Shown here: one piece after another, positions 1 to 34,890 of the stretch
How positions within the stretch are numbered: the first letter of the stretch is position 1
Layout: every line of letters begins with the position of its first letter
Assembly: GCA_016207775.1 (NCBI GenBank)
Contig: JACQOU010000389.1
Coordinates: 1 to 34,890, forward strand
From: Deltaproteobacteria bacterium
GTDB lineage: Bacteria > Bdellovibrionota > FAC87 > UBA2466
Length of the DNA: 34,890 bases
Direction: 5' to 3'
The notes under the pieces: generated by a model
The model's input: the letters and a program-made list of their open reading frames with translations, nothing else
Database searches by the model: none
Told to the model about the DNA's origin: nothing
Made by a program: the position numbers and the translations under genes

Positions 1-314
1 GTGTGTGGACTATCATAACGTATTAGAAACGACGATTCTCCTGGTTGATTTGCGCTGAACGTGTAGCCGAAAGTGCGCGCCTTAGGTCGGTTGGGAACTG
101 AATCATCCACTTCAACATCGATCCTTATATCGACCCGCACTTTATTTCCGTTGAAGGTCGTCAAAACGAGATTTTTACAACTCAAGTGCAGATAATTTGG
201 CGTGAGCCATGTTTCCTTGTAACCACGAGGAACATCCATGTACTTTTGATTGAAACGGATAATACGATCATGAACAGCAAGATACTTATTGAGAGGCCGC
301 CAACCGTGTCTCAT
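1..314 (-). CDS. Partial ORF running off the left edge (C-terminus outside the window). Possible toxin-like partner of the upstream small ORF; DUF6516/TumE-like assignment is tentative.
   Basis: Absent from the supplied track because no stop lies in the window. The minus-strand frame is open from ATG (314..312) to position 3: MRHGWRPLNKYLAVHDRIIRFNQKYMDVPRGYKETWLTPNYLHLSCKNLVLTTFNGNKVRVDIRIDVEVDDSVPNRPKARTFGYTFSANQPGESSFLIRYDSPH... Its ATG overlaps the TGA of ORF 311..595 (ATGA). The FxYxF...RYDxxH stretch recalls DUF6516/TumE-type proteins, from memory only. Confidence 0.45.
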   Translation of the reverse strand, partial: MRHGWRPLNKYLAVHDRIIRFNQKYMDVPRGYKETWLTPNYLHLSCKNLVLTTFNGNKVRVDIRIDVEVDDSVPNRPKARTFGYTFSANQPGESSFLIRYDSPH

Positions 315-595
315 GTTTCAAAATGAGCAATTCGTCGCGCGAGTACGAGAGCTTCGACAAACTCTTCCCTAAAGACGTGAGAGTGTTCGGCTTCAACCAA
401 AAGCTGTTCGACAGATAGGCCACACTTTTTTGCCAATGCCGCCAGCTCGTTCCGCATGCCCAACAGAGCATCTTCCTTCGATGGATACCTCGGTGTTGAG
501 CGGGATTTCAGTGCGCGCTCATGAAGCGAGACCTCCCGTCGAGAACCCTTCATTTCTTCTGATCTGTCCTTTTGCGAATCTTTCATTAAATTCAT
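311..595 (-). CDS. Small charged hypothetical protein; possible antitoxin or regulator partner of the downstream partial ORF.
   Basis: 94-aa ORF with a highly charged N-terminal half and a helical-looking C-terminal half (LSVEQLLVEAEHSHVFREEFVEALVLARRIAHFET). Its stop overlaps the start of the next ORF by 4 nt. No family recognised. Confidence 0.45.
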   Translation of the reverse strand: MNLMKDSQKDRSEEMKGSRREVSLHERALKSRSTPRYPSKEDALLGMRNELAALAKKCGLSVEQLLVEAEHSHVFREEFVEALVLARRIAHFET

Positions 596-958
596 GATAG
601 CATAACCGCCCAGTGGTACGGAAACAGAAAACCTCTGTAATTTTAAATGCTTATTACAAGGCTAAAACGTCTTCGTCACGCCAGAATGAATATGCCGCCG
701 GGGTGAAAAAGTCCAGGTTCTATAGGGAGCGCGACTCAAAAAAAATCGCACGACGGGAATTGCCCAGATCAAAGGCACAGTCAAAAAAGGAGATTTACTT
801 CTGAAGGGAGTTTGCACCAAGTCCGGCGGCCCGGTTGCAAGGGTCGTGGAAAATGACTGGCGGTTTTCTTCAAATCAACTCCCTTTAATATGCCCACCGT
901 ACGATGAAACCAGCTTTCATCAATGATTGTCATAGTACAATCCTGTGCTACTGAATGC

Positions 959-1939
959 CTAAGGGCTACCCGAGTGAGTTTGTTGCCGAACTGGAGTACT
1001 CATGCGACCGTCTGGTTCTTGCGTCTGGGTGTGCTCGAAGCTGCAAAGTCCTTTGCTTTTGAGCTGGATGTAAAACTGGCCAAGCCAATCTTGGACACCC
1101 CAGGCTTTCCATGGGTGGTAGCCACCCCATGTGAGAGTAATGGGCTCTGGTTGTTGTCCGTTGGCGCTGCGTTTGCGTTCTATAGTCATATCCCCTATGC
1201 CTGTTCTGAAATCGGTACTGTAGTCAATGTCAATCGGCTTATGGTAAAAATCGATGCCATCCAAGAGGGCTCTTTGTGTGGTCTTCACTGTTTCAAAGTC
1301 ACAGCGATCATCAGAAAGGAGCAGCGCTAAGGCGTTGTACAAAACTTGCCCCTCCTCCCCTTTTGGTGCGTCCGTTGCTCGACGTTTCAATAGCTTTGCT
1401 AGGCGAGTCTTGTCTATGTGACCTTGATCCTCTGGTTTCATCAGGGCAATCAACTTATCTATCTCACCATTGCCTGAGCCCGACCTTTTCGGAGGGGGCT
1501 GCATAAGAGAACGAAATGGAGAAGGAGTAGTATTGGCTCCGCGGCCGCTAAAGCCTGGGTCGCGCGCATTAATCTGCCCGGCCAAACTAGCGAGCTTTCC
1601 TACGTTAGCAAGATACAGATAGACAGTTTCATTGGCAGGAAACGCATTCAATGTATCGATAAGTTGGCTCTCCGGGACCTCAACGACTTTAGACACCAAG
1701 CCTTTTAAATCAGGATTCGCTTTTACGAAGTCAATCAGTTCGGAGGGATAAAAACCGCGAATTCTGCTGCTAGGAATACCGTTTTCTTTTTCGATTACGA
1801 TCAATGCCGGCCTGATTTCTCCGTCAGTTCCAGTAACCCTTTGAACCACCGCTTGTTTTGTTCCGGCCTCGGCGTTGAAACCTGAAATTGATAAAGAGAC
1901 TAGGCCCACGAAGCCGAAATACCAACCCTGCCTAAACAT
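959..1939 (-). CDS. Exported hypothetical protein.
   Basis: The track ORF is 959..2005. I prefer the ATG at 1939, which follows GGAGGGG and gives a signal-peptide-like N-terminus (MFRQGWYFGFVGLVSLSISGFNAEA). No domain recognised. Confidence 0.6.
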   Translation of the reverse strand: MFRQGWYFGFVGLVSLSISGFNAEAGTKQAVVQRVTGTDGEIRPALIVIEKENGIPSSRIRGFYPSELIDFVKANPDLKGLVSKVVEVPESQLIDTLNAFPANETVYLYLANVGKLASLAGQINARDPGFSGRGANTTPSPFRSLMQPPPKRSGSGNGEIDKLIALMKPEDQGHIDKTRLAKLLKRRATDAPKGEEGQVLYNALALLLSDDRCDFETVKTTQRALLDGIDFYHKPIDIDYSTDFRTGIGDMTIERKRSANGQQPEPITLTWGGYHPWKAWGVQDWLGQFYIQLKSKGLCSFEHTQTQEPDGRMSTPVRQQTHSGSP

Positions 1940-2214
1940 ATCCCCTCCATTTCCCATACAGCAGGGTGTCCTGCTATAAAAACGTGGTTCCTTCTTGTGA
2001 GACATTTTCCTGATGGAATTGTCAGTAGGTCAAGGTGCTCATCTCACTTGTGTTTGCCACCAAATGCTCATTTCTCACCTTACGACCAAGTCCTGTACCG
2101 TCAATACGGTTACTGTGTCAACCAGGCAGGCATTTGGTACAGGTCAATTTCCTATCATCCTCGGTTGACACCCCATGAGGGCCAGCCATACAAAGGGCCA
2201 TTAGGAGTTTGATC

Positions 2215-3597
2215 ATGAGACGAAGCTATTTTGTTTTCCAACCATTCAGGGCAATTGCCTTCCTTGCAGTCGCCTTCACGTTATTTTCATCCAGGTTTGG
2301 TCTTGGAATGGCTTACGTGGATATTTGTAACCGAGAGAATGAGTGTAAGAAGTTATCGCGATTGGTAATGGGTACGGATCACCTCGTACAGAGTGATTGG
2401 ACAAAAGAGGGCCAGCCAGAACCGACTAATGAAGAGGCTTTCAGAGTGTTGGACGAGGCCGCGAAGCAGGGAATCAATTTTTTTGATACGTCCCCCATTT
2501 ATGTTGGAGGTGTCGAGCACAGACTTGGAAAGTGGAAGAAATCCAGGGCAACGCAAATAATGGATAACGACTTCTATAAAGAACCAAGTCTTAACCCCGA
2601 TAGAAAATTGTATGTTTTGTCTAAAGGAGGATTTCCATTCGACCTATTTTGGGCAAAGCGTTTGGAACGGGGTACTCACTCCGCAGAATTAACGAGAGAG
2701 CTTCAAAGACAAGCGATTTTGGATGCCGGGGCGACGGTTCTTGAAGATGGAACACTTCCCTTAAAAGAAGTTCCTCCGGGCACCTACGCCAGCCGTCTTT
2801 TCGGTAGCCAGTCACAGATTACTGAAAGAGTTGCAGAGGAGCTTGGCCACTCCGTACGAAATCTTAATGGTGACATTACTATTTACCTCATGCACCGGGA
2901 TGACGGCGATGCCGTGAGGTTCAATGCCGTTGTAAGACCGCAAACAGCAGTGAGAACGATCATGCAGGCAGTAGGGACTCATGAAGTGGCAAGCAAGTTT
3001 TGGATGCTCGGTTGGTCTAATTGGCAGACCGAACGGATCAATGAATCCATTAAACTGGCTGAAGATAATAAAGACTTGCCCAAACCTATCATCAATAGCC
3101 CCTACTTTTCTTTGTTTGAAATGAGCGAACGCACGATTCACGCGTTAGGTGTTCAAGTAACTCATAAGGAGATGATGGATCCGAATTTTCAAAAAGGAAT
3201 TAAAATCATGCCGTATTCGCCGTTGGGCGGTTTCAGTATTTTAGATAAGCCACACCCGACTTGGGAAAATGCAAAAAAAGCCGCAAAAGAGAAATATGAA
3301 AAGGGCGATCCGTATTGGCAGAATGTCTTTCCTTCGATTTTTACGGCGGAAAATGAAGCCCGTTGGCATCGAGTGGTGAAATTTACCGATTTATTTAACA
3401 AACGACACGGTACTGATTATACGGTTGACCAGATGGTTAATGCTTACGCGCTTGCACATCCAAGGACGGATTTACTTGCAGTGGGTGCGATCACGGTTGA
3501 ACAAGTCCGGCGAACAGTGCAATCGCTTCACCTGTCCAAAATGCTGAGCCCTCAAGATCTCGAGTATCTCTATGGTGGTGCAACAAGGAGCGAGTGA
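2215..3597 (+). CDS. Aldo-keto reductase family oxidoreductase with a twin-arginine-like leader.
   Basis: AKR-type motifs GINFFDTSPIYVGG..HRLGKW and IMPYSPLGG. The ATG at 2215 is preceded by AGGAG (2203..2207); the track start at 2209 is a TTG two codons upstream. N-terminus is MRRSYFVFQPFRAIAFLAVAFTLFSS. Confidence 0.8.
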   Translation: MRRSYFVFQPFRAIAFLAVAFTLFSSRFGLGMAYVDICNRENECKKLSRLVMGTDHLVQSDWTKEGQPEPTNEEAFRVLDEAAKQGINFFDTSPIYVGGVEHRLGKWKKSRATQIMDNDFYKEPSLNPDRKLYVLSKGGFPFDLFWAKRLERGTHSAELTRELQRQAILDAGATVLEDGTLPLKEVPPGTYASRLFGSQSQITERVAEELGHSVRNLNGDITIYLMHRDDGDAVRFNAVVRPQTAVRTIMQAVGTHEVASKFWMLGWSNWQTERINESIKLAEDNKDLPKPIINSPYFSLFEMSERTIHALGVQVTHKEMMDPNFQKGIKIMPYSPLGGFSILDKPHPTWENAKKAAKEKYEKGDPYWQNVFPSIFTAENEARWHRVVKFTDLFNKRHGTDYTVDQMVNAYALAHPRTDLLAVGAITVEQVRRTVQSLHLSKMLSPQDLEYLYGGATRSE

Positions 3598-3808
3598 AAT
3601 AAACAGACTTCATTGGCTTCAGAAGCAAGGGAAACGAGGGTATAGGGACGTATCTTATTCATGATGAGGAACAGTACTGGGATGCACATGACGGGACCTA
3701 ACGGAGACTATGCTTGCGTTCGCGTGGTTTTATATTTGCCCTGATAATGACGCGGTGTATATGGATTTTGGTCCGGGTCTTGGATAAAGGTTCGCAGAGG
3801 TATGAATC

Positions 3809-4540
3809 ATGAAATTTTTCTGTTTCTCTTTATTGATCGCGGCTATCAGTTTTCTCGGGTCTAGGAATTTCGCATTTGCTTCTGAGCCGGCCACTTGGCA
3901 GGATTTTTTAAATCTTTTTGAAAGTGGTACTGTACTCAACGAATCTGAAATCCCTGATTACGGCGTGCTACATACTTATTCGGTATATTCAGGCAGCCCA
4001 ACACAGATTGATCCTCCGAAGCAGGAAGGGCATGTGTTTTACCGTATGCCAAAAACGGCGAGTTCACCCGGCGGAATCTTAATCGCCATCAAGCAAAATC
4101 CTTATCTCTCAGATGCGGATGCAGTTAAGCACATCTCGGATTGCAACCGCTTCATTCCGTCGGCTCAGATCGATGCGGGCAATCAAGCACTTGCCCACTG
4201 GGGCTTTTACTCTAATGTCCGAGCAGCTGGAATGAACGAACAGGGACAGCCAAGGGCCGCGCTGCAAGTGTATAACTTATTTCGAAGGGCCGTTCTTCCT
4301 GGAACTCAAAGACCTGTGATTGTCTACCGCGTGGATACCTCAGAACCTGGGTATCGTTACTCTGCCGGAAACATAAGTTCTTACTACCGCCAAGGTGATT
4401 TTTATGGCTATGGATACGCAATTTCTCCGATCACGCCCTCTTCGGCTGTCAGTTCTAATTGCAATGCTCTTATGATGCCTGGATTTCGGTTTATCACGGT
4501 ACAGCCTTACAGCAACGTTTATGACTTGAAGAGGCCTTGA
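3809..4540 (+). CDS. Secreted hypothetical protein.
   Basis: 243-aa ORF with AGAGG upstream and a clear signal peptide (MKFFCFSLLIAAISFLGSRNFAFA/SEP). No domain recognised. Confidence 0.65.
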   Translation: MKFFCFSLLIAAISFLGSRNFAFASEPATWQDFLNLFESGTVLNESEIPDYGVLHTYSVYSGSPTQIDPPKQEGHVFYRMPKTASSPGGILIAIKQNPYLSDADAVKHISDCNRFIPSAQIDAGNQALAHWGFYSNVRAAGMNEQGQPRAALQVYNLFRRAVLPGTQRPVIVYRVDTSEPGYRYSAGNISSYYRQGDFYGYGYAISPITPSSAVSSNCNALMMPGFRFITVQPYSNVYDLKRP

Positions 4541-4620
4541 CCTGCACGAAACTTGGAATCAGCGTGTGCGACGGCACTTTAGCGATAAGAATTAGGCTGC
4601 GGTAGGTGGTCGAACGGCGT

Positions 4621-5325
4621 TTACGGAACATTCCAATGCATCACGACGCGAGTACCGATAACTTTACCTTTCGGATCTTCACGGGGGACAAACTTGGCTC
4701 GGTGACTTAGGAGGTTAATAAGTAAAACGCCTCGGCCTCCTGAACCGATATCATCCTCATTTCTTATAGGATCGACGTGCTTTTGAGCGCGTATACCAGA
4801 GATCCGCTTTTCAGCCTCTTCATCATGGTTTTCTTCGGTGGTTTTGAAACGATGACTATTTCTAGGGTCGGAATCATTTTCTGGGTTAAAAAAATCGCCT
4901 GACTCATCGGCGACTTCCAACTGAATCCGTCTACCCTTGAGGATACATTTCACTTCGATGTTTTTGGAGGGGTCCAGGGAATTACCGTATTTTACCGCAT
5001 TGGTAAAAGCCTCTTGGAAGGCGAGAAGAATGCCATTTAGGAAACTGCCCGCACTCTCACCGTTGGGAAGGGTGATGGGTTGAAGCGTTTCCAAATGATG
5101 CGAAAGTATTTTGCGCAGCTGAATTCGCAAAGGTTCCACTAGAGCGAGATTGGTCTTGTATGTATTGGTTCGACCGACTGTGAGTGTAGCGGTGGCCACC
5201 GCTACAACGGTCTTGGAAGGGGTGACATCAGCCACGGCATTGGCACATTCGTCTGGCTGCTTGCCGTACCCCCTTGAAGTGGCTAAAGCAACCACTATAA
5301 AAAAGGACAGAAAAACGAGTTTCAC
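4621..5325 (-). CDS. GHKL ATPase of the SpoIIAB/RsbW anti-sigma serine-kinase type, with a signal-peptide-like N-terminus.
   Basis: N-box-like EAFTNAVKYGN and G-box-like GSGGRGVLLINLL. GTG start at 5325 with AGGGGAA upstream. N-terminus is MKLVFLSFFIVVALATSRGYG. Confidence 0.65.
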   Translation of the reverse strand: MKLVFLSFFIVVALATSRGYGKQPDECANAVADVTPSKTVVAVATATLTVGRTNTYKTNLALVEPLRIQLRKILSHHLETLQPITLPNGESAGSFLNGILLAFQEAFTNAVKYGNSLDPSKNIEVKCILKGRRIQLEVADESGDFFNPENDSDPRNSHRFKTTEENHDEEAEKRISGIRAQKHVDPIRNEDDIGSGGRGVLLINLLSHRAKFVPREDPKGKVIGTRVVMHWNVP

Positions 5326-5373
5326 GTCTATTCCCCTTTACAGCAAGCAGTGTTAGCAAACGTTTGCCGTTAA

Positions 5374-5389
5374 TGCAATTGGATTGCCA
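5374..5389 (-). promoter_or_regulatory. Putative sigma-54 (-24/-12) promoter for the GHKL ATPase gene.
   Basis: The minus strand reads TGGCAA-tccaa-TTGCA with canonical GG/GC spacing, about 48 nt upstream of the GTG at 5325. Confidence 0.55.
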
Positions 5390-5628
5390 TGTACACTCAA
5401 CACCTAAGAAAGATATCTACGTACTCCCAATTTCCATCAGTACGAGCTGAAAATATGGCAATAAACCGCTGAGTTTAAAAATTAATATGGCGTTTTGGGA
5501 TTCCAATGGGCGGGTGTACGAACGTTGGACAGGTTAAGTGGCAGTATCGACGGCTCATATTGGGCATTTTGGTTCGATTGGTAAAAACTTGGGCGAAAGT
5601 GTGTTGTGTATACACGCACAGTACCTGG

Positions 5629-5644
5629 TGGCAGGCTGTTTGCA
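5629..5644 (+). promoter_or_regulatory. Putative sigma-54 promoter for the OM beta-barrel gene.
   Basis: TGGCAG-gctgt-TTGCA, 33 nt upstream of the ATG at 5678. It lies inside the N-terminal extension of track ORF 5606..6553, which supports the downstream start. Confidence 0.6.
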
Positions 5645-5677
5645 GTAATGCCTTACATATTCCTTAAAGGAGGCCGA

Positions 5678-6553
5678 ATGCAAAAAGTTGCCTTCATTAC
5701 TGCTCTTATTTTGTGCTCCACTTCTTTCACATTTCAAGAGGATGATTTTGTCGTGCAGGTGTCAAAAAGCAATCGAAGCATTGCAATTTCCAAAGGAGAG
5801 GATTCTGGCTGGCGAGCACAAGATAGGTTTTATGTGATGCGTGGCAAACGAAAGATTGCCGAAGGGCATGTTGTCAGAATTGCTTCCAGTAGGGTTTTAG
5901 CATCTGTTGATTCCGTGAAAGCGCGAATCAATCCAGGCGACGAGGTGGTACGTCTGGATGAATCCCTGCATGAAGGACACTCGACTGCAAATTACCCAGA
6001 CTTTCGATTGGGTATTCACATGGGGTGGGCTGCTGGCGCAAGCTCGTCGAACACAAGTGGCACTACGAACAGCATTAGCGGGATCACAACGAGCTCCAGT
6101 GCGAGTGCCGCGTTTTTGGGAGGATTAAGTGGAGAAGTCCGTCTTTTGGAAAATAACTTATTTTTCCAGCCAGAACTGTACTATTCCCCAAAAGGAAGTA
6201 TCAGCGCAAACGTTTCTATCCCGACGGATTATGGAACTTTCAGTGCCAACGGAAGCACCAGTTCAATGACCTATCTCGAATCTTATTGGGGATTAAAAGC
6301 CCGGTTGAATAGTTTTATCGATCCTTACATCACCGCAGGTCCGCAGCTGAGTTTTTTGCTCAGCGGCGGTAATAATGCACGCAGCATTCTGTTTGGTTTG
6401 GGCGCTGGGGGTGGATTGGAAATTGGATTGGGGAAATCCGTTTCACTGTCTTTTGCCGCACGCTATGTGCTTGGCCTGACGAATACCGTCGAAGGTTCGG
6501 ATTCCAAGTCCAACACCTTCCATTGGCTATTGGGCGTCCAGTTTCCTCTCTAA
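5678..6553 (+). CDS. Outer-membrane beta-barrel domain protein.
   Basis: The ATG at 5678 is preceded by AAAGGAGG. Signal peptide MQKVAFITALILCSTSFT, a small N-terminal domain, and a Ser/Thr-rich linker (SSSNTSGTTNSISGITTSSSAS). The C-terminal region has alternating-hydrophobic strands and ends FHWLLGVQFPL. Confidence 0.7.
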   Translation: MQKVAFITALILCSTSFTFQEDDFVVQVSKSNRSIAISKGEDSGWRAQDRFYVMRGKRKIAEGHVVRIASSRVLASVDSVKARINPGDEVVRLDESLHEGHSTANYPDFRLGIHMGWAAGASSSNTSGTTNSISGITTSSSASAAFLGGLSGEVRLLENNLFFQPELYYSPKGSISANVSIPTDYGTFSANGSTSSMTYLESYWGLKARLNSFIDPYITAGPQLSFLLSGGNNARSILFGLGAGGGLEIGLGKSVSLSFAARYVLGLTNTVEGSDSKSNTFHWLLGVQFPL

Positions 6554-6568
6554 GAAATACCTGACCAG

Positions 6569-7480
6569 TTACGAGATATTTTGAACAAATTGGGCAATGT
6601 GGTTCATTGCCTCTTTGCTTTGGCGCAGCCATGGGAGACTTAAAAACCATACATGCTGCATTCCTGGCTCGATTCTTAGAGTCACCCTGACACCTGATTC
6701 AGCAGCCTTTTTTGCAACCCGGACAGAATCATCCAATAACATTTCCTGATCTCCGACGAGAATCATTAGGGGCGGAAGAGCCCTGAAATCGCCATTTACT
6801 GGAGAAATATAAGGGAGCTTGGGATCCTTCGAACCTGGATAGTAGGGTGCCCACTTTTTAAGATGGTGTTTCGAAAGGCACACGTCTTTTCCGGCATTAG
6901 TTTCCATGGATGCTCCGGTGCCGAGCAGATCAGTCCAAGGCGAAGCACAGAGGGCGCCTGCTGGGAGTTTTTTCCCCTCATCACGAAGTGCCATAAGGAC
7001 GGCCAAAACAAGTCCGCCTCCAGCAGAATCTCCCATAAAAACTATTTGTCCGGGGTCGTAACGGCCACTCAGTTCCGAGTAAACTTGTTTGGCATCTTCA
7101 AGAGCTGCTGGAAAAGGATATTCGGGCGCAAGACGGTATTCCGGGATCATCACGCGTGCTTGGCACCGATACGCAATCCGCAGCATATTCCGACGATACG
7201 CATGAATGGACCCCATAATGTATCCGCCACCATGAAGATAGAGAATGGTCTTTTGGGGTGATTCAGTTGTTTGAATGCACTCGGTGCGAACTCCGTTGAT
7301 ACGACTCTCGATAAATTGTGCATGAGGGTACTTCTTGAGTAAGGCTTGAGAGGAGATCCCTGAGACCCATTCAAAATTTCTTCGCAGCGTGTGCGGCGCA
7401 TATTCGGGTCGAAAGGCAACTTTCCAAGTTGCCTTCAAAATGGCATTTGAAAATTTCAGTATTAGGTTTTCATAATGCAT
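6569..7480 (-). CDS. Alpha/beta hydrolase, hormone-sensitive-lipase-like (family IV) esterase/lipase.
   Basis: LHGGGY oxyanion-hole motif and GDSAGG nucleophile elbow in the expected order and spacing. Confidence 0.85.
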   Translation of the reverse strand: MHYENLILKFSNAILKATWKVAFRPEYAPHTLRRNFEWVSGISSQALLKKYPHAQFIESRINGVRTECIQTTESPQKTILYLHGGGYIMGSIHAYRRNMLRIAYRCQARVMIPEYRLAPEYPFPAALEDAKQVYSELSGRYDPGQIVFMGDSAGGGLVLAVLMALRDEGKKLPAGALCASPWTDLLGTGASMETNAGKDVCLSKHHLKKWAPYYPGSKDPKLPYISPVNGDFRALPPLMILVGDQEMLLDDSVRVAKKAAESGVRVTLRIEPGMQHVWFLSLPWLRQSKEAMNHIAQFVQNIS

Positions 7481-7505
7481 AAGTCCATCTGATCGTAGAT
7501 ACGTG

Positions 7506-9584
7506 TTACTTGCCTATTTCAGTCACGAGTGCTTCGGCACCGTAAATTTTTTGCATCGCCTCGCGCATTGTGCTGGAGTGGACGGAGATAGCTCGATTTT
7601 GTTCATCCGTATAAAAGTAATCGGAGATAAGCGATTGAATGTTCCCGTCAAAAATAAGCCCAACCAACTCACCATCTCTGTTGACCACGGGACTGCCTGA
7701 GTTGCCCCCAATGATGTCGGCGGTAGAAACAAAGTCAAATGGCGTAGAAAGATCAAGGTCTTTCTTCTTCAGATGCCAGCTCTCCGGCAACTTCCATGGC
7801 TCCTTCGCAGAATGCTTCAATTCGTGCTCGAAAGCTCCTCCAATCGTTGTCATAGAAGGGACATGCTTGCCGTCCTCTGTGTAACCTTTCACTTGGCCGA
7901 AAGATAATCGCAAAGTAAACGTTGCATCGGGATATTGGTTAGTGCCGTGGATGGCAAAAAGAGCTTTTGCAATCTGCGCATAAGATTGGCGTTCCACCTC
8001 AGTTACTTTTTCCTCATATGTTTTTCGAATTTTGCGCGCGGCCGGATCAACCAATTTAGCGAGCATAATCAAAGGATCGTAGCTGCTATCGATAGCCTTT
8101 TTGCCTCCACTGGCAAGAAGCCTCCGAACGTCAGGATTTTTTAGCGTGCTGCCTTTTATAAGAGCTGCTGCACGTGCCTGTGGAGATTGTCCCTGAAGCA
8201 CAGCCCTCACTAAAGAATGGTTTTCTCCAAAGATGGATACCAGGCGTGAAAGCGAATCCGATAACTTTACCTCCTCAAAGTCCTCGTAAATGGGAGCATC
8301 AGAATAAAGCTGCAATTCCAGGGAGGGCCTTGCCGGCGCTCGATATTCAGGCAACCGTTCGTCATTTGGCTTCAGATCCTCGTCGGCCATTCGAACGAGT
8401 GTCCTTGCGATACTGAAAAGCACAGAGTTAAACCCTTGTCCCGCCTCGAGCAGCGTTCTTTTTATATAGTTTTTCCGTGCAGTCACTTGTGCCTCGGCAA
8501 TTTTTTGCCAAGCTCCCGCCAACTCCTTCAAATTGGGGTCCTTTTCAACCATTGCCCTTAGCTGGTATTCCGTTTTTTGTTTTGCCTGCATGAGCGAAGG
8601 TTCTTGGAGGCCTTTCATTCTGCCATCGTAAACTTTACGGCTGTTTTGAATAGAAAACAGAAGATTTTTTGCCCGGCGGGCCTGTTCCTCACCCAGGCTG
8701 CTGTACTGCTGCAGCAACACCTCTTGTCTGAGCAAGTAAGAAAGATGATACGGAATCCTCAGATCCCTTAAGAATTCGAATGCTGCAACGGTGAGCATGC
8801 GGCTGGTGCTTCCCGGATGGCCCGATACAAAAATCAGCTCTCCGTCAATGGCTCCTTTTTCTGACCATTTCAGATAGTGTTCAATCTTTGCTGGCTTTCC
8901 ATCTTCGTAAACTCGAAAAATACACATGTCTAGGTCATATCGGGGGTACTCAAAATTGTCTGGATCCCCGCCAAAAAAGGCAATTCCAAATTCGGGGGCA
9001 AATACTAAGCGAACATCTGTGTAGCGTTTGAAGCGATAAAGCTGATACTGGCCTCCATTGTAGAGGGTGATGACATCGCTGCGGAGGCCTGTTTTTTCAA
9101 AAGATTCTGTTTCGATTTGGCCCATGGCTTTCTTGCGGGCTGTGTTGGCCTGCTCAGCGGTCATGCCTGGTTTTACAGCCGTATTTACTCGCTCTGTTAC
9201 GTCCTCGATCGACACTAATTGGTTGAGCTCCAAATCCATAGCAGGTCGTTCATCCGCCTGAGTGCGGGCATAAAATCCATCTTTGTAGTAGTCGTGCTCT
9301 GGAGTTGAAATCTTCTGTAGCATACCAGAGCCGACATGATGATTGGTGAGTACAAGCCCAGTGCTCGAAATGAAAGAGCCGGAACCACCACTGTTAAATC
9401 GAACAGAGGATTTCATTAGATGATCGGACCAAGCGTCAGTGACATCGAATTGGTATTTTTCTTTTAGGATCTTTTTGGGGAGGTTGTTATATACCCACAT
9501 CCCCTCGTCCGAATAGATGGATAACGAAAAACTACATAGGATAAAGGAAATTAGTAAAAAGTGGCCAACTCGATTTAACTTCAT
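7506..9584 (-). CDS. Peptidase family S46 (DPP7/DPP11-like dipeptidyl-peptidase), exported.
   Basis: Signal peptide followed by SDEGMW; TNHHV (His) and GGNSGSPV (Ser) catalytic motifs; about 690 aa; GGAGAGG RBS. Confidence 0.9.
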   Translation of the reverse strand: MKLNRVGHFLLISFILCSFSLSIYSDEGMWVYNNLPKKILKEKYQFDVTDAWSDHLMKSSVRFNSGGSGSFISSTGLVLTNHHVGSGMLQKISTPEHDYYKDGFYARTQADERPAMDLELNQLVSIEDVTERVNTAVKPGMTAEQANTARKKAMGQIETESFEKTGLRSDVITLYNGGQYQLYRFKRYTDVRLVFAPEFGIAFFGGDPDNFEYPRYDLDMCIFRVYEDGKPAKIEHYLKWSEKGAIDGELIFVSGHPGSTSRMLTVAAFEFLRDLRIPYHLSYLLRQEVLLQQYSSLGEEQARRAKNLLFSIQNSRKVYDGRMKGLQEPSLMQAKQKTEYQLRAMVEKDPNLKELAGAWQKIAEAQVTARKNYIKRTLLEAGQGFNSVLFSIARTLVRMADEDLKPNDERLPEYRAPARPSLELQLYSDAPIYEDFEEVKLSDSLSRLVSIFGENHSLVRAVLQGQSPQARAAALIKGSTLKNPDVRRLLASGGKKAIDSSYDPLIMLAKLVDPAARKIRKTYEEKVTEVERQSYAQIAKALFAIHGTNQYPDATFTLRLSFGQVKGYTEDGKHVPSMTTIGGAFEHELKHSAKEPWKLPESWHLKKKDLDLSTPFDFVSTADIIGGNSGSPVVNRDGELVGLIFDGNIQSLISDYFYTDEQNRAISVHSSTMREAMQKIYGAEALVTEIGK

Positions 9585-9672
9585 GAGTCCTCTCCAATTG
9601 TTCAGCAGGATATGCTGTTGCAGTTGACTTAGTCCAGGCGAGAAATCTTGTCAATTTGAGTCGGTATTGGGA

Positions 9673-10173
9673 CTAGTGATGGGTCCGTCCGTGGTGCCTC
9701 CCTCTTCTTTCTTCATCTTCTTCTTCCGGCCAACGAAGCTCTCGTTTCCGGTAGCTTCCCTCTTCTCCCTCTTCCTCGTCCTCGATGCGACTTCTTGAAC
9801 GACTGTGGCGAGGCAGCTCCTCCTCGCTCCACCGAGAGCGTCCACCCTGACGCCCGATCTCCTCGTAGAATTCAGGTCCTCGTTCGCGAGCGACGGTTTC
9901 CCCGCCTTTGCGCCCGATGTCCTGATAGAACTCCCTTCCTCTTTCCCGCGCGACGGTTTCCCCGCCTTTGCGTCCGATCTTCTCATAGAATTCACGGCCT
10001 CTTTCCCGCGCGACGGTTTCACCCCCTTTGCGGCCAATTTCCTCGTAGAATTCGGGTCCTCGTTCGCGCGCGACAGCCTCCCCCCCTTTGCGACCGGCTT
10101 CTTCTACAGTCATCCGGCCGCGGCCGCGCCGTAAACGGGGTTCATCGTATGCTGCAGATCCTCGTTTAGCCAT
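9673..10173 (-). CDS. KGG-repeat stress-induced protein (YciG/GsiB type).
   Basis: Four and a half 20-aa repeats of GRKGGE(A/T)VARERG(P/R)EFYxxI. I moved the start to the ATG at 10173, which follows AGGAGG (rc of 10181..10186). Charged low-complexity C-terminal tail. Confidence 0.85.
   Translation of the reverse strand: MAKRGSAAYDEPRLRRGRGRMTVEEAGRKGGEAVARERGPEFYEEIGRKGGETVARERGREFYEKIGRKGGETVARERGREFYQDIGRKGGETVARERGPEFYEEIGRQGGRSRWSEEELPRHSRSRSRIEDEEEGEEGSYRKRELRWPEEEDEERRGRHHGRTHH
9829..10095 (-). repeat. In-frame 60-bp tandem repeat (about 4.4 copies) encoding the KGG repeats.
   Basis: Units 9901..9960 and 9961..10020 are nearly identical. Units 9841..9900 and 10021..10080 are slightly diverged. 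Period is exactly 60 bp. Confidence 0.9.
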
Positions 10174-10185
10174 TCGTAATCCTCC

Positions 10186-10223
10186 TTGTGCCATTGGTGC
10201 TACCTTGTGCCATTAGTGCTACC
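10186..10223. repeat. 19-bp tandem duplication in the KGG leader region.
   Basis: ttgtgccattggtgctacc (10186..10204) is followed directly by ttgtgccattagtgctacc (10205..10223), with one mismatch. It abuts the KGG gene RBS. Confidence 0.85.
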
Positions 10224-10294
10224 AACCTCTGGTGTTTGCTGGCGTAGCGACCCTGTTGTTTTGTGAACCTTTAGCATTTGATTTTTAATGCTAT

Positions 10295-10310
10295 TGCAAC
10301 GTTGGTGCCA
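10295..10310 (-). promoter_or_regulatory. Putative sigma-54 promoter for the KGG gene.
   Basis: The minus strand reads TGGCAC-caacg-TTGCA, a perfect match to the TGGCAC-N5-TTGCW consensus, about 120 nt upstream of the ATG at 10173. Confidence 0.7.
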
Positions 10311-10320
10311 CCGCAGATCT

Positions 10321-10336
10321 TGGCATTTTGATTGCA
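10321..10336 (+). promoter_or_regulatory. Putative sigma-54 promoter for the FAD/Rieske oxidoreductase gene.
   Basis: TGGCAT-tttga-TTGCA, 136 nt upstream of the ATG at 10473. Its -24 element lies 10 bp from the -24 element of the opposing promoter. Confidence 0.65.
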
Positions 10337-10472
10337 TTTACAGGCAAGGAACGGTCCGTGCGAGAAGTTACTTTGTTGCATTAGGCAATCCTCACCGGAC
10401 ATTGGATATAGCGGATGCGAAACGGGCAAAAAGCGAGCGAGGCGGATAAGAAGAAAGGCGGGAGGTAAACTT

Positions 10473-11993
10473 ATGAATAAGCCACTTTGGGCGGATGGGC
10501 GTGAGAGTTACGGATTTCCCCGTCTTGAGCGCAAATGCATTACCGAAGTTTGTGTGGTTGGAGCAGGAATTGCTGGACTAACGACCGCTGTTCAACTGGC
10601 ACGTGCTGGAAGAAAAGTCGTGCTCTTGGATAAAGGTTCTATTGCTGGGGGCGAAACAGGATGCACAACTGCCCACATTACAGAAGTGCTTGATATGCGC
10701 TACGCAGATTTGATCAGTAAATTCGGTATGGAGAATACCCGCCAGGTACGGGCTTCCAGCAGAGCGGCCATGGATTTGATTGCTCAGTTCGTGAAGGAGC
10801 TTAATATTCAATGTGCTCATCAATCTTTGTCAGGGTACCTTTACACTGAGCTGGAAGAGGATGTCGGCGAATTGGAGGATGAACTTGCTGCCATGGAATC
10901 GGTTGGCATTGAGGCACACCTAAAGAGTGAGATACCTCTTCCCTTTCCGATTAAGACCGCAATCGAGATTGCTGATCAGGCGCAATTTGACCCACTCGCC
11001 TATTGTTCTGCGCTCGCAGAGGAAGTCATCCGTCATGAGGGACACATTTTCACGGATACTGCAGTGAAAAACGTTCAGGATCGGCAACCGTGCATCGTTC
11101 AAACGGGCATGGGCGAAGTCATAGCAGACGCTGTAGCGATTTGCACTCATGTGCCTGTAATTAATCGATTGTGGATACATACGAAAATAGCGCCCTATCG
11201 CAGTTATGTCGTTGCAGCACCGATTGAGGGGCTCGGTGATCCTCCAAGCCTTTTTTGGGATACGGCTCAACCCTATCACTTTACTCGAATGCAAAAGAAG
11301 AATGGGACGATGTATTTAATAGTCGGCGGTGAAGATCATAAGACCGGTCAAATAGAAGATACGGCCAGTTGCTATTTCAGACTTCGAGAGTACCTCTGGT
11401 CTCGCTTTGGTATACGACAACCTCAGTTTCAATGGTCAGGGCAAATGATTGAGCCTATCGACGGGCTTCCTTTTATTGGCAAGAACGCCTTTTCCCAACA
11501 AGTCTACATTGCTACCGGTTTCTCGGGCACTGGGATCACCTTTGGTACACTCGGCGGAATGTTAATCGCCGAGGAAATACTTGGAATTCAAAATAGCTGG
11601 CAGGAGCTCTTTCGAGCCACTCGGAAAAGCACTGTGGCCGGTTCAGTGAATTTCATTAGTGAGAATGTTGATTACCCGATCAACGTCGTTAAACAACGCT
11701 TGGAATCCAGGCCGACGGCCAATGAAGTGAATGTAGATGAGGGCAAAGTGGTTTATAGAAATGGCAAGAAGATAGCGCTTTACCGAAAGCCATCTGGAGA
11801 AGAAATCGCCCTGTCGCCGGTCTGTACTCATCTCGGCTGTTACGTTAACTGGAATAACGCTGAAAAGACGTGGGACTGCCCGTGCCACGGCTCCCGATTT
11901 AGCGTCGAGGGGCAAGTGATCAACGGTCCAGCTACTGCAGCCCTTGCGCCTGACACATCAGATTGGGAGGAACCTGGAGATAAAGTGGCCTAA
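10473..11993 (+). CDS. FAD-dependent oxidoreductase fused to a C-terminal Rieske [2Fe-2S] domain.
   Basis: Dinucleotide-binding VCVVGAGIAGLTTA at the N-terminus and Rieske CTHLGC...CPCHGSRF at the C-terminus. The ATG at 10473 is preceded by GGGAGG. The track start at 10332 is an upstream TTG that overlaps the promoter. Confidence 0.85.
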   Translation: MNKPLWADGRESYGFPRLERKCITEVCVVGAGIAGLTTAVQLARAGRKVVLLDKGSIAGGETGCTTAHITEVLDMRYADLISKFGMENTRQVRASSRAAMDLIAQFVKELNIQCAHQSLSGYLYTELEEDVGELEDELAAMESVGIEAHLKSEIPLPFPIKTAIEIADQAQFDPLAYCSALAEEVIRHEGHIFTDTAVKNVQDRQPCIVQTGMGEVIADAVAICTHVPVINRLWIHTKIAPYRSYVVAAPIEGLGDPPSLFWDTAQPYHFTRMQKKNGTMYLIVGGEDHKTGQIEDTASCYFRLREYLWSRFGIRQPQFQWSGQMIEPIDGLPFIGKNAFSQQVYIATGFSGTGITFGTLGGMLIAEEILGIQNSWQELFRATRKSTVAGSVNFISENVDYPINVVKQRLESRPTANEVNVDEGKVVYRNGKKIALYRKPSGEEIALSPVCTHLGCYVNWNNAEKTWDCPCHGSRFSVEGQVINGPATAALAPDTSDWEEPGDKVA

Positions 11994-12091
11994 TAAACAA
12001 CGACGGAAGAAGCTGTAGCTAAAGACAACAACCACGTGCAACAGAAGTCGTTAGATAAAAAGCCTGAAGGCTCATGGCTCATGAAATGGTC

Positions 12092-12107
12092 CGGCATAAA
12101 GGTTGCA
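12092..12107 (+). promoter_or_regulatory. Putative sigma-54 promoter for the membrane protein gene.
   Basis: CGGCAT-aaagg-TTGCA with GG/GC spacing conserved, 36 nt upstream of the ATG at 12144. Confidence 0.5.
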
Positions 12108-12143
12108 ATTCAGAGACAAAGTATTTTGAGAGGAGGAGAGACA

Positions 12144-12761
12144 ATGCCTGAACAGGTTTATACTACAGCTGGATCCTTGAGGAGAATTTATTGGAGTGTA
12201 GTCTTTACGGGTGTGCTAACGGCAATGGCCACGTGGTGGCTTGGGACCGCGTTGGGTGGAGCACTGGGTCTGACCTTCGATACCGACATGAAAACTTTGG
12301 GTACTGCTGGAGCAATTTGGATCGTCTCGGTTAGTTTGATTGCGATGTATCTGGGAGGTTTTGCGGCGGGAAAGTATCTGGATTTTCATGGTCGTACCGA
12401 TTCTGTTATTTATGGAGTGCTGATCTGGGCTATGCTTTCAACGTTTTTGATGGCTCTTGATTGGGCGGGCGCCTCCTCCTTAGGCATGACTACGTTGTTT
12501 GGCGTAGCTAACGACTCACGTGTAGCTCTCTCTATTGACGAGATCTCACTTAACCTGAATTTATCGCCGGAGCAAACCGAGCAATTGCGGAACAATTTGA
12601 GGGATCTCACTCCATCTACGGTCCTAGGCGGCTGGGCAACCTTCGGTGGCATGCTGCTGTCACTGCTCGTTGCAGGATGGGGCGTGTGGTCCGGCATGCG
12701 AAGTACGACGAGGTGGTTGAGCAGAACGGAATTCATCCCACCGGATCGACGGGCTGCTTAG
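12144..12761 (+). CDS. Integral membrane protein, unknown function.
   Basis: The ATG at 12144 is preceded by GAGGAGGAG. There are four to five hydrophobic helices (e.g. IYWSVVFTGVLTAMATWWLGTALGGALG, AIWIVSVSLIAMYLGGFAAG). No family recognised. Confidence 0.65.
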   Translation: MPEQVYTTAGSLRRIYWSVVFTGVLTAMATWWLGTALGGALGLTFDTDMKTLGTAGAIWIVSVSLIAMYLGGFAAGKYLDFHGRTDSVIYGVLIWAMLSTFLMALDWAGASSLGMTTLFGVANDSRVALSIDEISLNLNLSPEQTEQLRNNLRDLTPSTVLGGWATFGGMLLSLLVAGWGVWSGMRSTTRWLSRTEFIPPDRRAA

Positions 12762-12776
12762 TGATGATAGCAAGCT

Positions 12777-12792
12777 GGGCATGACGCTTGCA
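12777..12792 (+). promoter_or_regulatory. Putative sigma-54 promoter for the CBS-pair gene.
   Basis: GGGCAT-gacgc-TTGCA with GG/GC spacing conserved, 99 nt upstream of the ATG at 12892. Confidence 0.5.
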
Positions 12793-12796
12793 CGGG

Positions 12797-12819
12797 TTTT
12801 GTCGCGTATCGCGACAAAA
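12797..12819. promoter_or_regulatory. Perfect 10-bp inverted repeat (operator-like or 5' stem-loop).
   Basis: ttttgtcgcg-tat-cgcgacaaaa. It starts 5 nt after the -12 element at 12788..12792, so it spans the predicted transcription start. Confidence 0.5.
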
Positions 12820-12891
12820 TTGCTAGAGAGCAACGAGTAACGGCCACAATGGTTGAAACTGTGCTCCTCGCAACGACAAAGGAGAAATAAA

Positions 12892-13362
12892 ATGTCACTG
12901 CAAAACCTACTTACAAAAAAACTCATATCATGTTCGCCCTCAAGTTCGATACAGATGGCAGCTGGCCTGATGGAGAAAGAAAACGTTGGCGCTGTTGTAA
13001 TCGTTGGTGAAAGGGATGGAGGGCCCGTTGGTATCGTTACGGACAGGGATATTGCCATTCGCTGTGTAGCGCGAGGGATGGATGCCAATCAAAATGTTAG
13101 TGAGGTCATGACAACAGAGGTTGAAACCGTAAGCGACGATGAGGGGATCTATGACATTATTCACACAATGAAACGCAGTGAAGTCCGAAGAGTTCCGGTT
13201 GTAGACAAAGCGGGCAAATGTATCGGTCTTCTTTCGTTTGGAGATGTGTTTGAGCTTCTGGGCAGGGAACTTAGCGATCTATTACCGGTCACTGCCCCAG
13301 AAAAACCAAAGCTTGTTAAACAATCGGTTGAAACCCGTTTCAAAGCAGAGGCCCATGGCTGA
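12892..13362 (+). CDS. CBS-pair domain protein.
   Basis: Two CBS motifs (VGAVVIV..GIVTDRDI and VRRVPVVDKAGKCIGLLSFGDV). The ATG at 12892 is preceded by AAGGAGAA. Confidence 0.85.
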   Translation: MSLQNLLTKKLISCSPSSSIQMAAGLMEKENVGAVVIVGERDGGPVGIVTDRDIAIRCVARGMDANQNVSEVMTTEVETVSDDEGIYDIIHTMKRSEVRRVPVVDKAGKCIGLLSFGDVFELLGRELSDLLPVTAPEKPKLVKQSVETRFKAEAHG

Positions 13363-13383
13363 GGCGGTTCAAGGTCACTGCAT

Positions 13384-13833
13384 TTATGAAAGCGCGAGCA
13401 TGTAAGCCAAGTCGTCCAAATGTGTCTTAATGAGTGGAAGGAGCTCAAAACGAATGACTCTTTTCATCTCTGCCCTAAAATCGTCGCTTGCAAGCACTAG
13501 CTCATAGTCTAGCTGACAACGCTCTTCTAACTCTTTGAGAGCCTTCAAGGCCATGGGATCGGTTGTAGGGTTACCAGAAATCTCAACGACCACTGCCAGG
13601 TAACTGCAGTCATCATCATCCGATCGCTCCGTCAGCTGAACCCCTTCTGGCAGCAGCTCTGATAACTTGGCAAGAGCAAGCTTGTGATCCGCCAAAATTT
13701 TGCTCATCAAAGGGGAGCCTTCGGTGCCGTTTTCTCGAGATACGACACTGGCATACGCTTGCTCTGCACAAGTTTCGCTGTGCAGGAGACTGCATAGCTT
13801 TTGGTGTTCAAATTGGTCAGCAACTGCTTTCAT
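13384..13833 (-). CDS. Hypothetical helical protein, possibly four-helix-bundle stress protein-like.
   Basis: 149-aa ORF with an AAAGGAAG RBS. Composition looks predominantly helical. No motif recognised. Confidence 0.6.
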   Translation of the reverse strand: MKAVADQFEHQKLCSLLHSETCAEQAYASVVSRENGTEGSPLMSKILADHKLALAKLSELLPEGVQLTERSDDDDCSYLAVVVEISGNPTTDPMALKALKELEERCQLDYELVLASDDFRAEMKRVIRFELLPLIKTHLDDLAYMLALS

Positions 13834-13860
13834 TCTTGCTTCCTTTCATTTCCGGTGTAG

Positions 13861-13876
13861 TGCATTAGTCATGCCA
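13861..13876 (-). promoter_or_regulatory. Putative sigma-54 promoter for the 149-aa gene.
   Basis: The minus strand reads TGGCAT-gacta-ATGCA, 27 nt upstream of the ATG at 13833. This would give a short leader that still includes the RBS. Confidence 0.55.
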
Positions 13877-13965
13877 CTTACTAACGCTTTTTGCCCGCTT
13901 CGCATGTGCTCTACTCCAAAAACCTGTTTAGTAAACAAAGCGGACAGATGATATAACTCTTCCTT

Positions 13966-16167
13966 ATGGGTGAGGCGCCACTACAAGAGCATGGCTCGGA
14001 GCTGAAACAGGAGAGGATAGTCGGATCAGTTGAGCGAGTGACTTTTCACAATCCGGAGAATGGTTTTTGTATTTTACGGATTAAAGCGAAAGCCCAGCGG
14101 GAGTTGGTCACATTGCTGGGTCATGTTCCCTCAGTCTCAGCCGGCGAATATGTCGAAGCAATGGGAACATGGACACGCCATGCCGAATATGGCCTGCAAT
14201 TTAAAGCCCACTTCTTAAAAGCTGTGCACCCTTCCACTTTAGAGGGCATAGAGAAATATCTGGGCTCAGGAATGATTAGGGGAATTGGGCCGCATTTCGC
14301 GAAGAGTCTAGTGGAAGCGTTCGGCTATGATGTGTTTGACGTGATCGACCAGGCGCCCGAAAGGCTCGAGACAGTGCCGGGGATAGGGCGCGTCCGCAGG
14401 GAGAAAATCATATCGGCCTGGCAGGAACAGAAGGTTGTCCGCGATATTATGGTTTTTTTGCAATCCCATGGTGTTTCTACGTTGCGAGCAGTTCGTATTT
14501 ATAAAGCGTACGGGCATAATGCAGTGGCAACCGTGAAAGAAAACCCTTATCGGCTGGCTCGCGACATTCGTGGCATAGGCTTCAAGAGTGCGGACCAGAT
14601 TGCTGGAAATCTGGGGATATCAAAAAGTTCAATGGTGCGCGCAAGGGCTGGTTTGCATCATATTCTTCTTGAGCGCATGTCTGACGGACACTGTGCTTAT
14701 CCGGTGGAAAAATTGATCGAAGAATCGGAAAAGTTGCTGGAGATTGACCGCTCGATTTTGTTAGAGGGTCTGCAACTGGAAATCCAAGAACAGCAGATTC
14801 GAAAAGAGTTGATAGCAGGGACAGAGTGCGCTTACACGGCCGGCATGTGGCACGCTGAACGTGAAGTGGCTGAGCTTTTTGGCACGTTACGTGTTGGGCC
14901 GTTGCCATGGGGTGAAATAAAAAAAGAAAAGGCCGTGGAGTGGGTGGAAAAGCAACTTTCCATCGAGTTAGCCAGTCTTCAAAAAGAAGCTGTCATGCAG
15001 GCCCTCTCTTCCAAAGTATTTATCATTACCGGTGGGCCCGGGACCGGTAAGACCACGCTAACCCGGGCAATCGTCAGCATCCTTGCAGCTAAAAATATCC
15101 GCATGGCCCTTTGCTCGCCAACGGGGCGGGCTGCGAAGCGCTTATTTGAATGCACCGGCGTTGAAGCCAAGACGATTCACAGGCTCTTGGGTATCGATAG
15201 GGCAAAGGGAGGGTTTCTTCACGGTCCTGATAACCCACTTTCCATTGACCTGCTTTTGGTCGACGAATGCTCTATGGTGGATGTTCTGCTGATGGCCAGT
15301 CTCTTAAAGGCGTTGCCGGCTGAAGCAGCCGTTTTATTAATCGGCGATGTCGACCAACTTCCGTCCGTAGGACCCGGAAAGGTGCTGGGTGCATTGATTG
15401 ATTCCGGTGTGATTCCCACCATTCGATTGACTGAGGTGTTTCGGCAAGCGGCCAAAAGCAAAATTATCCAAAATGCTCATCGGGTAAACCAGGGGCTGTT
15501 GCCTGAACTTGAAAACGATAAGGAAAAGCCTTCTGATTTTTACTTCATCGAATCAGACCAAGCAGAGCAATCCCTAAGAAAGATAATCGAACTTGTGAGC
15601 ACGCGAATCCCTAAGCGATTTGCTCTGAATCCTGTACGAGATATCCAGGTGCTAGCTCCAATGAACCGGGGTGGGCTGGGTGCACGTTCTTTGAATAGTG
15701 AGCTGCAAAAAGCCCTGAACCCGAATCCCATCGTAAAGGTTGAGAGATTTGGAGTGAGCTTTGCTGTTGGCGATAAAGTTATGGTGACCGAGAACGATTA
15801 CGACAAGGACGTATTTAATGGCGATATTGGCTTTATCGAATCTCTGGATCTTGAACAGGGCGTGGCAGTTATCGATTTCGATGGGAGACAAGTGGAATTT
15901 TCTTTCTCGGAGCTGGATATTATTGTGCATGCTTATGCCGTCACAGTCCATAAATCACAGGGCTCCGAATATCCCGCCGTAGTCATTGCGGTCGCCATGC
16001 AGCACTATGTAATGCTCAAAAGAAATTTAATCTACACGGCGATCACTCGAGGGAAAAAGTTAGTCATCGTGATTGGCGAAAAAAAAGCACTCGCCCTTGC
16101 CATTAAAGCAAAATCTCAAGGTGAGCGGTGGAACAATTTGTCTGCTCGACTTAAGACAAAATTTTGA
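13966..16167 (+). CDS. recD2: RecD2-type SF1B ATP-dependent DNA helicase (RecD/TraA family).
   Basis: N-terminal RVTFHNPENGFCILRIKA region, Walker A GGPGTGKTT, LLVDECSMVD, and C-terminal VHKSQGSE...TAITRGKK motifs. 733 aa. Confidence 0.9.
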   Translation: MGEAPLQEHGSELKQERIVGSVERVTFHNPENGFCILRIKAKAQRELVTLLGHVPSVSAGEYVEAMGTWTRHAEYGLQFKAHFLKAVHPSTLEGIEKYLGSGMIRGIGPHFAKSLVEAFGYDVFDVIDQAPERLETVPGIGRVRREKIISAWQEQKVVRDIMVFLQSHGVSTLRAVRIYKAYGHNAVATVKENPYRLARDIRGIGFKSADQIAGNLGISKSSMVRARAGLHHILLERMSDGHCAYPVEKLIEESEKLLEIDRSILLEGLQLEIQEQQIRKELIAGTECAYTAGMWHAEREVAELFGTLRVGPLPWGEIKKEKAVEWVEKQLSIELASLQKEAVMQALSSKVFIITGGPGTGKTTLTRAIVSILAAKNIRMALCSPTGRAAKRLFECTGVEAKTIHRLLGIDRAKGGFLHGPDNPLSIDLLLVDECSMVDVLLMASLLKALPAEAAVLLIGDVDQLPSVGPGKVLGALIDSGVIPTIRLTEVFRQAAKSKIIQNAHRVNQGLLPELENDKEKPSDFYFIESDQAEQSLRKIIELVSTRIPKRFALNPVRDIQVLAPMNRGGLGARSLNSELQKALNPNPIVKVERFGVSFAVGDKVMVTENDYDKDVFNGDIGFIESLDLEQGVAVIDFDGRQVEFSFSELDIIVHAYAVTVHKSQGSEYPAVVIAVAMQHYVMLKRNLIYTAITRGKKLVIVIGEKKALALAIKAKSQGERWNNLSARLKTKF

Positions 16168-16176
16168 AAATGTTTT

Positions 16177-16818
16177 TTACGCTACTCCCGATTGCCGAGG
16201 GAAATGATTTACCTTCGCTTTGTTAAACCGCTCCGAGACCTCTGCCCAATTCACCACTTCCCAGAAAGCCTTCACAAACTCAGCTCTGCGATTGCGGTAT
16301 TTCAGGTAGTACGCATGTTCCCACAGATCGAGCAGAAAAACAGGGTGACAGTTTTTTAATAACGGAGTGTCTTGATTGGGCAAAGATTCTGCAATGAGTT
16401 CTCCCTCCGGGTTAACGGAAAGCCAAGCATAACCACTGCCAAAGTGCTTAATTGCAATTTCTGAGAAGCGTTCCTTAAATTGTGAAAAACCCCCAAAGGT
16501 GGCGTCGATACGATTAGCCAATTCACCAGTGGGACTAAGACCTTTGCGTGGAGATAACGTGCGCCAGAACAGACTATGAGTGTAATGCCCGCCTCCTTGG
16601 TTCCGGACATCATTTCTTATAACAGCAGGAACGTCGTCCAGTCTGCTCAGCAACTCCTCAATAGGAAGCTTTTGCAGGTCGGAATATTTGCTCAAGATTG
16701 TATTTATTTTTTCTACGTAAGTCTTATGGTGCCCTTTATGATGAACTTCCATTGTTTCTTTATCGATTACGGGCTCCAATGCATCGTAGGCGAATAGCAA
16801 CTCAGGCAGCGAATACAT
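16177..16818 (-). CDS. sodA: Fe/Mn-family superoxide dismutase, Mn-type signatures.
   Basis: LPELLFAYDALEPVIDKETMEVHHKGHH and DLWEHAYYLKYRNRR. GGGHYTHSLFW and PNQDTPL resemble the Mn-type discriminating positions. GAGGAGG RBS. Confidence 0.9.
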   Translation of the reverse strand: MYSLPELLFAYDALEPVIDKETMEVHHKGHHKTYVEKINTILSKYSDLQKLPIEELLSRLDDVPAVIRNDVRNQGGGHYTHSLFWRTLSPRKGLSPTGELANRIDATFGGFSQFKERFSEIAIKHFGSGYAWLSVNPEGELIAESLPNQDTPLLKNCHPVFLLDLWEHAYYLKYRNRRAEFVKAFWEVVNWAEVSERFNKAKVNHFPRQSGVA

Positions 16819-16889
16819 GCATACCTCCTCATCTGTTAGTATTGCAACTTGCTAAGGATACTTTTGCTCCCCCGTTTAGACAACCCAAT

Positions 16890-17198
16890 TCATGCAACTT
16901 TAGCCTGCTGAGGAATTTTTCTCATGGGCTTTTCACAGCACATCGGTTGCTTTTCCACCTTCTCTGTAGCCAACGCGGTAGAACCGCATTCTGGACACTC
17001 ATACATTGTTTTCGACTCCGCAACCACCTTTTCTTTCTTCCAGTGTTTGCCTTTCATATACTCTCCCTCTGCCTTTGCCCAGCACACAACAAATTTGTTT
17101 AATCTTAATTTATCGGCCTTCGTCGACTGCAGAAGTCCCAACAACTCTCCTGTCAAAGGCCTAGGGAGATTTAAAAGAGCTGTTGTATTAGCATCCAT
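16890..17198 (-). CDS. Small protein with a C-terminal desulforedoxin-type Cx2Cx15CC metal site.
   Basis: The C-terminus YECPECGSTALATEKVEKQPMCCEKPM has exactly the Cx2C-15-CC spacing of desulforedoxin and the Dfx N-domain. The roughly 64-aa N-terminal part is unrecognised. An alternative start (MKGKHW, at 17057) is possible. Confidence 0.55.
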   Translation of the reverse strand: MDANTTALLNLPRPLTGELLGLLQSTKADKLRLNKFVVCWAKAEGEYMKGKHWKKEKVVAESKTMYECPECGSTALATEKVEKQPMCCEKPMRKIPQQAKVA

Positions 17199-17255
17199 TC
17201 CCGCTAAAGGTTCGGTTACTAATATTTCTGCAGTCGCTCTCCTCGATCTTTTTTG

Positions 17256-17271
17256 TGCATTTCGAGTGCCA
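17256..17271 (-). promoter_or_regulatory. Putative sigma-54 promoter for the Dx-like gene and probably sodA.
   Basis: The minus strand reads TGGCAC-tcgaa-ATGCA, 57 nt upstream of the ATG at 17198. Confidence 0.6.
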
Positions 17272-17413
17272 GTCTTCTGCTGGGTAACTTGCCGTCCCTA
17301 CGCTCATCCTTTAAAGCCATCACGCTTTTTGTAGCACATTAAAACGTTTCTATTTGCCACAATGACTAACCAGCCAGTGGAGGAAGCATGGGTGAAGCGT
17401 GAAGCATGGGTTA

Positions 17414-17638
17414 TTAAACGACCCAGTTTAAGAACCAACGTGCAATATTGATGATCATTCGTCGTTTTTGGGCAGGCATCACAGAAAATACAATCCCTAA
17501 CCCAAAAGCAGCAGTCAAAGACAGATACGGGTGCAGTTTCAGTGTTTCAACTGGGATGTTTTTCTCGGAGATTGCTCGCAATCGTGCTTTTGCCTGTTCA
17601 AGGCTCAGCGCGCCAGTTTTTGCAAGGTCCATACGCAT
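17414..17638 (-). CDS. Small membrane protein, YqjK-like by position (tentative).
   Basis: 74-aa ORF with an N-terminal helical segment and one C-terminal TM (YLSLTAAFGLGIVFSVM). It is the third gene after the DUF883 and YqjE-like genes and overlaps the upstream gene by about 30 nt. Confidence 0.5.
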   Translation of the reverse strand: MRMDLAKTGALSLEQAKARLRAISEKNIPVETLKLHPYLSLTAAFGLGIVFSVMPAQKRRMIINIARWFLNWVV

Positions 17639-17880
17639 CCTCCTGCCAACACGAGCAGTATCCCGGCTGCAACCAACGCACCAGTCATTTCACCATGGTA
17701 GAGCACGGTTTCACGATAGATAGCGCGAATGAAGATTGCAAATGCACCGATGACTGACCCGAGCAAGATGATAGCGACACCTGCTGTTAAGCTTCTGCGA
17801 ACCAAACTTTTGCGCAGCAGTCTCACCTCAGCCTCAAATAGATCGGACACTGCTAAAATTACTTCGACTAAGGCTTTCAC
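17605..17880 (-). CDS. YqjE-like / 'phage holin family' small membrane protein.
   Basis: 91 aa with two TM helices (LTAGVAIILLGSVIGAFAIFI and ALVAAGILLVLAGGCVW). It sits directly after a DUF883 gene, as in enterobacterial yqjD-yqjE-yqjK. Confidence 0.6.
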   Translation of the reverse strand: MKALVEVILAVSDLFEAEVRLLRKSLVRRSLTAGVAIILLGSVIGAFAIFIRAIYRETVLYHGEMTGALVAAGILLVLAGGCVWTLQKLAR

Positions 17881-17938
17881 GATTCCCTACCTTTAAGTCA
17901 GGTAAACCTACGTATCGTATCTACAACCGACCGGACAG

Positions 17939-18259
17939 CTAAGCACTCTTCTTGTGAAGTAATTTTCCTGCAATAAGGCCGATGCCGAAGGCGGCCGTCA
18001 TAGTGATCACCGGATGCTCTTCAATCTGGCGCCTTGCTTCACCGATGAGTTTCTGCGTTTCCCGTGTGCCGGTTTTCAACATGTCCTTTAGCGTCTCAAC
18101 CTCCTTACCAAGCTCTTCCTCAAGCTTTTCCCTAGCCTCTTGCGCTTCAACCTTTCCCAATTCCACAATCCCATGAGCAATGCCATTAAGTCCCTGTCGG
18201 ACTCTTGTCATTGCGTCCCTAATTTCACTGGTTTCCCTTGTTGCAAAAGCATGCCTCAT
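17939..18259 (-). CDS. DUF883 family (ElaB/YqjD/YgaM-like) tail-anchored stress protein.
   Basis: Charged helical body with a C-terminal anchor (HPVITMTAAFGIGLIAGKLL). I moved the start to the ATG at 18259, which follows GGAGAA. Confidence 0.75.
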   Translation of the reverse strand: MRHAFATRETSEIRDAMTRVRQGLNGIAHGIVELGKVEAQEAREKLEEELGKEVETLKDMLKTGTRETQKLIGEARRQIEEHPVITMTAAFGIGLIAGKLLHKKSA

Positions 18260-18322
18260 TATCCATTCTCCTTTCTCCTTTTGTTGGGGCCTCACCTATA
18301 AAAACCTTTCTTTCTCAAGTGG

Positions 18323-18338
18323 TGCAATGGGTATGCCA
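18323..18338 (-). promoter_or_regulatory. Putative sigma-54 promoter for the DUF883 trio.
   Basis: The minus strand reads TGGCAT-accca-TTGCA, 63 nt upstream of the ATG at 18259. It lies in the intergenic region shared divergently with the HK/NtrC genes. Confidence 0.65.
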
Positions 18339-18463
18339 GCAATGGCAAGGATGAGTCCGGGACGAAGGTGAATATGAGCTTTCTTACTAAAGTGACAGAT
18401 TTGCCGTAAGATCTTGATCAAAACGAAATGGTTACTATCATTACTTTTGGAGTGTGATGATTA

Positions 18464-19372
18464 ATGCGGAAAAGCCAAACTCGTTGCAAGCTTTCGCAGA
18501 TTGATCCCCCCACTGAATTCAAATGGGCAGCTTTCTACGAAACAACAGCTGATGGTCAAGCTAACCAAGCTCTCACAAGGGAAATCAAAGATCGCGTTCG
18601 TGCAGAGGACGAGCGGAAGCGGGCAGAAATGGAGTTAAAGCGGCAGGCTCAGGAACTTGCTCGCTCGAATGCGGAGCTTGAATCTTTCGCCTCGATTGCC
18701 TGTCACGAACTTAAAGAACCCTTGCGGTCAATTGCCACGTATGTCCAGCTCTTGTTAAGTCGCTATAGAGGACAATTCGATAAGGATGCAGATACTTTTT
18801 TGGACTTTGTGGCGGATGCTGCAAAGCGATCCCAAAGGCTTATCGATGACCTTTTTGCTTATTCACAAGTTGTCGGGGAACCACCGGAAATAGAGTTGGT
18901 CGACGTGAACATGTTGCTGAGGCAAGTGCTCAACAATCTTAAAGTAATGATTGATGAGAGTCGGGCCACTGTTAGTTACGATCCCTTACCCAGCGTCTTG
19001 GCCGACTCCACGCAGCTGAGTCTAGTGTTTCAAAACTTGCTCAACAATGCGATAAAGTTTCGATCAGCGGCTAATCCGATTGTCCATATTTCTGCGAAAC
19101 GAAGAGAAAACGATTGGGTCTTCTCGGTAAGTGACAATGGAATTGGTATCGACCTCAGTAATAATGCAAATGTAAACCGGATGTTTCGGATCTTTCATAG
19201 GCTGCATCCTGTTGGAGCTTATCCAGGAAGCGGGATTGGGCTCGCAATCTCTAAGAAAATCATTGAAAGGCACGGCGGTACCATCTGGGTGGAATCCAAA
19301 CCAGAAGAGGGATCCACTTTCTATTTTGCGATTCCCCATAATGGCAACAATGCAATTTGCCCTATTGGGTGA
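18464..19372 (+). CDS. Soluble histidine kinase without a recognisable sensor domain.
   Basis: H-box SIACHELKEPLRSI, N-box NLLNNAIKF, and G-boxes SDNGIGI and GSGIGLAISKKI. Only about 60 aa plus a coiled coil precede the H-box. No TM segment. Confidence 0.85.
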   Translation: MRKSQTRCKLSQIDPPTEFKWAAFYETTADGQANQALTREIKDRVRAEDERKRAEMELKRQAQELARSNAELESFASIACHELKEPLRSIATYVQLLLSRYRGQFDKDADTFLDFVADAAKRSQRLIDDLFAYSQVVGEPPEIELVDVNMLLRQVLNNLKVMIDESRATVSYDPLPSVLADSTQLSLVFQNLLNNAIKFRSAANPIVHISAKRRENDWVFSVSDNGIGIDLSNNANVNRMFRIFHRLHPVGAYPGSGIGLAISKKIIERHGGTIWVESKPEEGSTFYFAIPHNGNNAICPIG

Positions 19373-19524
19373 GCCGTACCTCATGTACTAACGGTTGAGG
19401 TCTTGTAGTATTCTTTATCGACGATTGACATCGCGCATAGGCGGGTTTACGAACAGTGACGTACCAGATGGGTTAAATGGCCGCATCATCATTGCCCAGT
19501 CTAAAGAGATGACGGAGGCATGAA

Positions 19525-20991
19525 ATGGATCGCAGACAAATTGAAGTGCTTGTTGTGGACGACGAACAAGCAACCTGTGAGTTTGTGGGTAGCCTCTTGA
19601 AAAAACATGGGTATGAGCCAGTGCTTGCGTTGAGTTTGAGTGACGCTGAGAGGTTGTTAGATCAAAAGTACTTCCCAATTGTTGTCTCAGATGTGGAATT
19701 GGGCGGTCCAGAAAGCACCACTTTGCTTCATCATATTAACCGACATAATCGCCCATCGCTGGTCATTTATATTACCGGCCAGGCGAGCATTGAGAGTGCT
19801 GTCAAAACCATTCACGAAGGCGCTTTCGATTACATTAGCAAACCCTATGAGCTAAGTGAGATTGAGGTCCGCCTCATCGACGTGGTTGAGAAAGCGATCC
19901 AACATTTGGAAATATTGTCGATACAAGACAATCTGAGTGTTGGTCCGCTTTCGACTATTCCCCGTACGATTGTTGGTAAATCGCCGCCGATGGCAGAGAT
20001 TTACAAAATGATTGCGAAGGCAGCTTTGTCTAGTGATACCGTCCTTATTACAGGCGAGAGCGGGACAGGCAAGGAGTTGGTGGCTAGAGCGATACACGAC
20101 AACAGCGACCGCGCAAAAAATCCTTTTGTTATTGTGAATATTTCGTCCATAGTGGAAACGCTTTTAGCATCTGAACTGTTTGGCCATGTTAAGGGGTCAT
20201 TTACTGGGGCGGTCAGCAGCAAGCGCGGACTGTTCCAGGAGGCGAACCAGGGCACTCTTTTTCTTGATGAAATTGGCGATATCTCCCCAGCTGTGCAGGT
20301 GTCGCTTCTGCGTGCAATCCAGGAGGGGGAGATCAAACCTGTTGGAGGTACAGAGACTCACAAAGTCGATGTACGTATCATTACGGCTACGAACAAAAAC
20401 CTGGACGCGTATGTGAAGGAAGGGAAATTTAGGGAGGACCTGTACTATCGGCTGAAAGTCATTGTGATAGAAATGCCTTCTCTGCGAAAAAGAAAAGGCG
20501 ATATTCCGGATCTTGTTAATTATTTTCTGAGCCGTTCCGCTCAGAAAAGAGGGAAGAAGGTCACGACCATATCGAGAGAGGCCTTGGCTATGCTGCAGGC
20601 TTACTCCTGGCCAGGCAACATTCGGGAACTCGAGAATGCTATTGAGAGGGCAGTTGCTCTTTCGAACACCTCGATGCTATACGCAGAAGACTTTCCGAAG
20701 GAAATACGAATGCCCTCTGAAACTTCTATTGAAAAAGAACTGACTGCGGCATCCGAGCAGGATTCGCCCATATATTCTTTGGAACAAACGGAAAAATCAC
20801 ACATTATAAGGGCGCTGGAGAAAATGAATTTCAATAAAGCCAGGACGGCTGAGCTTCTTGGAATTGATAGGGTTACCCTTTATCGGAAGATTCGTCGATT
20901 AGGAATTCCTTTACGCCCATCTTCTTTTTCTGCCAGCCTAGAGCCCCTGGTTCGAGAACCAGTACTTCGAGAGCCAGTACAAAATAAGTGA
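19525..20991 (+). CDS. NtrC-family sigma-54-dependent response regulator (enhancer-binding protein).
   Basis: Receiver domain (VLVVDDE...VVSDVEL). AAA+ sigma-54 interaction domain (GESGTGKE; GSFTGA, the GAFTGA loop; LFLDEIG; RIITATN; FREDLYYRL). Fis-type HTH (ARTAELLGIDRVTLYRKIRRLGI). GGAGG RBS. Confidence 0.92.
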   Translation: MDRRQIEVLVVDDEQATCEFVGSLLKKHGYEPVLALSLSDAERLLDQKYFPIVVSDVELGGPESTTLLHHINRHNRPSLVIYITGQASIESAVKTIHEGAFDYISKPYELSEIEVRLIDVVEKAIQHLEILSIQDNLSVGPLSTIPRTIVGKSPPMAEIYKMIAKAALSSDTVLITGESGTGKELVARAIHDNSDRAKNPFVIVNISSIVETLLASELFGHVKGSFTGAVSSKRGLFQEANQGTLFLDEIGDISPAVQVSLLRAIQEGEIKPVGGTETHKVDVRIITATNKNLDAYVKEGKFREDLYYRLKVIVIEMPSLRKRKGDIPDLVNYFLSRSAQKRGKKVTTISREALAMLQAYSWPGNIRELENAIERAVALSNTSMLYAEDFPKEIRMPSETSIEKELTAASEQDSPIYSLEQTEKSHIIRALEKMNFNKARTAELLGIDRVTLYRKIRRLGIPLRPSSFSASLEPLVREPVLREPVQNK

Positions 20992-21029
20992 TCAAACTGT
21001 TCGCTCACCAGGGGAGCATTTTGAAGCAA

Positions 21030-22418
21030 TTAGTGCATGGAAGCTTCGCCTGAAAGATGCTTTACCAAATCGCCGACAACGTTCTTGGCATCTCCGAAAA
21101 GCATGAGTGTATTGTCACTGTAATACAATTCGTTTTCGATCCCCGCAAATCCGGGATTCATGCTTCGCTTGATCGCAAGAACGGTTTTTGCTCTATCCAC
21201 ATCGAGTATCGGCATGCCATAGATGGGACTTGCTTTGTCGTGACGAGCGGCTGGGTTGACGACGTCATTTGCTCCAATCACTAAGGCGACATCAACCTGA
21301 GGAAAATCAGGATTAATACTGTCCATTTCGACGAGCTTCTCATACGGAATTTCCGCCTCAGCAAGAAGCACATTCATGTGTCCAGGCATGCGTCCTGCAA
21401 CGGGATGGATAGCAAACCTAACATCAATGCCCCGTTTGGTAAGCTGCTCGTAAAGATCGTGCACCCGATGTTGGGCTTGTGCGACGGCCATGCCATAACC
21501 CGGTACGATCACAACAAGATTGGCAGCCTCCAGTATCTGCGCCCCGTCTTCCGCAGTTGCACTTTTGACTGCCCTCTGCTCGGCGACTGCTCCTTTAGCC
21601 TGGACTTGTCCAAACGCCCCGAACAGCACATTGGTGAACGAGCGGTTCATTGCCCGGCACATGATAATGGAAAGAATAAGGCCCGAGGAACCATCGAGTG
21701 CTCCTGCTGTAATCAATAATTTGTTTTCAAGAACGAATCCCATTGCGACCGCCGACAGCCCGGCGTATGAATTCAGCAACGAAATAACCGTCGGCATGTC
21801 GGCTCCGCCAATGGGCAGAATCAGAAGCACCCCGAAGAGTAATGATAAGCCCACCATGATCGGAAACAGATACCATTTTTCAGGCGAGGCAATGAGAATT
21901 ATTCCAACCACAATAGCAATGGCAAAAAGTGACAAATTAAGAAGGTTTTGATTTCGGTAGATGATGGGGCGAGCCGGCAAAATCTCCTGCAGCTTACCAG
22001 CCGCCATCAGACTCCCAGTGAAGGTTACAAAGCCCAAAATGACTTCCGCGACTAAAGCACCGACGCGAAAAGAACTGAGCTCCCCTTCTTGGTACCACAG
22101 AAAATATTCCGCAATCCCAACCAGTCCGGCCGCAAGACCACCAAAAGCATGAGAAAGCGCCGTTCGTTGAGGTACCGCTGTTAATGGCACCCAGGAGAGA
22201 GGAACGCCGATGATACTACCCAGGACAAAAGCCACCATGATCCAGGTGAAACTTTCGATCCCTGGATGAAGCAGAGTGCCTGCAATAGCGGCTCCCATCG
22301 CAGCAATTCCAGCGAATACCCCCCGTCTTGCTGTGTGCGGATGACTCATCCATTTTAGTGAAAGAATGAAGAATGCCGTCGATATCAAGTAAATAACTTG
22401 TGTCGTTTGTGCAATCAT
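21030..22418 (-). CDS. pntB: NAD(P) transhydrogenase subunit beta.
   Basis: Multi-TM N-terminal half and a C-terminal NADP(H)-binding domain (VIVPGYGMAVAQAQH...HPVAGRMPGHMNVLLAEA). Its start overlaps the upstream stop (ATGA). Confidence 0.92.
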   Translation of the reverse strand: MIAQTTQVIYLISTAFFILSLKWMSHPHTARRGVFAGIAAMGAAIAGTLLHPGIESFTWIMVAFVLGSIIGVPLSWVPLTAVPQRTALSHAFGGLAAGLVGIAEYFLWYQEGELSSFRVGALVAEVILGFVTFTGSLMAAGKLQEILPARPIIYRNQNLLNLSLFAIAIVVGIILIASPEKWYLFPIMVGLSLLFGVLLILPIGGADMPTVISLLNSYAGLSAVAMGFVLENKLLITAGALDGSSGLILSIIMCRAMNRSFTNVLFGAFGQVQAKGAVAEQRAVKSATAEDGAQILEAANLVVIVPGYGMAVAQAQHRVHDLYEQLTKRGIDVRFAIHPVAGRMPGHMNVLLAEAEIPYEKLVEMDSINPDFPQVDVALVIGANDVVNPAARHDKASPIYGMPILDVDRAKTVLAIKRSMNPGFAGIENELYYSDNTLMLFGDAKNVVGDLVKHLSGEASMH

Positions 22419-22711
22419 TGGCGTGTTTCTTTCTTTTTAAACATCTTGAGCATTCGATCGGTTATGAGAAAGCCGCTTACAATGTTGGTTACCGAAGCGG
22501 CCACGGCTATGGTCCCCAAAATCGTTGAGAATGTGGTTTTCTGCTCGCCGGCGATAATAATTGAGCCCACGACCGCTATTGCTGAGATCGCGTTTGTAAG
22601 CGACATTAACGGCGTATGGAGAAGACGGGAAACGTTGCGAATGACTTCCAATCCGATAAACGTGGCAAGCATAAAAACGAATGCCATACTGATAAAATCA
22701 AGAGTTTCCAT
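22415..22711 (-). CDS. pntAB: NAD(P) transhydrogenase alpha subunit part 2 (membrane part).
   Basis: About 98 aa with three TM helices (METLDFISMAFVFMLATFIG...). ATG at 22711 with GAGAGGG upstream. The track ORF extends farther upstream into pntAA. Confidence 0.8.
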   Translation of the reverse strand: METLDFISMAFVFMLATFIGLEVIRNVSRLLHTPLMSLTNAISAIAVVGSIIIAGEQKTTFSTILGTIAVAASVTNIVSGFLITDRMLKMFKKKETRQ

Positions 22712-23870
22712 GTGACCCTCTCTTTGAAACAAATTCAGTAACGTTAGGGAGCCGAATTTTTCCGTCGTGAGTGACGAACGAAGCAGCATTTATCTCATCG
22801 TCAAAATTGAGTGCAAGATTTCCTTTCGGGTAAAGATTTTCCACTACGGCAAGCAAATTCTTGGCATAAACCTGGCTTGCATTCAATGGAACAAGGCCGG
22901 GAAGATTCAAAAGACCAATCAGAGTGACCCCCTCTTTAACAACAATTTTGCCGACCTCTGAAAGCTCACAGTTTCCACCCTGCTCGACGGCGAGATCCAC
23001 GATGACTGACCCTCGCTTCATTTGCTTCACCATCGAGGCTGGAATCAACTTTGGTGCCGGTTTTCCCGGTACCAGCGCAGTCGTGATGACGACATCAGCA
23101 GCCATAATGTGCCTGCCCACAAGTTCCTGCTGTTTTTTTAGGAATTCTGGAGATGCTTCTTTTGCATATCCGCCTGTGCCTACGAGCGCCTCTGAGCCTT
23201 CCACCATGATAAATCGCCCGCCTAAGCTCTCGACTTGTTCCTTTACTGCAGGTCGGACGTCCGAAACTTCTACCACTGCACCTAAACGTTTTGCAGTCGC
23301 AATGGCTTGAAGACCGGCTACTCCCGCGCCCAAAATGACGACTTTGGCAGGACTAATGGTTCCGGCAGCGGTAGTCATTAAGGGAAATATTTTCGATAAA
23401 TAGTTTGCGGCCAACATGACTGCCTTATAGCCAGCCAGGTTGGACTGAGAACTGAGTGCATCTGCCTTTTGAGCGCGCGAAATACGAGGCAGCAGGTCCA
23501 TGGCGAAGGCGCTCACGCGTTTTTTTGCCAAAAGCTCAATCGTTGCGGGATTGGCAAATGGCCACAGGAACGAAATGATGATTGCACCCTGTTTAAAAAG
23601 CGCTGCTTCATGTTGGCCCGACTGTGGATGAGGGCTCGGTGGATGAAGCTTTAATATAATATCTGCCTGCGAATAACCTGCCGCAGCCGTTTCAATGAGG
23701 GAAGCGCCCGCTTCCTCGAAGGCCTTATCCGTAATGAAAGAACCGTCCCCAGCTCCTTTTTCGACCAGGACCTGAAAACCTAGTTTGATGAACTTTCGGA
23801 CTGTTTCCGGAGTAGCTGCAACACGGGTTTCTGAAAGGGTGATTTCTTTGGGTATAAACAGTGTCGTCAT
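22698..23870 (-). CDS. pntAA: NAD(P) transhydrogenase alpha subunit part 1 (NAD(H)-binding, alanine-dehydrogenase-like).
   Basis: MTTLFIPKEITLSETRVAATPETV and the Rossmann motif VVILGAGVAGLQAIATAKRLGA. Operon order is pntAA-pntAB-pntB. Confidence 0.9.
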   Translation of the reverse strand: MTTLFIPKEITLSETRVAATPETVRKFIKLGFQVLVEKGAGDGSFITDKAFEEAGASLIETAAAGYSQADIILKLHPPSPHPQSGQHEAALFKQGAIIISFLWPFANPATIELLAKKRVSAFAMDLLPRISRAQKADALSSQSNLAGYKAVMLAANYLSKIFPLMTTAAGTISPAKVVILGAGVAGLQAIATAKRLGAVVEVSDVRPAVKEQVESLGGRFIMVEGSEALVGTGGYAKEASPEFLKKQQELVGRHIMAADVVITTALVPGKPAPKLIPASMVKQMKRGSVIVDLAVEQGGNCELSEVGKIVVKEGVTLIGLLNLPGLVPLNASQVYAKNLLAVVENLYPKGNLALNFDDEINAASFVTHDGKIRLPNVTEFVSKRGSHGNS

Positions 23871-24037
23871 TGCCCACTCGCTGTTAGAGGTCTATGACCA
23901 ACCGATATTATAGAATAATTTGTCATTTTTTTCCGATTCAGAAATTAACTTTTTTACAGCCTAAAAAATAAGGTTTTTAAAAAGACATTGCGCACAAACC
24001 CGTTGTCAGGTAGGCACTTAATGAGAGGGACATTGGG

Positions 24038-24496
24038 GTGGGTTCTAAATCAAAAATCTCTCGACCTATTGAGCTGCTGCTCGTTGAAGATAATCCGGCT
24101 GACGTTAGACTGGTTATGGAACTATTGAAGAGTTGGAAGACTGCGCACAAGGTGAGCGTTATACAGGACGGTGAGAAGGCGACCCAGTATTTTGCTGACT
24201 GTGGAAACAACAGGGTTAAACCCTTGCCGGATCTTGTTTTACTCGACTACAACCTGCCTAAAAGTAGTGGTCTTGAGGTGCTAAAAGAAATTAAGTCGTA
24301 TAATACGCTTTCGCATATTCCAGTGCTCATCCTTACGACCTCCCAGTCCAAAACGGATTTAACTCAGCTGTACGAAAACCATGCTAATTGTGTACTCAGT
24401 AAGCCAGTCGATCTTGTGAGCTATGAAGAAATGCTCAAAGCCATTGAAACTTTTTGGCTGCAAACCGTTCATTTGCCTAGCATTACACGCGCTTGA
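24038..24496 (+). CDS. Single-domain CheY-like response-regulator receiver.
   Basis: LLVEDNPADVRL, LVLLDYNLP (phospho-Asp), ILTTS, SKP. GTG start with GAGAGGGA upstream. Confidence 0.85.
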   Translation: MGSKSKISRPIELLLVEDNPADVRLVMELLKSWKTAHKVSVIQDGEKATQYFADCGNNRVKPLPDLVLLDYNLPKSSGLEVLKEIKSYNTLSHIPVLILTTSQSKTDLTQLYENHANCVLSKPVDLVSYEEMLKAIETFWLQTVHLPSITRA

Positions 24497-24517
24497 GACG
24501 TCCTTGCGAGCAAAGGG

Positions 24518-26194
24518 CTAGTGGGGGTGCTCCAGCAGAGCTTTGAGGGCCTCAGGATTAACCGGTTTTTCCAGTTGGCCTGAAATGCCGGGTACCCAAG
24601 AAGACTGGAATGTTCCGGAAAGCAAGAACACTTGCGGGGTTGGTTTCAGTGAAGCGGCCAACAAACTGAAGTCCTTGACACTCGTATCGGTCGGTTCCGT
24701 CTGTACGTCAGTGAAGATGACGTCAAAGCGTGTCCCAGAATCAAACAAAGCAATGGCCTCCCTCCGAGAACCTACACTTTGAACATCATCATATCCGATT
24801 AAGCGCAAAGCCATGGTCAGCATACGTTGTTGCATCACGTGATCATCGATCACGAGAATTTTTTTCGTGGCCACTGGCTTACCGGAATCCGTTCTAACGG
24901 GAGGTAAAGGACGCACCTGTACGACGTCCTCCACGTAACCGGGCAACAAAAGGGTAAAGGTACTTCCCTCATTTTGAACTGTGTTCACCTCTATCCATCC
25001 GCCTTGCCGCTTCACAAAATCCAAAACTGAACAAGTGCCAACACCCGTTCCGCCCGATTCAGGCCTTCCGGTATATCCCGTAAAGAGCTTTTGCAACGTC
25101 TGAGGATTCATTCCCTGACCTTTATCGGACACTGAAATCGCCAAGAAAGCGCCAGCCTCTAACGTCTTGCCGGGTACAACAATTCGTTGCGTATTGGTTG
25201 TGATTTCGTGGGGACTGCCAGTCACCACTCTGACGTCCACAGATATTTCCACTTCCGAGGGCGGACCCCAAGCTTTAGCGTTATCAACCAAGTTGCTGAG
25301 AGCGTCCAACAATCCAGTAACGTTCACGTCCAGAAAAACTGGGCGCTGACTCTTAACGACCACAGGATTTCGACTTAAAAAAGAAATCTCACTGACTAAT
25401 TCGGGAATTTTCACTCTCCTGACAGCTTGGCCTGGAGCTTCTGCTTCTCCCAATATGATTAAACAGGTTCGTCGAGCTAAGCTGAGGTAGGACAACACCA
25501 CTTCTAAGTCTTCGATTATCCGTTTATGAGTGTCCGGGGTCAGACTTGTATTTTTTAACCGGTCCTGTTCCAGTCGGCGAACGGTTGGTTCACCCGATAA
25601 AAGGCGGGTGATGCTTTCTGCGTATTCATCCGCAAGTTCCTCAAGTTTGGGCAGTACTCCATTTAAGTAATTTCGCAACGTATGGATCTGATCCAGCAGG
25701 CGTTCCTTTTGGTCAGGGTCAGCGAGAGCGAGCGCATGGTGTCGTGCCTTCATGAGTGCCACGCGCACTGGACCTATGGCACTGGGATCGGTGGGATCAT
25801 AGATAGAGTTCTTCTTGGGGGGAGCCAGAAAGTCCCGCTTAAAGTAAGCCAAAGGAGCGACCAAGTAGTAGAGGTTCCGTCCGGCCACAACGTTTTTTTC
25901 GTTCTGGTAGAGGTAGTCCGAAAGTGTCAAATAGACCTGTAACAAGGGTGCAAGTAAATTTCCAACGTAGCTCTGAGCGAGTTCGATGTCCCCTTGTGCT
26001 GAGATGGTTCCTGGGCAAACATTCAAATCATCAGGTTCGGGAGGGCCGCCGTATGCCGATGGGGTATTGCCATACGCACGTCCGAAAGAGGCACCGAGAA
26101 CCCATGTGATAGAAAAGATAATGAAAATAGACCTTAAGGGCTTCAGGCTGAGGTGCTTGGCAAGCGGTACTGAATGTTGGGTATTAGCCGTCAT
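24518..26194 (-). CDS. Atypical hybrid kinase-like protein: N-terminal hydrophobic anchor, helical region, HATPase domain, C-terminal receiver.
   Basis: N-box-like LSNLVDNAKAWG, then SDKGQGM and GGTGVGT. Receiver domain KKILVIDDH...DVIFTDVQ...EKP. I see no canonical H-box (HExxxP) by eye. N-terminus is LRSIFIIFSITWVLGASFG. Confidence 0.7.
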   Translation of the reverse strand: MTANTQHSVPLAKHLSLKPLRSIFIIFSITWVLGASFGRAYGNTPSAYGGPPEPDDLNVCPGTISAQGDIELAQSYVGNLLAPLLQVYLTLSDYLYQNEKNVVAGRNLYYLVAPLAYFKRDFLAPPKKNSIYDPTDPSAIGPVRVALMKARHHALALADPDQKERLLDQIHTLRNYLNGVLPKLEELADEYAESITRLLSGEPTVRRLEQDRLKNTSLTPDTHKRIIEDLEVVLSYLSLARRTCLIILGEAEAPGQAVRRVKIPELVSEISFLSRNPVVVKSQRPVFLDVNVTGLLDALSNLVDNAKAWGPPSEVEISVDVRVVTGSPHEITTNTQRIVVPGKTLEAGAFLAISVSDKGQGMNPQTLQKLFTGYTGRPESGGTGVGTCSVLDFVKRQGGWIEVNTVQNEGSTFTLLLPGYVEDVVQVRPLPPVRTDSGKPVATKKILVIDDHVMQQRMLTMALRLIGYDDVQSVGSRREAIALFDSGTRFDVIFTDVQTEPTDTSVKDFSLLAASLKPTPQVFLLSGTFQSSWVPGISGQLEKPVNPEALKALLEHPH

Positions 26195-26497
26195 TTACAA
26201 CTTCTTGGTACACAGACATCAAGCGCGCGGAGCATGCTTTACCCTATTTCCCGGCTTAGATCAAGCGATACGGGACAGAAGAGCTTTAGCCCAATCGAGT
26301 TTTGTAAAGTTTATACAATGTAAAAAAAACATTTGACACGTGCAGTCGTAATGAGTAGTTGTTTTCTTGTTCTGATTGCTGGGTACGACAGCAGCTCGTA
26401 CCCAACCCATATCCCAAAGGGGTAGGTTTTCCCCCACCACCACGTGAAGACCTGCCCCTAAAGGATACCTAACCCCTGTCGTTTTACTGCAAATCCA

Positions 26498-27151
26498 TTA
26501 CTCAGATAATTGACTGGTTACCAGATCCACGGCCATTTGGACCGTTTTTGTTCTTACTTGTTTCATTGACCAGCCGTAATCGCTGGTAAAAAAGTAATGG
26601 ATGTTTCCGGAAATCATCGACTGGACAGCGCGGCTAATCTCTTTGATTTTTGTTTGTGTGAGTTGGCCATTATGGACGAGAACATCCAGGGTAGCGGCAA
26701 TTCGATCCTCCCCTCCCTTTTGGATCACGTTTTGTAGCTGTCTCATATCCTCATCGTGGGTGCAGAGATAGTAGAATAAGGACATTACCGAAAAATGCTT
26801 GGGATACTGGGATAACCATTCAAAGGGGCCATCGATGACGATTTTGAGTCGATCCTTCCAGTGGTTGGCCTTCTTGACGTTACGGATGATAATTTGCTGG
26901 CCAGTTGCCACCGCATAGCGTACCGCCCCTTTAATCAACTCCTTCCGACTTGAGAAGTAGTAGTTCACATGGGCTCTTTCCATGTTGACGATCTTTCCAA
27001 TGGATTCAAAGGTGGTTGCCTCAAGGCCTTGAGTTGCCAGGCAATCAATGACGGCCTCCAGTATCTTAATTTTAATGAGCTCGCTTTTTGTTCGCTTGGT
27101 ATCGAATATCTGAAAGTAAAGGGAGGAGGGAAGTTTTTCGCGGTTGCTCAT
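26498..27151 (-). CDS. TetR/AcrR family transcriptional regulator.
   Basis: N-terminal HTH ATTFESIGKIVNMERAHVNYYFSSRKELI. It starts 39 nt after the stop of the upstream gene, so the two are likely co-transcribed. Confidence 0.85.
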   Translation of the reverse strand: MSNREKLPSSLYFQIFDTKRTKSELIKIKILEAVIDCLATQGLEATTFESIGKIVNMERAHVNYYFSSRKELIKGAVRYAVATGQQIIIRNVKKANHWKDRLKIVIDGPFEWLSQYPKHFSVMSLFYYLCTHDEDMRQLQNVIQKGGEDRIAATLDVLVHNGQLTQTKIKEISRAVQSMISGNIHYFFTSDYGWSMKQVRTKTVQMAVDLVTSQLSE

Positions 27152-27190
27152 GATGATTTTATACCAATAAAAAAGTCAAATTCCCATCGT

Positions 27191-28336
27191 TCATGGCATT
27201 TTTCCCGAAGACAGCAGCTCGTTCGCGCAAGTGGAAGCGCGGAGATTTTGAGCCATTTCTCTATCGTAGACCAGCCATTCGGCCTGTTTCCCAAATTGCT
27301 GATGACGGTTGGCAATCATGTGAAGCACGTTTTGCCTAAGCATTTCCAACCGCACTGGCCGAAAATTTAGCTTAACGTCGCCCGTATGAACGTTTTGTAT
27401 GGTCTTGTAGTGAGTGGTGCCGAACCGTTCATAGAGACGAGCAAGAATGGGGCTTTCCGCTTCATAGCTTGCTGTCCAACCCGTTTCCGCCAGCATCCCT
27501 AAATTTTCCTGGGAAGCCGTTTCGATTCCAAGCTTCTGTGCCTCACTGTCCGGAATACGCTCTCCGCTATAGACTAAGAATTTGTGCTGAATTCCTATCC
27601 ACCATAAGTGACCAAATATTTTTTCAGCAAAGTCGGGATCCAGACAATAATGCTTGATTTCGAGTTTACCGCCCTTGACCCACAGGATTTTTCGCTCTCT
27701 TGGAGGAAATACAATCCGAAAGTGCCCAAACCCGGATTGTTCCAACAAAGGGACATTAAACCAACCGCTCGTCACATCGTCCGTCGGCAAGGGACCTCCC
27801 AATCCTTTGTTCAAAAAGTGGCGTTCTTCCGGCAGCAAACCGTCGGGTCCAACCATCGAGACTCGCTGAAGGGCAATCGGAACTTCGTCCTCAAGGCCGA
27901 CCGCCTTGTTTTTTTGCACAATAACGATAAAGGAGGACACTCCGTCATCCGGCGGTTCCTCCCGTTCAACCCCCTTCACAATCGCGCTAACGTTTTTGCC
28001 GTAAATTTTCGGATATTTCGCAATCTCGTTGAGGTACCACTTTTGAGCGCGCTTAAGATATCGGCTAATGAATTTTGAATCGTTCGGATAGTAGTTTCTT
28101 AACAAAAGGGCATGAAGCGGATCCTGTGCACCAAAAAAGCGGGCATAGTAATCCGCAAGGATCACTCGTACTGCGTACGTCTCGAAGCTTCTTCCATCTT
28201 CTCCAATCAAACGAAGGTCGTAGGGGATGAAGGTGTACCCCAACAACGTTCCACTCAATAGAAGAGACAAAACTATCCAGGCTCTGGCGAGCATAGGGCA
28301 TGCACCATAACTGAAATCGAGTTCTGGCTCAATCAT
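27191..28336 (-). CDS. Hypothetical protein with an N-terminal membrane anchor or signal segment.
   Basis: 381-aa ORF with the hydrophobic segment MLARAWIVLSLLLSGTLLG near the N-terminus. No catalytic or family motif recognised. The exact start is uncertain (28336 or 28294). Confidence 0.6.
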   Translation of the reverse strand: MIEPELDFSYGACPMLARAWIVLSLLLSGTLLGYTFIPYDLRLIGEDGRSFETYAVRVILADYYARFFGAQDPLHALLLRNYYPNDSKFISRYLKRAQKWYLNEIAKYPKIYGKNVSAIVKGVEREEPPDDGVSSFIVIVQKNKAVGLEDEVPIALQRVSMVGPDGLLPEERHFLNKGLGGPLPTDDVTSGWFNVPLLEQSGFGHFRIVFPPRERKILWVKGGKLEIKHYCLDPDFAEKIFGHLWWIGIQHKFLVYSGERIPDSEAQKLGIETASQENLGMLAETGWTASYEAESPILARLYERFGTTHYKTIQNVHTGDVKLNFRPVRLEMLRQNVLHMIANRHQQFGKQAEWLVYDREMAQNLRASTCANELLSSGKMP

Positions 28337-28416
28337 TAACTAAAAAAACAGAATAAAAACAATATATTAACTACTGGTTGATTGCATCCGCTGCTATGTG
28401 CTAAAAGTCGACGGTT

Positions 28417-31400
28417 ATGGTGGTGGGATGTCCCTTTAGATTAACGTGGTTAGTTTTGTTGTGGACCGTGGCAAACCCTTGCCTGGCTGTATCGGTCTTA
28501 GATGCCCCTTGCCCCACAGCCATCATAGAAAAAGCGGTAGGCCGCATGCCTGTTCGTTTAAGTGCGGACGATCTGAATCAATTCGTTCGATTAGCGGTAC
28601 TGCCGGTATTACAGGAAACCCCACGCAACCCGTTTTCGATTATCCAGAACAAGGCACAATCCTCTGTGACTTTAAGCAGTCCTAACGGCGACTATACCTT
28701 TCGTCTGACAGCCGACCCCAGCCTGGCCTACCCAAGGCATGGACTCCCCGTAGTGATCTATCGGGGTGACAGACTGCAAGCCGAATTCACCGTTCTGGCA
28801 ACCCATGACGGCGACTACGCCAGCATGGACAGAGTCGCAGGAATCGTGCGTTCTGCCTTAAGAGCGGAGCCCATCACCCAGCGAAAATTAAACCTCGAGC
28901 AGATCCCGGTTCTCAGCGCGCTTTTAGACATGGAAGGAAGAACGGGTCCGGGTGGCTGCTGGAGAGGTGTCGTTCACCCTGTGGCAAGCGGAAAAACTTT
29001 TATTTCTGCAAAATACGTCCAGGAAATTCGCAAAAAACTCGGCGGTCAGCCAGGATGGAAGAATAAGCCAAAAGTACTAGCCGTTCTTCAAAACAACGCG
29101 GGCTTGGACCATATCGTACAGACTTACTCCGAAGAACTGGGTCTTACCAAAATCGCCAAACTATACGACGAAAGCTCCCAGAACCCCACTGATCTAGCTT
29201 CCGAAATGATAGCGATCACACGGACTACGTATTTTAAAAGACGGTCAGAAATTCATGCCTTGCTCCAAGCCGATACCGACCAACCGTGGGTCATTGTTTT
29301 CGACGAAGCCCATCATCTGGGTAAAAACGGCGGCCAGTTTGAAAAGATTCTAAAGGGCTTGAATAAGATTATCGATCACCGGCATCGTGTGCTCACACTA
29401 TCTGCCACCTTTTGGCATTCAGACAAAAAACTGATCACGAAATACCTCCATGGCAATGTGGTTGGCGGCTTCTTGAACCCCAACGAACAGCAACAACTCG
29501 AACAAGGTGAAGATTTGGTTTCCCTATGCCGGCTTCAATTCTATCGAATGATCGCAAGGGGATATAGTCCCCCGTTTTTTGGCATTCACATGGTTAGAAG
29601 CGTGGATGGCTGGCCCGCCTCCGCTATCCTTGGCAAGGAATTCCTTCGTTCGCGGGCCGTAGCCGAGTCGCTTGCAAGAGATATCAAAAGCCGGATCGTA
29701 GGCGATAGACGGGTACACGTTTACGATCGAGGAGTGCTGTTTGCCCCCTCCATCGATCACGCCAACCTCTACGCTGAGTTGCTCTCAAAGTCGGGACTTG
29801 AAACACGTGCCTTACATTCGGAAACTACCACGAAAAAAGCTACGCTGAATTGGTTTTCAGATAAGGGGGATTTCGACTCGGAAGCAGACAGGAAAATACA
29901 TAAATACATTGTTGTCGTCGATATGCTCAATGAGGCAGTCGATATCCCGAAAATTAATATGGCTGTATTACTGAGCCCCTTCAGTATGTATATCAGCGGC
30001 TTTAAAGAACTGATCCAGGCCCTGGGAAGATCAAGCCGTCCGGCCGAAGGAAAAATTGACGTCCGCATCTACGATTACACCCTTCACACACGCTGGTTGC
30101 GGGATGGGCTTTCTCAGATCATGGTCGAAAGACCCCCTTCTAATCGGCTGCAGCACCCCGTTTCTCGTACCTTAGGTCTAGTGGTTATCCAAGACGATGG
30201 TAAGGAAGTGTTACGAGATCCCGTTCAATTTAATGCACAGTACGATGAACGGTTCCCTGAGGACCTTGAGTTTACGGATCGTCATCCTTGCTTTGACGTG
30301 TCTCAATTTGAAAAATGGATGGTCCCGGCGTTAGAGCACCTTGCTTTCCATCTCGGTGTGAAGAACCTAAGGGCGGGTGGTGCGATAGTCGATCTCCTTA
30401 CCCGGCTTACCAATTACCTGCCCGACCTTCCTGAGAAAGACGAGCTACTGGAATGGTTAAAGGAAGCCGATACCCTTAAGAAATGGGATGGAGCTAGAAT
30501 ACTGGAAAGCCCCCCCGACCTCTACAGCGCTCGAAGAGTTTATGAAGTGCTTTACGAAATCGCCAGAGTATTAGAGTACGCACCGCAACCGACGCAAGTT
30601 GATCTTTCGCGTCTTCTAGACCCAGCCGAATTGGATAGATTGTGGAGTGCACTACTGTCCTATCGGATAAGTGCATTAGCTTCACGCAAAGACATCCAGA
30701 TTTTTTTGGAACCGGAAACAGGGGGGCTCGCCCTTTTCATGGCGGAAGCCAAAAGGCAGGGGTTCGTGGGAGGACCCAAGCATGATCCAAAGAATCCGGC
30801 AAAAGACTTCTGCATTTATCTGGCAAACCAAGCGTACACACACGTCCACTCGCCAGCGTTGCGTGCCAAGCTGGATCAGTTGGTAAGAGACTTGGCGGAC
30901 GATGAGCTTTGGGGTTGGGTGCAAAACGATGGAACTCGCGACTTAAAAGAGATGAAAACCGATCCTTCCTTCGCCCGTCCGGCACAAAAAGGCAGAAACG
31001 GATGGGAGCGTATCTACGCGGCCCTTTCAGCCCTCGCAGATCTTTTGCGGCAGACCAAAGCAAAAGAACTTCCAAAAGAACTCCTCAGCCAACAGGACAT
31101 TGGAAAACTGTTGGATCTTCTCATCAGCAACCGATCGGGTATTTACTTCACCGCGCCACAGTTTGAGACCTGCAGAAAAGAAACATTGGATATCGTTCGA
31201 CGAAGAATGGAAAATTTTGGCATCAATAATTTTCAACTTCCTTTCTCTACCCGGACTATTGCAGTAGAAGCTGCCAAGCTCCTGCCGGAAGGGTGTCCCA
31301 ATAAGAAAGCTCTCGTTCGGTATCTGGCTTCCGATGATTACGGTTGGACGAAAAATGCTGGTCTAGGAATTATTCAGGGATCACGGTTACCCACCGAGAA

Positions 31401-31950
31401 GTTTTTGAACTCCCTCTATCTCATCGCCAAAGAACTTTCAGAAACCGACTTCGGACGAGGGGTAATCAATCCCAACCAAATTTTTGCGGCTCAAGAAATG
31501 AGCGACTTCTTAAATGTGCTGGTATTAGGCTTTACCGTTCCACTCTTAAAAGAAAAGGACATGGATGCCATTCAAAATGTTGTGAATCCGTTCGGACTAG
31601 AAGTAGCTCCTCGATTTGGTGCAACTCCGTATGTGCTGCAGGGCGGCCCCCGCAAACTCGCATTAGCTTGGGCCAATCGAATTCCAGCGACCAACGGGCA
31701 AGTTGAATTCCTGCGCAATAGGCTTCTTTTCTTCTTGGAACACCGCTGGGGATGGACCGACTCCGATGCCGATGTCATTAACAGATTCCCTAATATCAAG
31801 GTCTGTGAACGATTAGATAGAGCCTTGATGGCTATCGCCACCATTCAAAAGCTTGCTCTCAGGGAACAGGCCACGTTTGATATCCAACGCTTACGCACCC
31901 GAAGGCATTTAGAGGTATTAGCACTTAGTTTGGGTGATGCTTCACAATAG
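28417..31950 (+). CDS. Large SF2 (DEAH-type) helicase with unknown N-terminal region and a repeat-containing C-terminal extension.
   Basis: Motif I HPVASGKT (28975..28998), motif II FDEAHH (29299..29316), LSATF (motif III), VVVDMLNEAVDIP, and motif VI QALGRSSR. About 180 aa N-terminal and 540 aa C-terminal are unassigned. The N-terminus MVVGCPFRLTWLVLLWTVANPCLA is hydrophobic. An alternative start is M44 at 28546. Confidence 0.8.
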   Translation: MVVGCPFRLTWLVLLWTVANPCLAVSVLDAPCPTAIIEKAVGRMPVRLSADDLNQFVRLAVLPVLQETPRNPFSIIQNKAQSSVTLSSPNGDYTFRLTADPSLAYPRHGLPVVIYRGDRLQAEFTVLATHDGDYASMDRVAGIVRSALRAEPITQRKLNLEQIPVLSALLDMEGRTGPGGCWRGVVHPVASGKTFISAKYVQEIRKKLGGQPGWKNKPKVLAVLQNNAGLDHIVQTYSEELGLTKIAKLYDESSQNPTDLASEMIAITRTTYFKRRSEIHALLQADTDQPWVIVFDEAHHLGKNGGQFEKILKGLNKIIDHRHRVLTLSATFWHSDKKLITKYLHGNVVGGFLNPNEQQQLEQGEDLVSLCRLQFYRMIARGYSPPFFGIHMVRSVDGWPASAILGKEFLRSRAVAESLARDIKSRIVGDRRVHVYDRGVLFAPSIDHANLYAELLSKSGLETRALHSETTTKKATLNWFSDKGDFDSEADRKIHKYIVVVDMLNEAVDIPKINMAVLLSPFSMYISGFKELIQALGRSSRPAEGKIDVRIYDYTLHTRWLRDGLSQIMVERPPSNRLQHPVSRTLGLVVIQDDGKEVLRDPVQFNAQYDERFPEDLEFTDRHPCFDVSQFEKWMVPALEHLAFHLGVKNLRAGGAIVDLLTRLTNYLPDLPEKDELLEWLKEADTLKKWDGARILESPPDLYSARRVYEVLYEIARVLEYAPQPTQVDLSRLLDPAELDRLWSALLSYRISALASRKDIQIFLEPETGGLALFMAEAKRQGFVGGPKHDPKNPAKDFCIYLANQAYTHVHSPALRAKLDQLVRDLADDELWGWVQNDGTRDLKEMKTDPSFARPAQKGRNGWERIYAALSALADLLRQTKAKELPKELLSQQDIGKLLDLLISNRSGIYFTAPQFETCRKETLDIVRRRMENFGINNFQLPFSTRTIAVEAAKLLPEGCPNKKALVRYLASDDYGWTKNAGLGIIQGSRLPTEKFLNSLYLIAKELSETDFGRGVINPNQIFAAQEMSDFLNVLVLGFTVPLLKEKDMDAIQNVVNPFGLEVAPRFGATPYVLQGGPRKLALAWANRIPATNGQVEFLRNRLLFFLEHRWGWTDSDADVINRFPNIKVCERLDRALMAIATIQKLALREQATFDIQRLRTRRHLEVLALSLGDASQ
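30322..31947 (+). repeat. Four divergent protein-level repeats (about 110-140 aa each) in the helicase C-terminal extension.
   Basis: Aligned cores are LLEWLKEADTLKKWDGARIL...RRVYEVLYEIARVL; LVRDLADDELWGWVQNDGTRDL...GWERIYAALSALADLL; LVRYLASDDYGWTKNAGLGI...EKFLNSLYLIAKEL; and LLFFLEHRWGWTDSDADVIN...ERLDRALMAIATIQKL. Alignment was done by eye. Confidence 0.55.
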
Positions 31951-31958
31951 CCTTATGT

Positions 31959-32417
31959 TCATCCAGCCTTTCGTGTCTCAGATTCCCAAATCTTTGCCTC
32001 GATGGCCTGCTCAATATATTTAATATGTCGTTGCTCGTCCTGAAAGTTTCTTTCAAGAATTCGTTTGGTACGATCCGGAAATGCTTCCTTCATCGTTCGT
32101 TGATAGTTGCGGTTAGTAAGCAACTCGTTCATCCGCATAGCCTTTAGCGCGCCTGCAGTGCCTGTCATGCTCCGAATCGCAGTGAAACCTTCGATAAAGA
32201 ATCCTTTGAGATCACGTGCTCTCTCGTGAGGTATTCCCCCTAAGGTGCGCACCTCAGATGACAACTCCTGAATGTGTCGCTCGTGATCAGCTTTAAAACC
32301 TGAAAATTTATCTTTCACCTCATCCAATTCAACATTATCGATGGCCTGCGAATAAGCCAACACTGCATCATAGTCGAGCTGTATGAGGCTGTTTAATCGA
32401 TCAATCTGGTTTTTCAT
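31959..32417 (-). CDS. Ferritin-like four-helix-bundle protein (DUF2383/YciE-like stress protein type).
   Basis: MKNQIDRLNSLIQLDYDAVLAYSQAI...ADHERHIQEL...FQDEQRHIKYIEQAI (paired ExxH-type helices). The ATG at 32417 is preceded by GAGGAGG. The track ORF starts 15 codons upstream, over the promoter. Confidence 0.7.
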   Translation of the reverse strand: MKNQIDRLNSLIQLDYDAVLAYSQAIDNVELDEVKDKFSGFKADHERHIQELSSEVRTLGGIPHERARDLKGFFIEGFTAIRSMTGTAGALKAMRMNELLTNRNYQRTMKEAFPDRTKRILERNFQDEQRHIKYIEQAIEAKIWESETRKAG

Positions 32418-32450
32418 GGCTACCTCCTCAATCAATACGGTAGACGAAGA

Positions 32451-32466
32451 TGCAATGGCCATGCCG
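32451..32466 (-). promoter_or_regulatory. Putative sigma-54 promoter for the ferritin-like gene.
   Basis: The minus strand reads CGGCAT-ggcca-TTGCA with GG/GC spacing conserved, 33 nt upstream of the ATG at 32417. Confidence 0.5.
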
Positions 32467-32504
32467 TTATGGACAGCTGTGATTACGTCAGCAGTGGGAG
32501 TACT

Positions 32505-33059
32505 TCATCGGTAAGTTGCCTCTGCCATTGAGACCTTCCTAATTCTCGCCATCGCGTTCGGGTAACTTTGGCTATCTAAAATCAGTCGGCGATATACTAA
32601 GGCGGCTTCGAATCGGGCAAATTGCTTTGGGTTTTTGATCTTATAGTAAGTGGGGTTGACACAAAACCAGGCAAAGGAATTTGCAAAATCTTCTGAGTTT
32701 GGATCGTTGTGCGTCGATTGTGCAAGCCAATGACCGCATTCATGAAATAGCGTGAAAACAAGGGTCGTGACATTCCGGTATGCTGGAGAGTAAAGCTCAA
32801 TCCGGTTGCCGCTCTGGCAGCCAAACCAGGATGGGTGGAGGATGTGAGTGTCAGGTCTTACATGCACCTTGAGACGCGCTTTTGAGAATAGCGGGTGTGG
32901 CAAGTAAGACAAAGAGTCCCTCACTAAATCACACAATTTTTTGTCCATACAAACAATGCGAAAGCTTTTTAACGTCACTGAAGAGGTGGTTAGGCAGAGA
33001 TGCGCACGGAGACGCTCCCGTACGGCCCACTCGTCGCTTAGGTCTCTCAGCCACGTCAT
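32505..33059 (-). CDS. Putative small zinc metallopeptidase-like protein (HExxH).
   Basis: LFHECGHWLAQSTHNDPNSEDFANSFAWF contains HExxH. I chose the start at M92 of track ORF 32505..33332 because it follows the upstream gene's stop (33070). No RBS is evident, and MDKKL at 32948 is an alternative start. Confidence 0.45.
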   Translation of the reverse strand: MTWLRDLSDEWAVRERLRAHLCLTTSSVTLKSFRIVCMDKKLCDLVRDSLSYLPHPLFSKARLKVHVRPDTHILHPSWFGCQSGNRIELYSPAYRNVTTLVFTLFHECGHWLAQSTHNDPNSEDFANSFAWFCVNPTYYKIKNPKQFARFEAALVYRRLILDSQSYPNAMARIRKVSMAEATYR

Positions 33060-33069
33060 TGGTTGTAAG

Positions 33070-33624
33070 TTAGTTCTGTTCAACAAGCGAACCGCACTTC
33101 TGCATCCGCAAACCCATGTAAGGATTTGAGAGGGTTGTTCCCTTAGGTTGGAGCCAATAGCCATAGCCTTTTGCCATAGGGCAATGGTACAAATCCATCT
33201 CAACGCCTTTCGTTTTTTTGTGAAGTGCAACCACTGCCTCACTGAAAAAGCCGAAAGCCTGCCGTTTCGCTTCCGTGTCCACCACTTCAAATCCAGGAAG
33301 GGACTGGTTAATTGCAGCCAGCTCACCGGCATTTGACCTGTCGGTCTTTCTGAGGAGCTCTAGCTGCGCAGTGATAGATACTGTAACTGGCTTGATGGCG
33401 GAAAAATCGTCATTTGCAAACGCTAATCTGAGTTCATCATACAGGGAGAACAATTTATGCCGCGACTCTCTTGGATTGTCGAAATCCCCCACGCTTCCTA
33501 ACATCGGCGAAAAACGATTTTGGATCCCTTTGTTGTTTAAGTGCTCCTTAAGCGGGTTTCGGCAGGACGCTAAGGCAATGCCTGCAAAGACAAGTAAAAG
33601 ACATTGTCGGTACAGAGCGCTCAT
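33070..33624 (-). CDS. DUF3347-type lipoprotein (associated with heavy-metal loci).
   Basis: Lipobox LLLVFAGIALAS/C. The C-terminal YHCPMAKGYGYWLQPKGTTLSNPYMGLRMQKCG matches the CPM...W.Q...NPY.G..M..CG signature of DUF3347 as I remember it. Start is the ATG at 33624. Confidence 0.7.
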   Translation of the reverse strand: MSALYRQCLLLVFAGIALASCRNPLKEHLNNKGIQNRFSPMLGSVGDFDNPRESRHKLFSLYDELRLAFANDDFSAIKPVTVSITAQLELLRKTDRSNAGELAAINQSLPGFEVVDTEAKRQAFGFFSEAVVALHKKTKGVEMDLYHCPMAKGYGYWLQPKGTTLSNPYMGLRMQKCGSLVEQN

Positions 33625-33722
33625 TTCTTTTCCGGAACTTGTTTTTTCCTTCGTTCTTGCACCACATGGTACAGCACACCAGCGCCAATCCCCAGAGCAA
33701 GCAATGCCAACCATTTTTTCAT
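33621..33722 (-). CDS. Unannotated 33-aa single-TM micro-protein.
   Basis: MKKWLALLALGIGAGVLYHVVQERRKKQVPEKK. It is below the track's size cutoff. GGGAG lies 7 nt upstream of the ATG (33722), and its TGA overlaps the ATG of the DUF3347 gene (ATGA). Confidence 0.4.
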   Translation of the reverse strand: MKKWLALLALGIGAGVLYHVVQERRKKQVPEKK

Positions 33723-33733
33723 GCTTTTGCTCC

Positions 33734-33949
33734 CTATTTCCGGACTTCGTAACCGGCATCCTCGATGGCCGCTTCCGCATTTGCCCTGGTTGTCTCGTCA
33801 TTGTTGGTAACGATAAGCGTGACGGATTTCTCTTTAAGGCTGACTGTGACACTTTCAACGCCAGCAACCTTGCCCAGCGCTTTTTGAATAGCGCCCACGC
33901 AATGACTGCAAGTCATGCCTTTGATTGGAATGACGATTGTCTCTGCCAT
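33734..33949 (-). CDS. Heavy-metal-associated (HMA) domain metallochaperone, CopZ-like.
   Basis: MAETIVIPIKGMTCSHCVGAIQKAL carries the GMTCxxC motif. 71 aa. AGGAGG RBS before the ATG at 33949. The track ORF is extended upstream. Confidence 0.85.
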   Translation of the reverse strand: MAETIVIPIKGMTCSHCVGAIQKALGKVAGVESVTVSLKEKSVTLIVTNNDETTRANAEAAIEDAGYEVRK

Positions 33950-34872
33950 CGGATACCTCCTAGGGTAAAGGGTAAGTGCCTTTTGGCCCACACAAGCCGA
34001 AATTCGCGTCGATACATCCAAAAATAACAAACGACTAGGATAGCAATCCCGCCAACCACCGTTGGAATAATCGTAACAGGACCCATGAAGGCATTCATTC
34101 CTCCGACCATCGCCGCAGGCATGGCACCCATCATTCCACCCATCAACGCCATCCCGCAAACCATAATCGGGTTATCGTGTTCCGGTTCCCCGGCATGTTT
34201 ATCGAGAAGGCCGGCAAGCCATCCGCCGATCAGTCCTCCCAGCATCGCCCCACTCATACCGTAAGCCATTCCTCCGAGCATGATGCCGTTGGCAAGGTCT
34301 CGCTTCATGACAATTATCATCAGAATGGTAAGTAAGATTTCGATGATGACGGAAAGGGCCAGCATAATCGCAAGCTTATTTTTCATCTTCATCGGTTGAA
34401 CGGGTAGCGGCTCACCTTCATCATTTACTCTTATTCCACAGCAACTGATCTTGTTCACTCGATAAACAGACGCATTATTGCGGGAGCAAAAAACGAAAAG
34501 CCCCAGATAAAGCGCACCCAAGACCCAAGAAATATGAATCGCCGGAAAGAAAAAGTAAAAACCCGCAAGCACCGTTCCCGAAAGCCCGAATGCGGTTGCG
34601 CCAATGAATGAGCCCATTGCGGAAAGAACCCCCATATCCATCTGAGAGCAGGCATCTTCTTCCATCACCGCTCCCAAATATCCACCCGCTTTTGATCCGA
34701 TAAGGGCAAAAAGCGCTCCCCAGATAAAAACCTGGGCCATGACTTGATCAAACTGACTTTCTTGTTTCAAAACATAAGCACAAACAATGCTCGATGTGAC
34801 CAAAAGAATGTTCAGGGAGTGAAAAATGTAAAAGACGATATGGTCCGTATTTTCGTCCGAGCGTGTCTGCAT
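33913..34872 (-). CDS. Methionine- and glycine-rich polytopic membrane protein, unknown family.
   Basis: About eight hydrophobic segments. Met clusters (GMAYGMSGAMLGG, CGMALMGGMMGAMPAAMVGGMNAFMG) and a CC pair (ISCCG). GGAGGGGG RBS. It overlaps the copZ-like start by 37 nt. Confidence 0.65.
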   Translation of the reverse strand: MQTRSDENTDHIVFYIFHSLNILLVTSSIVCAYVLKQESQFDQVMAQVFIWGALFALIGSKAGGYLGAVMEEDACSQMDMGVLSAMGSFIGATAFGLSGTVLAGFYFFFPAIHISWVLGALYLGLFVFCSRNNASVYRVNKISCCGIRVNDEGEPLPVQPMKMKNKLAIMLALSVIIEILLTILMIIVMKRDLANGIMLGGMAYGMSGAMLGGLIGGWLAGLLDKHAGEPEHDNPIMVCGMALMGGMMGAMPAAMVGGMNAFMGPVTIIPTVVGGIAILVVCYFWMYRREFRLVWAKRHLPFTLGGIRWQRQSSFQSKA

Positions 34873-34890
34873 TTTTCCCCCTCCGCAAAA

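Follow-up and report, generated by a model that had tools for sequence, protein, structure and literature searches.

The stretch of DNA analysed here, which we call the window, comprises 34,890 nt, of which 4,179 nt (12%) are non-coding when curated gene starts are applied. Ten matches to the sigma-54 (-24/-12) motif, designated P1 to P10, each head their own short predicted transcription unit, with about 13 genes altogether. P1 (5374..5389, minus strand; TGGCAATCCAATTGCA) lies 48 nt from a GTG with a Shine–Dalgarno (SD) sequence and would drive the gene of an exported HATPase_c_2 protein (4621..5325, minus) that has an RsbW-type domain (Pfam PF13581, E = 3.9e-14) and a signal-peptide-like N-terminus (VKLVFLSFFIVVALA). 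P2 (5629..5644, plus; TGGCAGGCTGTTTGCA) stands 33 nt before an ATG with the SD AAAGGAGG, which start belongs to an outer-membrane beta-barrel protein (OMP_b-brl_2; 5678..6553, plus; PF13568, E = 2.2e-11). The next two sites are arranged back-to-back: P3 (10295..10310, minus; TGGCACCAACGTTGCA), through a leader of 121 nt, would serve a KGG-repeat/LEA_5-like hydrophilic protein (9673..10173, minus; PF10685, E = 3.4e-21; PF00477, E = 9.7e-11) with four 20-aa repeats, present in the DNA as 60-nt repeats; and P4 (10321..10336, plus; TGGCATTTTGATTGCA), 136 nt from an ATG with an SD, a fusion of a FAD-dependent (DAO) oxidoreductase with a Rieske 2Fe-2S domain (10473..11993, plus; PF01266, E = 6.9e-48; PF00355, E = 4.1e-14). 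P5 (12092..12107, plus; CGGCATAAAGGTTGCA), followed after 36 nt by an ATG with the SD GAGGAGG, precedes a 205-aa predicted membrane protein (12144..12761, plus), whose translation contains hydrophobic segments and for which no significant match was found in Pfam or NCBIfam; P6 (12777..12792, plus; GGGCATGACGCTTGCA), 99 nt from an ATG with an SD, precedes a CBS-pair protein (12892..13362, plus; PF00571, E = 5.7e-27, two stretches).

The remaining four sites are on the minus strand, as are the genes that they would drive. P7 (13861..13876; TGGCATGACTAATGCA), 27 nt from an ATG with an SD, heads the gene of a 149-aa protein (13384..13833) that has no family match in Pfam or NCBIfam, yet has 25% identity over 117 aa to the product of 31959..32417 (E = 0.034), and is thus possibly a distant relative of that DUF2383 ferritin-like protein. 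P8 (17256..17271; TGGCACTCGAAATGCA) would drive a small Cys-rich zinc-ribbon/desulforedoxin-like protein (16890..17198), with weak Pfam matches to DUF7129 (E = 8e-4) and Desulfoferrod_N (E = 0.038), whose start is ambiguous: the nearest ATG, at 57 nt, has no clear SD, and an SD-preceded ATG lies 198 nt downstream, so that the protein may possibly have only 55 aa, starting at 17057. An Fe/Mn superoxide dismutase gene, sodA (16177..16818; PF02777, E = 3.9e-37; PF00081, E = 1.8e-26), follows 71 nt downstream, and the matrix scan described below found no sigma-54 site in that gap; the two genes would be co-transcribed, and P8 probably drives sodA as well. P9 (18323..18338; TGGCATACCCATTGCA), divergent from a kinase/activator operon, heads a trio (17414..18259) of DUF883/YtxH-like (17939..18259), YqjE-like (17605..17880) and YqjK-like (17414..17638) genes, of whose products the first is a predicted tail-anchored and the second a membrane protein, and whose Pfam matches—to DUF883_C, DUF883 and PF07332—are all sub-threshold. 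P10 (32451..32466; CGGCATGGCCATTGCA), 33 nt from an ATG with the SD GAGGAGG, precedes a ferritin-like four-helix-bundle protein of the DUF2383/PA2169 type (31959..32417; PF09537, E = 6e-17; TIGR02284, E = 9.8e-9).

Most products of the ten units are, to judge by their sequences, cell-protection proteins (a KGG/LEA-like hydrophilin, the DUF883-like trio, two helical proteins of ferritin-like type, SOD, zinc-ribbon, CBS). The preliminary description had treated the genes as a general-stress-type set, a label that is secure for some of them only. Solid Pfam or NCBIfam matches exist for KGG/LEA_5, SodA, the CBS pair and the ferritin-like protein of the DUF2383/PA2169 type; the DUF883, YqjE and Dx identities, sub-threshold in Pfam, depend on architecture and gene order; and a stress role is not recognised for four units, those of the outer-membrane barrel, the exported HATPase_c_2 protein, the membrane protein and the FAD/Rieske enzyme.

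The operon divergent from P9 begins with a short, cytoplasmic histidine kinase (18464..19372, plus; HisKA and HATPase_c) that has no sensor domain and matches, with 49% identity, the C-terminal part of a multi-PAS kinase on the related contig L091. Downstream lies the only activator gene of the window (19525..20991, plus), whose product had been named as the sigma-54 activator; Pfam and the sequence agree with that designation, the protein being an NtrC-family response regulator with a receiver domain (REC, PF00072; D56), an AAA+ domain (PF00158, E = 1.5e-68) with the Walker A motif GESGTGKE and a GSFTGA loop, and a Fis-type HTH (HTH_8, PF02954). In a GTDB scan, its identity to characterised-type homologues was only about 40–46%.

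All ten sites were verified at the coordinates and on the strands originally given for them, and all are non-coding and in sense orientation toward the downstream gene, as had been claimed: in the co-directional intergenic regions (sites 5, 6, 8 and 10) the orientation is sense in four of four, and in the divergent regions each site is directed at the nearer gene. The further claim of a distance of some 30–140 nt to a start with a good SD held for nine sites, at which the gap from TGCA to the SD-preceded start is 27–136 nt, but not for site 8, with its 198 nt. Sites 2, 4, 5 and 10 do fall, as had been proposed for several, inside the N-terminal extensions of longest ORFs (5606.., 10332.., 12036.. 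and ..32462, respectively).

On both strands of the window the motif GGCA-N7-TGCA occurs 12 times, against 1.39 +/- 1.22 expected from 100 dinucleotide-preserving shuffles, none of which reached 12, the maximum being 5. Non-coding DNA, for which the expectation is 0.17, contains all ten of the listed sites (Poisson P about 4e-15); the other two matches, at 16379 and 21385 on the plus strand, are antisense within sodA and pntB and end in CTGCA instead of TTGCA or ATGCA, two matches in coding DNA being the chance level. When the spacing in GGCA-Nx-TGCA was varied from 2 to 13, non-coding enrichment appeared at x = 7 only (10 sites, versus 0–1 at the other spacings). A position weight matrix built from the ten sites gave them 16.6–23.1 bits, the next best position in the window, a coding one, receiving 12.7 bits; this test is circular, in that the matrix was trained on the sites that it scores, but the distribution is clearly bimodal. 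Every listed site agrees with the textbook consensus TGGCAY-N5-TTGCW at 10–11 of the 11 specified positions. The DNA flanking the ten sites is mutually unrelated, and therefore the sites are not copies of a single repeat.

A search of 5.8 billion proteins for homologues of the activator yielded three relatives with DNA, the metagenomic contigs L090, L091 and L093. The best homologues (P0242, 56% identity; P0246, 55–56%; P0248, 54–55%; P0257, 52–53%) adjoin a trio of a small protein, a PF07332 protein and an apolipoprotein-like protein. On all three contigs the activator homologue adjoins a DUF883-like/YqjE-like/YqjK-like trio, whose kinship with that of the window is indicated by a common gene order and a common EHP + glycine-zipper C-terminus, the second and third proteins being much shorter in the window (91 and 74 aa versus about 135 and 200–224 aa); on two, L091 and L093, a KGG gene stands beside the activator as well. 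Sigma-54 motifs of the form GGCA/GGCG-N7-TGCA lie upstream of the trio in all three relatives (L090 11814, L091 11635, L093 11580) and of both KGG genes, that of L091 as a near-match; they also precede the activator gene on L091 and L093, DUF1328 on L093 and other small genes in the relatives. The motif counts were 5 against 0.46 expected on L093 and 4 against 0.42 on L090, while the 2 against 0.44 on L091 are by themselves not significant (8 of 100 shuffles reach 2). The association of activator and trio (plus KGG gene), each with a predicted sigma-54 motif, is thus conserved on three other contigs. Around the P0248 activator, an OMP_b-brl_2 gene is found next to a DAO/Rieske gene, and CBS, hemerythrin, trehalose, DJ-1 and AhpC genes are present as well. 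The window activator resembles P0345, which has a different gene context (51.5% identity), about as closely as it does the trio-linked homologues (53–56%), and its orthology with the latter is favoured by the receiver domain and synteny only. Of 65 short soil contigs with trio homologues, 6 have the motif, so that most lack it, and on the control strand it occurs in none; many of the 65 have upstream DNA too short for a site. An activator gene was absent from all 80 retrieved contigs. Distant FAD/Rieske orthologues from other phyla had no sigma-54 sites, so that the motif does not come with that gene family as such.

On the proposed model, RNA polymerase with sigma-54 would rest on the predicted promoters as a silent closed complex until an AAA+ activator hydrolysed ATP and the promoter DNA was opened; the activator for all ten promoters would be the NtrC-type response regulator of 19525..20991, its Asp56 being phosphorylated by the sensor-less kinase of 18464..19372 or by other kinases. 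The gene rpoN, which does not occur within the 34.9-kb fragment, would be present in the genome, and the inducing signal might be stress or dormancy. The search for an enhancer (UAS) motif that all ten promoters share found none, the best motif having an information content no higher than that from shuffled sequences; no NtrC-like dyad UAS was found at those promoters, and the candidate UAS of the relatives, GyrAAAnGCATCAG, is absent as such from the window. Because no common enhancer motif was found, we only infer that the one local activator serves all ten promoters, and not just the adjacent trio and KGG gene.

We consider it quite probable that the ten sites are genuine sigma-54 promoters and belong to a regulon of stress protectants that is conserved and governed by sigma-54 and a two-component system. 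An origin by chance, or through the compositional bias of AT-rich intergenic DNA, might be suggested by the two extra coding matches, given that an 8-base core does arise randomly; that origin is, however, refuted by the shuffles, the Poisson estimate for 10 sites in 4.2 kb, the near-absence of intergenic matches at other half-site spacings and the recurrence of the motif at orthologous positions in other genomes, and we accord it practically no likelihood. We judge it very improbable that the motif serves a conventional transcription factor as operator, or that it is a variant promoter of the sigma-70 family or ECF type, in either case with a likeness to the -24/-12 consensus but no involvement of sigma-54. 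Sigma-54 itself is not seen in the window, and its assignment is a matter of sequence resemblance; but the motif, in contrast to a dyad operator, lacks symmetry and keeps strictly to the strand of the gene that it precedes, and it combines an invariant GG-N10-GC spacing with the TGGCAY/TTGCW context and the agreement with sigma-54 given above. Moreover, no sigma-70-family promoter is known whose two elements are just 5 nt apart, and the gene for a sigma-54-specific AAA+ activator adjoins the sites and is conserved together with them. The promoter reading of the preliminary description is accordingly upheld by spacing, asymmetry, orientation, intergenic location, the activator and kinase in the window and the motifs of the relatives.

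A more restrictive reading, which we regard as unlikely, accepts real sigma-54 promoters and dispenses with a single regulon: different activators encoded elsewhere would drive different units in response to unrelated signals, the local NtrC-type regulator would control its neighbours only—the trio and perhaps the KGG gene—and the "general-stress island" would be an over-interpreted patch of accessory genes. Such a reading would accommodate the lack of a shared upstream motif surpassing shuffled controls, the conservation of the trio and KGG gene alone beside the activator in the relatives with DNA, the four target proteins with no recognised stress role, and the position of site 10, 11 kb past the activator and beyond unrelated genes. 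It accounts less well for the crowding of ten promoters of one rare class into 27 kb, of which nine occupy 13 kb flanking the window's sole activator gene, for the 4–5 sites at most 10 kb from the activator on each of L090 and L093, and for the P0248 contig, where a homologous activator is surrounded by CBS, hemerythrin and trehalose genes and by OMP_b-brl_2 with DAO/Rieske.

With NtrB/NtrC-type systems (NtrC, ZraSR, AtoSC) the proposed regulon would share the REC domain, the AAA+ domain with a GAFTGA-type loop, the Fis-type HTH, the adjacent kinase and the spread of several -24/-12 promoters across neighbouring operons, and the site before the activator gene on L091 and L093 resembles the autoregulatory logic of glnALG and zraSR; the targets, in contrast, are protectant proteins and not nitrogen, zinc or acetoacetate genes, the kinase has no sensor domain, and the NtrC-like dyad UAS was not found. 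That sigma-54 can control individual stress operons is textbook knowledge: single-operon systems such as PspF–psp, RtcR–rtcBA (an example that figures in PMC9879122 and PMC7790460), NorR–norVW and ZraR–zraP have a dedicated AAA+ activator and are fully off until needed. Those systems involve one or two promoters and one specific stress, whereas the window has at least ten promoters and heterogeneous protectants. Its effectors, for their part, are held in common with the general stress regulons of sigma-S (E. coli), sigma-B (Bacillus) and EcfG/PhyR (Alphaproteobacteria): KGG (YciG/GsiB), DUF883 (ElaB/YqjD/YgaM), YtxH-like and ferritin-like proteins and SOD, with ElaB placed under RpoS and OxyR regulation by PMC6389858. 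The promoter class, however, is sigma-54 and not sigma-70-family, and activation would depend on a phosphorylated response regulator that hydrolyses ATP, instead of on sigma availability or partner switching. The trio is like E. coli yqjCDEK, whose YqjD is tail-anchored and ribosome-associated, in its order of DUF883-like, YqjE-like (PF07332) and YqjK-like members and in the C-terminal hydrophobic tail anchor of the first—YqjD, ElaB and YgaM being tail-anchored ribosome-inactivating proteins according to bioRxiv 10.1101/2024.08.16.608256—but differs in its low identity, sub-threshold Pfam matches and sigma-54 instead of sigma-S promoter. In Borrelia, an NtrC-type regulator and sigma-54 head a stress/adaptation programme (Rrp2–RpoN–RpoS, cited in PMC3162934); there sigma-54 fires essentially one promoter, that of rpoS, and the remaining steps are left to RpoS, whereas in the window the sigma-54 promoters stand on the effector genes directly.

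Carrera-Reyna et al. (2025; PMC12316311), in computational promoter work that likewise ties sigma-54 to stress proteins beyond model Proteobacteria, predicted sigma-54 promoters for genes of chaperones and proteases in both Planctomycetota and Bacteroidota, and for those of Usp and MscS in Planctomycetota (Planctomycetia). The families (GrpE/GroES/HSP90/Clp/Lon, UspA, MscS) and phyla are different from those of the window, clustering into an island with its own two-component activator was not reported, and the text of that survey contains no mention of superoxide, ferritin or general stress. In the literature searched we found no description of a multi-promoter sigma-54 island of general-stress-type protectants. 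The novelty claimed at the outset is narrowed by the single-operon systems and by the stress-gene promoters predicted in that survey. Because the ten nearly perfect sites precede stress-protection genes beside a sigma-54 activator, and the same layout is found in three related uncultured genomes, this lineage probably uses sigma-54 to turn on protectant genes that in model bacteria are under sigma-S or sigma-B.

When the GGCA-N7-TGCA motif was counted on both strands of the window, 12 matches were found versus the 1.39 ± 1.22 expected from dinucleotide-preserving shuffles, in which the maximum was 5 and none of 100 reached 12. Ten of those matches were the sites (numbered 1 to 10, between positions 5374 and 32466) proposed as sigma-54 promoters in the preliminary description, and each was found at the position and on the strand there assigned to it. 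Under a gene model composed of the ORF list, the Pfam matches, and the starts preceded by a Shine–Dalgarno (SD) sequence, the non-coding share of the window was 4179 of 34,890 nt (12%), within which all ten sites fell—as had been claimed of them—where chance would place about 0.17 (Poisson P ~4e-15). The two additional matches, at 16379+ and 21385+, were antisense within sodA and pntB, read CTGCA, and are the expected chance background; against both the shuffled and the coding controls, then, the density reported for the intergenic DNA was upheld. Furthermore, when the spacing between the same half-sites was varied from N2 to N13, a non-coding enrichment appeared only at N7 (10 sites versus 0–1 elsewhere), and the DNA flanking the ten sites was mutually unrelated, so that they did not arise by duplication of one repeat. 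With a matrix derived from them, the ten sites scored 16.6–23.1 bits and all else, in coding DNA, 12.7 bits or less, in a test that is circular but whose distribution is clearly bimodal. The observation of a cluster of ten sigma-54 motifs is confirmed.

With respect to the quality of the sites, each matched the consensus TGGCAY-N5-TTGCW at 10–11 of the 11 specified positions, the GG and GC dinucleotides being invariant and exactly 10 nt apart in all ten. The four sites between co-directional genes are all in the sense orientation and those in divergent regions each face the nearer gene, which arrangement agrees with the orientation originally described in ten of ten instances. That a start codon with a good SD would follow at about 30–140 nt was borne out at nine sites, where the gap to an SD-preceded start is 27–136 nt, but not at site 8, whose nearest ATG is without a clear SD and whose SD-preceded ATG lies 198 nt downstream, the start being consequently ambiguous. 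Sites 2, 4, 5, and 10 do fall inside longest-ORF extensions that had been considered spurious. A weak eleventh sigma-54-like site at 822–841 (+), TCCGGCGGCCCGGTTGCAAG—a GGCG variant of 9 bits—is located upstream of a doubtful 135-aa ORF overlapping an opposite-strand ORF of 348 aa and is probably non-functional. From their sequence and placement, the ten sites are most likely sigma-54 promoters.

Where an intergenic region has no sigma-54 site, what follows is of a housekeeping or regulatory kind; namely, the genes for an aldo-keto reductase, recD2, the kinase/activator operon, pntAAB, a single-domain response regulator, a hybrid kinase, a TetR regulator, and a large helicase. Between positions 4000 and 20000, matches to the sigma-70-type −35/−10 consensus numbered 7 versus 16.6 ± 3.7 in shuffles—fewer than by chance—and terminator-like hairpins numbered 12 versus 17.3 expected, with no enrichment; it may be that housekeeping promoters here do not follow the consensus of E. 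coli. The GC content of the window is 48%, an AGGAGG-type SD is strong at every gene, and scans of the window against Rfam and for tRNAs gave no matches.

The predicted products behind the ten sites are varied. Site 1 precedes an exported-looking protein with an RsbW-type HATPase_c_2 domain (4621–5325), which gene, sigma-54-driven by prediction, is a further signaling gene near the island; site 2, an OMP_b-brl_2 outer-membrane barrel; and site 3, a KGG/LEA_5 hydrophilin (9673–10173, −) with four 20-aa repeats, encoded in about four 60-nt tandem repeats at 9851–10096, and also matching the plant LEA_5 family. In the leader of that gene, at 10184–10223, a 19-nt unit occurs twice and duplicates a pseudo start, ATGGCACAAGG. 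Site 4 precedes a DAO-type FAD oxidoreductase fused to a Rieske domain; site 5, a 205-aa membrane protein of no family; site 6, a CBS-pair protein; and site 7, a 149-aa protein of low-confidence predicted structure (mean pLDDT 45), which aligns weakly (25% identity, E = 0.034) to the product behind site 10, a ferritin-like four-helix-bundle protein of the DUF2383/PA2169 family. Site 8 is followed by a small Cys-rich zinc-ribbon protein and, 71 nt on, by an Fe/Mn superoxide dismutase (SOD), and site 9 by a trio of small proteins (17414–18259, −). Together with an S46 peptidase also encoded in the window, the barrel behind site 2 initially pointed to a Bacteroidota origin, which was rejected because SD use is low in Bacteroidota, whereas a strong AGGAGG-type SD precedes every gene here, and because the named homologues lead to other groups.

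The trio comprises DUF883-like, YqjE-like, and YqjK-like genes, in the order of the E. coli yqjD-yqjE-yqjK genes. The respective Pfam scores are sub-threshold (DUF883_C, E = 0.037, and DUF883, E = 0.15, for the first protein; PF07332, E = 0.0026), and PDB sequence searches with the DUF883-like and the 149-aa proteins returned nothing useful. The DUF883-like protein, however, carries a conserved C-terminal EHP and a hydrophobic glycine-zipper (GxGIGxxxG) tail, as is typical of tail-anchored ElaB/YqjD-type proteins; its homologue on a related metagenomic contig, L093, matches DUF883 at E = 0.0045; and in the relatives a DUF883-like gene is likewise followed by a PF07332 (YqjE-type) gene. The DUF883, YtxH, and YqjE assignments are thus weak, lying below threshold with support from architecture and synteny. 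The general-stress label given to the gene set in the preliminary description therefore stands on above-threshold family matches for KGG, LEA_5, SodA, DUF2383/PA2169, and CBS, but not for DUF883, YtxH, and YqjE.

Divergent from the trio is an operon for a histidine kinase (18464–19372, +) and a putative activator (19525–20991, +). The latter, of 488 aa, consists of a REC domain (phosphoacceptor position D56), a sigma-54-interaction AAA+ domain, an AAA lid, and a Fis-type HTH (PF00072; PF00158, E = 1.5e-68; PF25601; PF02954), with the Walker A motif GESGTGKE, the loop GSFTGA, and an HTH_8; and in its alignment D12, D13, D56, and K106 are invariant. By that predicted domain composition, the protein qualifies as a response-regulator EBP of the NtrC family. 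The 302-aa kinase has HisKA and HATPase_c domains with no recognizable sensor or transmembrane domain. On another related contig, L091, its closest counterpart, at 49% identity, is the C-terminal half of a multi-PAS kinase of 811 aa, whose gene lies some 7 kb upstream of that for the activator; the window kinase looks like a truncated, input-less form. Among the scanned ORFs of the window, none had a Sigma54 domain or corresponded to rpoN. At 24038–26194, near the island, we also observed a stand-alone receiver protein and a hybrid HATPase_c–REC protein without a recognizable HisKA domain.

The contig of the window is a singleton in a collection of 5.8 billion proteins, in which an exact look-up of the activator found no record; those homologues that are named come from "Deltaproteobacteria" and Bdellovibrionota MAGs, a tentative placement with which the strong AGGAGG-type SDs and the GC content of 48% agree. 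The closest homologues of the activator (P0242, P0246, P0248, and P0257) are 52–56% identical to it. On the metagenomic contigs L090, L091, and L093 the activator gene directly adjoins a trio encoding a small protein, a PF07332 protein, and an apolipoprotein-like protein, and on the P0248 contig it is close to the same kind of trio; in L091 and L093, moreover, a KGG gene is divergent from the activator. The surroundings of the activator on the P0248 contig (138 kb; JGI 3300071358) include an OMP_b-brl_2 gene followed by a DAO/Rieske gene, two hemerythrins, and trehalose-synthesis genes along with DUF4142, an ATP-dependent DNA ligase, DJ-1/PfpI, AhpC, and a CBS-containing protease. The L090 contig ends in a tandem array (17806–19928) of 7.4 copies of a 290-nt unit, with 90% matches.

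The motif itself recurs in the three relatives whose DNA was compared, with 5 matches in L093 versus 0.46 expected, 4 in L090 versus 0.42, and 2 in L091 versus 0.44, which last count is by itself not significant, since 8 of 100 shuffles reach 2. The trio is preceded by the motif in all three relatives (L090, 11814; L091, 11635; L093, 11580) and the KGG gene in L093 (9666) and, as GGCG-N7-TGCA, in L091 (9694), further sites being upstream of a DUF1328 gene and of other small genes. A sigma-54 motif is likewise found ahead of the activator gene itself in L091 (9998–10012, +) and L093 (9846–9860, +), with a GGTA variant in L090 (9783, +), which location suggests a positive autoregulation of the activator in the relatives; the kinase–activator operon of the window is without such a site. 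Judged from these sequences, the wiring in which the activator adjoins the trio (and KGG), each with a −24/−12 promoter, is conserved across genomes even though their activators share only 53–67% identity with one another, and we regard it as evidence of the phylogenetic-footprint type that the sites are functional.

The assignment of orthology to the activator requires some care because the protein P0345 of "Bdellovibrionota bacterium FG-1" (contig L092) is, at 51.5% identity, almost as similar overall, for which reason the orthology rests on synteny and on the receiver domain, whose identity is 49% to the trio-linked homologues versus 39% to P0345. The P0345 locus, having a paralogous kinase–activator–NUDIX context, was rejected as a stress module.

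A metagenome scan with the YqjE-like alignment yielded 80 soil contigs, mostly of 1–2 kb, 65 of them with usable upstream DNA; the more distant trio homologues there had an upstream sigma-54 motif in 6 of those 65 and none on the opposite strand, many of the contigs containing too little upstream DNA to accommodate one. None of the 80 contigs, short as most are, carried the activator gene, so that the linkage between the trio and the activator appears to be confined to a narrower clade. A GTDB genome scan with the activator gave nothing closer than generic NtrC paralogues of at most 47% identity, with none of the stress genes of the window nearby, and so bears on neither synteny nor lineage. 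Homologues of the FAD/Rieske enzyme at 46–50% identity, in four contexts (L081–L084) from Planctomycetota-like and other genomes, had neither synteny nor an upstream sigma-54 site, which argues that the sigma-54 wiring is not a property of that family; and homologues of RecD2, at up to 70% identity (L085–L089), exhibited no synteny with stress genes. Judged from the soil contigs, the module belongs to a particular clade and is not a general feature of yqjDEK-like genes. On the contig of the closest RecD2 (L085, 70% identity) a perfect sigma-54 motif, TTGGCATTTAGCTTGCAC, was seen at 6362 (+), where it precedes by about 25 nt a 602-aa gene without a Pfam family; the lineage as a whole may use sigma-54 densely.

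In the search for an enhancer common to the ten promoters, nine upstream regions were examined by k-mer counting and with an EM motif finder; nothing rose above the shuffled controls, and the enrichment of CGGGCAAA and ACGGCAAA in the window was not convincing. The relatives, for their part, share GyrAAAnGCATCAG 70–190 nt upstream of five sigma-54 sites (L091, 11538–11551, +, and 9881–9894, −; L093, 11495–11508, +, and 9730–9743, −; L090, 3216–3229, −), namely those of the trio, KGG, and a 125-aa gene. Its information content is 12.33 versus a null of 10.82 ± 0.15, a value inflated in part because L091 and L093 are related to each other. The sequence, a candidate for the enhancer used by the conserved activator, has no convincing match in the window. 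Enriched in the window is CAAAAAGCG, with 6 copies versus 0.79 expected, two of them inside a 29-nt, 86% inverted pair, TATAGCGGATGCGAAACGGGCAAAAAGCG (10407–10435, +, and 13885–13913, −), both of whose arms are in intergenic regions holding sigma-54 promoters; the remaining copies are at 17323–17331 (−), 27082–27090 (−), 33878–33886 (−), and 34707–34715 (+). This sequence, whose distance to the promoters is inconsistent (about −38 at site 7, −80 at site 8, and −145 at site 3), may be a site for the activator or for another regulator. Sites 3 and 4 being back-to-back at 11 nt, with leaders of 121 and 136 nt, any enhancer of the one must sit in the leader of the other.

If the ten sites operate as predicted, the sigma-54 holoenzyme would occupy the promoters as a closed complex until the NtrC-type regulator, as a phosphorylated hexamer, remodeled it at the expense of ATP, the outcome being an essentially nil basal expression along with a strong induction. 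Such a tight off-state would suit protectants that are costly or inhibit growth, such as the hydrophilins and a ribosome-silencing DUF883-type protein. That the local activator controls the adjacent trio, and probably KGG, is reasonably supported; its control over all ten promoters is inferred. The interpretation of the set as sigma-54-driven stress genes is, then, supported by the sequence data with the caveats that rpoN was not seen in the window, a single regulator is unproven, and some of the family assignments are weak. A more far-reaching proposal—that sigma-54 plus one NtrC-type two-component system constitutes the master switch for general stress or dormancy in this probably Bdellovibrionota-related clade, in the role that sigma-S, sigma-B, or EcfG have in other bacteria—we consider less likely than not. 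Were that proposal true, the direct −24/−12 promoters at each protectant gene would produce a zero-background, all-or-none response, which the sigma-54-driven autoregulation of the activator suggested for the relatives could render bistable.

The control of specific stress operons by sigma-54 is familiar from psp, rtc, nor, and zra, and the individual parts described here, −24/−12 promoters and an NtrC-family two-component activator, are standard. In a promoter survey of 2025 (PMC12316311), chaperone and protease genes are predicted to be under sigma-54 in both Planctomycetota and Bacteroidota, and Usp and MscS genes in Planctomycetia; in the large comparative study of Francke et al. (PMC3162934), the general-stress sigmas are given as sigma-S and sigma-B, and no set like that of the window is listed. 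In our full-text searches of the literature, no paper was found to describe KGG, DUF883, ferritin-like, or sodA genes as a set under sigma-54 promoters. The earlier remark that an island of this kind had not been described thus holds for the literature searched, but with the qualification that sigma-54 control of single stress operons is known. The effector content—hydrophilins (KGG), DUF883/YtxH, ferritin-like proteins, and the detoxification of reactive oxygen species (ROS)—resembles that of the general-stress regulons, and by that analogy the set may work like one; unlike the sigma-S, sigma-B, and EcfG regulons, however, it has promoters of the −24/−12 class and lacks sigma-70-family control, so that it falls outside them. 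What appears to be new, as supported by the sequences compared, is a multi-promoter sigma-54 regulon with a general-stress-like content conserved in an uncultured clade.

If correct, these results would mean that one and the same protectant toolbox can come under a mechanistically different promoter class, which change would represent a clear regulatory rewiring between bacterial lineages. The sequence TGGCAY-N5-TTGCA would then provide a simple and highly specific cis-code for predicting the stress or dormancy regulon from the metagenome-assembled genomes of this uncultured clade, and the 149-aa, the 205-aa, and the exported GHKL-domain proteins as well as the FAD/Rieske enzyme would gain a stress context. 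Sigma-54 promoters have zero basal activity and need ATP; a protectant program based on them would imply a tightly gated, energy-checked decision, which consideration bears on how these bacteria might enter desiccation- or starvation-tolerant states.

Follow-up and report, generated by a model that had tools for sequence, protein, structure and literature searches.

Where does an activator bind when two sigma-54 promoters point away from each other with almost nothing between them? In bacteria, enhancer-dependent transcription has its model in the sigma-54 promoter, with enhancers that reviews place 100-150 bp upstream (PMC7057263). The stretch of DNA analysed here (34,890 nucleotides, referred to throughout as the window) carries, between a gene for a KGG-repeat stress protein and a divergent gene for an oxidoreductase, two predicted sigma-54 promoters placed back to back. 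Such an arrangement leaves the activator no room between the promoters, so that it must work from a transcribed region or off the DNA. It poses three questions: whether two closed complexes can sit side by side, whether one enhancer can serve two promoters from opposite sides, and whether transcription through the enhancer feeds back on activation. The features discussed below are collected in Table 1.

Table 1. Features of the promoter pair, its flanking genes and the candidate regulators, in window coordinates.
Feature	Position	Strand	Remarks
KGG-repeat general-stress protein gene, YciG/GsiB type	9673..10173	-	Pfam KGG 2.7e-21, LEA_5 5.8e-11
Predicted KGG leader	10174..10284	-	111 nt; also -63..-173 of the plus-strand promoter (arithmetic)
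19-bp tandem duplication, CCTTGTGCCATTRGTGCTA x2	10184..10223		units 10184-10202 and 10203-10221, one mismatch, repeat continuing to 10223
Perfect dyad TAGCATT-N8-AATGCTA	10272..10293		spans the predicted KGG start; centre -64 from the plus start
Very probable sigma-54 promoter, KGG stress-protein gene	10295..10310	-	exact consensus match, aimed at the KGG gene; predicted start ~10284
Gap between -24 hexamers	10311..10320		CCGCAGATCT, 10 bp (direct reading)
Very probable sigma-54 promoter, FAD/Rieske oxidoreductase gene	10321..10336	+	exact TGGCAY-N5-TTGCW match in the right orientation; predicted start ~10347
Predicted oxidoreductase leader	10347..10472	+	126 nt; also -63..-188 of the minus-strand promoter (arithmetic)
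21-mer ATGCGAAACGGGCAAAAAGCG	10415..10435	+	centre -141 from the KGG start, mirror position of the tandem repeat; candidate regulatory site
FAD-dependent oxidoreductase gene, C-terminal Rieske [2Fe-2S] domain	10473..11993	+	Pfam DAO 5.4e-48, Rieske 3.7e-14
Second copy of the 21-mer	13885..13905	-	8 nt before the -24 element of sigma-54 promoter 13876..13861
Histidine kinase gene, directly upstream of the activator gene	18464..19372	+	Pfam HisKA, HATPase_c
NtrC-type response-regulator activator gene: receiver, sigma-54 interaction domain, HTH_8	19525..20991	+	Sigma54_activat 1.5e-68, Response_reg, HTH_8 5.3e-14

Identity and geometry of the promoter pair

Direct reading of the sequence and a pattern search of the window both return TGGCACCAACGTTGCA on the minus strand (TGGCAC, spacer CAACG, TTGCA) and TGGCATTTTGATTGCA on the plus strand (TGGCAT, spacer TTTGA, TTGCA). 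The sites face outward, with the edges of their -24 hexamers at 10310 and 10321; in each, the GG and GC dinucleotides are 10 bp apart and the fit to TGGCAY-N5-TTGCW is exact. The original prediction had described two back-to-back sigma-54 matches with this same 10-bp separation, and its geometry proved correct to the base. The gap is too small to hold an activator site. Taking the start as 25 nt past the first G of the GG, the two predicted starts are about 63 bp apart.

The paired sites are identical at 10 of the 11 positions of the sigma-54 consensus, and outside it at none of the five spacer positions and none of the four upstream flank positions. Because the match is confined to positions that sigma-54 reads, their likeness points to selection by sigma-54 and not to an inverted duplication, a hairpin or ancestry as a repeat. 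Independent assembler contigs from two sequencing runs of a groundwater metagenome, each spanning parts of the region, show zero differences; contigs of 372 and 196 bases from different runs span most of the tandem repeat in the KGG leader, and a 1,102-base contig spans both promoters.

That the two sites are genuine sigma-54 promoters, as had been claimed, is very probable on the strength of site statistics, orientation, the activator gene in the window and the result of a simple scan of 9600-10600, which found no sigma-70-like promoter. The strict pattern TGGCAY-N5-TTGCW matches three times in the 34.9-kb window against 0.07 matches expected, a count not attained in any of 100 shuffles; these three best matches in the window are the paired sites and a site at 18338..18323. 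The looser pattern GGCA-N7-TGCW gives 13 matches, where 200 dinucleotide shuffles give 2.7 +/- 1.7. Ten of these 13 sites are intergenic and aimed at a start codon 17-126 nt away, where about 0.15 intergenic, correctly aimed sites would be expected by chance (intergenic share of the window ~11%, estimated from the table of open reading frames); the other three are intragenic, in line with background. The window does not contain rpoN.

The ten correctly placed sites lie between 5374 and 32466 of the 35-kb window, upstream of general-stress-type genes. The genes behind the window's sigma-54 sites include those for the KGG protein, a CBS-domain protein, a DUF2383 ferritin-like protein, an outer-membrane barrel and a GHKL ATPase-like protein; a superoxide dismutase gene, behind one for a small Cys-motif protein, also has a sigma-54 site. 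Between 10473 and 13362 several successive genes have a site each. The other divergent pair present in the window, at 5389..5374 and 5629..5644, has about 240 bp between its sites and follows the enhancer-spacing norm. We found the sequence in four DNA runs from one groundwater study, with no RNA run among the matches.

The ATG of the KGG gene, at 10173, has GGAGG 7 nt upstream, and the gene contains four near-identical tandem coding repeats of about 60 bp, one KGG unit apiece, at 9850-10090. The oxidoreductase gene begins with the ATG at 10473, and its homologues align from residue 1. No relative of the oxidoreductase exceeded 50% protein identity, and the homologue contexts examined were not syntenic. 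A strict sigma-54 site was found in none of 80 loci (667 kb) of distant oxidoreductase homologues, which suggests that sigma-54 control of the oxidoreductase gene is lineage-specific. The NtrC-type protein encoded at 19525-20991 is the sole sigma-54 activator visible in the window and so the candidate regulator; its loop reads GSFTGA, against the canonical GAFTGA.

Leaders and candidate activator sites

From the predicted starts, the leaders of the two genes have the lengths listed in Table 1, and the -100 to -160 zone of each promoter (10187-10247 and 10384-10444) falls within the other gene's leader. This bears out what the original prediction had said of both, namely leaders of about 110 and 125 nt and enhancer zones inside the partner's leader, the latter as a matter of arithmetic. 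The two longest of the ten predicted leaders in the window (38, 24, 111, 126, 26, 89 or 50, 17, 47, ~46 and 23 nt) belong to the abutting pair, for which the chance is 1 in 45, and they lend indirect support to each enhancer zone lying in the partner's leader. Neither leader folds better than its shuffles (z = 0.42 for KGG and 1.45 for the oxidoreductase), and neither has a match in Rfam. The KGG leader contains a possible upstream reading frame of 15 codons (10174-10213, minus strand), with its ATG in the first unit of the tandem repeat and its UAA overlapping KGG codons 2-3; the ATG of the second repeat unit is in frame with KGG.

The tandem duplication in the KGG leader abuts the KGG ribosome-binding site and occupies -126 to -163 of the plus-strand start, its centre at about -145. 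The prediction had placed it at 10186..10223, at enhancer distance from the plus-strand promoter. That repeat is real, being the same one read in another phase, and it lies at the distance stated, but its role as an enhancer found no support, the repeated word having no other occurrence in the window. Each unit consists of two sub-repeats of about 9.5 bp, and all four sub-repeats hold GTGC; the word TTNGTGCYA fits two of the four and also the -24 element of the minus promoter as read on the plus strand (TTGGTGCCA). Judged by its sequence and position, the duplication is a candidate enhancer of the plus promoter or a candidate leader element by the ribosome-binding site, and it could also be a plain, neutral slippage duplication in the 5' leader. 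The TGGCAC words inside it were ruled out as extra promoters, their GG-to-GC spacing being 9 and not the required 10.

Within the control region, the 21-mer in the oxidoreductase leader alone has a second copy that is significant: its two copies are identical at 20 of 21 positions (BLAST E = 7e-4 within the window). Apart from these two strong copies, k-mer counts, a Gibbs sampler and a 21-mer scan found no motif common to the ten upstream regions above background, and a GTAA-N3-TTAC enhancer was not found near the window's sigma-54 promoters. The dyad at the predicted KGG start, a possible operator or bend site, is overlapped by an IHF-like match with one mismatch (10271-10283); neither the dyad nor this match is significant alone (~0.2-0.5 expected by chance), and we set the IHF site aside because one-mismatch matches are too common, at 1.4 per kb.

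Abutting and divergent pairs elsewhere

We searched metagenomes with the pattern TGCAA-N5-RTGCCA-N(4-24)-TGGCAY-N5-TTGCA, which matched at least 120 contigs. Among the matches listed, at least about 17 distinct ones lie between divergent reading frames, whose genes we named by Pfam, and many are true hairpins or tandem (phage-type) arrays. Alongside the 10-bp gap between the KGG and oxidoreductase genes of the window, abutting pairs occur between genes for a lipoprotein and a membrane protein (contig L205, gap 12 bp), between flgA and flgB (L149, 14 bp), between genes for an MshEN-T2SSE (type IV-pilus-type) ATPase and a TPR-MshEN protein (L199, 16 bp), and between phaZ and a glutathione transferase (GST) gene in Burkholderiales-type contigs (L104, L110 and L127, 5-8 bp). 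Three further contigs (L111, L121 and L188) have near-identical promoter pairs with a gap of 4 bp and, to judge from the sequences, probably come from the same phaZ/GST locus. Because gap length varies among the related phaZ/GST contigs, no fixed helical phase between the promoters seems to be needed. The distance from promoter to first start codon is often short in the flgA/flgB and other abutting pairs, so the long leaders would be particular to the window locus and one side of L205, and not general to the layout.

We also arrived at the high-GC contig L205 by a separate route, starting from the closest KGG homologue, which over the repeats is 82% identical; by its gene order the contig forms a further KGG island, independent of the first, that shares the promoter layout. 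Its positions 190-900 comprise, in order, the lipoprotein gene, the sigma-54 pair, the membrane-protein gene (with a leader of about 125 nt), a third perfect sigma-54 site and the KGG gene. Sigma-54-type promoters are present in three of five other KGG-gene contexts (L205, L209-211 and, in weaker form, L208). Upstream of a low-GC KGG homologue in L206/L207, at 2700-3000, lies GTTTAC-N14-GGGATT, which we take to resemble a SigB-type promoter. Going by these sequences, different lineages appear to control the KGG stress gene family through different sigma factors.

Tandem arrays of outward-facing sigma-54-type pairs are found on eight contigs of marine and estuarine metagenomes (L132, L141, L157, L163, L166, L193, L097 and L148), with gaps of 10 or 20 bp, units 5 nt apart, periods of 47 and 57 nt, and conservation limited to the sigma-54 consensus positions. 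Another contig, L105, has five pairs with a gap of 10 bp over 5.8 kb.

The literature searched describes divergent pairs with sites between the promoters, and also topological coupling. We found no abutting sigma-54 pairs described there, an absence that is no proof. In known divergent sigma-54 pairs the shared sites lie between the promoters. The window pair resembles zraP/zraSR and hycA/hypA of E. coli in having two outward sigma-54 promoters in one intergenic region between divergent units. In those cases, however, as measured on the MG1655 genome, 139 bp (zraP/zraS) and 113 bp (hycA/hypA) separate the -24 hexamers, and the spacers hold repeated or palindromic sequences, presumably the ZraR and FhlA sites; the 10-bp gap of the window pair leaves no room for sites between the promoters. 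Each of the two E. coli spacers also has an RpoN holoenzyme binding site (PMC8743547).

A similar likeness exists with Desulfovibrio vulgaris, where two divergent operons (type III secretion on pDV1; orp) each have a sigma-54 promoter and share one cognate activator (PMC4641369; Fievet et al. 2011 cited there). The activator motif predicted there lies in the common upstream region (PMC4641369), whereas the window pair has no such region. [quoted passage not shown] The dmp pair differs in having a sigma-70 partner and intervening sequence, while both window promoters are of the sigma-54 type and abut.

An enhancer in a leader has precedents, since the flagellar sigma-54 activators FleQ of Pseudomonas aeruginosa and FlrC of Vibrio cholerae reportedly work from sites downstream of the start, as a reading with activator sites in the leaders requires. 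Those are single promoters, however, and the activator sites in the window's leaders are candidates only. Enhancer-independent sigma-54 activators that lack a DNA-binding domain are represented by FlgR of Helicobacter and Campylobacter and CtcC of Chlamydia. Activation of that type would account for promoter pairs too tightly packed to accommodate an enhancer, but the window's activator, unlike FlgR and CtcC, has the HTH_8 DNA-binding domain.

How the pair may work

We think it likely that the locus contains two working sigma-54 promoters with activator sites outside the pair. The promoters would then be part of a dense sigma-54-dependent stress regulon in an uncultured groundwater bacterium, and an RNA polymerase-sigma-54 closed complex would form at each site, one directed leftward into the KGG gene and the other rightward into the oxidoreductase gene. 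With 10 bp between the -24 elements, the activator would not bind between the promoters, and its sites must therefore be sought outside, in the two long leaders. A site in either leader lies on the upstream side of one promoter and on the downstream side of its partner, so one cluster could serve both by DNA looping; the original prediction had proposed shared enhancer sites, or else mutual interference. Divergent firing would add negative supercoils to the short stretch between the starts, as at dmp Pr/Po (PMC5175336). Sigma-54 dependence in vivo, the position of the enhancer, co-activation, the binding of the polymerases together or in turn, and all steps after polymerase binding are what we infer.

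Whether two closed complexes would fit can be gauged from the closed-complex structure, in which DNA is ordered from about -33 to -5, an RpoN domain lies on the -24 element and the activator is above the cleft (PMC5505868). At the window pair the -33 edges of the two sites overlap by 4 bp; simple B-DNA arithmetic separates the -24 contacts by 15-16 bp, or about 50 A, and puts them on roughly opposite faces. On these figures it is plausible that two closed complexes bind side by side, and the overlap of the ordered stretches means that simultaneous binding is not guaranteed. The same overlap favours a reading in which the pair accommodates one polymerase at a time, with the two genes competing or alternating, or with one site acting mainly as a brake on the other. 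Repression has been proposed for the sigma-54 holoenzyme of E. coli at some genes (PMC8743547). We give such mutual exclusion little credence, because each of the two near-perfect sites comes with a gene whose ribosome-binding site is good, and because the -24 contacts are about 50 A apart in the arithmetic above. The persistence of smaller, varying gaps (4-8 bp) in related Burkholderiales contigs also speaks against a strict stereo-specific arrangement, though alternation could still occur with such gaps.

Both promoters might also be real and yet need no enhancer, the activator acting from solution or from distant sites and the leaders serving post-transcriptional control, for instance through the CACAAGG words or the 15-codon upstream frame. 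Several observations suit this idea: no motif common to the window's upstream regions was found, hardly any intergenic DNA lies upstream of several window promoters (such as that at 12777-12792), and start-codon distances are short in other abutting pairs. In addition, the repeat proximal to the Shine-Dalgarno sequence, GCACAAGGAGGA, with its repeated CACAAGG words running into the ribosome-binding site, resembles the core of a CsrA site, which is ACARGGA. In the upstream copy of the repeat, however, GGU replaces GGA; the leaders have neither a significant fold nor an Rfam match; the 21-mer, being found upstream of another sigma-54 promoter, would act at the level of DNA; and the only activator visible in the window carries HTH_8. 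On balance we regard an arrangement without an enhancer as unlikely. We attach next to no probability to the 42-bp stretch being the operator of some other dimeric protein, or a palindrome arisen by chance. Many of the metagenome matches are true hairpins with complementary N5 segments (for example L099, L158 and L190), but the N5 segments and flanks of the window's paired sites are complementary at none of nine positions, eight more single sigma-54 sites precede genes in the window, and only 0.07 strict sites are expected there by chance.

Two working promoters with activator sites outside the pair are thus the reading that we prefer. A bolder and rather doubtful extension is that abutting pairs form a recurrent, compact two-way switch, in which an activator cluster in a leader would fire both closed complexes, and transcription would then sweep the activator off and supercoil the 63 bp between the starts, leaving the two genes coupled or alternating by geometry. 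The presence of the same layout at flgA/flgB, at the gene for the pilus-type ATPase, at phaZ/GST and at the second KGG island suggests a general design, one that is undescribed in the literature searched. The roughly ten sigma-54 promoters at general-stress-type genes add to the case for a general stress response run by sigma-54 in some lineages.

Follow-up and report, generated by a model that had tools for sequence, protein, structure and literature searches.

A rare TetR-linked module pairing a helicase-like ATPase with an orphan-family protein, both with predicted Sec signal peptides

Introduction

What purpose is served by a large helicase-like ATPase that is encoded divergently from an orphan-family protein and a TetR-family regulator? 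These three genes lie in the window, by which we mean the whole stretch of 34,890 nucleotides that was analysed. An earlier note on this DNA had offered anti-phage or anti-plasmid defence as a hypothesis for the locus. Here we consider the linkage of the three genes across lineages, the domain content of their products and the nature of their N-termini, and weigh the defence reading against others.

Results

The three open reading frames described previously (TetR regulator, 381-aa protein and 1177-aa helicase) are all present where the earlier note had placed them (Table 1), with the TetR gene following the 381-aa gene after 39 nt, and the 80-bp spacer on the other side of the 381-aa gene is AT-rich as claimed (67.5% A+T). 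Two of the gene starts deserve comment. Met15 is the most likely start of the 381-aa ORF, since the homologues' signal peptides begin at this position; with this start the divergent spacer is 122 bp long. For the helicase, the public gene call sets the start at Met44 (1134 aa); the ATG at 28417 appears the better start, because the hydrophobic stretch upstream of Met44 and the Cys that follows it recur in all nine homologues.

Table 1. Coordinates of genes, domains and motifs at the locus.
Feature	Position	Strand	Remarks
TetR-family regulator gene	26498..27151	-	217 aa
Orphan-family partner gene	27191..28336	-	ORF 381 aa; probable start Met15 at 28294, giving 367 aa
Predicted Sec signal peptide of 381-aa protein, MLARAWIVLSLLLSGTLLG	28238..28294	-	cleavage before YTFIPYDL
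Divergent control region	28295..28416	.	80-bp spacer 28337..28416, plus 42 nt if Met15 is the start
SF2 (ResIII/DEAH-type) helicase-like ATPase gene	28417..31950	+	1177 aa; Pfam and 9 full-length homologues
Predicted Sec signal peptide of helicase, MVVGCPFRLTWLVLLWTVANPCLA	28417..28488	+	followed by conserved Cys (C32)
Helicase N-terminal domain, fold unassigned	28489..28956	+	about aa 25-180; conserved in homologue alignment
RecA1 / ResIII domain	28969..29412	+	Pfam ResIII, aa 185-332
Motif I (GKT)	28975..28998	+	in RecA1 of helicase
Motif II (DEAH)	29299..29316	+	in RecA1 of helicase
Motif III (SAT)	29401..29409	+	in RecA1 of helicase
RecA2 / Helicase_C domain	29722..30039	+	Pfam Helicase_C, aa 436-541
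Motif VI (QALGRSSR)	30016..30039	+	in RecA2 of helicase
All-alpha repeat unit 1	30292..30666	+	aa 626-750; repeat HMM E=1.3e-29
Repeat unit 2	30688..31134	+	aa 758-906; repeat HMM E=7.2e-28
Repeat unit 3	31147..31533	+	aa 911-1039; repeat HMM E=6.7e-30
Repeat unit 4	31555..31941	+	aa 1047-1175; repeat HMM E=2.2e-26

Neighbourhoods from multiple lineages bear out the view of the three genes as a functionally linked, undescribed unit. A helicase homologue (27-42% identity) adjoins a 381-family gene, usually in directly divergent orientation, in all ten main-clade lineages examined (the window, L001, L026-29, L030, L031-33, L034, L035, L037, L038/39 and L040), with 381-family homologues 20-32% identical where BLAST detects them. 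Of 12 lineages overall, 10 have a TetR orthologue (33-56% identical) as neighbour of the 381-family gene, eight of them among the ten of the main clade, where the two others are represented by contigs that end early or are short. Two distant lineages have the TetR orthologue beside the 381-family gene with no helicase in view. Flanking genes differ at every locus. Judged by sequence and gene order, the TetR regulator, the partner and the helicase are a rare, conserved and undescribed module.

Among named genomes with the helicase family, two of three are Bdellovibrionota (Bdellovibrionaceae and Bacteriovoracaceae MAGs). Both Bdellovibrionota-labelled MAGs carry the helicase alone; all three genes together occur in just one labelled genome, an unclassified 'Pseudomonadota bacterium'. 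The module was absent from plasmids, phages and viral contigs (IMG/VR). The window itself is ordinary chromosome with unchanged G+C, and its genes, as noted earlier, include none of mobile elements. One distant pair of TetR and 381-family genes (L042/L043) lies beside a phage-type integrase, and where the helicase occurs alone its neighbours include an outer-membrane-like protein (L005) and a lipoprotein (L002). None of the loci viewed has competence, pilus or secretion genes as neighbours.

The helicase belongs to SF2 by its Pfam domains, scoring 43 bits for ResIII (cut-off 22.5) and 25.3 bits for Helicase_C (cut-off 23.5). The motifs named in the earlier note were all recovered: HPVASGKT at aa 187-194, FDEAHH at 295-300, SAT at 329-331 and QALGRSSR at 534-541. 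Nine full-length homologues were found at 27-42% identity, and motifs I (GxGK[T/S]), II (D-E) and VI (Q..GR..R) are kept in every one of them. A fold search returned generic SF2 RecA1 matches only, such as RadD and RIG-I. With its two RecA-like domains and motifs I, II, III and VI, the protein resembles the ResIII/DEAH helicases of restriction and repair (type III Res, RadD, PbeA, PDB 7clg), but it is without their nuclease or target-recognition domain and has instead a unique N-domain and four novel all-alpha repeats. The match to PDB 7clg, deposited as a 'putative helicase' and presumably the type IV restriction enzyme SauUSI, covers only profile positions 507-570.

The N-terminal region of unassigned fold and the signal-like hydrophobic start reported previously are both seen. 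The N-domain (about 155 aa) carries YP..GLP and RSALRAD stretches that are conserved in the homologue alignment, matches nothing in Pfam at E<=1, and is modelled with low to moderate confidence. The four C-terminal repeats are also real, being found in the window helicase by an iterated repeat profile, which counts exactly four units in each of eight homologues and six in a ninth. This all-alpha unit of about 130 aa defines a new repeat domain, and its profile has no match in PDB or Pfam. The one lead on it is a weak summed match to the LexA winged helix in the L005 homologue.

The 381-aa protein is, on sequence comparison, a member of an orphan family with 46 cluster representatives among 1.84 billion proteins. 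It matches nothing in Pfam, NCBIfam, PADLOC, PHROG or PDB sequences, and none of 42 family members has a Pfam match at E<=1. The earlier statement that it has no recognised motif stands, while a cleavable signal peptide, leaving a mature protein of about 350 aa, is the better reading of its "N-terminal TM segment". Near-invariant residues in the family alignments are R158, E226, K228 and C370 (ORF numbering). A GNAT-like acyltransferase identity has no match in Pfam or PDB sequences behind it, and in a fold search with the poor model of the protein HAT1 appears no better than at E 0.6-1.6. With pLDDT of 48 and 38, the two AlphaFold models were too poor to use and give no structural support for an activity of the partner protein or of the repeats.

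The regulator has a BetI-like C-terminal domain and belongs to the TetR family, its N-terminal HTH domain TetR_N (PF00440) scoring 30.2 bits (cut-off 24). No NCBIfam equivalog cut-off is reached, that of the choline-responsive BetI among them (TIGR03384, 69.4 bits against 201.3). In this architecture, and in its tight linkage to a neighbouring gene across lineages, it is like the repressors TetR/TetA, AcrR and BetI, whereas its linked genes encode predicted exported proteins rather than a pump or metabolic enzyme. The divergent control region is its presumed site of action. This region gave no promoter signal above shuffled expectation, no palindrome or k-mer was common to the 12 loci, and neither an operator nor a ligand was identified for the protein.

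The feature that most affects interpretation is the N-terminus of the two non-regulatory proteins. Export was called by inspection and with a crude detector rather than with SignalP, the criteria being a basic n-region, an h-region of about 10-16 aa, a small-x-small site and a conserved mature start. By inspection, all nine helicases have a basic n-region, a hydrophobic core of 11-16 aa and a small-x-small site, with a Cys 2-10 residues past the predicted cleavage site in each. In the partner, the n/h/c-region layout ends just before a conserved 'YYVIPYELR' in each of six close homologues and in the majority of the 42 family members. With the crude detector, signal peptides were called in 6 of 9 helicases and in 33 of the 42 members of the partner family; the three helicase misses may reflect the choice of start codon. 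Cores of 11-16 aa are short for a membrane anchor and, together with the small-x-small sites, look cleavable. At least 90% of the 42 members of the partner family have a C-terminal Cys, and in L034 each mature protein (helicase and partner) contains exactly one Cys.

Helicase and partner are thus both predicted to carry Sec-type signal peptides, a consequence that the earlier note did not draw for either, having noted correctly that the helicase start is signal-like. These conserved signals would take both proteins out of the cytoplasm, the compartment in which known defence helicases act. No exported helicase was documented in the literature searched, so the prior for one is low. To our knowledge and in the literature searched, the activity of helicases is confined to places within the producing cell where ATP and nucleic acid are both present, and we know of no N-terminal Sec signal peptide in helicases of the type III Res, RadD, PbeA or 7clg type, from which the protein described here differs in this predicted feature too.

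Discussion

We propose that the module is a TetR-controlled pair of exported proteins that act on nucleic acid inside another cell, a reading to which we give a probability of roughly 35%. The TetR protein would keep the divergent promoter region repressed in the absence of a small-molecule cue; on its arrival helicase and partner would be exported, and the helicase would act on DNA or RNA in a prey or competitor cell. As the periplasm contains no ATP, an ATPase would have no fuel there, and the helicase therefore probably acts inside another cell. The partner could be a co-effector, chaperone or inhibitor of the helicase, possibly joined to it through the conserved unpaired cysteines at the helicase N-terminus and the partner C-terminus. 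Gene linkage, predicted export signals, intact ATPase motifs, conserved cysteines and the two Bdellovibrionota among the named hosts are all consistent with this proposal. Against it count the helicase-only state of those two MAGs, the low prior for an exported helicase, the signal-peptide calls by inspection and a crude detector, the failure to find a TetR operator, the poor structure models, and the fact that no way for the proteins to pass from the periplasm into a target cell was identified.

Bdellovibrio exports prey-degrading enzymes with self-protection encoded alongside, for example the endopeptidase Bd3459 with its immunity protein Bd3460. Our locus is similar in that an enzyme of cytoplasmic type with a predicted Sec signal has as its gene neighbour a small partner, also predicted to be exported, and in that the genomes are of Bdellovibrionota type. 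It differs in that the enzyme is an ATP-dependent helicase and not a hydrolase; no homology to those proteins was found, and prey targeting here is a hypothesis. Exported nucleases of Bdellovibrio are predicted to degrade prey DNA, and its helicase Bd1370 is induced early in predation (PMC2797640).

A more specific version of our proposal, which we regard as unlikely, is that this is the first Sec-exported helicase system: a predator or antagonist would secrete an SF2 translocase with a possibly disulfide-linked partner, the four repeats would bind nucleic acid, the victim's ATP would drive unwinding or stripping of its nucleoid or RNA, and the TetR protein would sense a prey- or environment-derived cue.

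The alternative that survives best, and which we still consider rather unlikely, is an envelope-resident machine of the producing cell, with the two proteins periplasmic or held by uncleaved anchors and, under TetR control, taking part at the envelope in the uptake or export of DNA or acting there on extracellular DNA, or else serving a role unrelated to nucleic acid. Export or anchor signals on both proteins suit such a machine as well, single conserved cysteines fit an oxidising compartment, and the outer-membrane-like protein and lipoprotein next to helicase-only loci agree with it. However, the ATPase motifs are strictly conserved in spite of the ATP-free periplasm, the short cores with their small-x-small sites look cleavable rather than anchoring, and the loci adjoin none of the competence, pilus or secretion genes sought.

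It is also conceivable, but quite improbable, that the N-termini are not functional export signals and that the proteins serve TetR-regulated nucleic-acid metabolism in the cytoplasm, for example in repair or RNA remodelling by a specialised helicase and its accessory protein. The automated call of Met44 as the helicase start, downstream of the hydrophobic stretch, the known cytoplasmic nature of helicases, to which the literature search found no exception, and the presence of the repair helicase RadD among the closest structural matches of the core would agree with this. It does not account for a hydrophobic stretch and Cys that stay in frame in nine of nine helicases only 27-42% identical, since such N-terminal conservation is not expected of an untranslated leader, nor for the precise coincidence, in most of 42 members, of the predicted cleavage site with the start of the partner's conserved mature sequence.

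For cytoplasmic anti-phage or anti-plasmid defence, the helicase would sense or translocate on foreign DNA with the 381-aa protein as effector or membrane partner, and the TetR protein would tune expression. The ResIII type of the core, the rare and patchy distribution and the integrase beside the distant pair lend themselves to this, as does the identity of the weak best core matches: PbeA, type IV restriction and DpdE in PADLOC, the Dnd restriction enzyme in NCBIfam, and PDB 7clg. Like Hachiman, DISARM, Druantia and Zorya, the locus combines the gene of a large stand-alone SF2 helicase with genes whose products have no assigned function; unlike them, its components have predicted export signals, and their partner genes are absent here. 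PADLOC returned no known system, only partial helicase-core matches, of which the strongest is PbeA (35 bits, aa 442-556). The matches to PbeABCD, mREase_IV and Dpd score no higher than 35 bits and are limited to aa 411-556 or to about 50 aa surrounding motif II, and the protein has no nuclease domain. Neither HamA (DUF1837) nor HamB of Hachiman is among the PADLOC matches at E<=0.1, and the neighbouring genes have no PADLOC match; no Drm, Dru (including DruE) or Zor model was matched; DUF1998 (DrmB), PLD (DrmC) and methylase domains are absent from the locus and MotAB-like genes (ZorA/ZorB) from the window. The earlier observation that the locus has no nuclease, methylase, protease or other known partner holds. 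With predicted cleavable signal peptides conserved on both proteins, ordinary chromosomal context, no occurrence in plasmids, phages or IMG/VR, and weak defence-family matches confined to the generic RecA2 or motif VI region, defence is the least probable of the readings, and a secreted nucleic-acid-targeting device is the more likely of the two.

The helicase and its partner represent two new protein families, and their gene linkage makes both tractable experimentally. As the predicted helicase signal peptide is missed by automated gene calls, this feature would escape database surveys. If export is confirmed, the pair would constitute a new class of secreted nucleic-acid-targeting effector, and would provide a new tool for studying how predatory and antagonistic bacteria dismantle other cells.

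Conservation of the three-gene module

The earlier note had described a TetR-family gene, an ORF of 381 aa and a divergent ORF for an SF2 helicase of 1177 aa, and all three are present exactly at the positions it assigned to them (table below). The spacer that it called AT-rich is 67.5% A+T, the helicase motifs that it named are located at aa 187-194, 295-300, 329-331 and 534-541, and the ResIII, DEAD and Helicase_C profiles of Pfam each score above their curated cut-offs.

Features of the three-gene module in the window
Feature	Position	Strand	Remarks
TetR-family gene	26498..27151	-	217 aa; TetR_N passes the Pfam curated cut-off
381-aa ORF (partner)	27191..28336	-	39 nt upstream of the TetR gene
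1177-aa helicase ORF	28417..31950	+	beyond an 80-bp spacer from the 381-aa ORF
Repeat units, window helicase	aa 626-750, 758-906, 911-1039, 1047-1175	+	iterated profile from the units of the L005 helicase

A word-indexed search of 5.8 billion proteins returned only two full-length relatives of the window helicase, and a pattern scan of 185,579 species-representative genomes at least three full-length members, a lower bound because the scan demands near-exact peptide patterns. Labelled genomes with the helicase family belong to Bdellovibrionaceae (loci L002/L003), Bacteriovoracaceae (L005) and an unclassified "Pseudomonadota bacterium" (L001/L004). Further members of the partner family (381-family) came from a profile of the 381-aa protein with its first homologue, and when 1.84 billion representatives were searched exhaustively with HMMER the family numbered 46 members, 24 of them at E<=1e-30. 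The PntB, PntA, SodB and RecD2 proteins of the window each form a singleton cluster at 90% identity among about 15 billion proteins, which indicates that the contig comes from a lineage without sequenced close relatives.

Genomic context was inspected for 12 lineages and cross-checked by tblastn. The co-occurrence and synteny raised as a question in the earlier note are borne out: a helicase homologue adjoins a 381-family gene in all ten lineages of the main clade (the window and the homologous loci L001, L026-L029, L030, L031-L033, L034, L035, L037, L038/L039 and L040), directly divergent in nine, the TetR gene of L040 lying between the two. Identity to the window within this clade is 27–42% for the helicase and 43–56% for TetR; partners are 27–32% identical in nine lineages, that of L040 being detected by profile alone. 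A TetR orthologue is adjacent in eight of the ten, in co-directional, convergent or intervening position. Of the two exceptions, the L035 contig stops just beyond the 381-family gene, and in L037, a short contig, a COX2 gene follows downstream in the place of TetR. Two more distant members have kept a TetR orthologue, 39% identical in L041 and 33% in L042/L043, and show no helicase in the stretch inspected; the L041 contig begins 120 nt upstream of the TetR gene, so that a helicase may lie further upstream there. The Bdellovibrionaceae and Bacteriovoracaceae genomes (L002 and L005) carry the helicase alone, without TetR and 381-family genes. Flanking genes are different at every locus compared. 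From this linkage pattern, TetR and the putatively exported partner are the most persistent core, with the helicase as a regular third member.

A distant 381-family member (L042:5395-8044; L043:2971-5620), which matches the profile at E=2e-4, and its convergent TetR gene directly adjoin a phage-type integrase, amid small ORFs of no assignment and an XRE-type HTH gene, and the helicase is absent within about 4–6 kb on either side. In this pair the two-gene core may have a mobile form. DUF4423 (PF14394) HTH proteins are encoded near the module in two lineages (L035:1117-2154 and L039:2026-2817), at L039 by a gene inserted between the 381-family and TetR genes.

Accessory regions of the helicase and the partner protein

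The four C-terminal repeats recognised in the earlier note are confirmed by an iterated profile, which started from the L005 helicase, whose four units, of about 125 aa, are almost identical, and converged on 38 units in nine proteins. Each has four, except for a homologue of 1468 aa (L035:3384-7790, minus strand), whose length reflects six copies, showing that the array can expand. A 31-unit repeat profile has zero matches in PDB and Pfam, as does the N-terminal domain (aa 25-180). The only lead towards an HTH nature of the repeats, a weak one, comes from the L005 helicase, where a summed match to LexA_DNA_bind (winged-helix) reaches 27.6 bits against a cut-off of 23.7, no single stretch being significant.

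The 381-aa protein was said to have no recognisable motif, and it indeed has zero matches in Pfam, NCBIfam, PADLOC and PHROGs. A GNAT-like identity, suggested by motif shapes, received no support in Pfam, PDB-sequence or fold searches. AlphaFold2 models of the partner (pLDDT 38 from a 5-sequence alignment) and the helicase (pLDDT 48 from a 3-sequence alignment) were too poor to use; fold searches with them gave nothing significant for the former and generic RecA1 matches only for the latter.

Predicted export signals, cysteines and the ATPase core

On inspection, all nine full-length helicases begin with a short basic n-region, a hydrophobic core of 11–16 aa and a small-x-small site, followed 2–10 residues later by a Cys; in the L002 protein this layout needs translation from a GTG that lies 18 nt upstream of the called ATG. 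The public call for the window helicase begins at Met44 (1134 aa), leaving out 28417..28545 and with it the conserved signal peptide, so that database surveys would miss the export signal; the common N-terminal layout favours the ATG at 28417. A lipoprotein reading of the N-terminal Cys is rejected, since a lipobox is absent and position -1 holds Pro or another residue that is not small, and so is Tat export, as there is no twin-arginine motif. Classical signal peptides are found in most of 42 members of the 381-family. In close partner homologues the predicted cleavage site abuts a conserved mature start, YYVIPYELR, which places the start of the window gene at Met15 (28294); the public call likewise begins there (367 aa, leaving out 28295..28336). 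On these sequence features, both helicase and partner look exported. The divergent neighbour of the L002 helicase in a Bdellovibrionaceae MAG (L002:9238-9771, minus strand; 177 aa) begins MNGRYFFVIAIIVSA|C, which resembles the signal of a lipoprotein, lipobox included, and suggests another exported neighbour.

The N-terminal Cys is accompanied by C371 in eight of the nine helicases, and at the tabulated loci the partner family has a near-invariant Cys 12–22 residues from the C-terminus (C370 in ORF numbering), often the sole Cys of the mature protein. At L034, each of the two mature proteins has exactly one. In an oxidising compartment, these conserved residues could serve as functional thiols or form an intermolecular disulfide.

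The ATPase motifs, GxGK[T/S], the D-E of motif II and the Q..GR..R of motif VI, are kept in nine of nine helicases, which makes an active enzyme probable. Since ATP is lacking in the periplasm, a strictly conserved ATPase that follows a predicted cleavable signal peptide suggests action where ATP exists, in the cytoplasm of another cell. The best-supported reading, to which we give a probability of roughly one in three (0.35), is that TetR controls two exported proteins, the helicase as a translocase on nucleic acid and its partner, and that both would work beyond the producing cell, a target cell being the most plausible site. A machine resident in the envelope would share the export signals and the oxidising environment, and would place the conserved ATPase in a compartment that has no ATP; we regard it as unlikely.

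A crude signal-peptide detector was positive for 33 of 42 partners and six of nine helicases. Among other proteins of the window it flagged the S46 peptidase and an outer-membrane barrel, and not RecD2, SodB, PntA or the sigma-54 activator. Its misses in the partner family are mostly truncated or over-extended gene calls, and those in the helicases may reflect the choice of start codons. A cytoplasmic function with non-functional leader sequences would leave the layout common to all nine helicases without a role; we hold it to be improbable.

Comparison with defence systems and genomic setting

The anti-phage or anti-plasmid role proposed in the earlier note is disfavoured, and we consider it quite improbable. 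The helicase does have PADLOC matches, which are partial and core-only (PbeA, 35 bits over aa 442-556, and fragments of type IV restriction and DpdE), and its NCBIfam and PDB-sequence matches are confined to the motif V-VI region. PADLOC finds no component of Hachiman, DISARM, Druantia or Zorya in the trio, and nothing in the neighbours of the helicase. The module was not found in PLSDB plasmids, INPHARED phages or IMG/VR, and a mobile-element association is accordingly rejected. Its G+C equals that of the window (0.484 vs 0.480), whose gene content is ordinary chromosomal: S46 peptidase, esterase, oxidoreductases, RecD2, SodB, two-component and sigma-54 regulators, PntAB and a DUF2383 ferritin-like protein. 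The earlier observation is confirmed and strengthened; its interpretation as defence is disfavoured.

No TetR operator was definable by inverted-repeat scans and a one-mismatch k-mer census of 12 divergent intergenic regions, in which the recurring words are all A/T-rich and of low complexity. Promoter and terminator scans gave counts under the shuffled expectation, and Rfam no RNA family in the window.

Immediately upstream of the TetR gene, 24518..26194 (minus strand) encodes a 558-aa protein with HATPase_c and receiver domains and no HisKA match. It has a hydrophobic N-terminus, positive in the crude detector, and is divergent from a stand-alone response regulator (24038..24496, plus strand); no link to the module was seen at other loci. 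An ORF at 33734..34159 (minus strand) has, by eye, the heavy-metal-associated motif GMTCSHC, a type characteristic of metal chaperones like CopZ, and overlaps a second ORF (33913..34872, minus strand; gene boundaries provisional) for a 319-aa multi-pass membrane protein that is rich in Gly and Met and has no Pfam match. The 173-aa protein of 9673..10194 (minus strand) has KGG stress-induced repeats and a LEA_5-like region, features characteristic of proteins for general stress or desiccation.

Functional interpretation

A search of the literature turned up no helicase described as "secreted", "periplasmic" or "exported", and "helicase effector" gave few matches, all on unrelated topics. Early in predation, Bdellovibrio bacteriovorus induces the helicase Bd1370 and endonucleases for which export is predicted (PMC2797640). 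What lies outside the four readings weighed here takes the remaining probability. For the exported translocase and its partner, we infer the functional steps beyond gene linkage, motif conservation and signal-peptide features. No described system matches the module, which appears new in kind. The pair under TetR control would most plausibly act in a target cell rather than in its producer.
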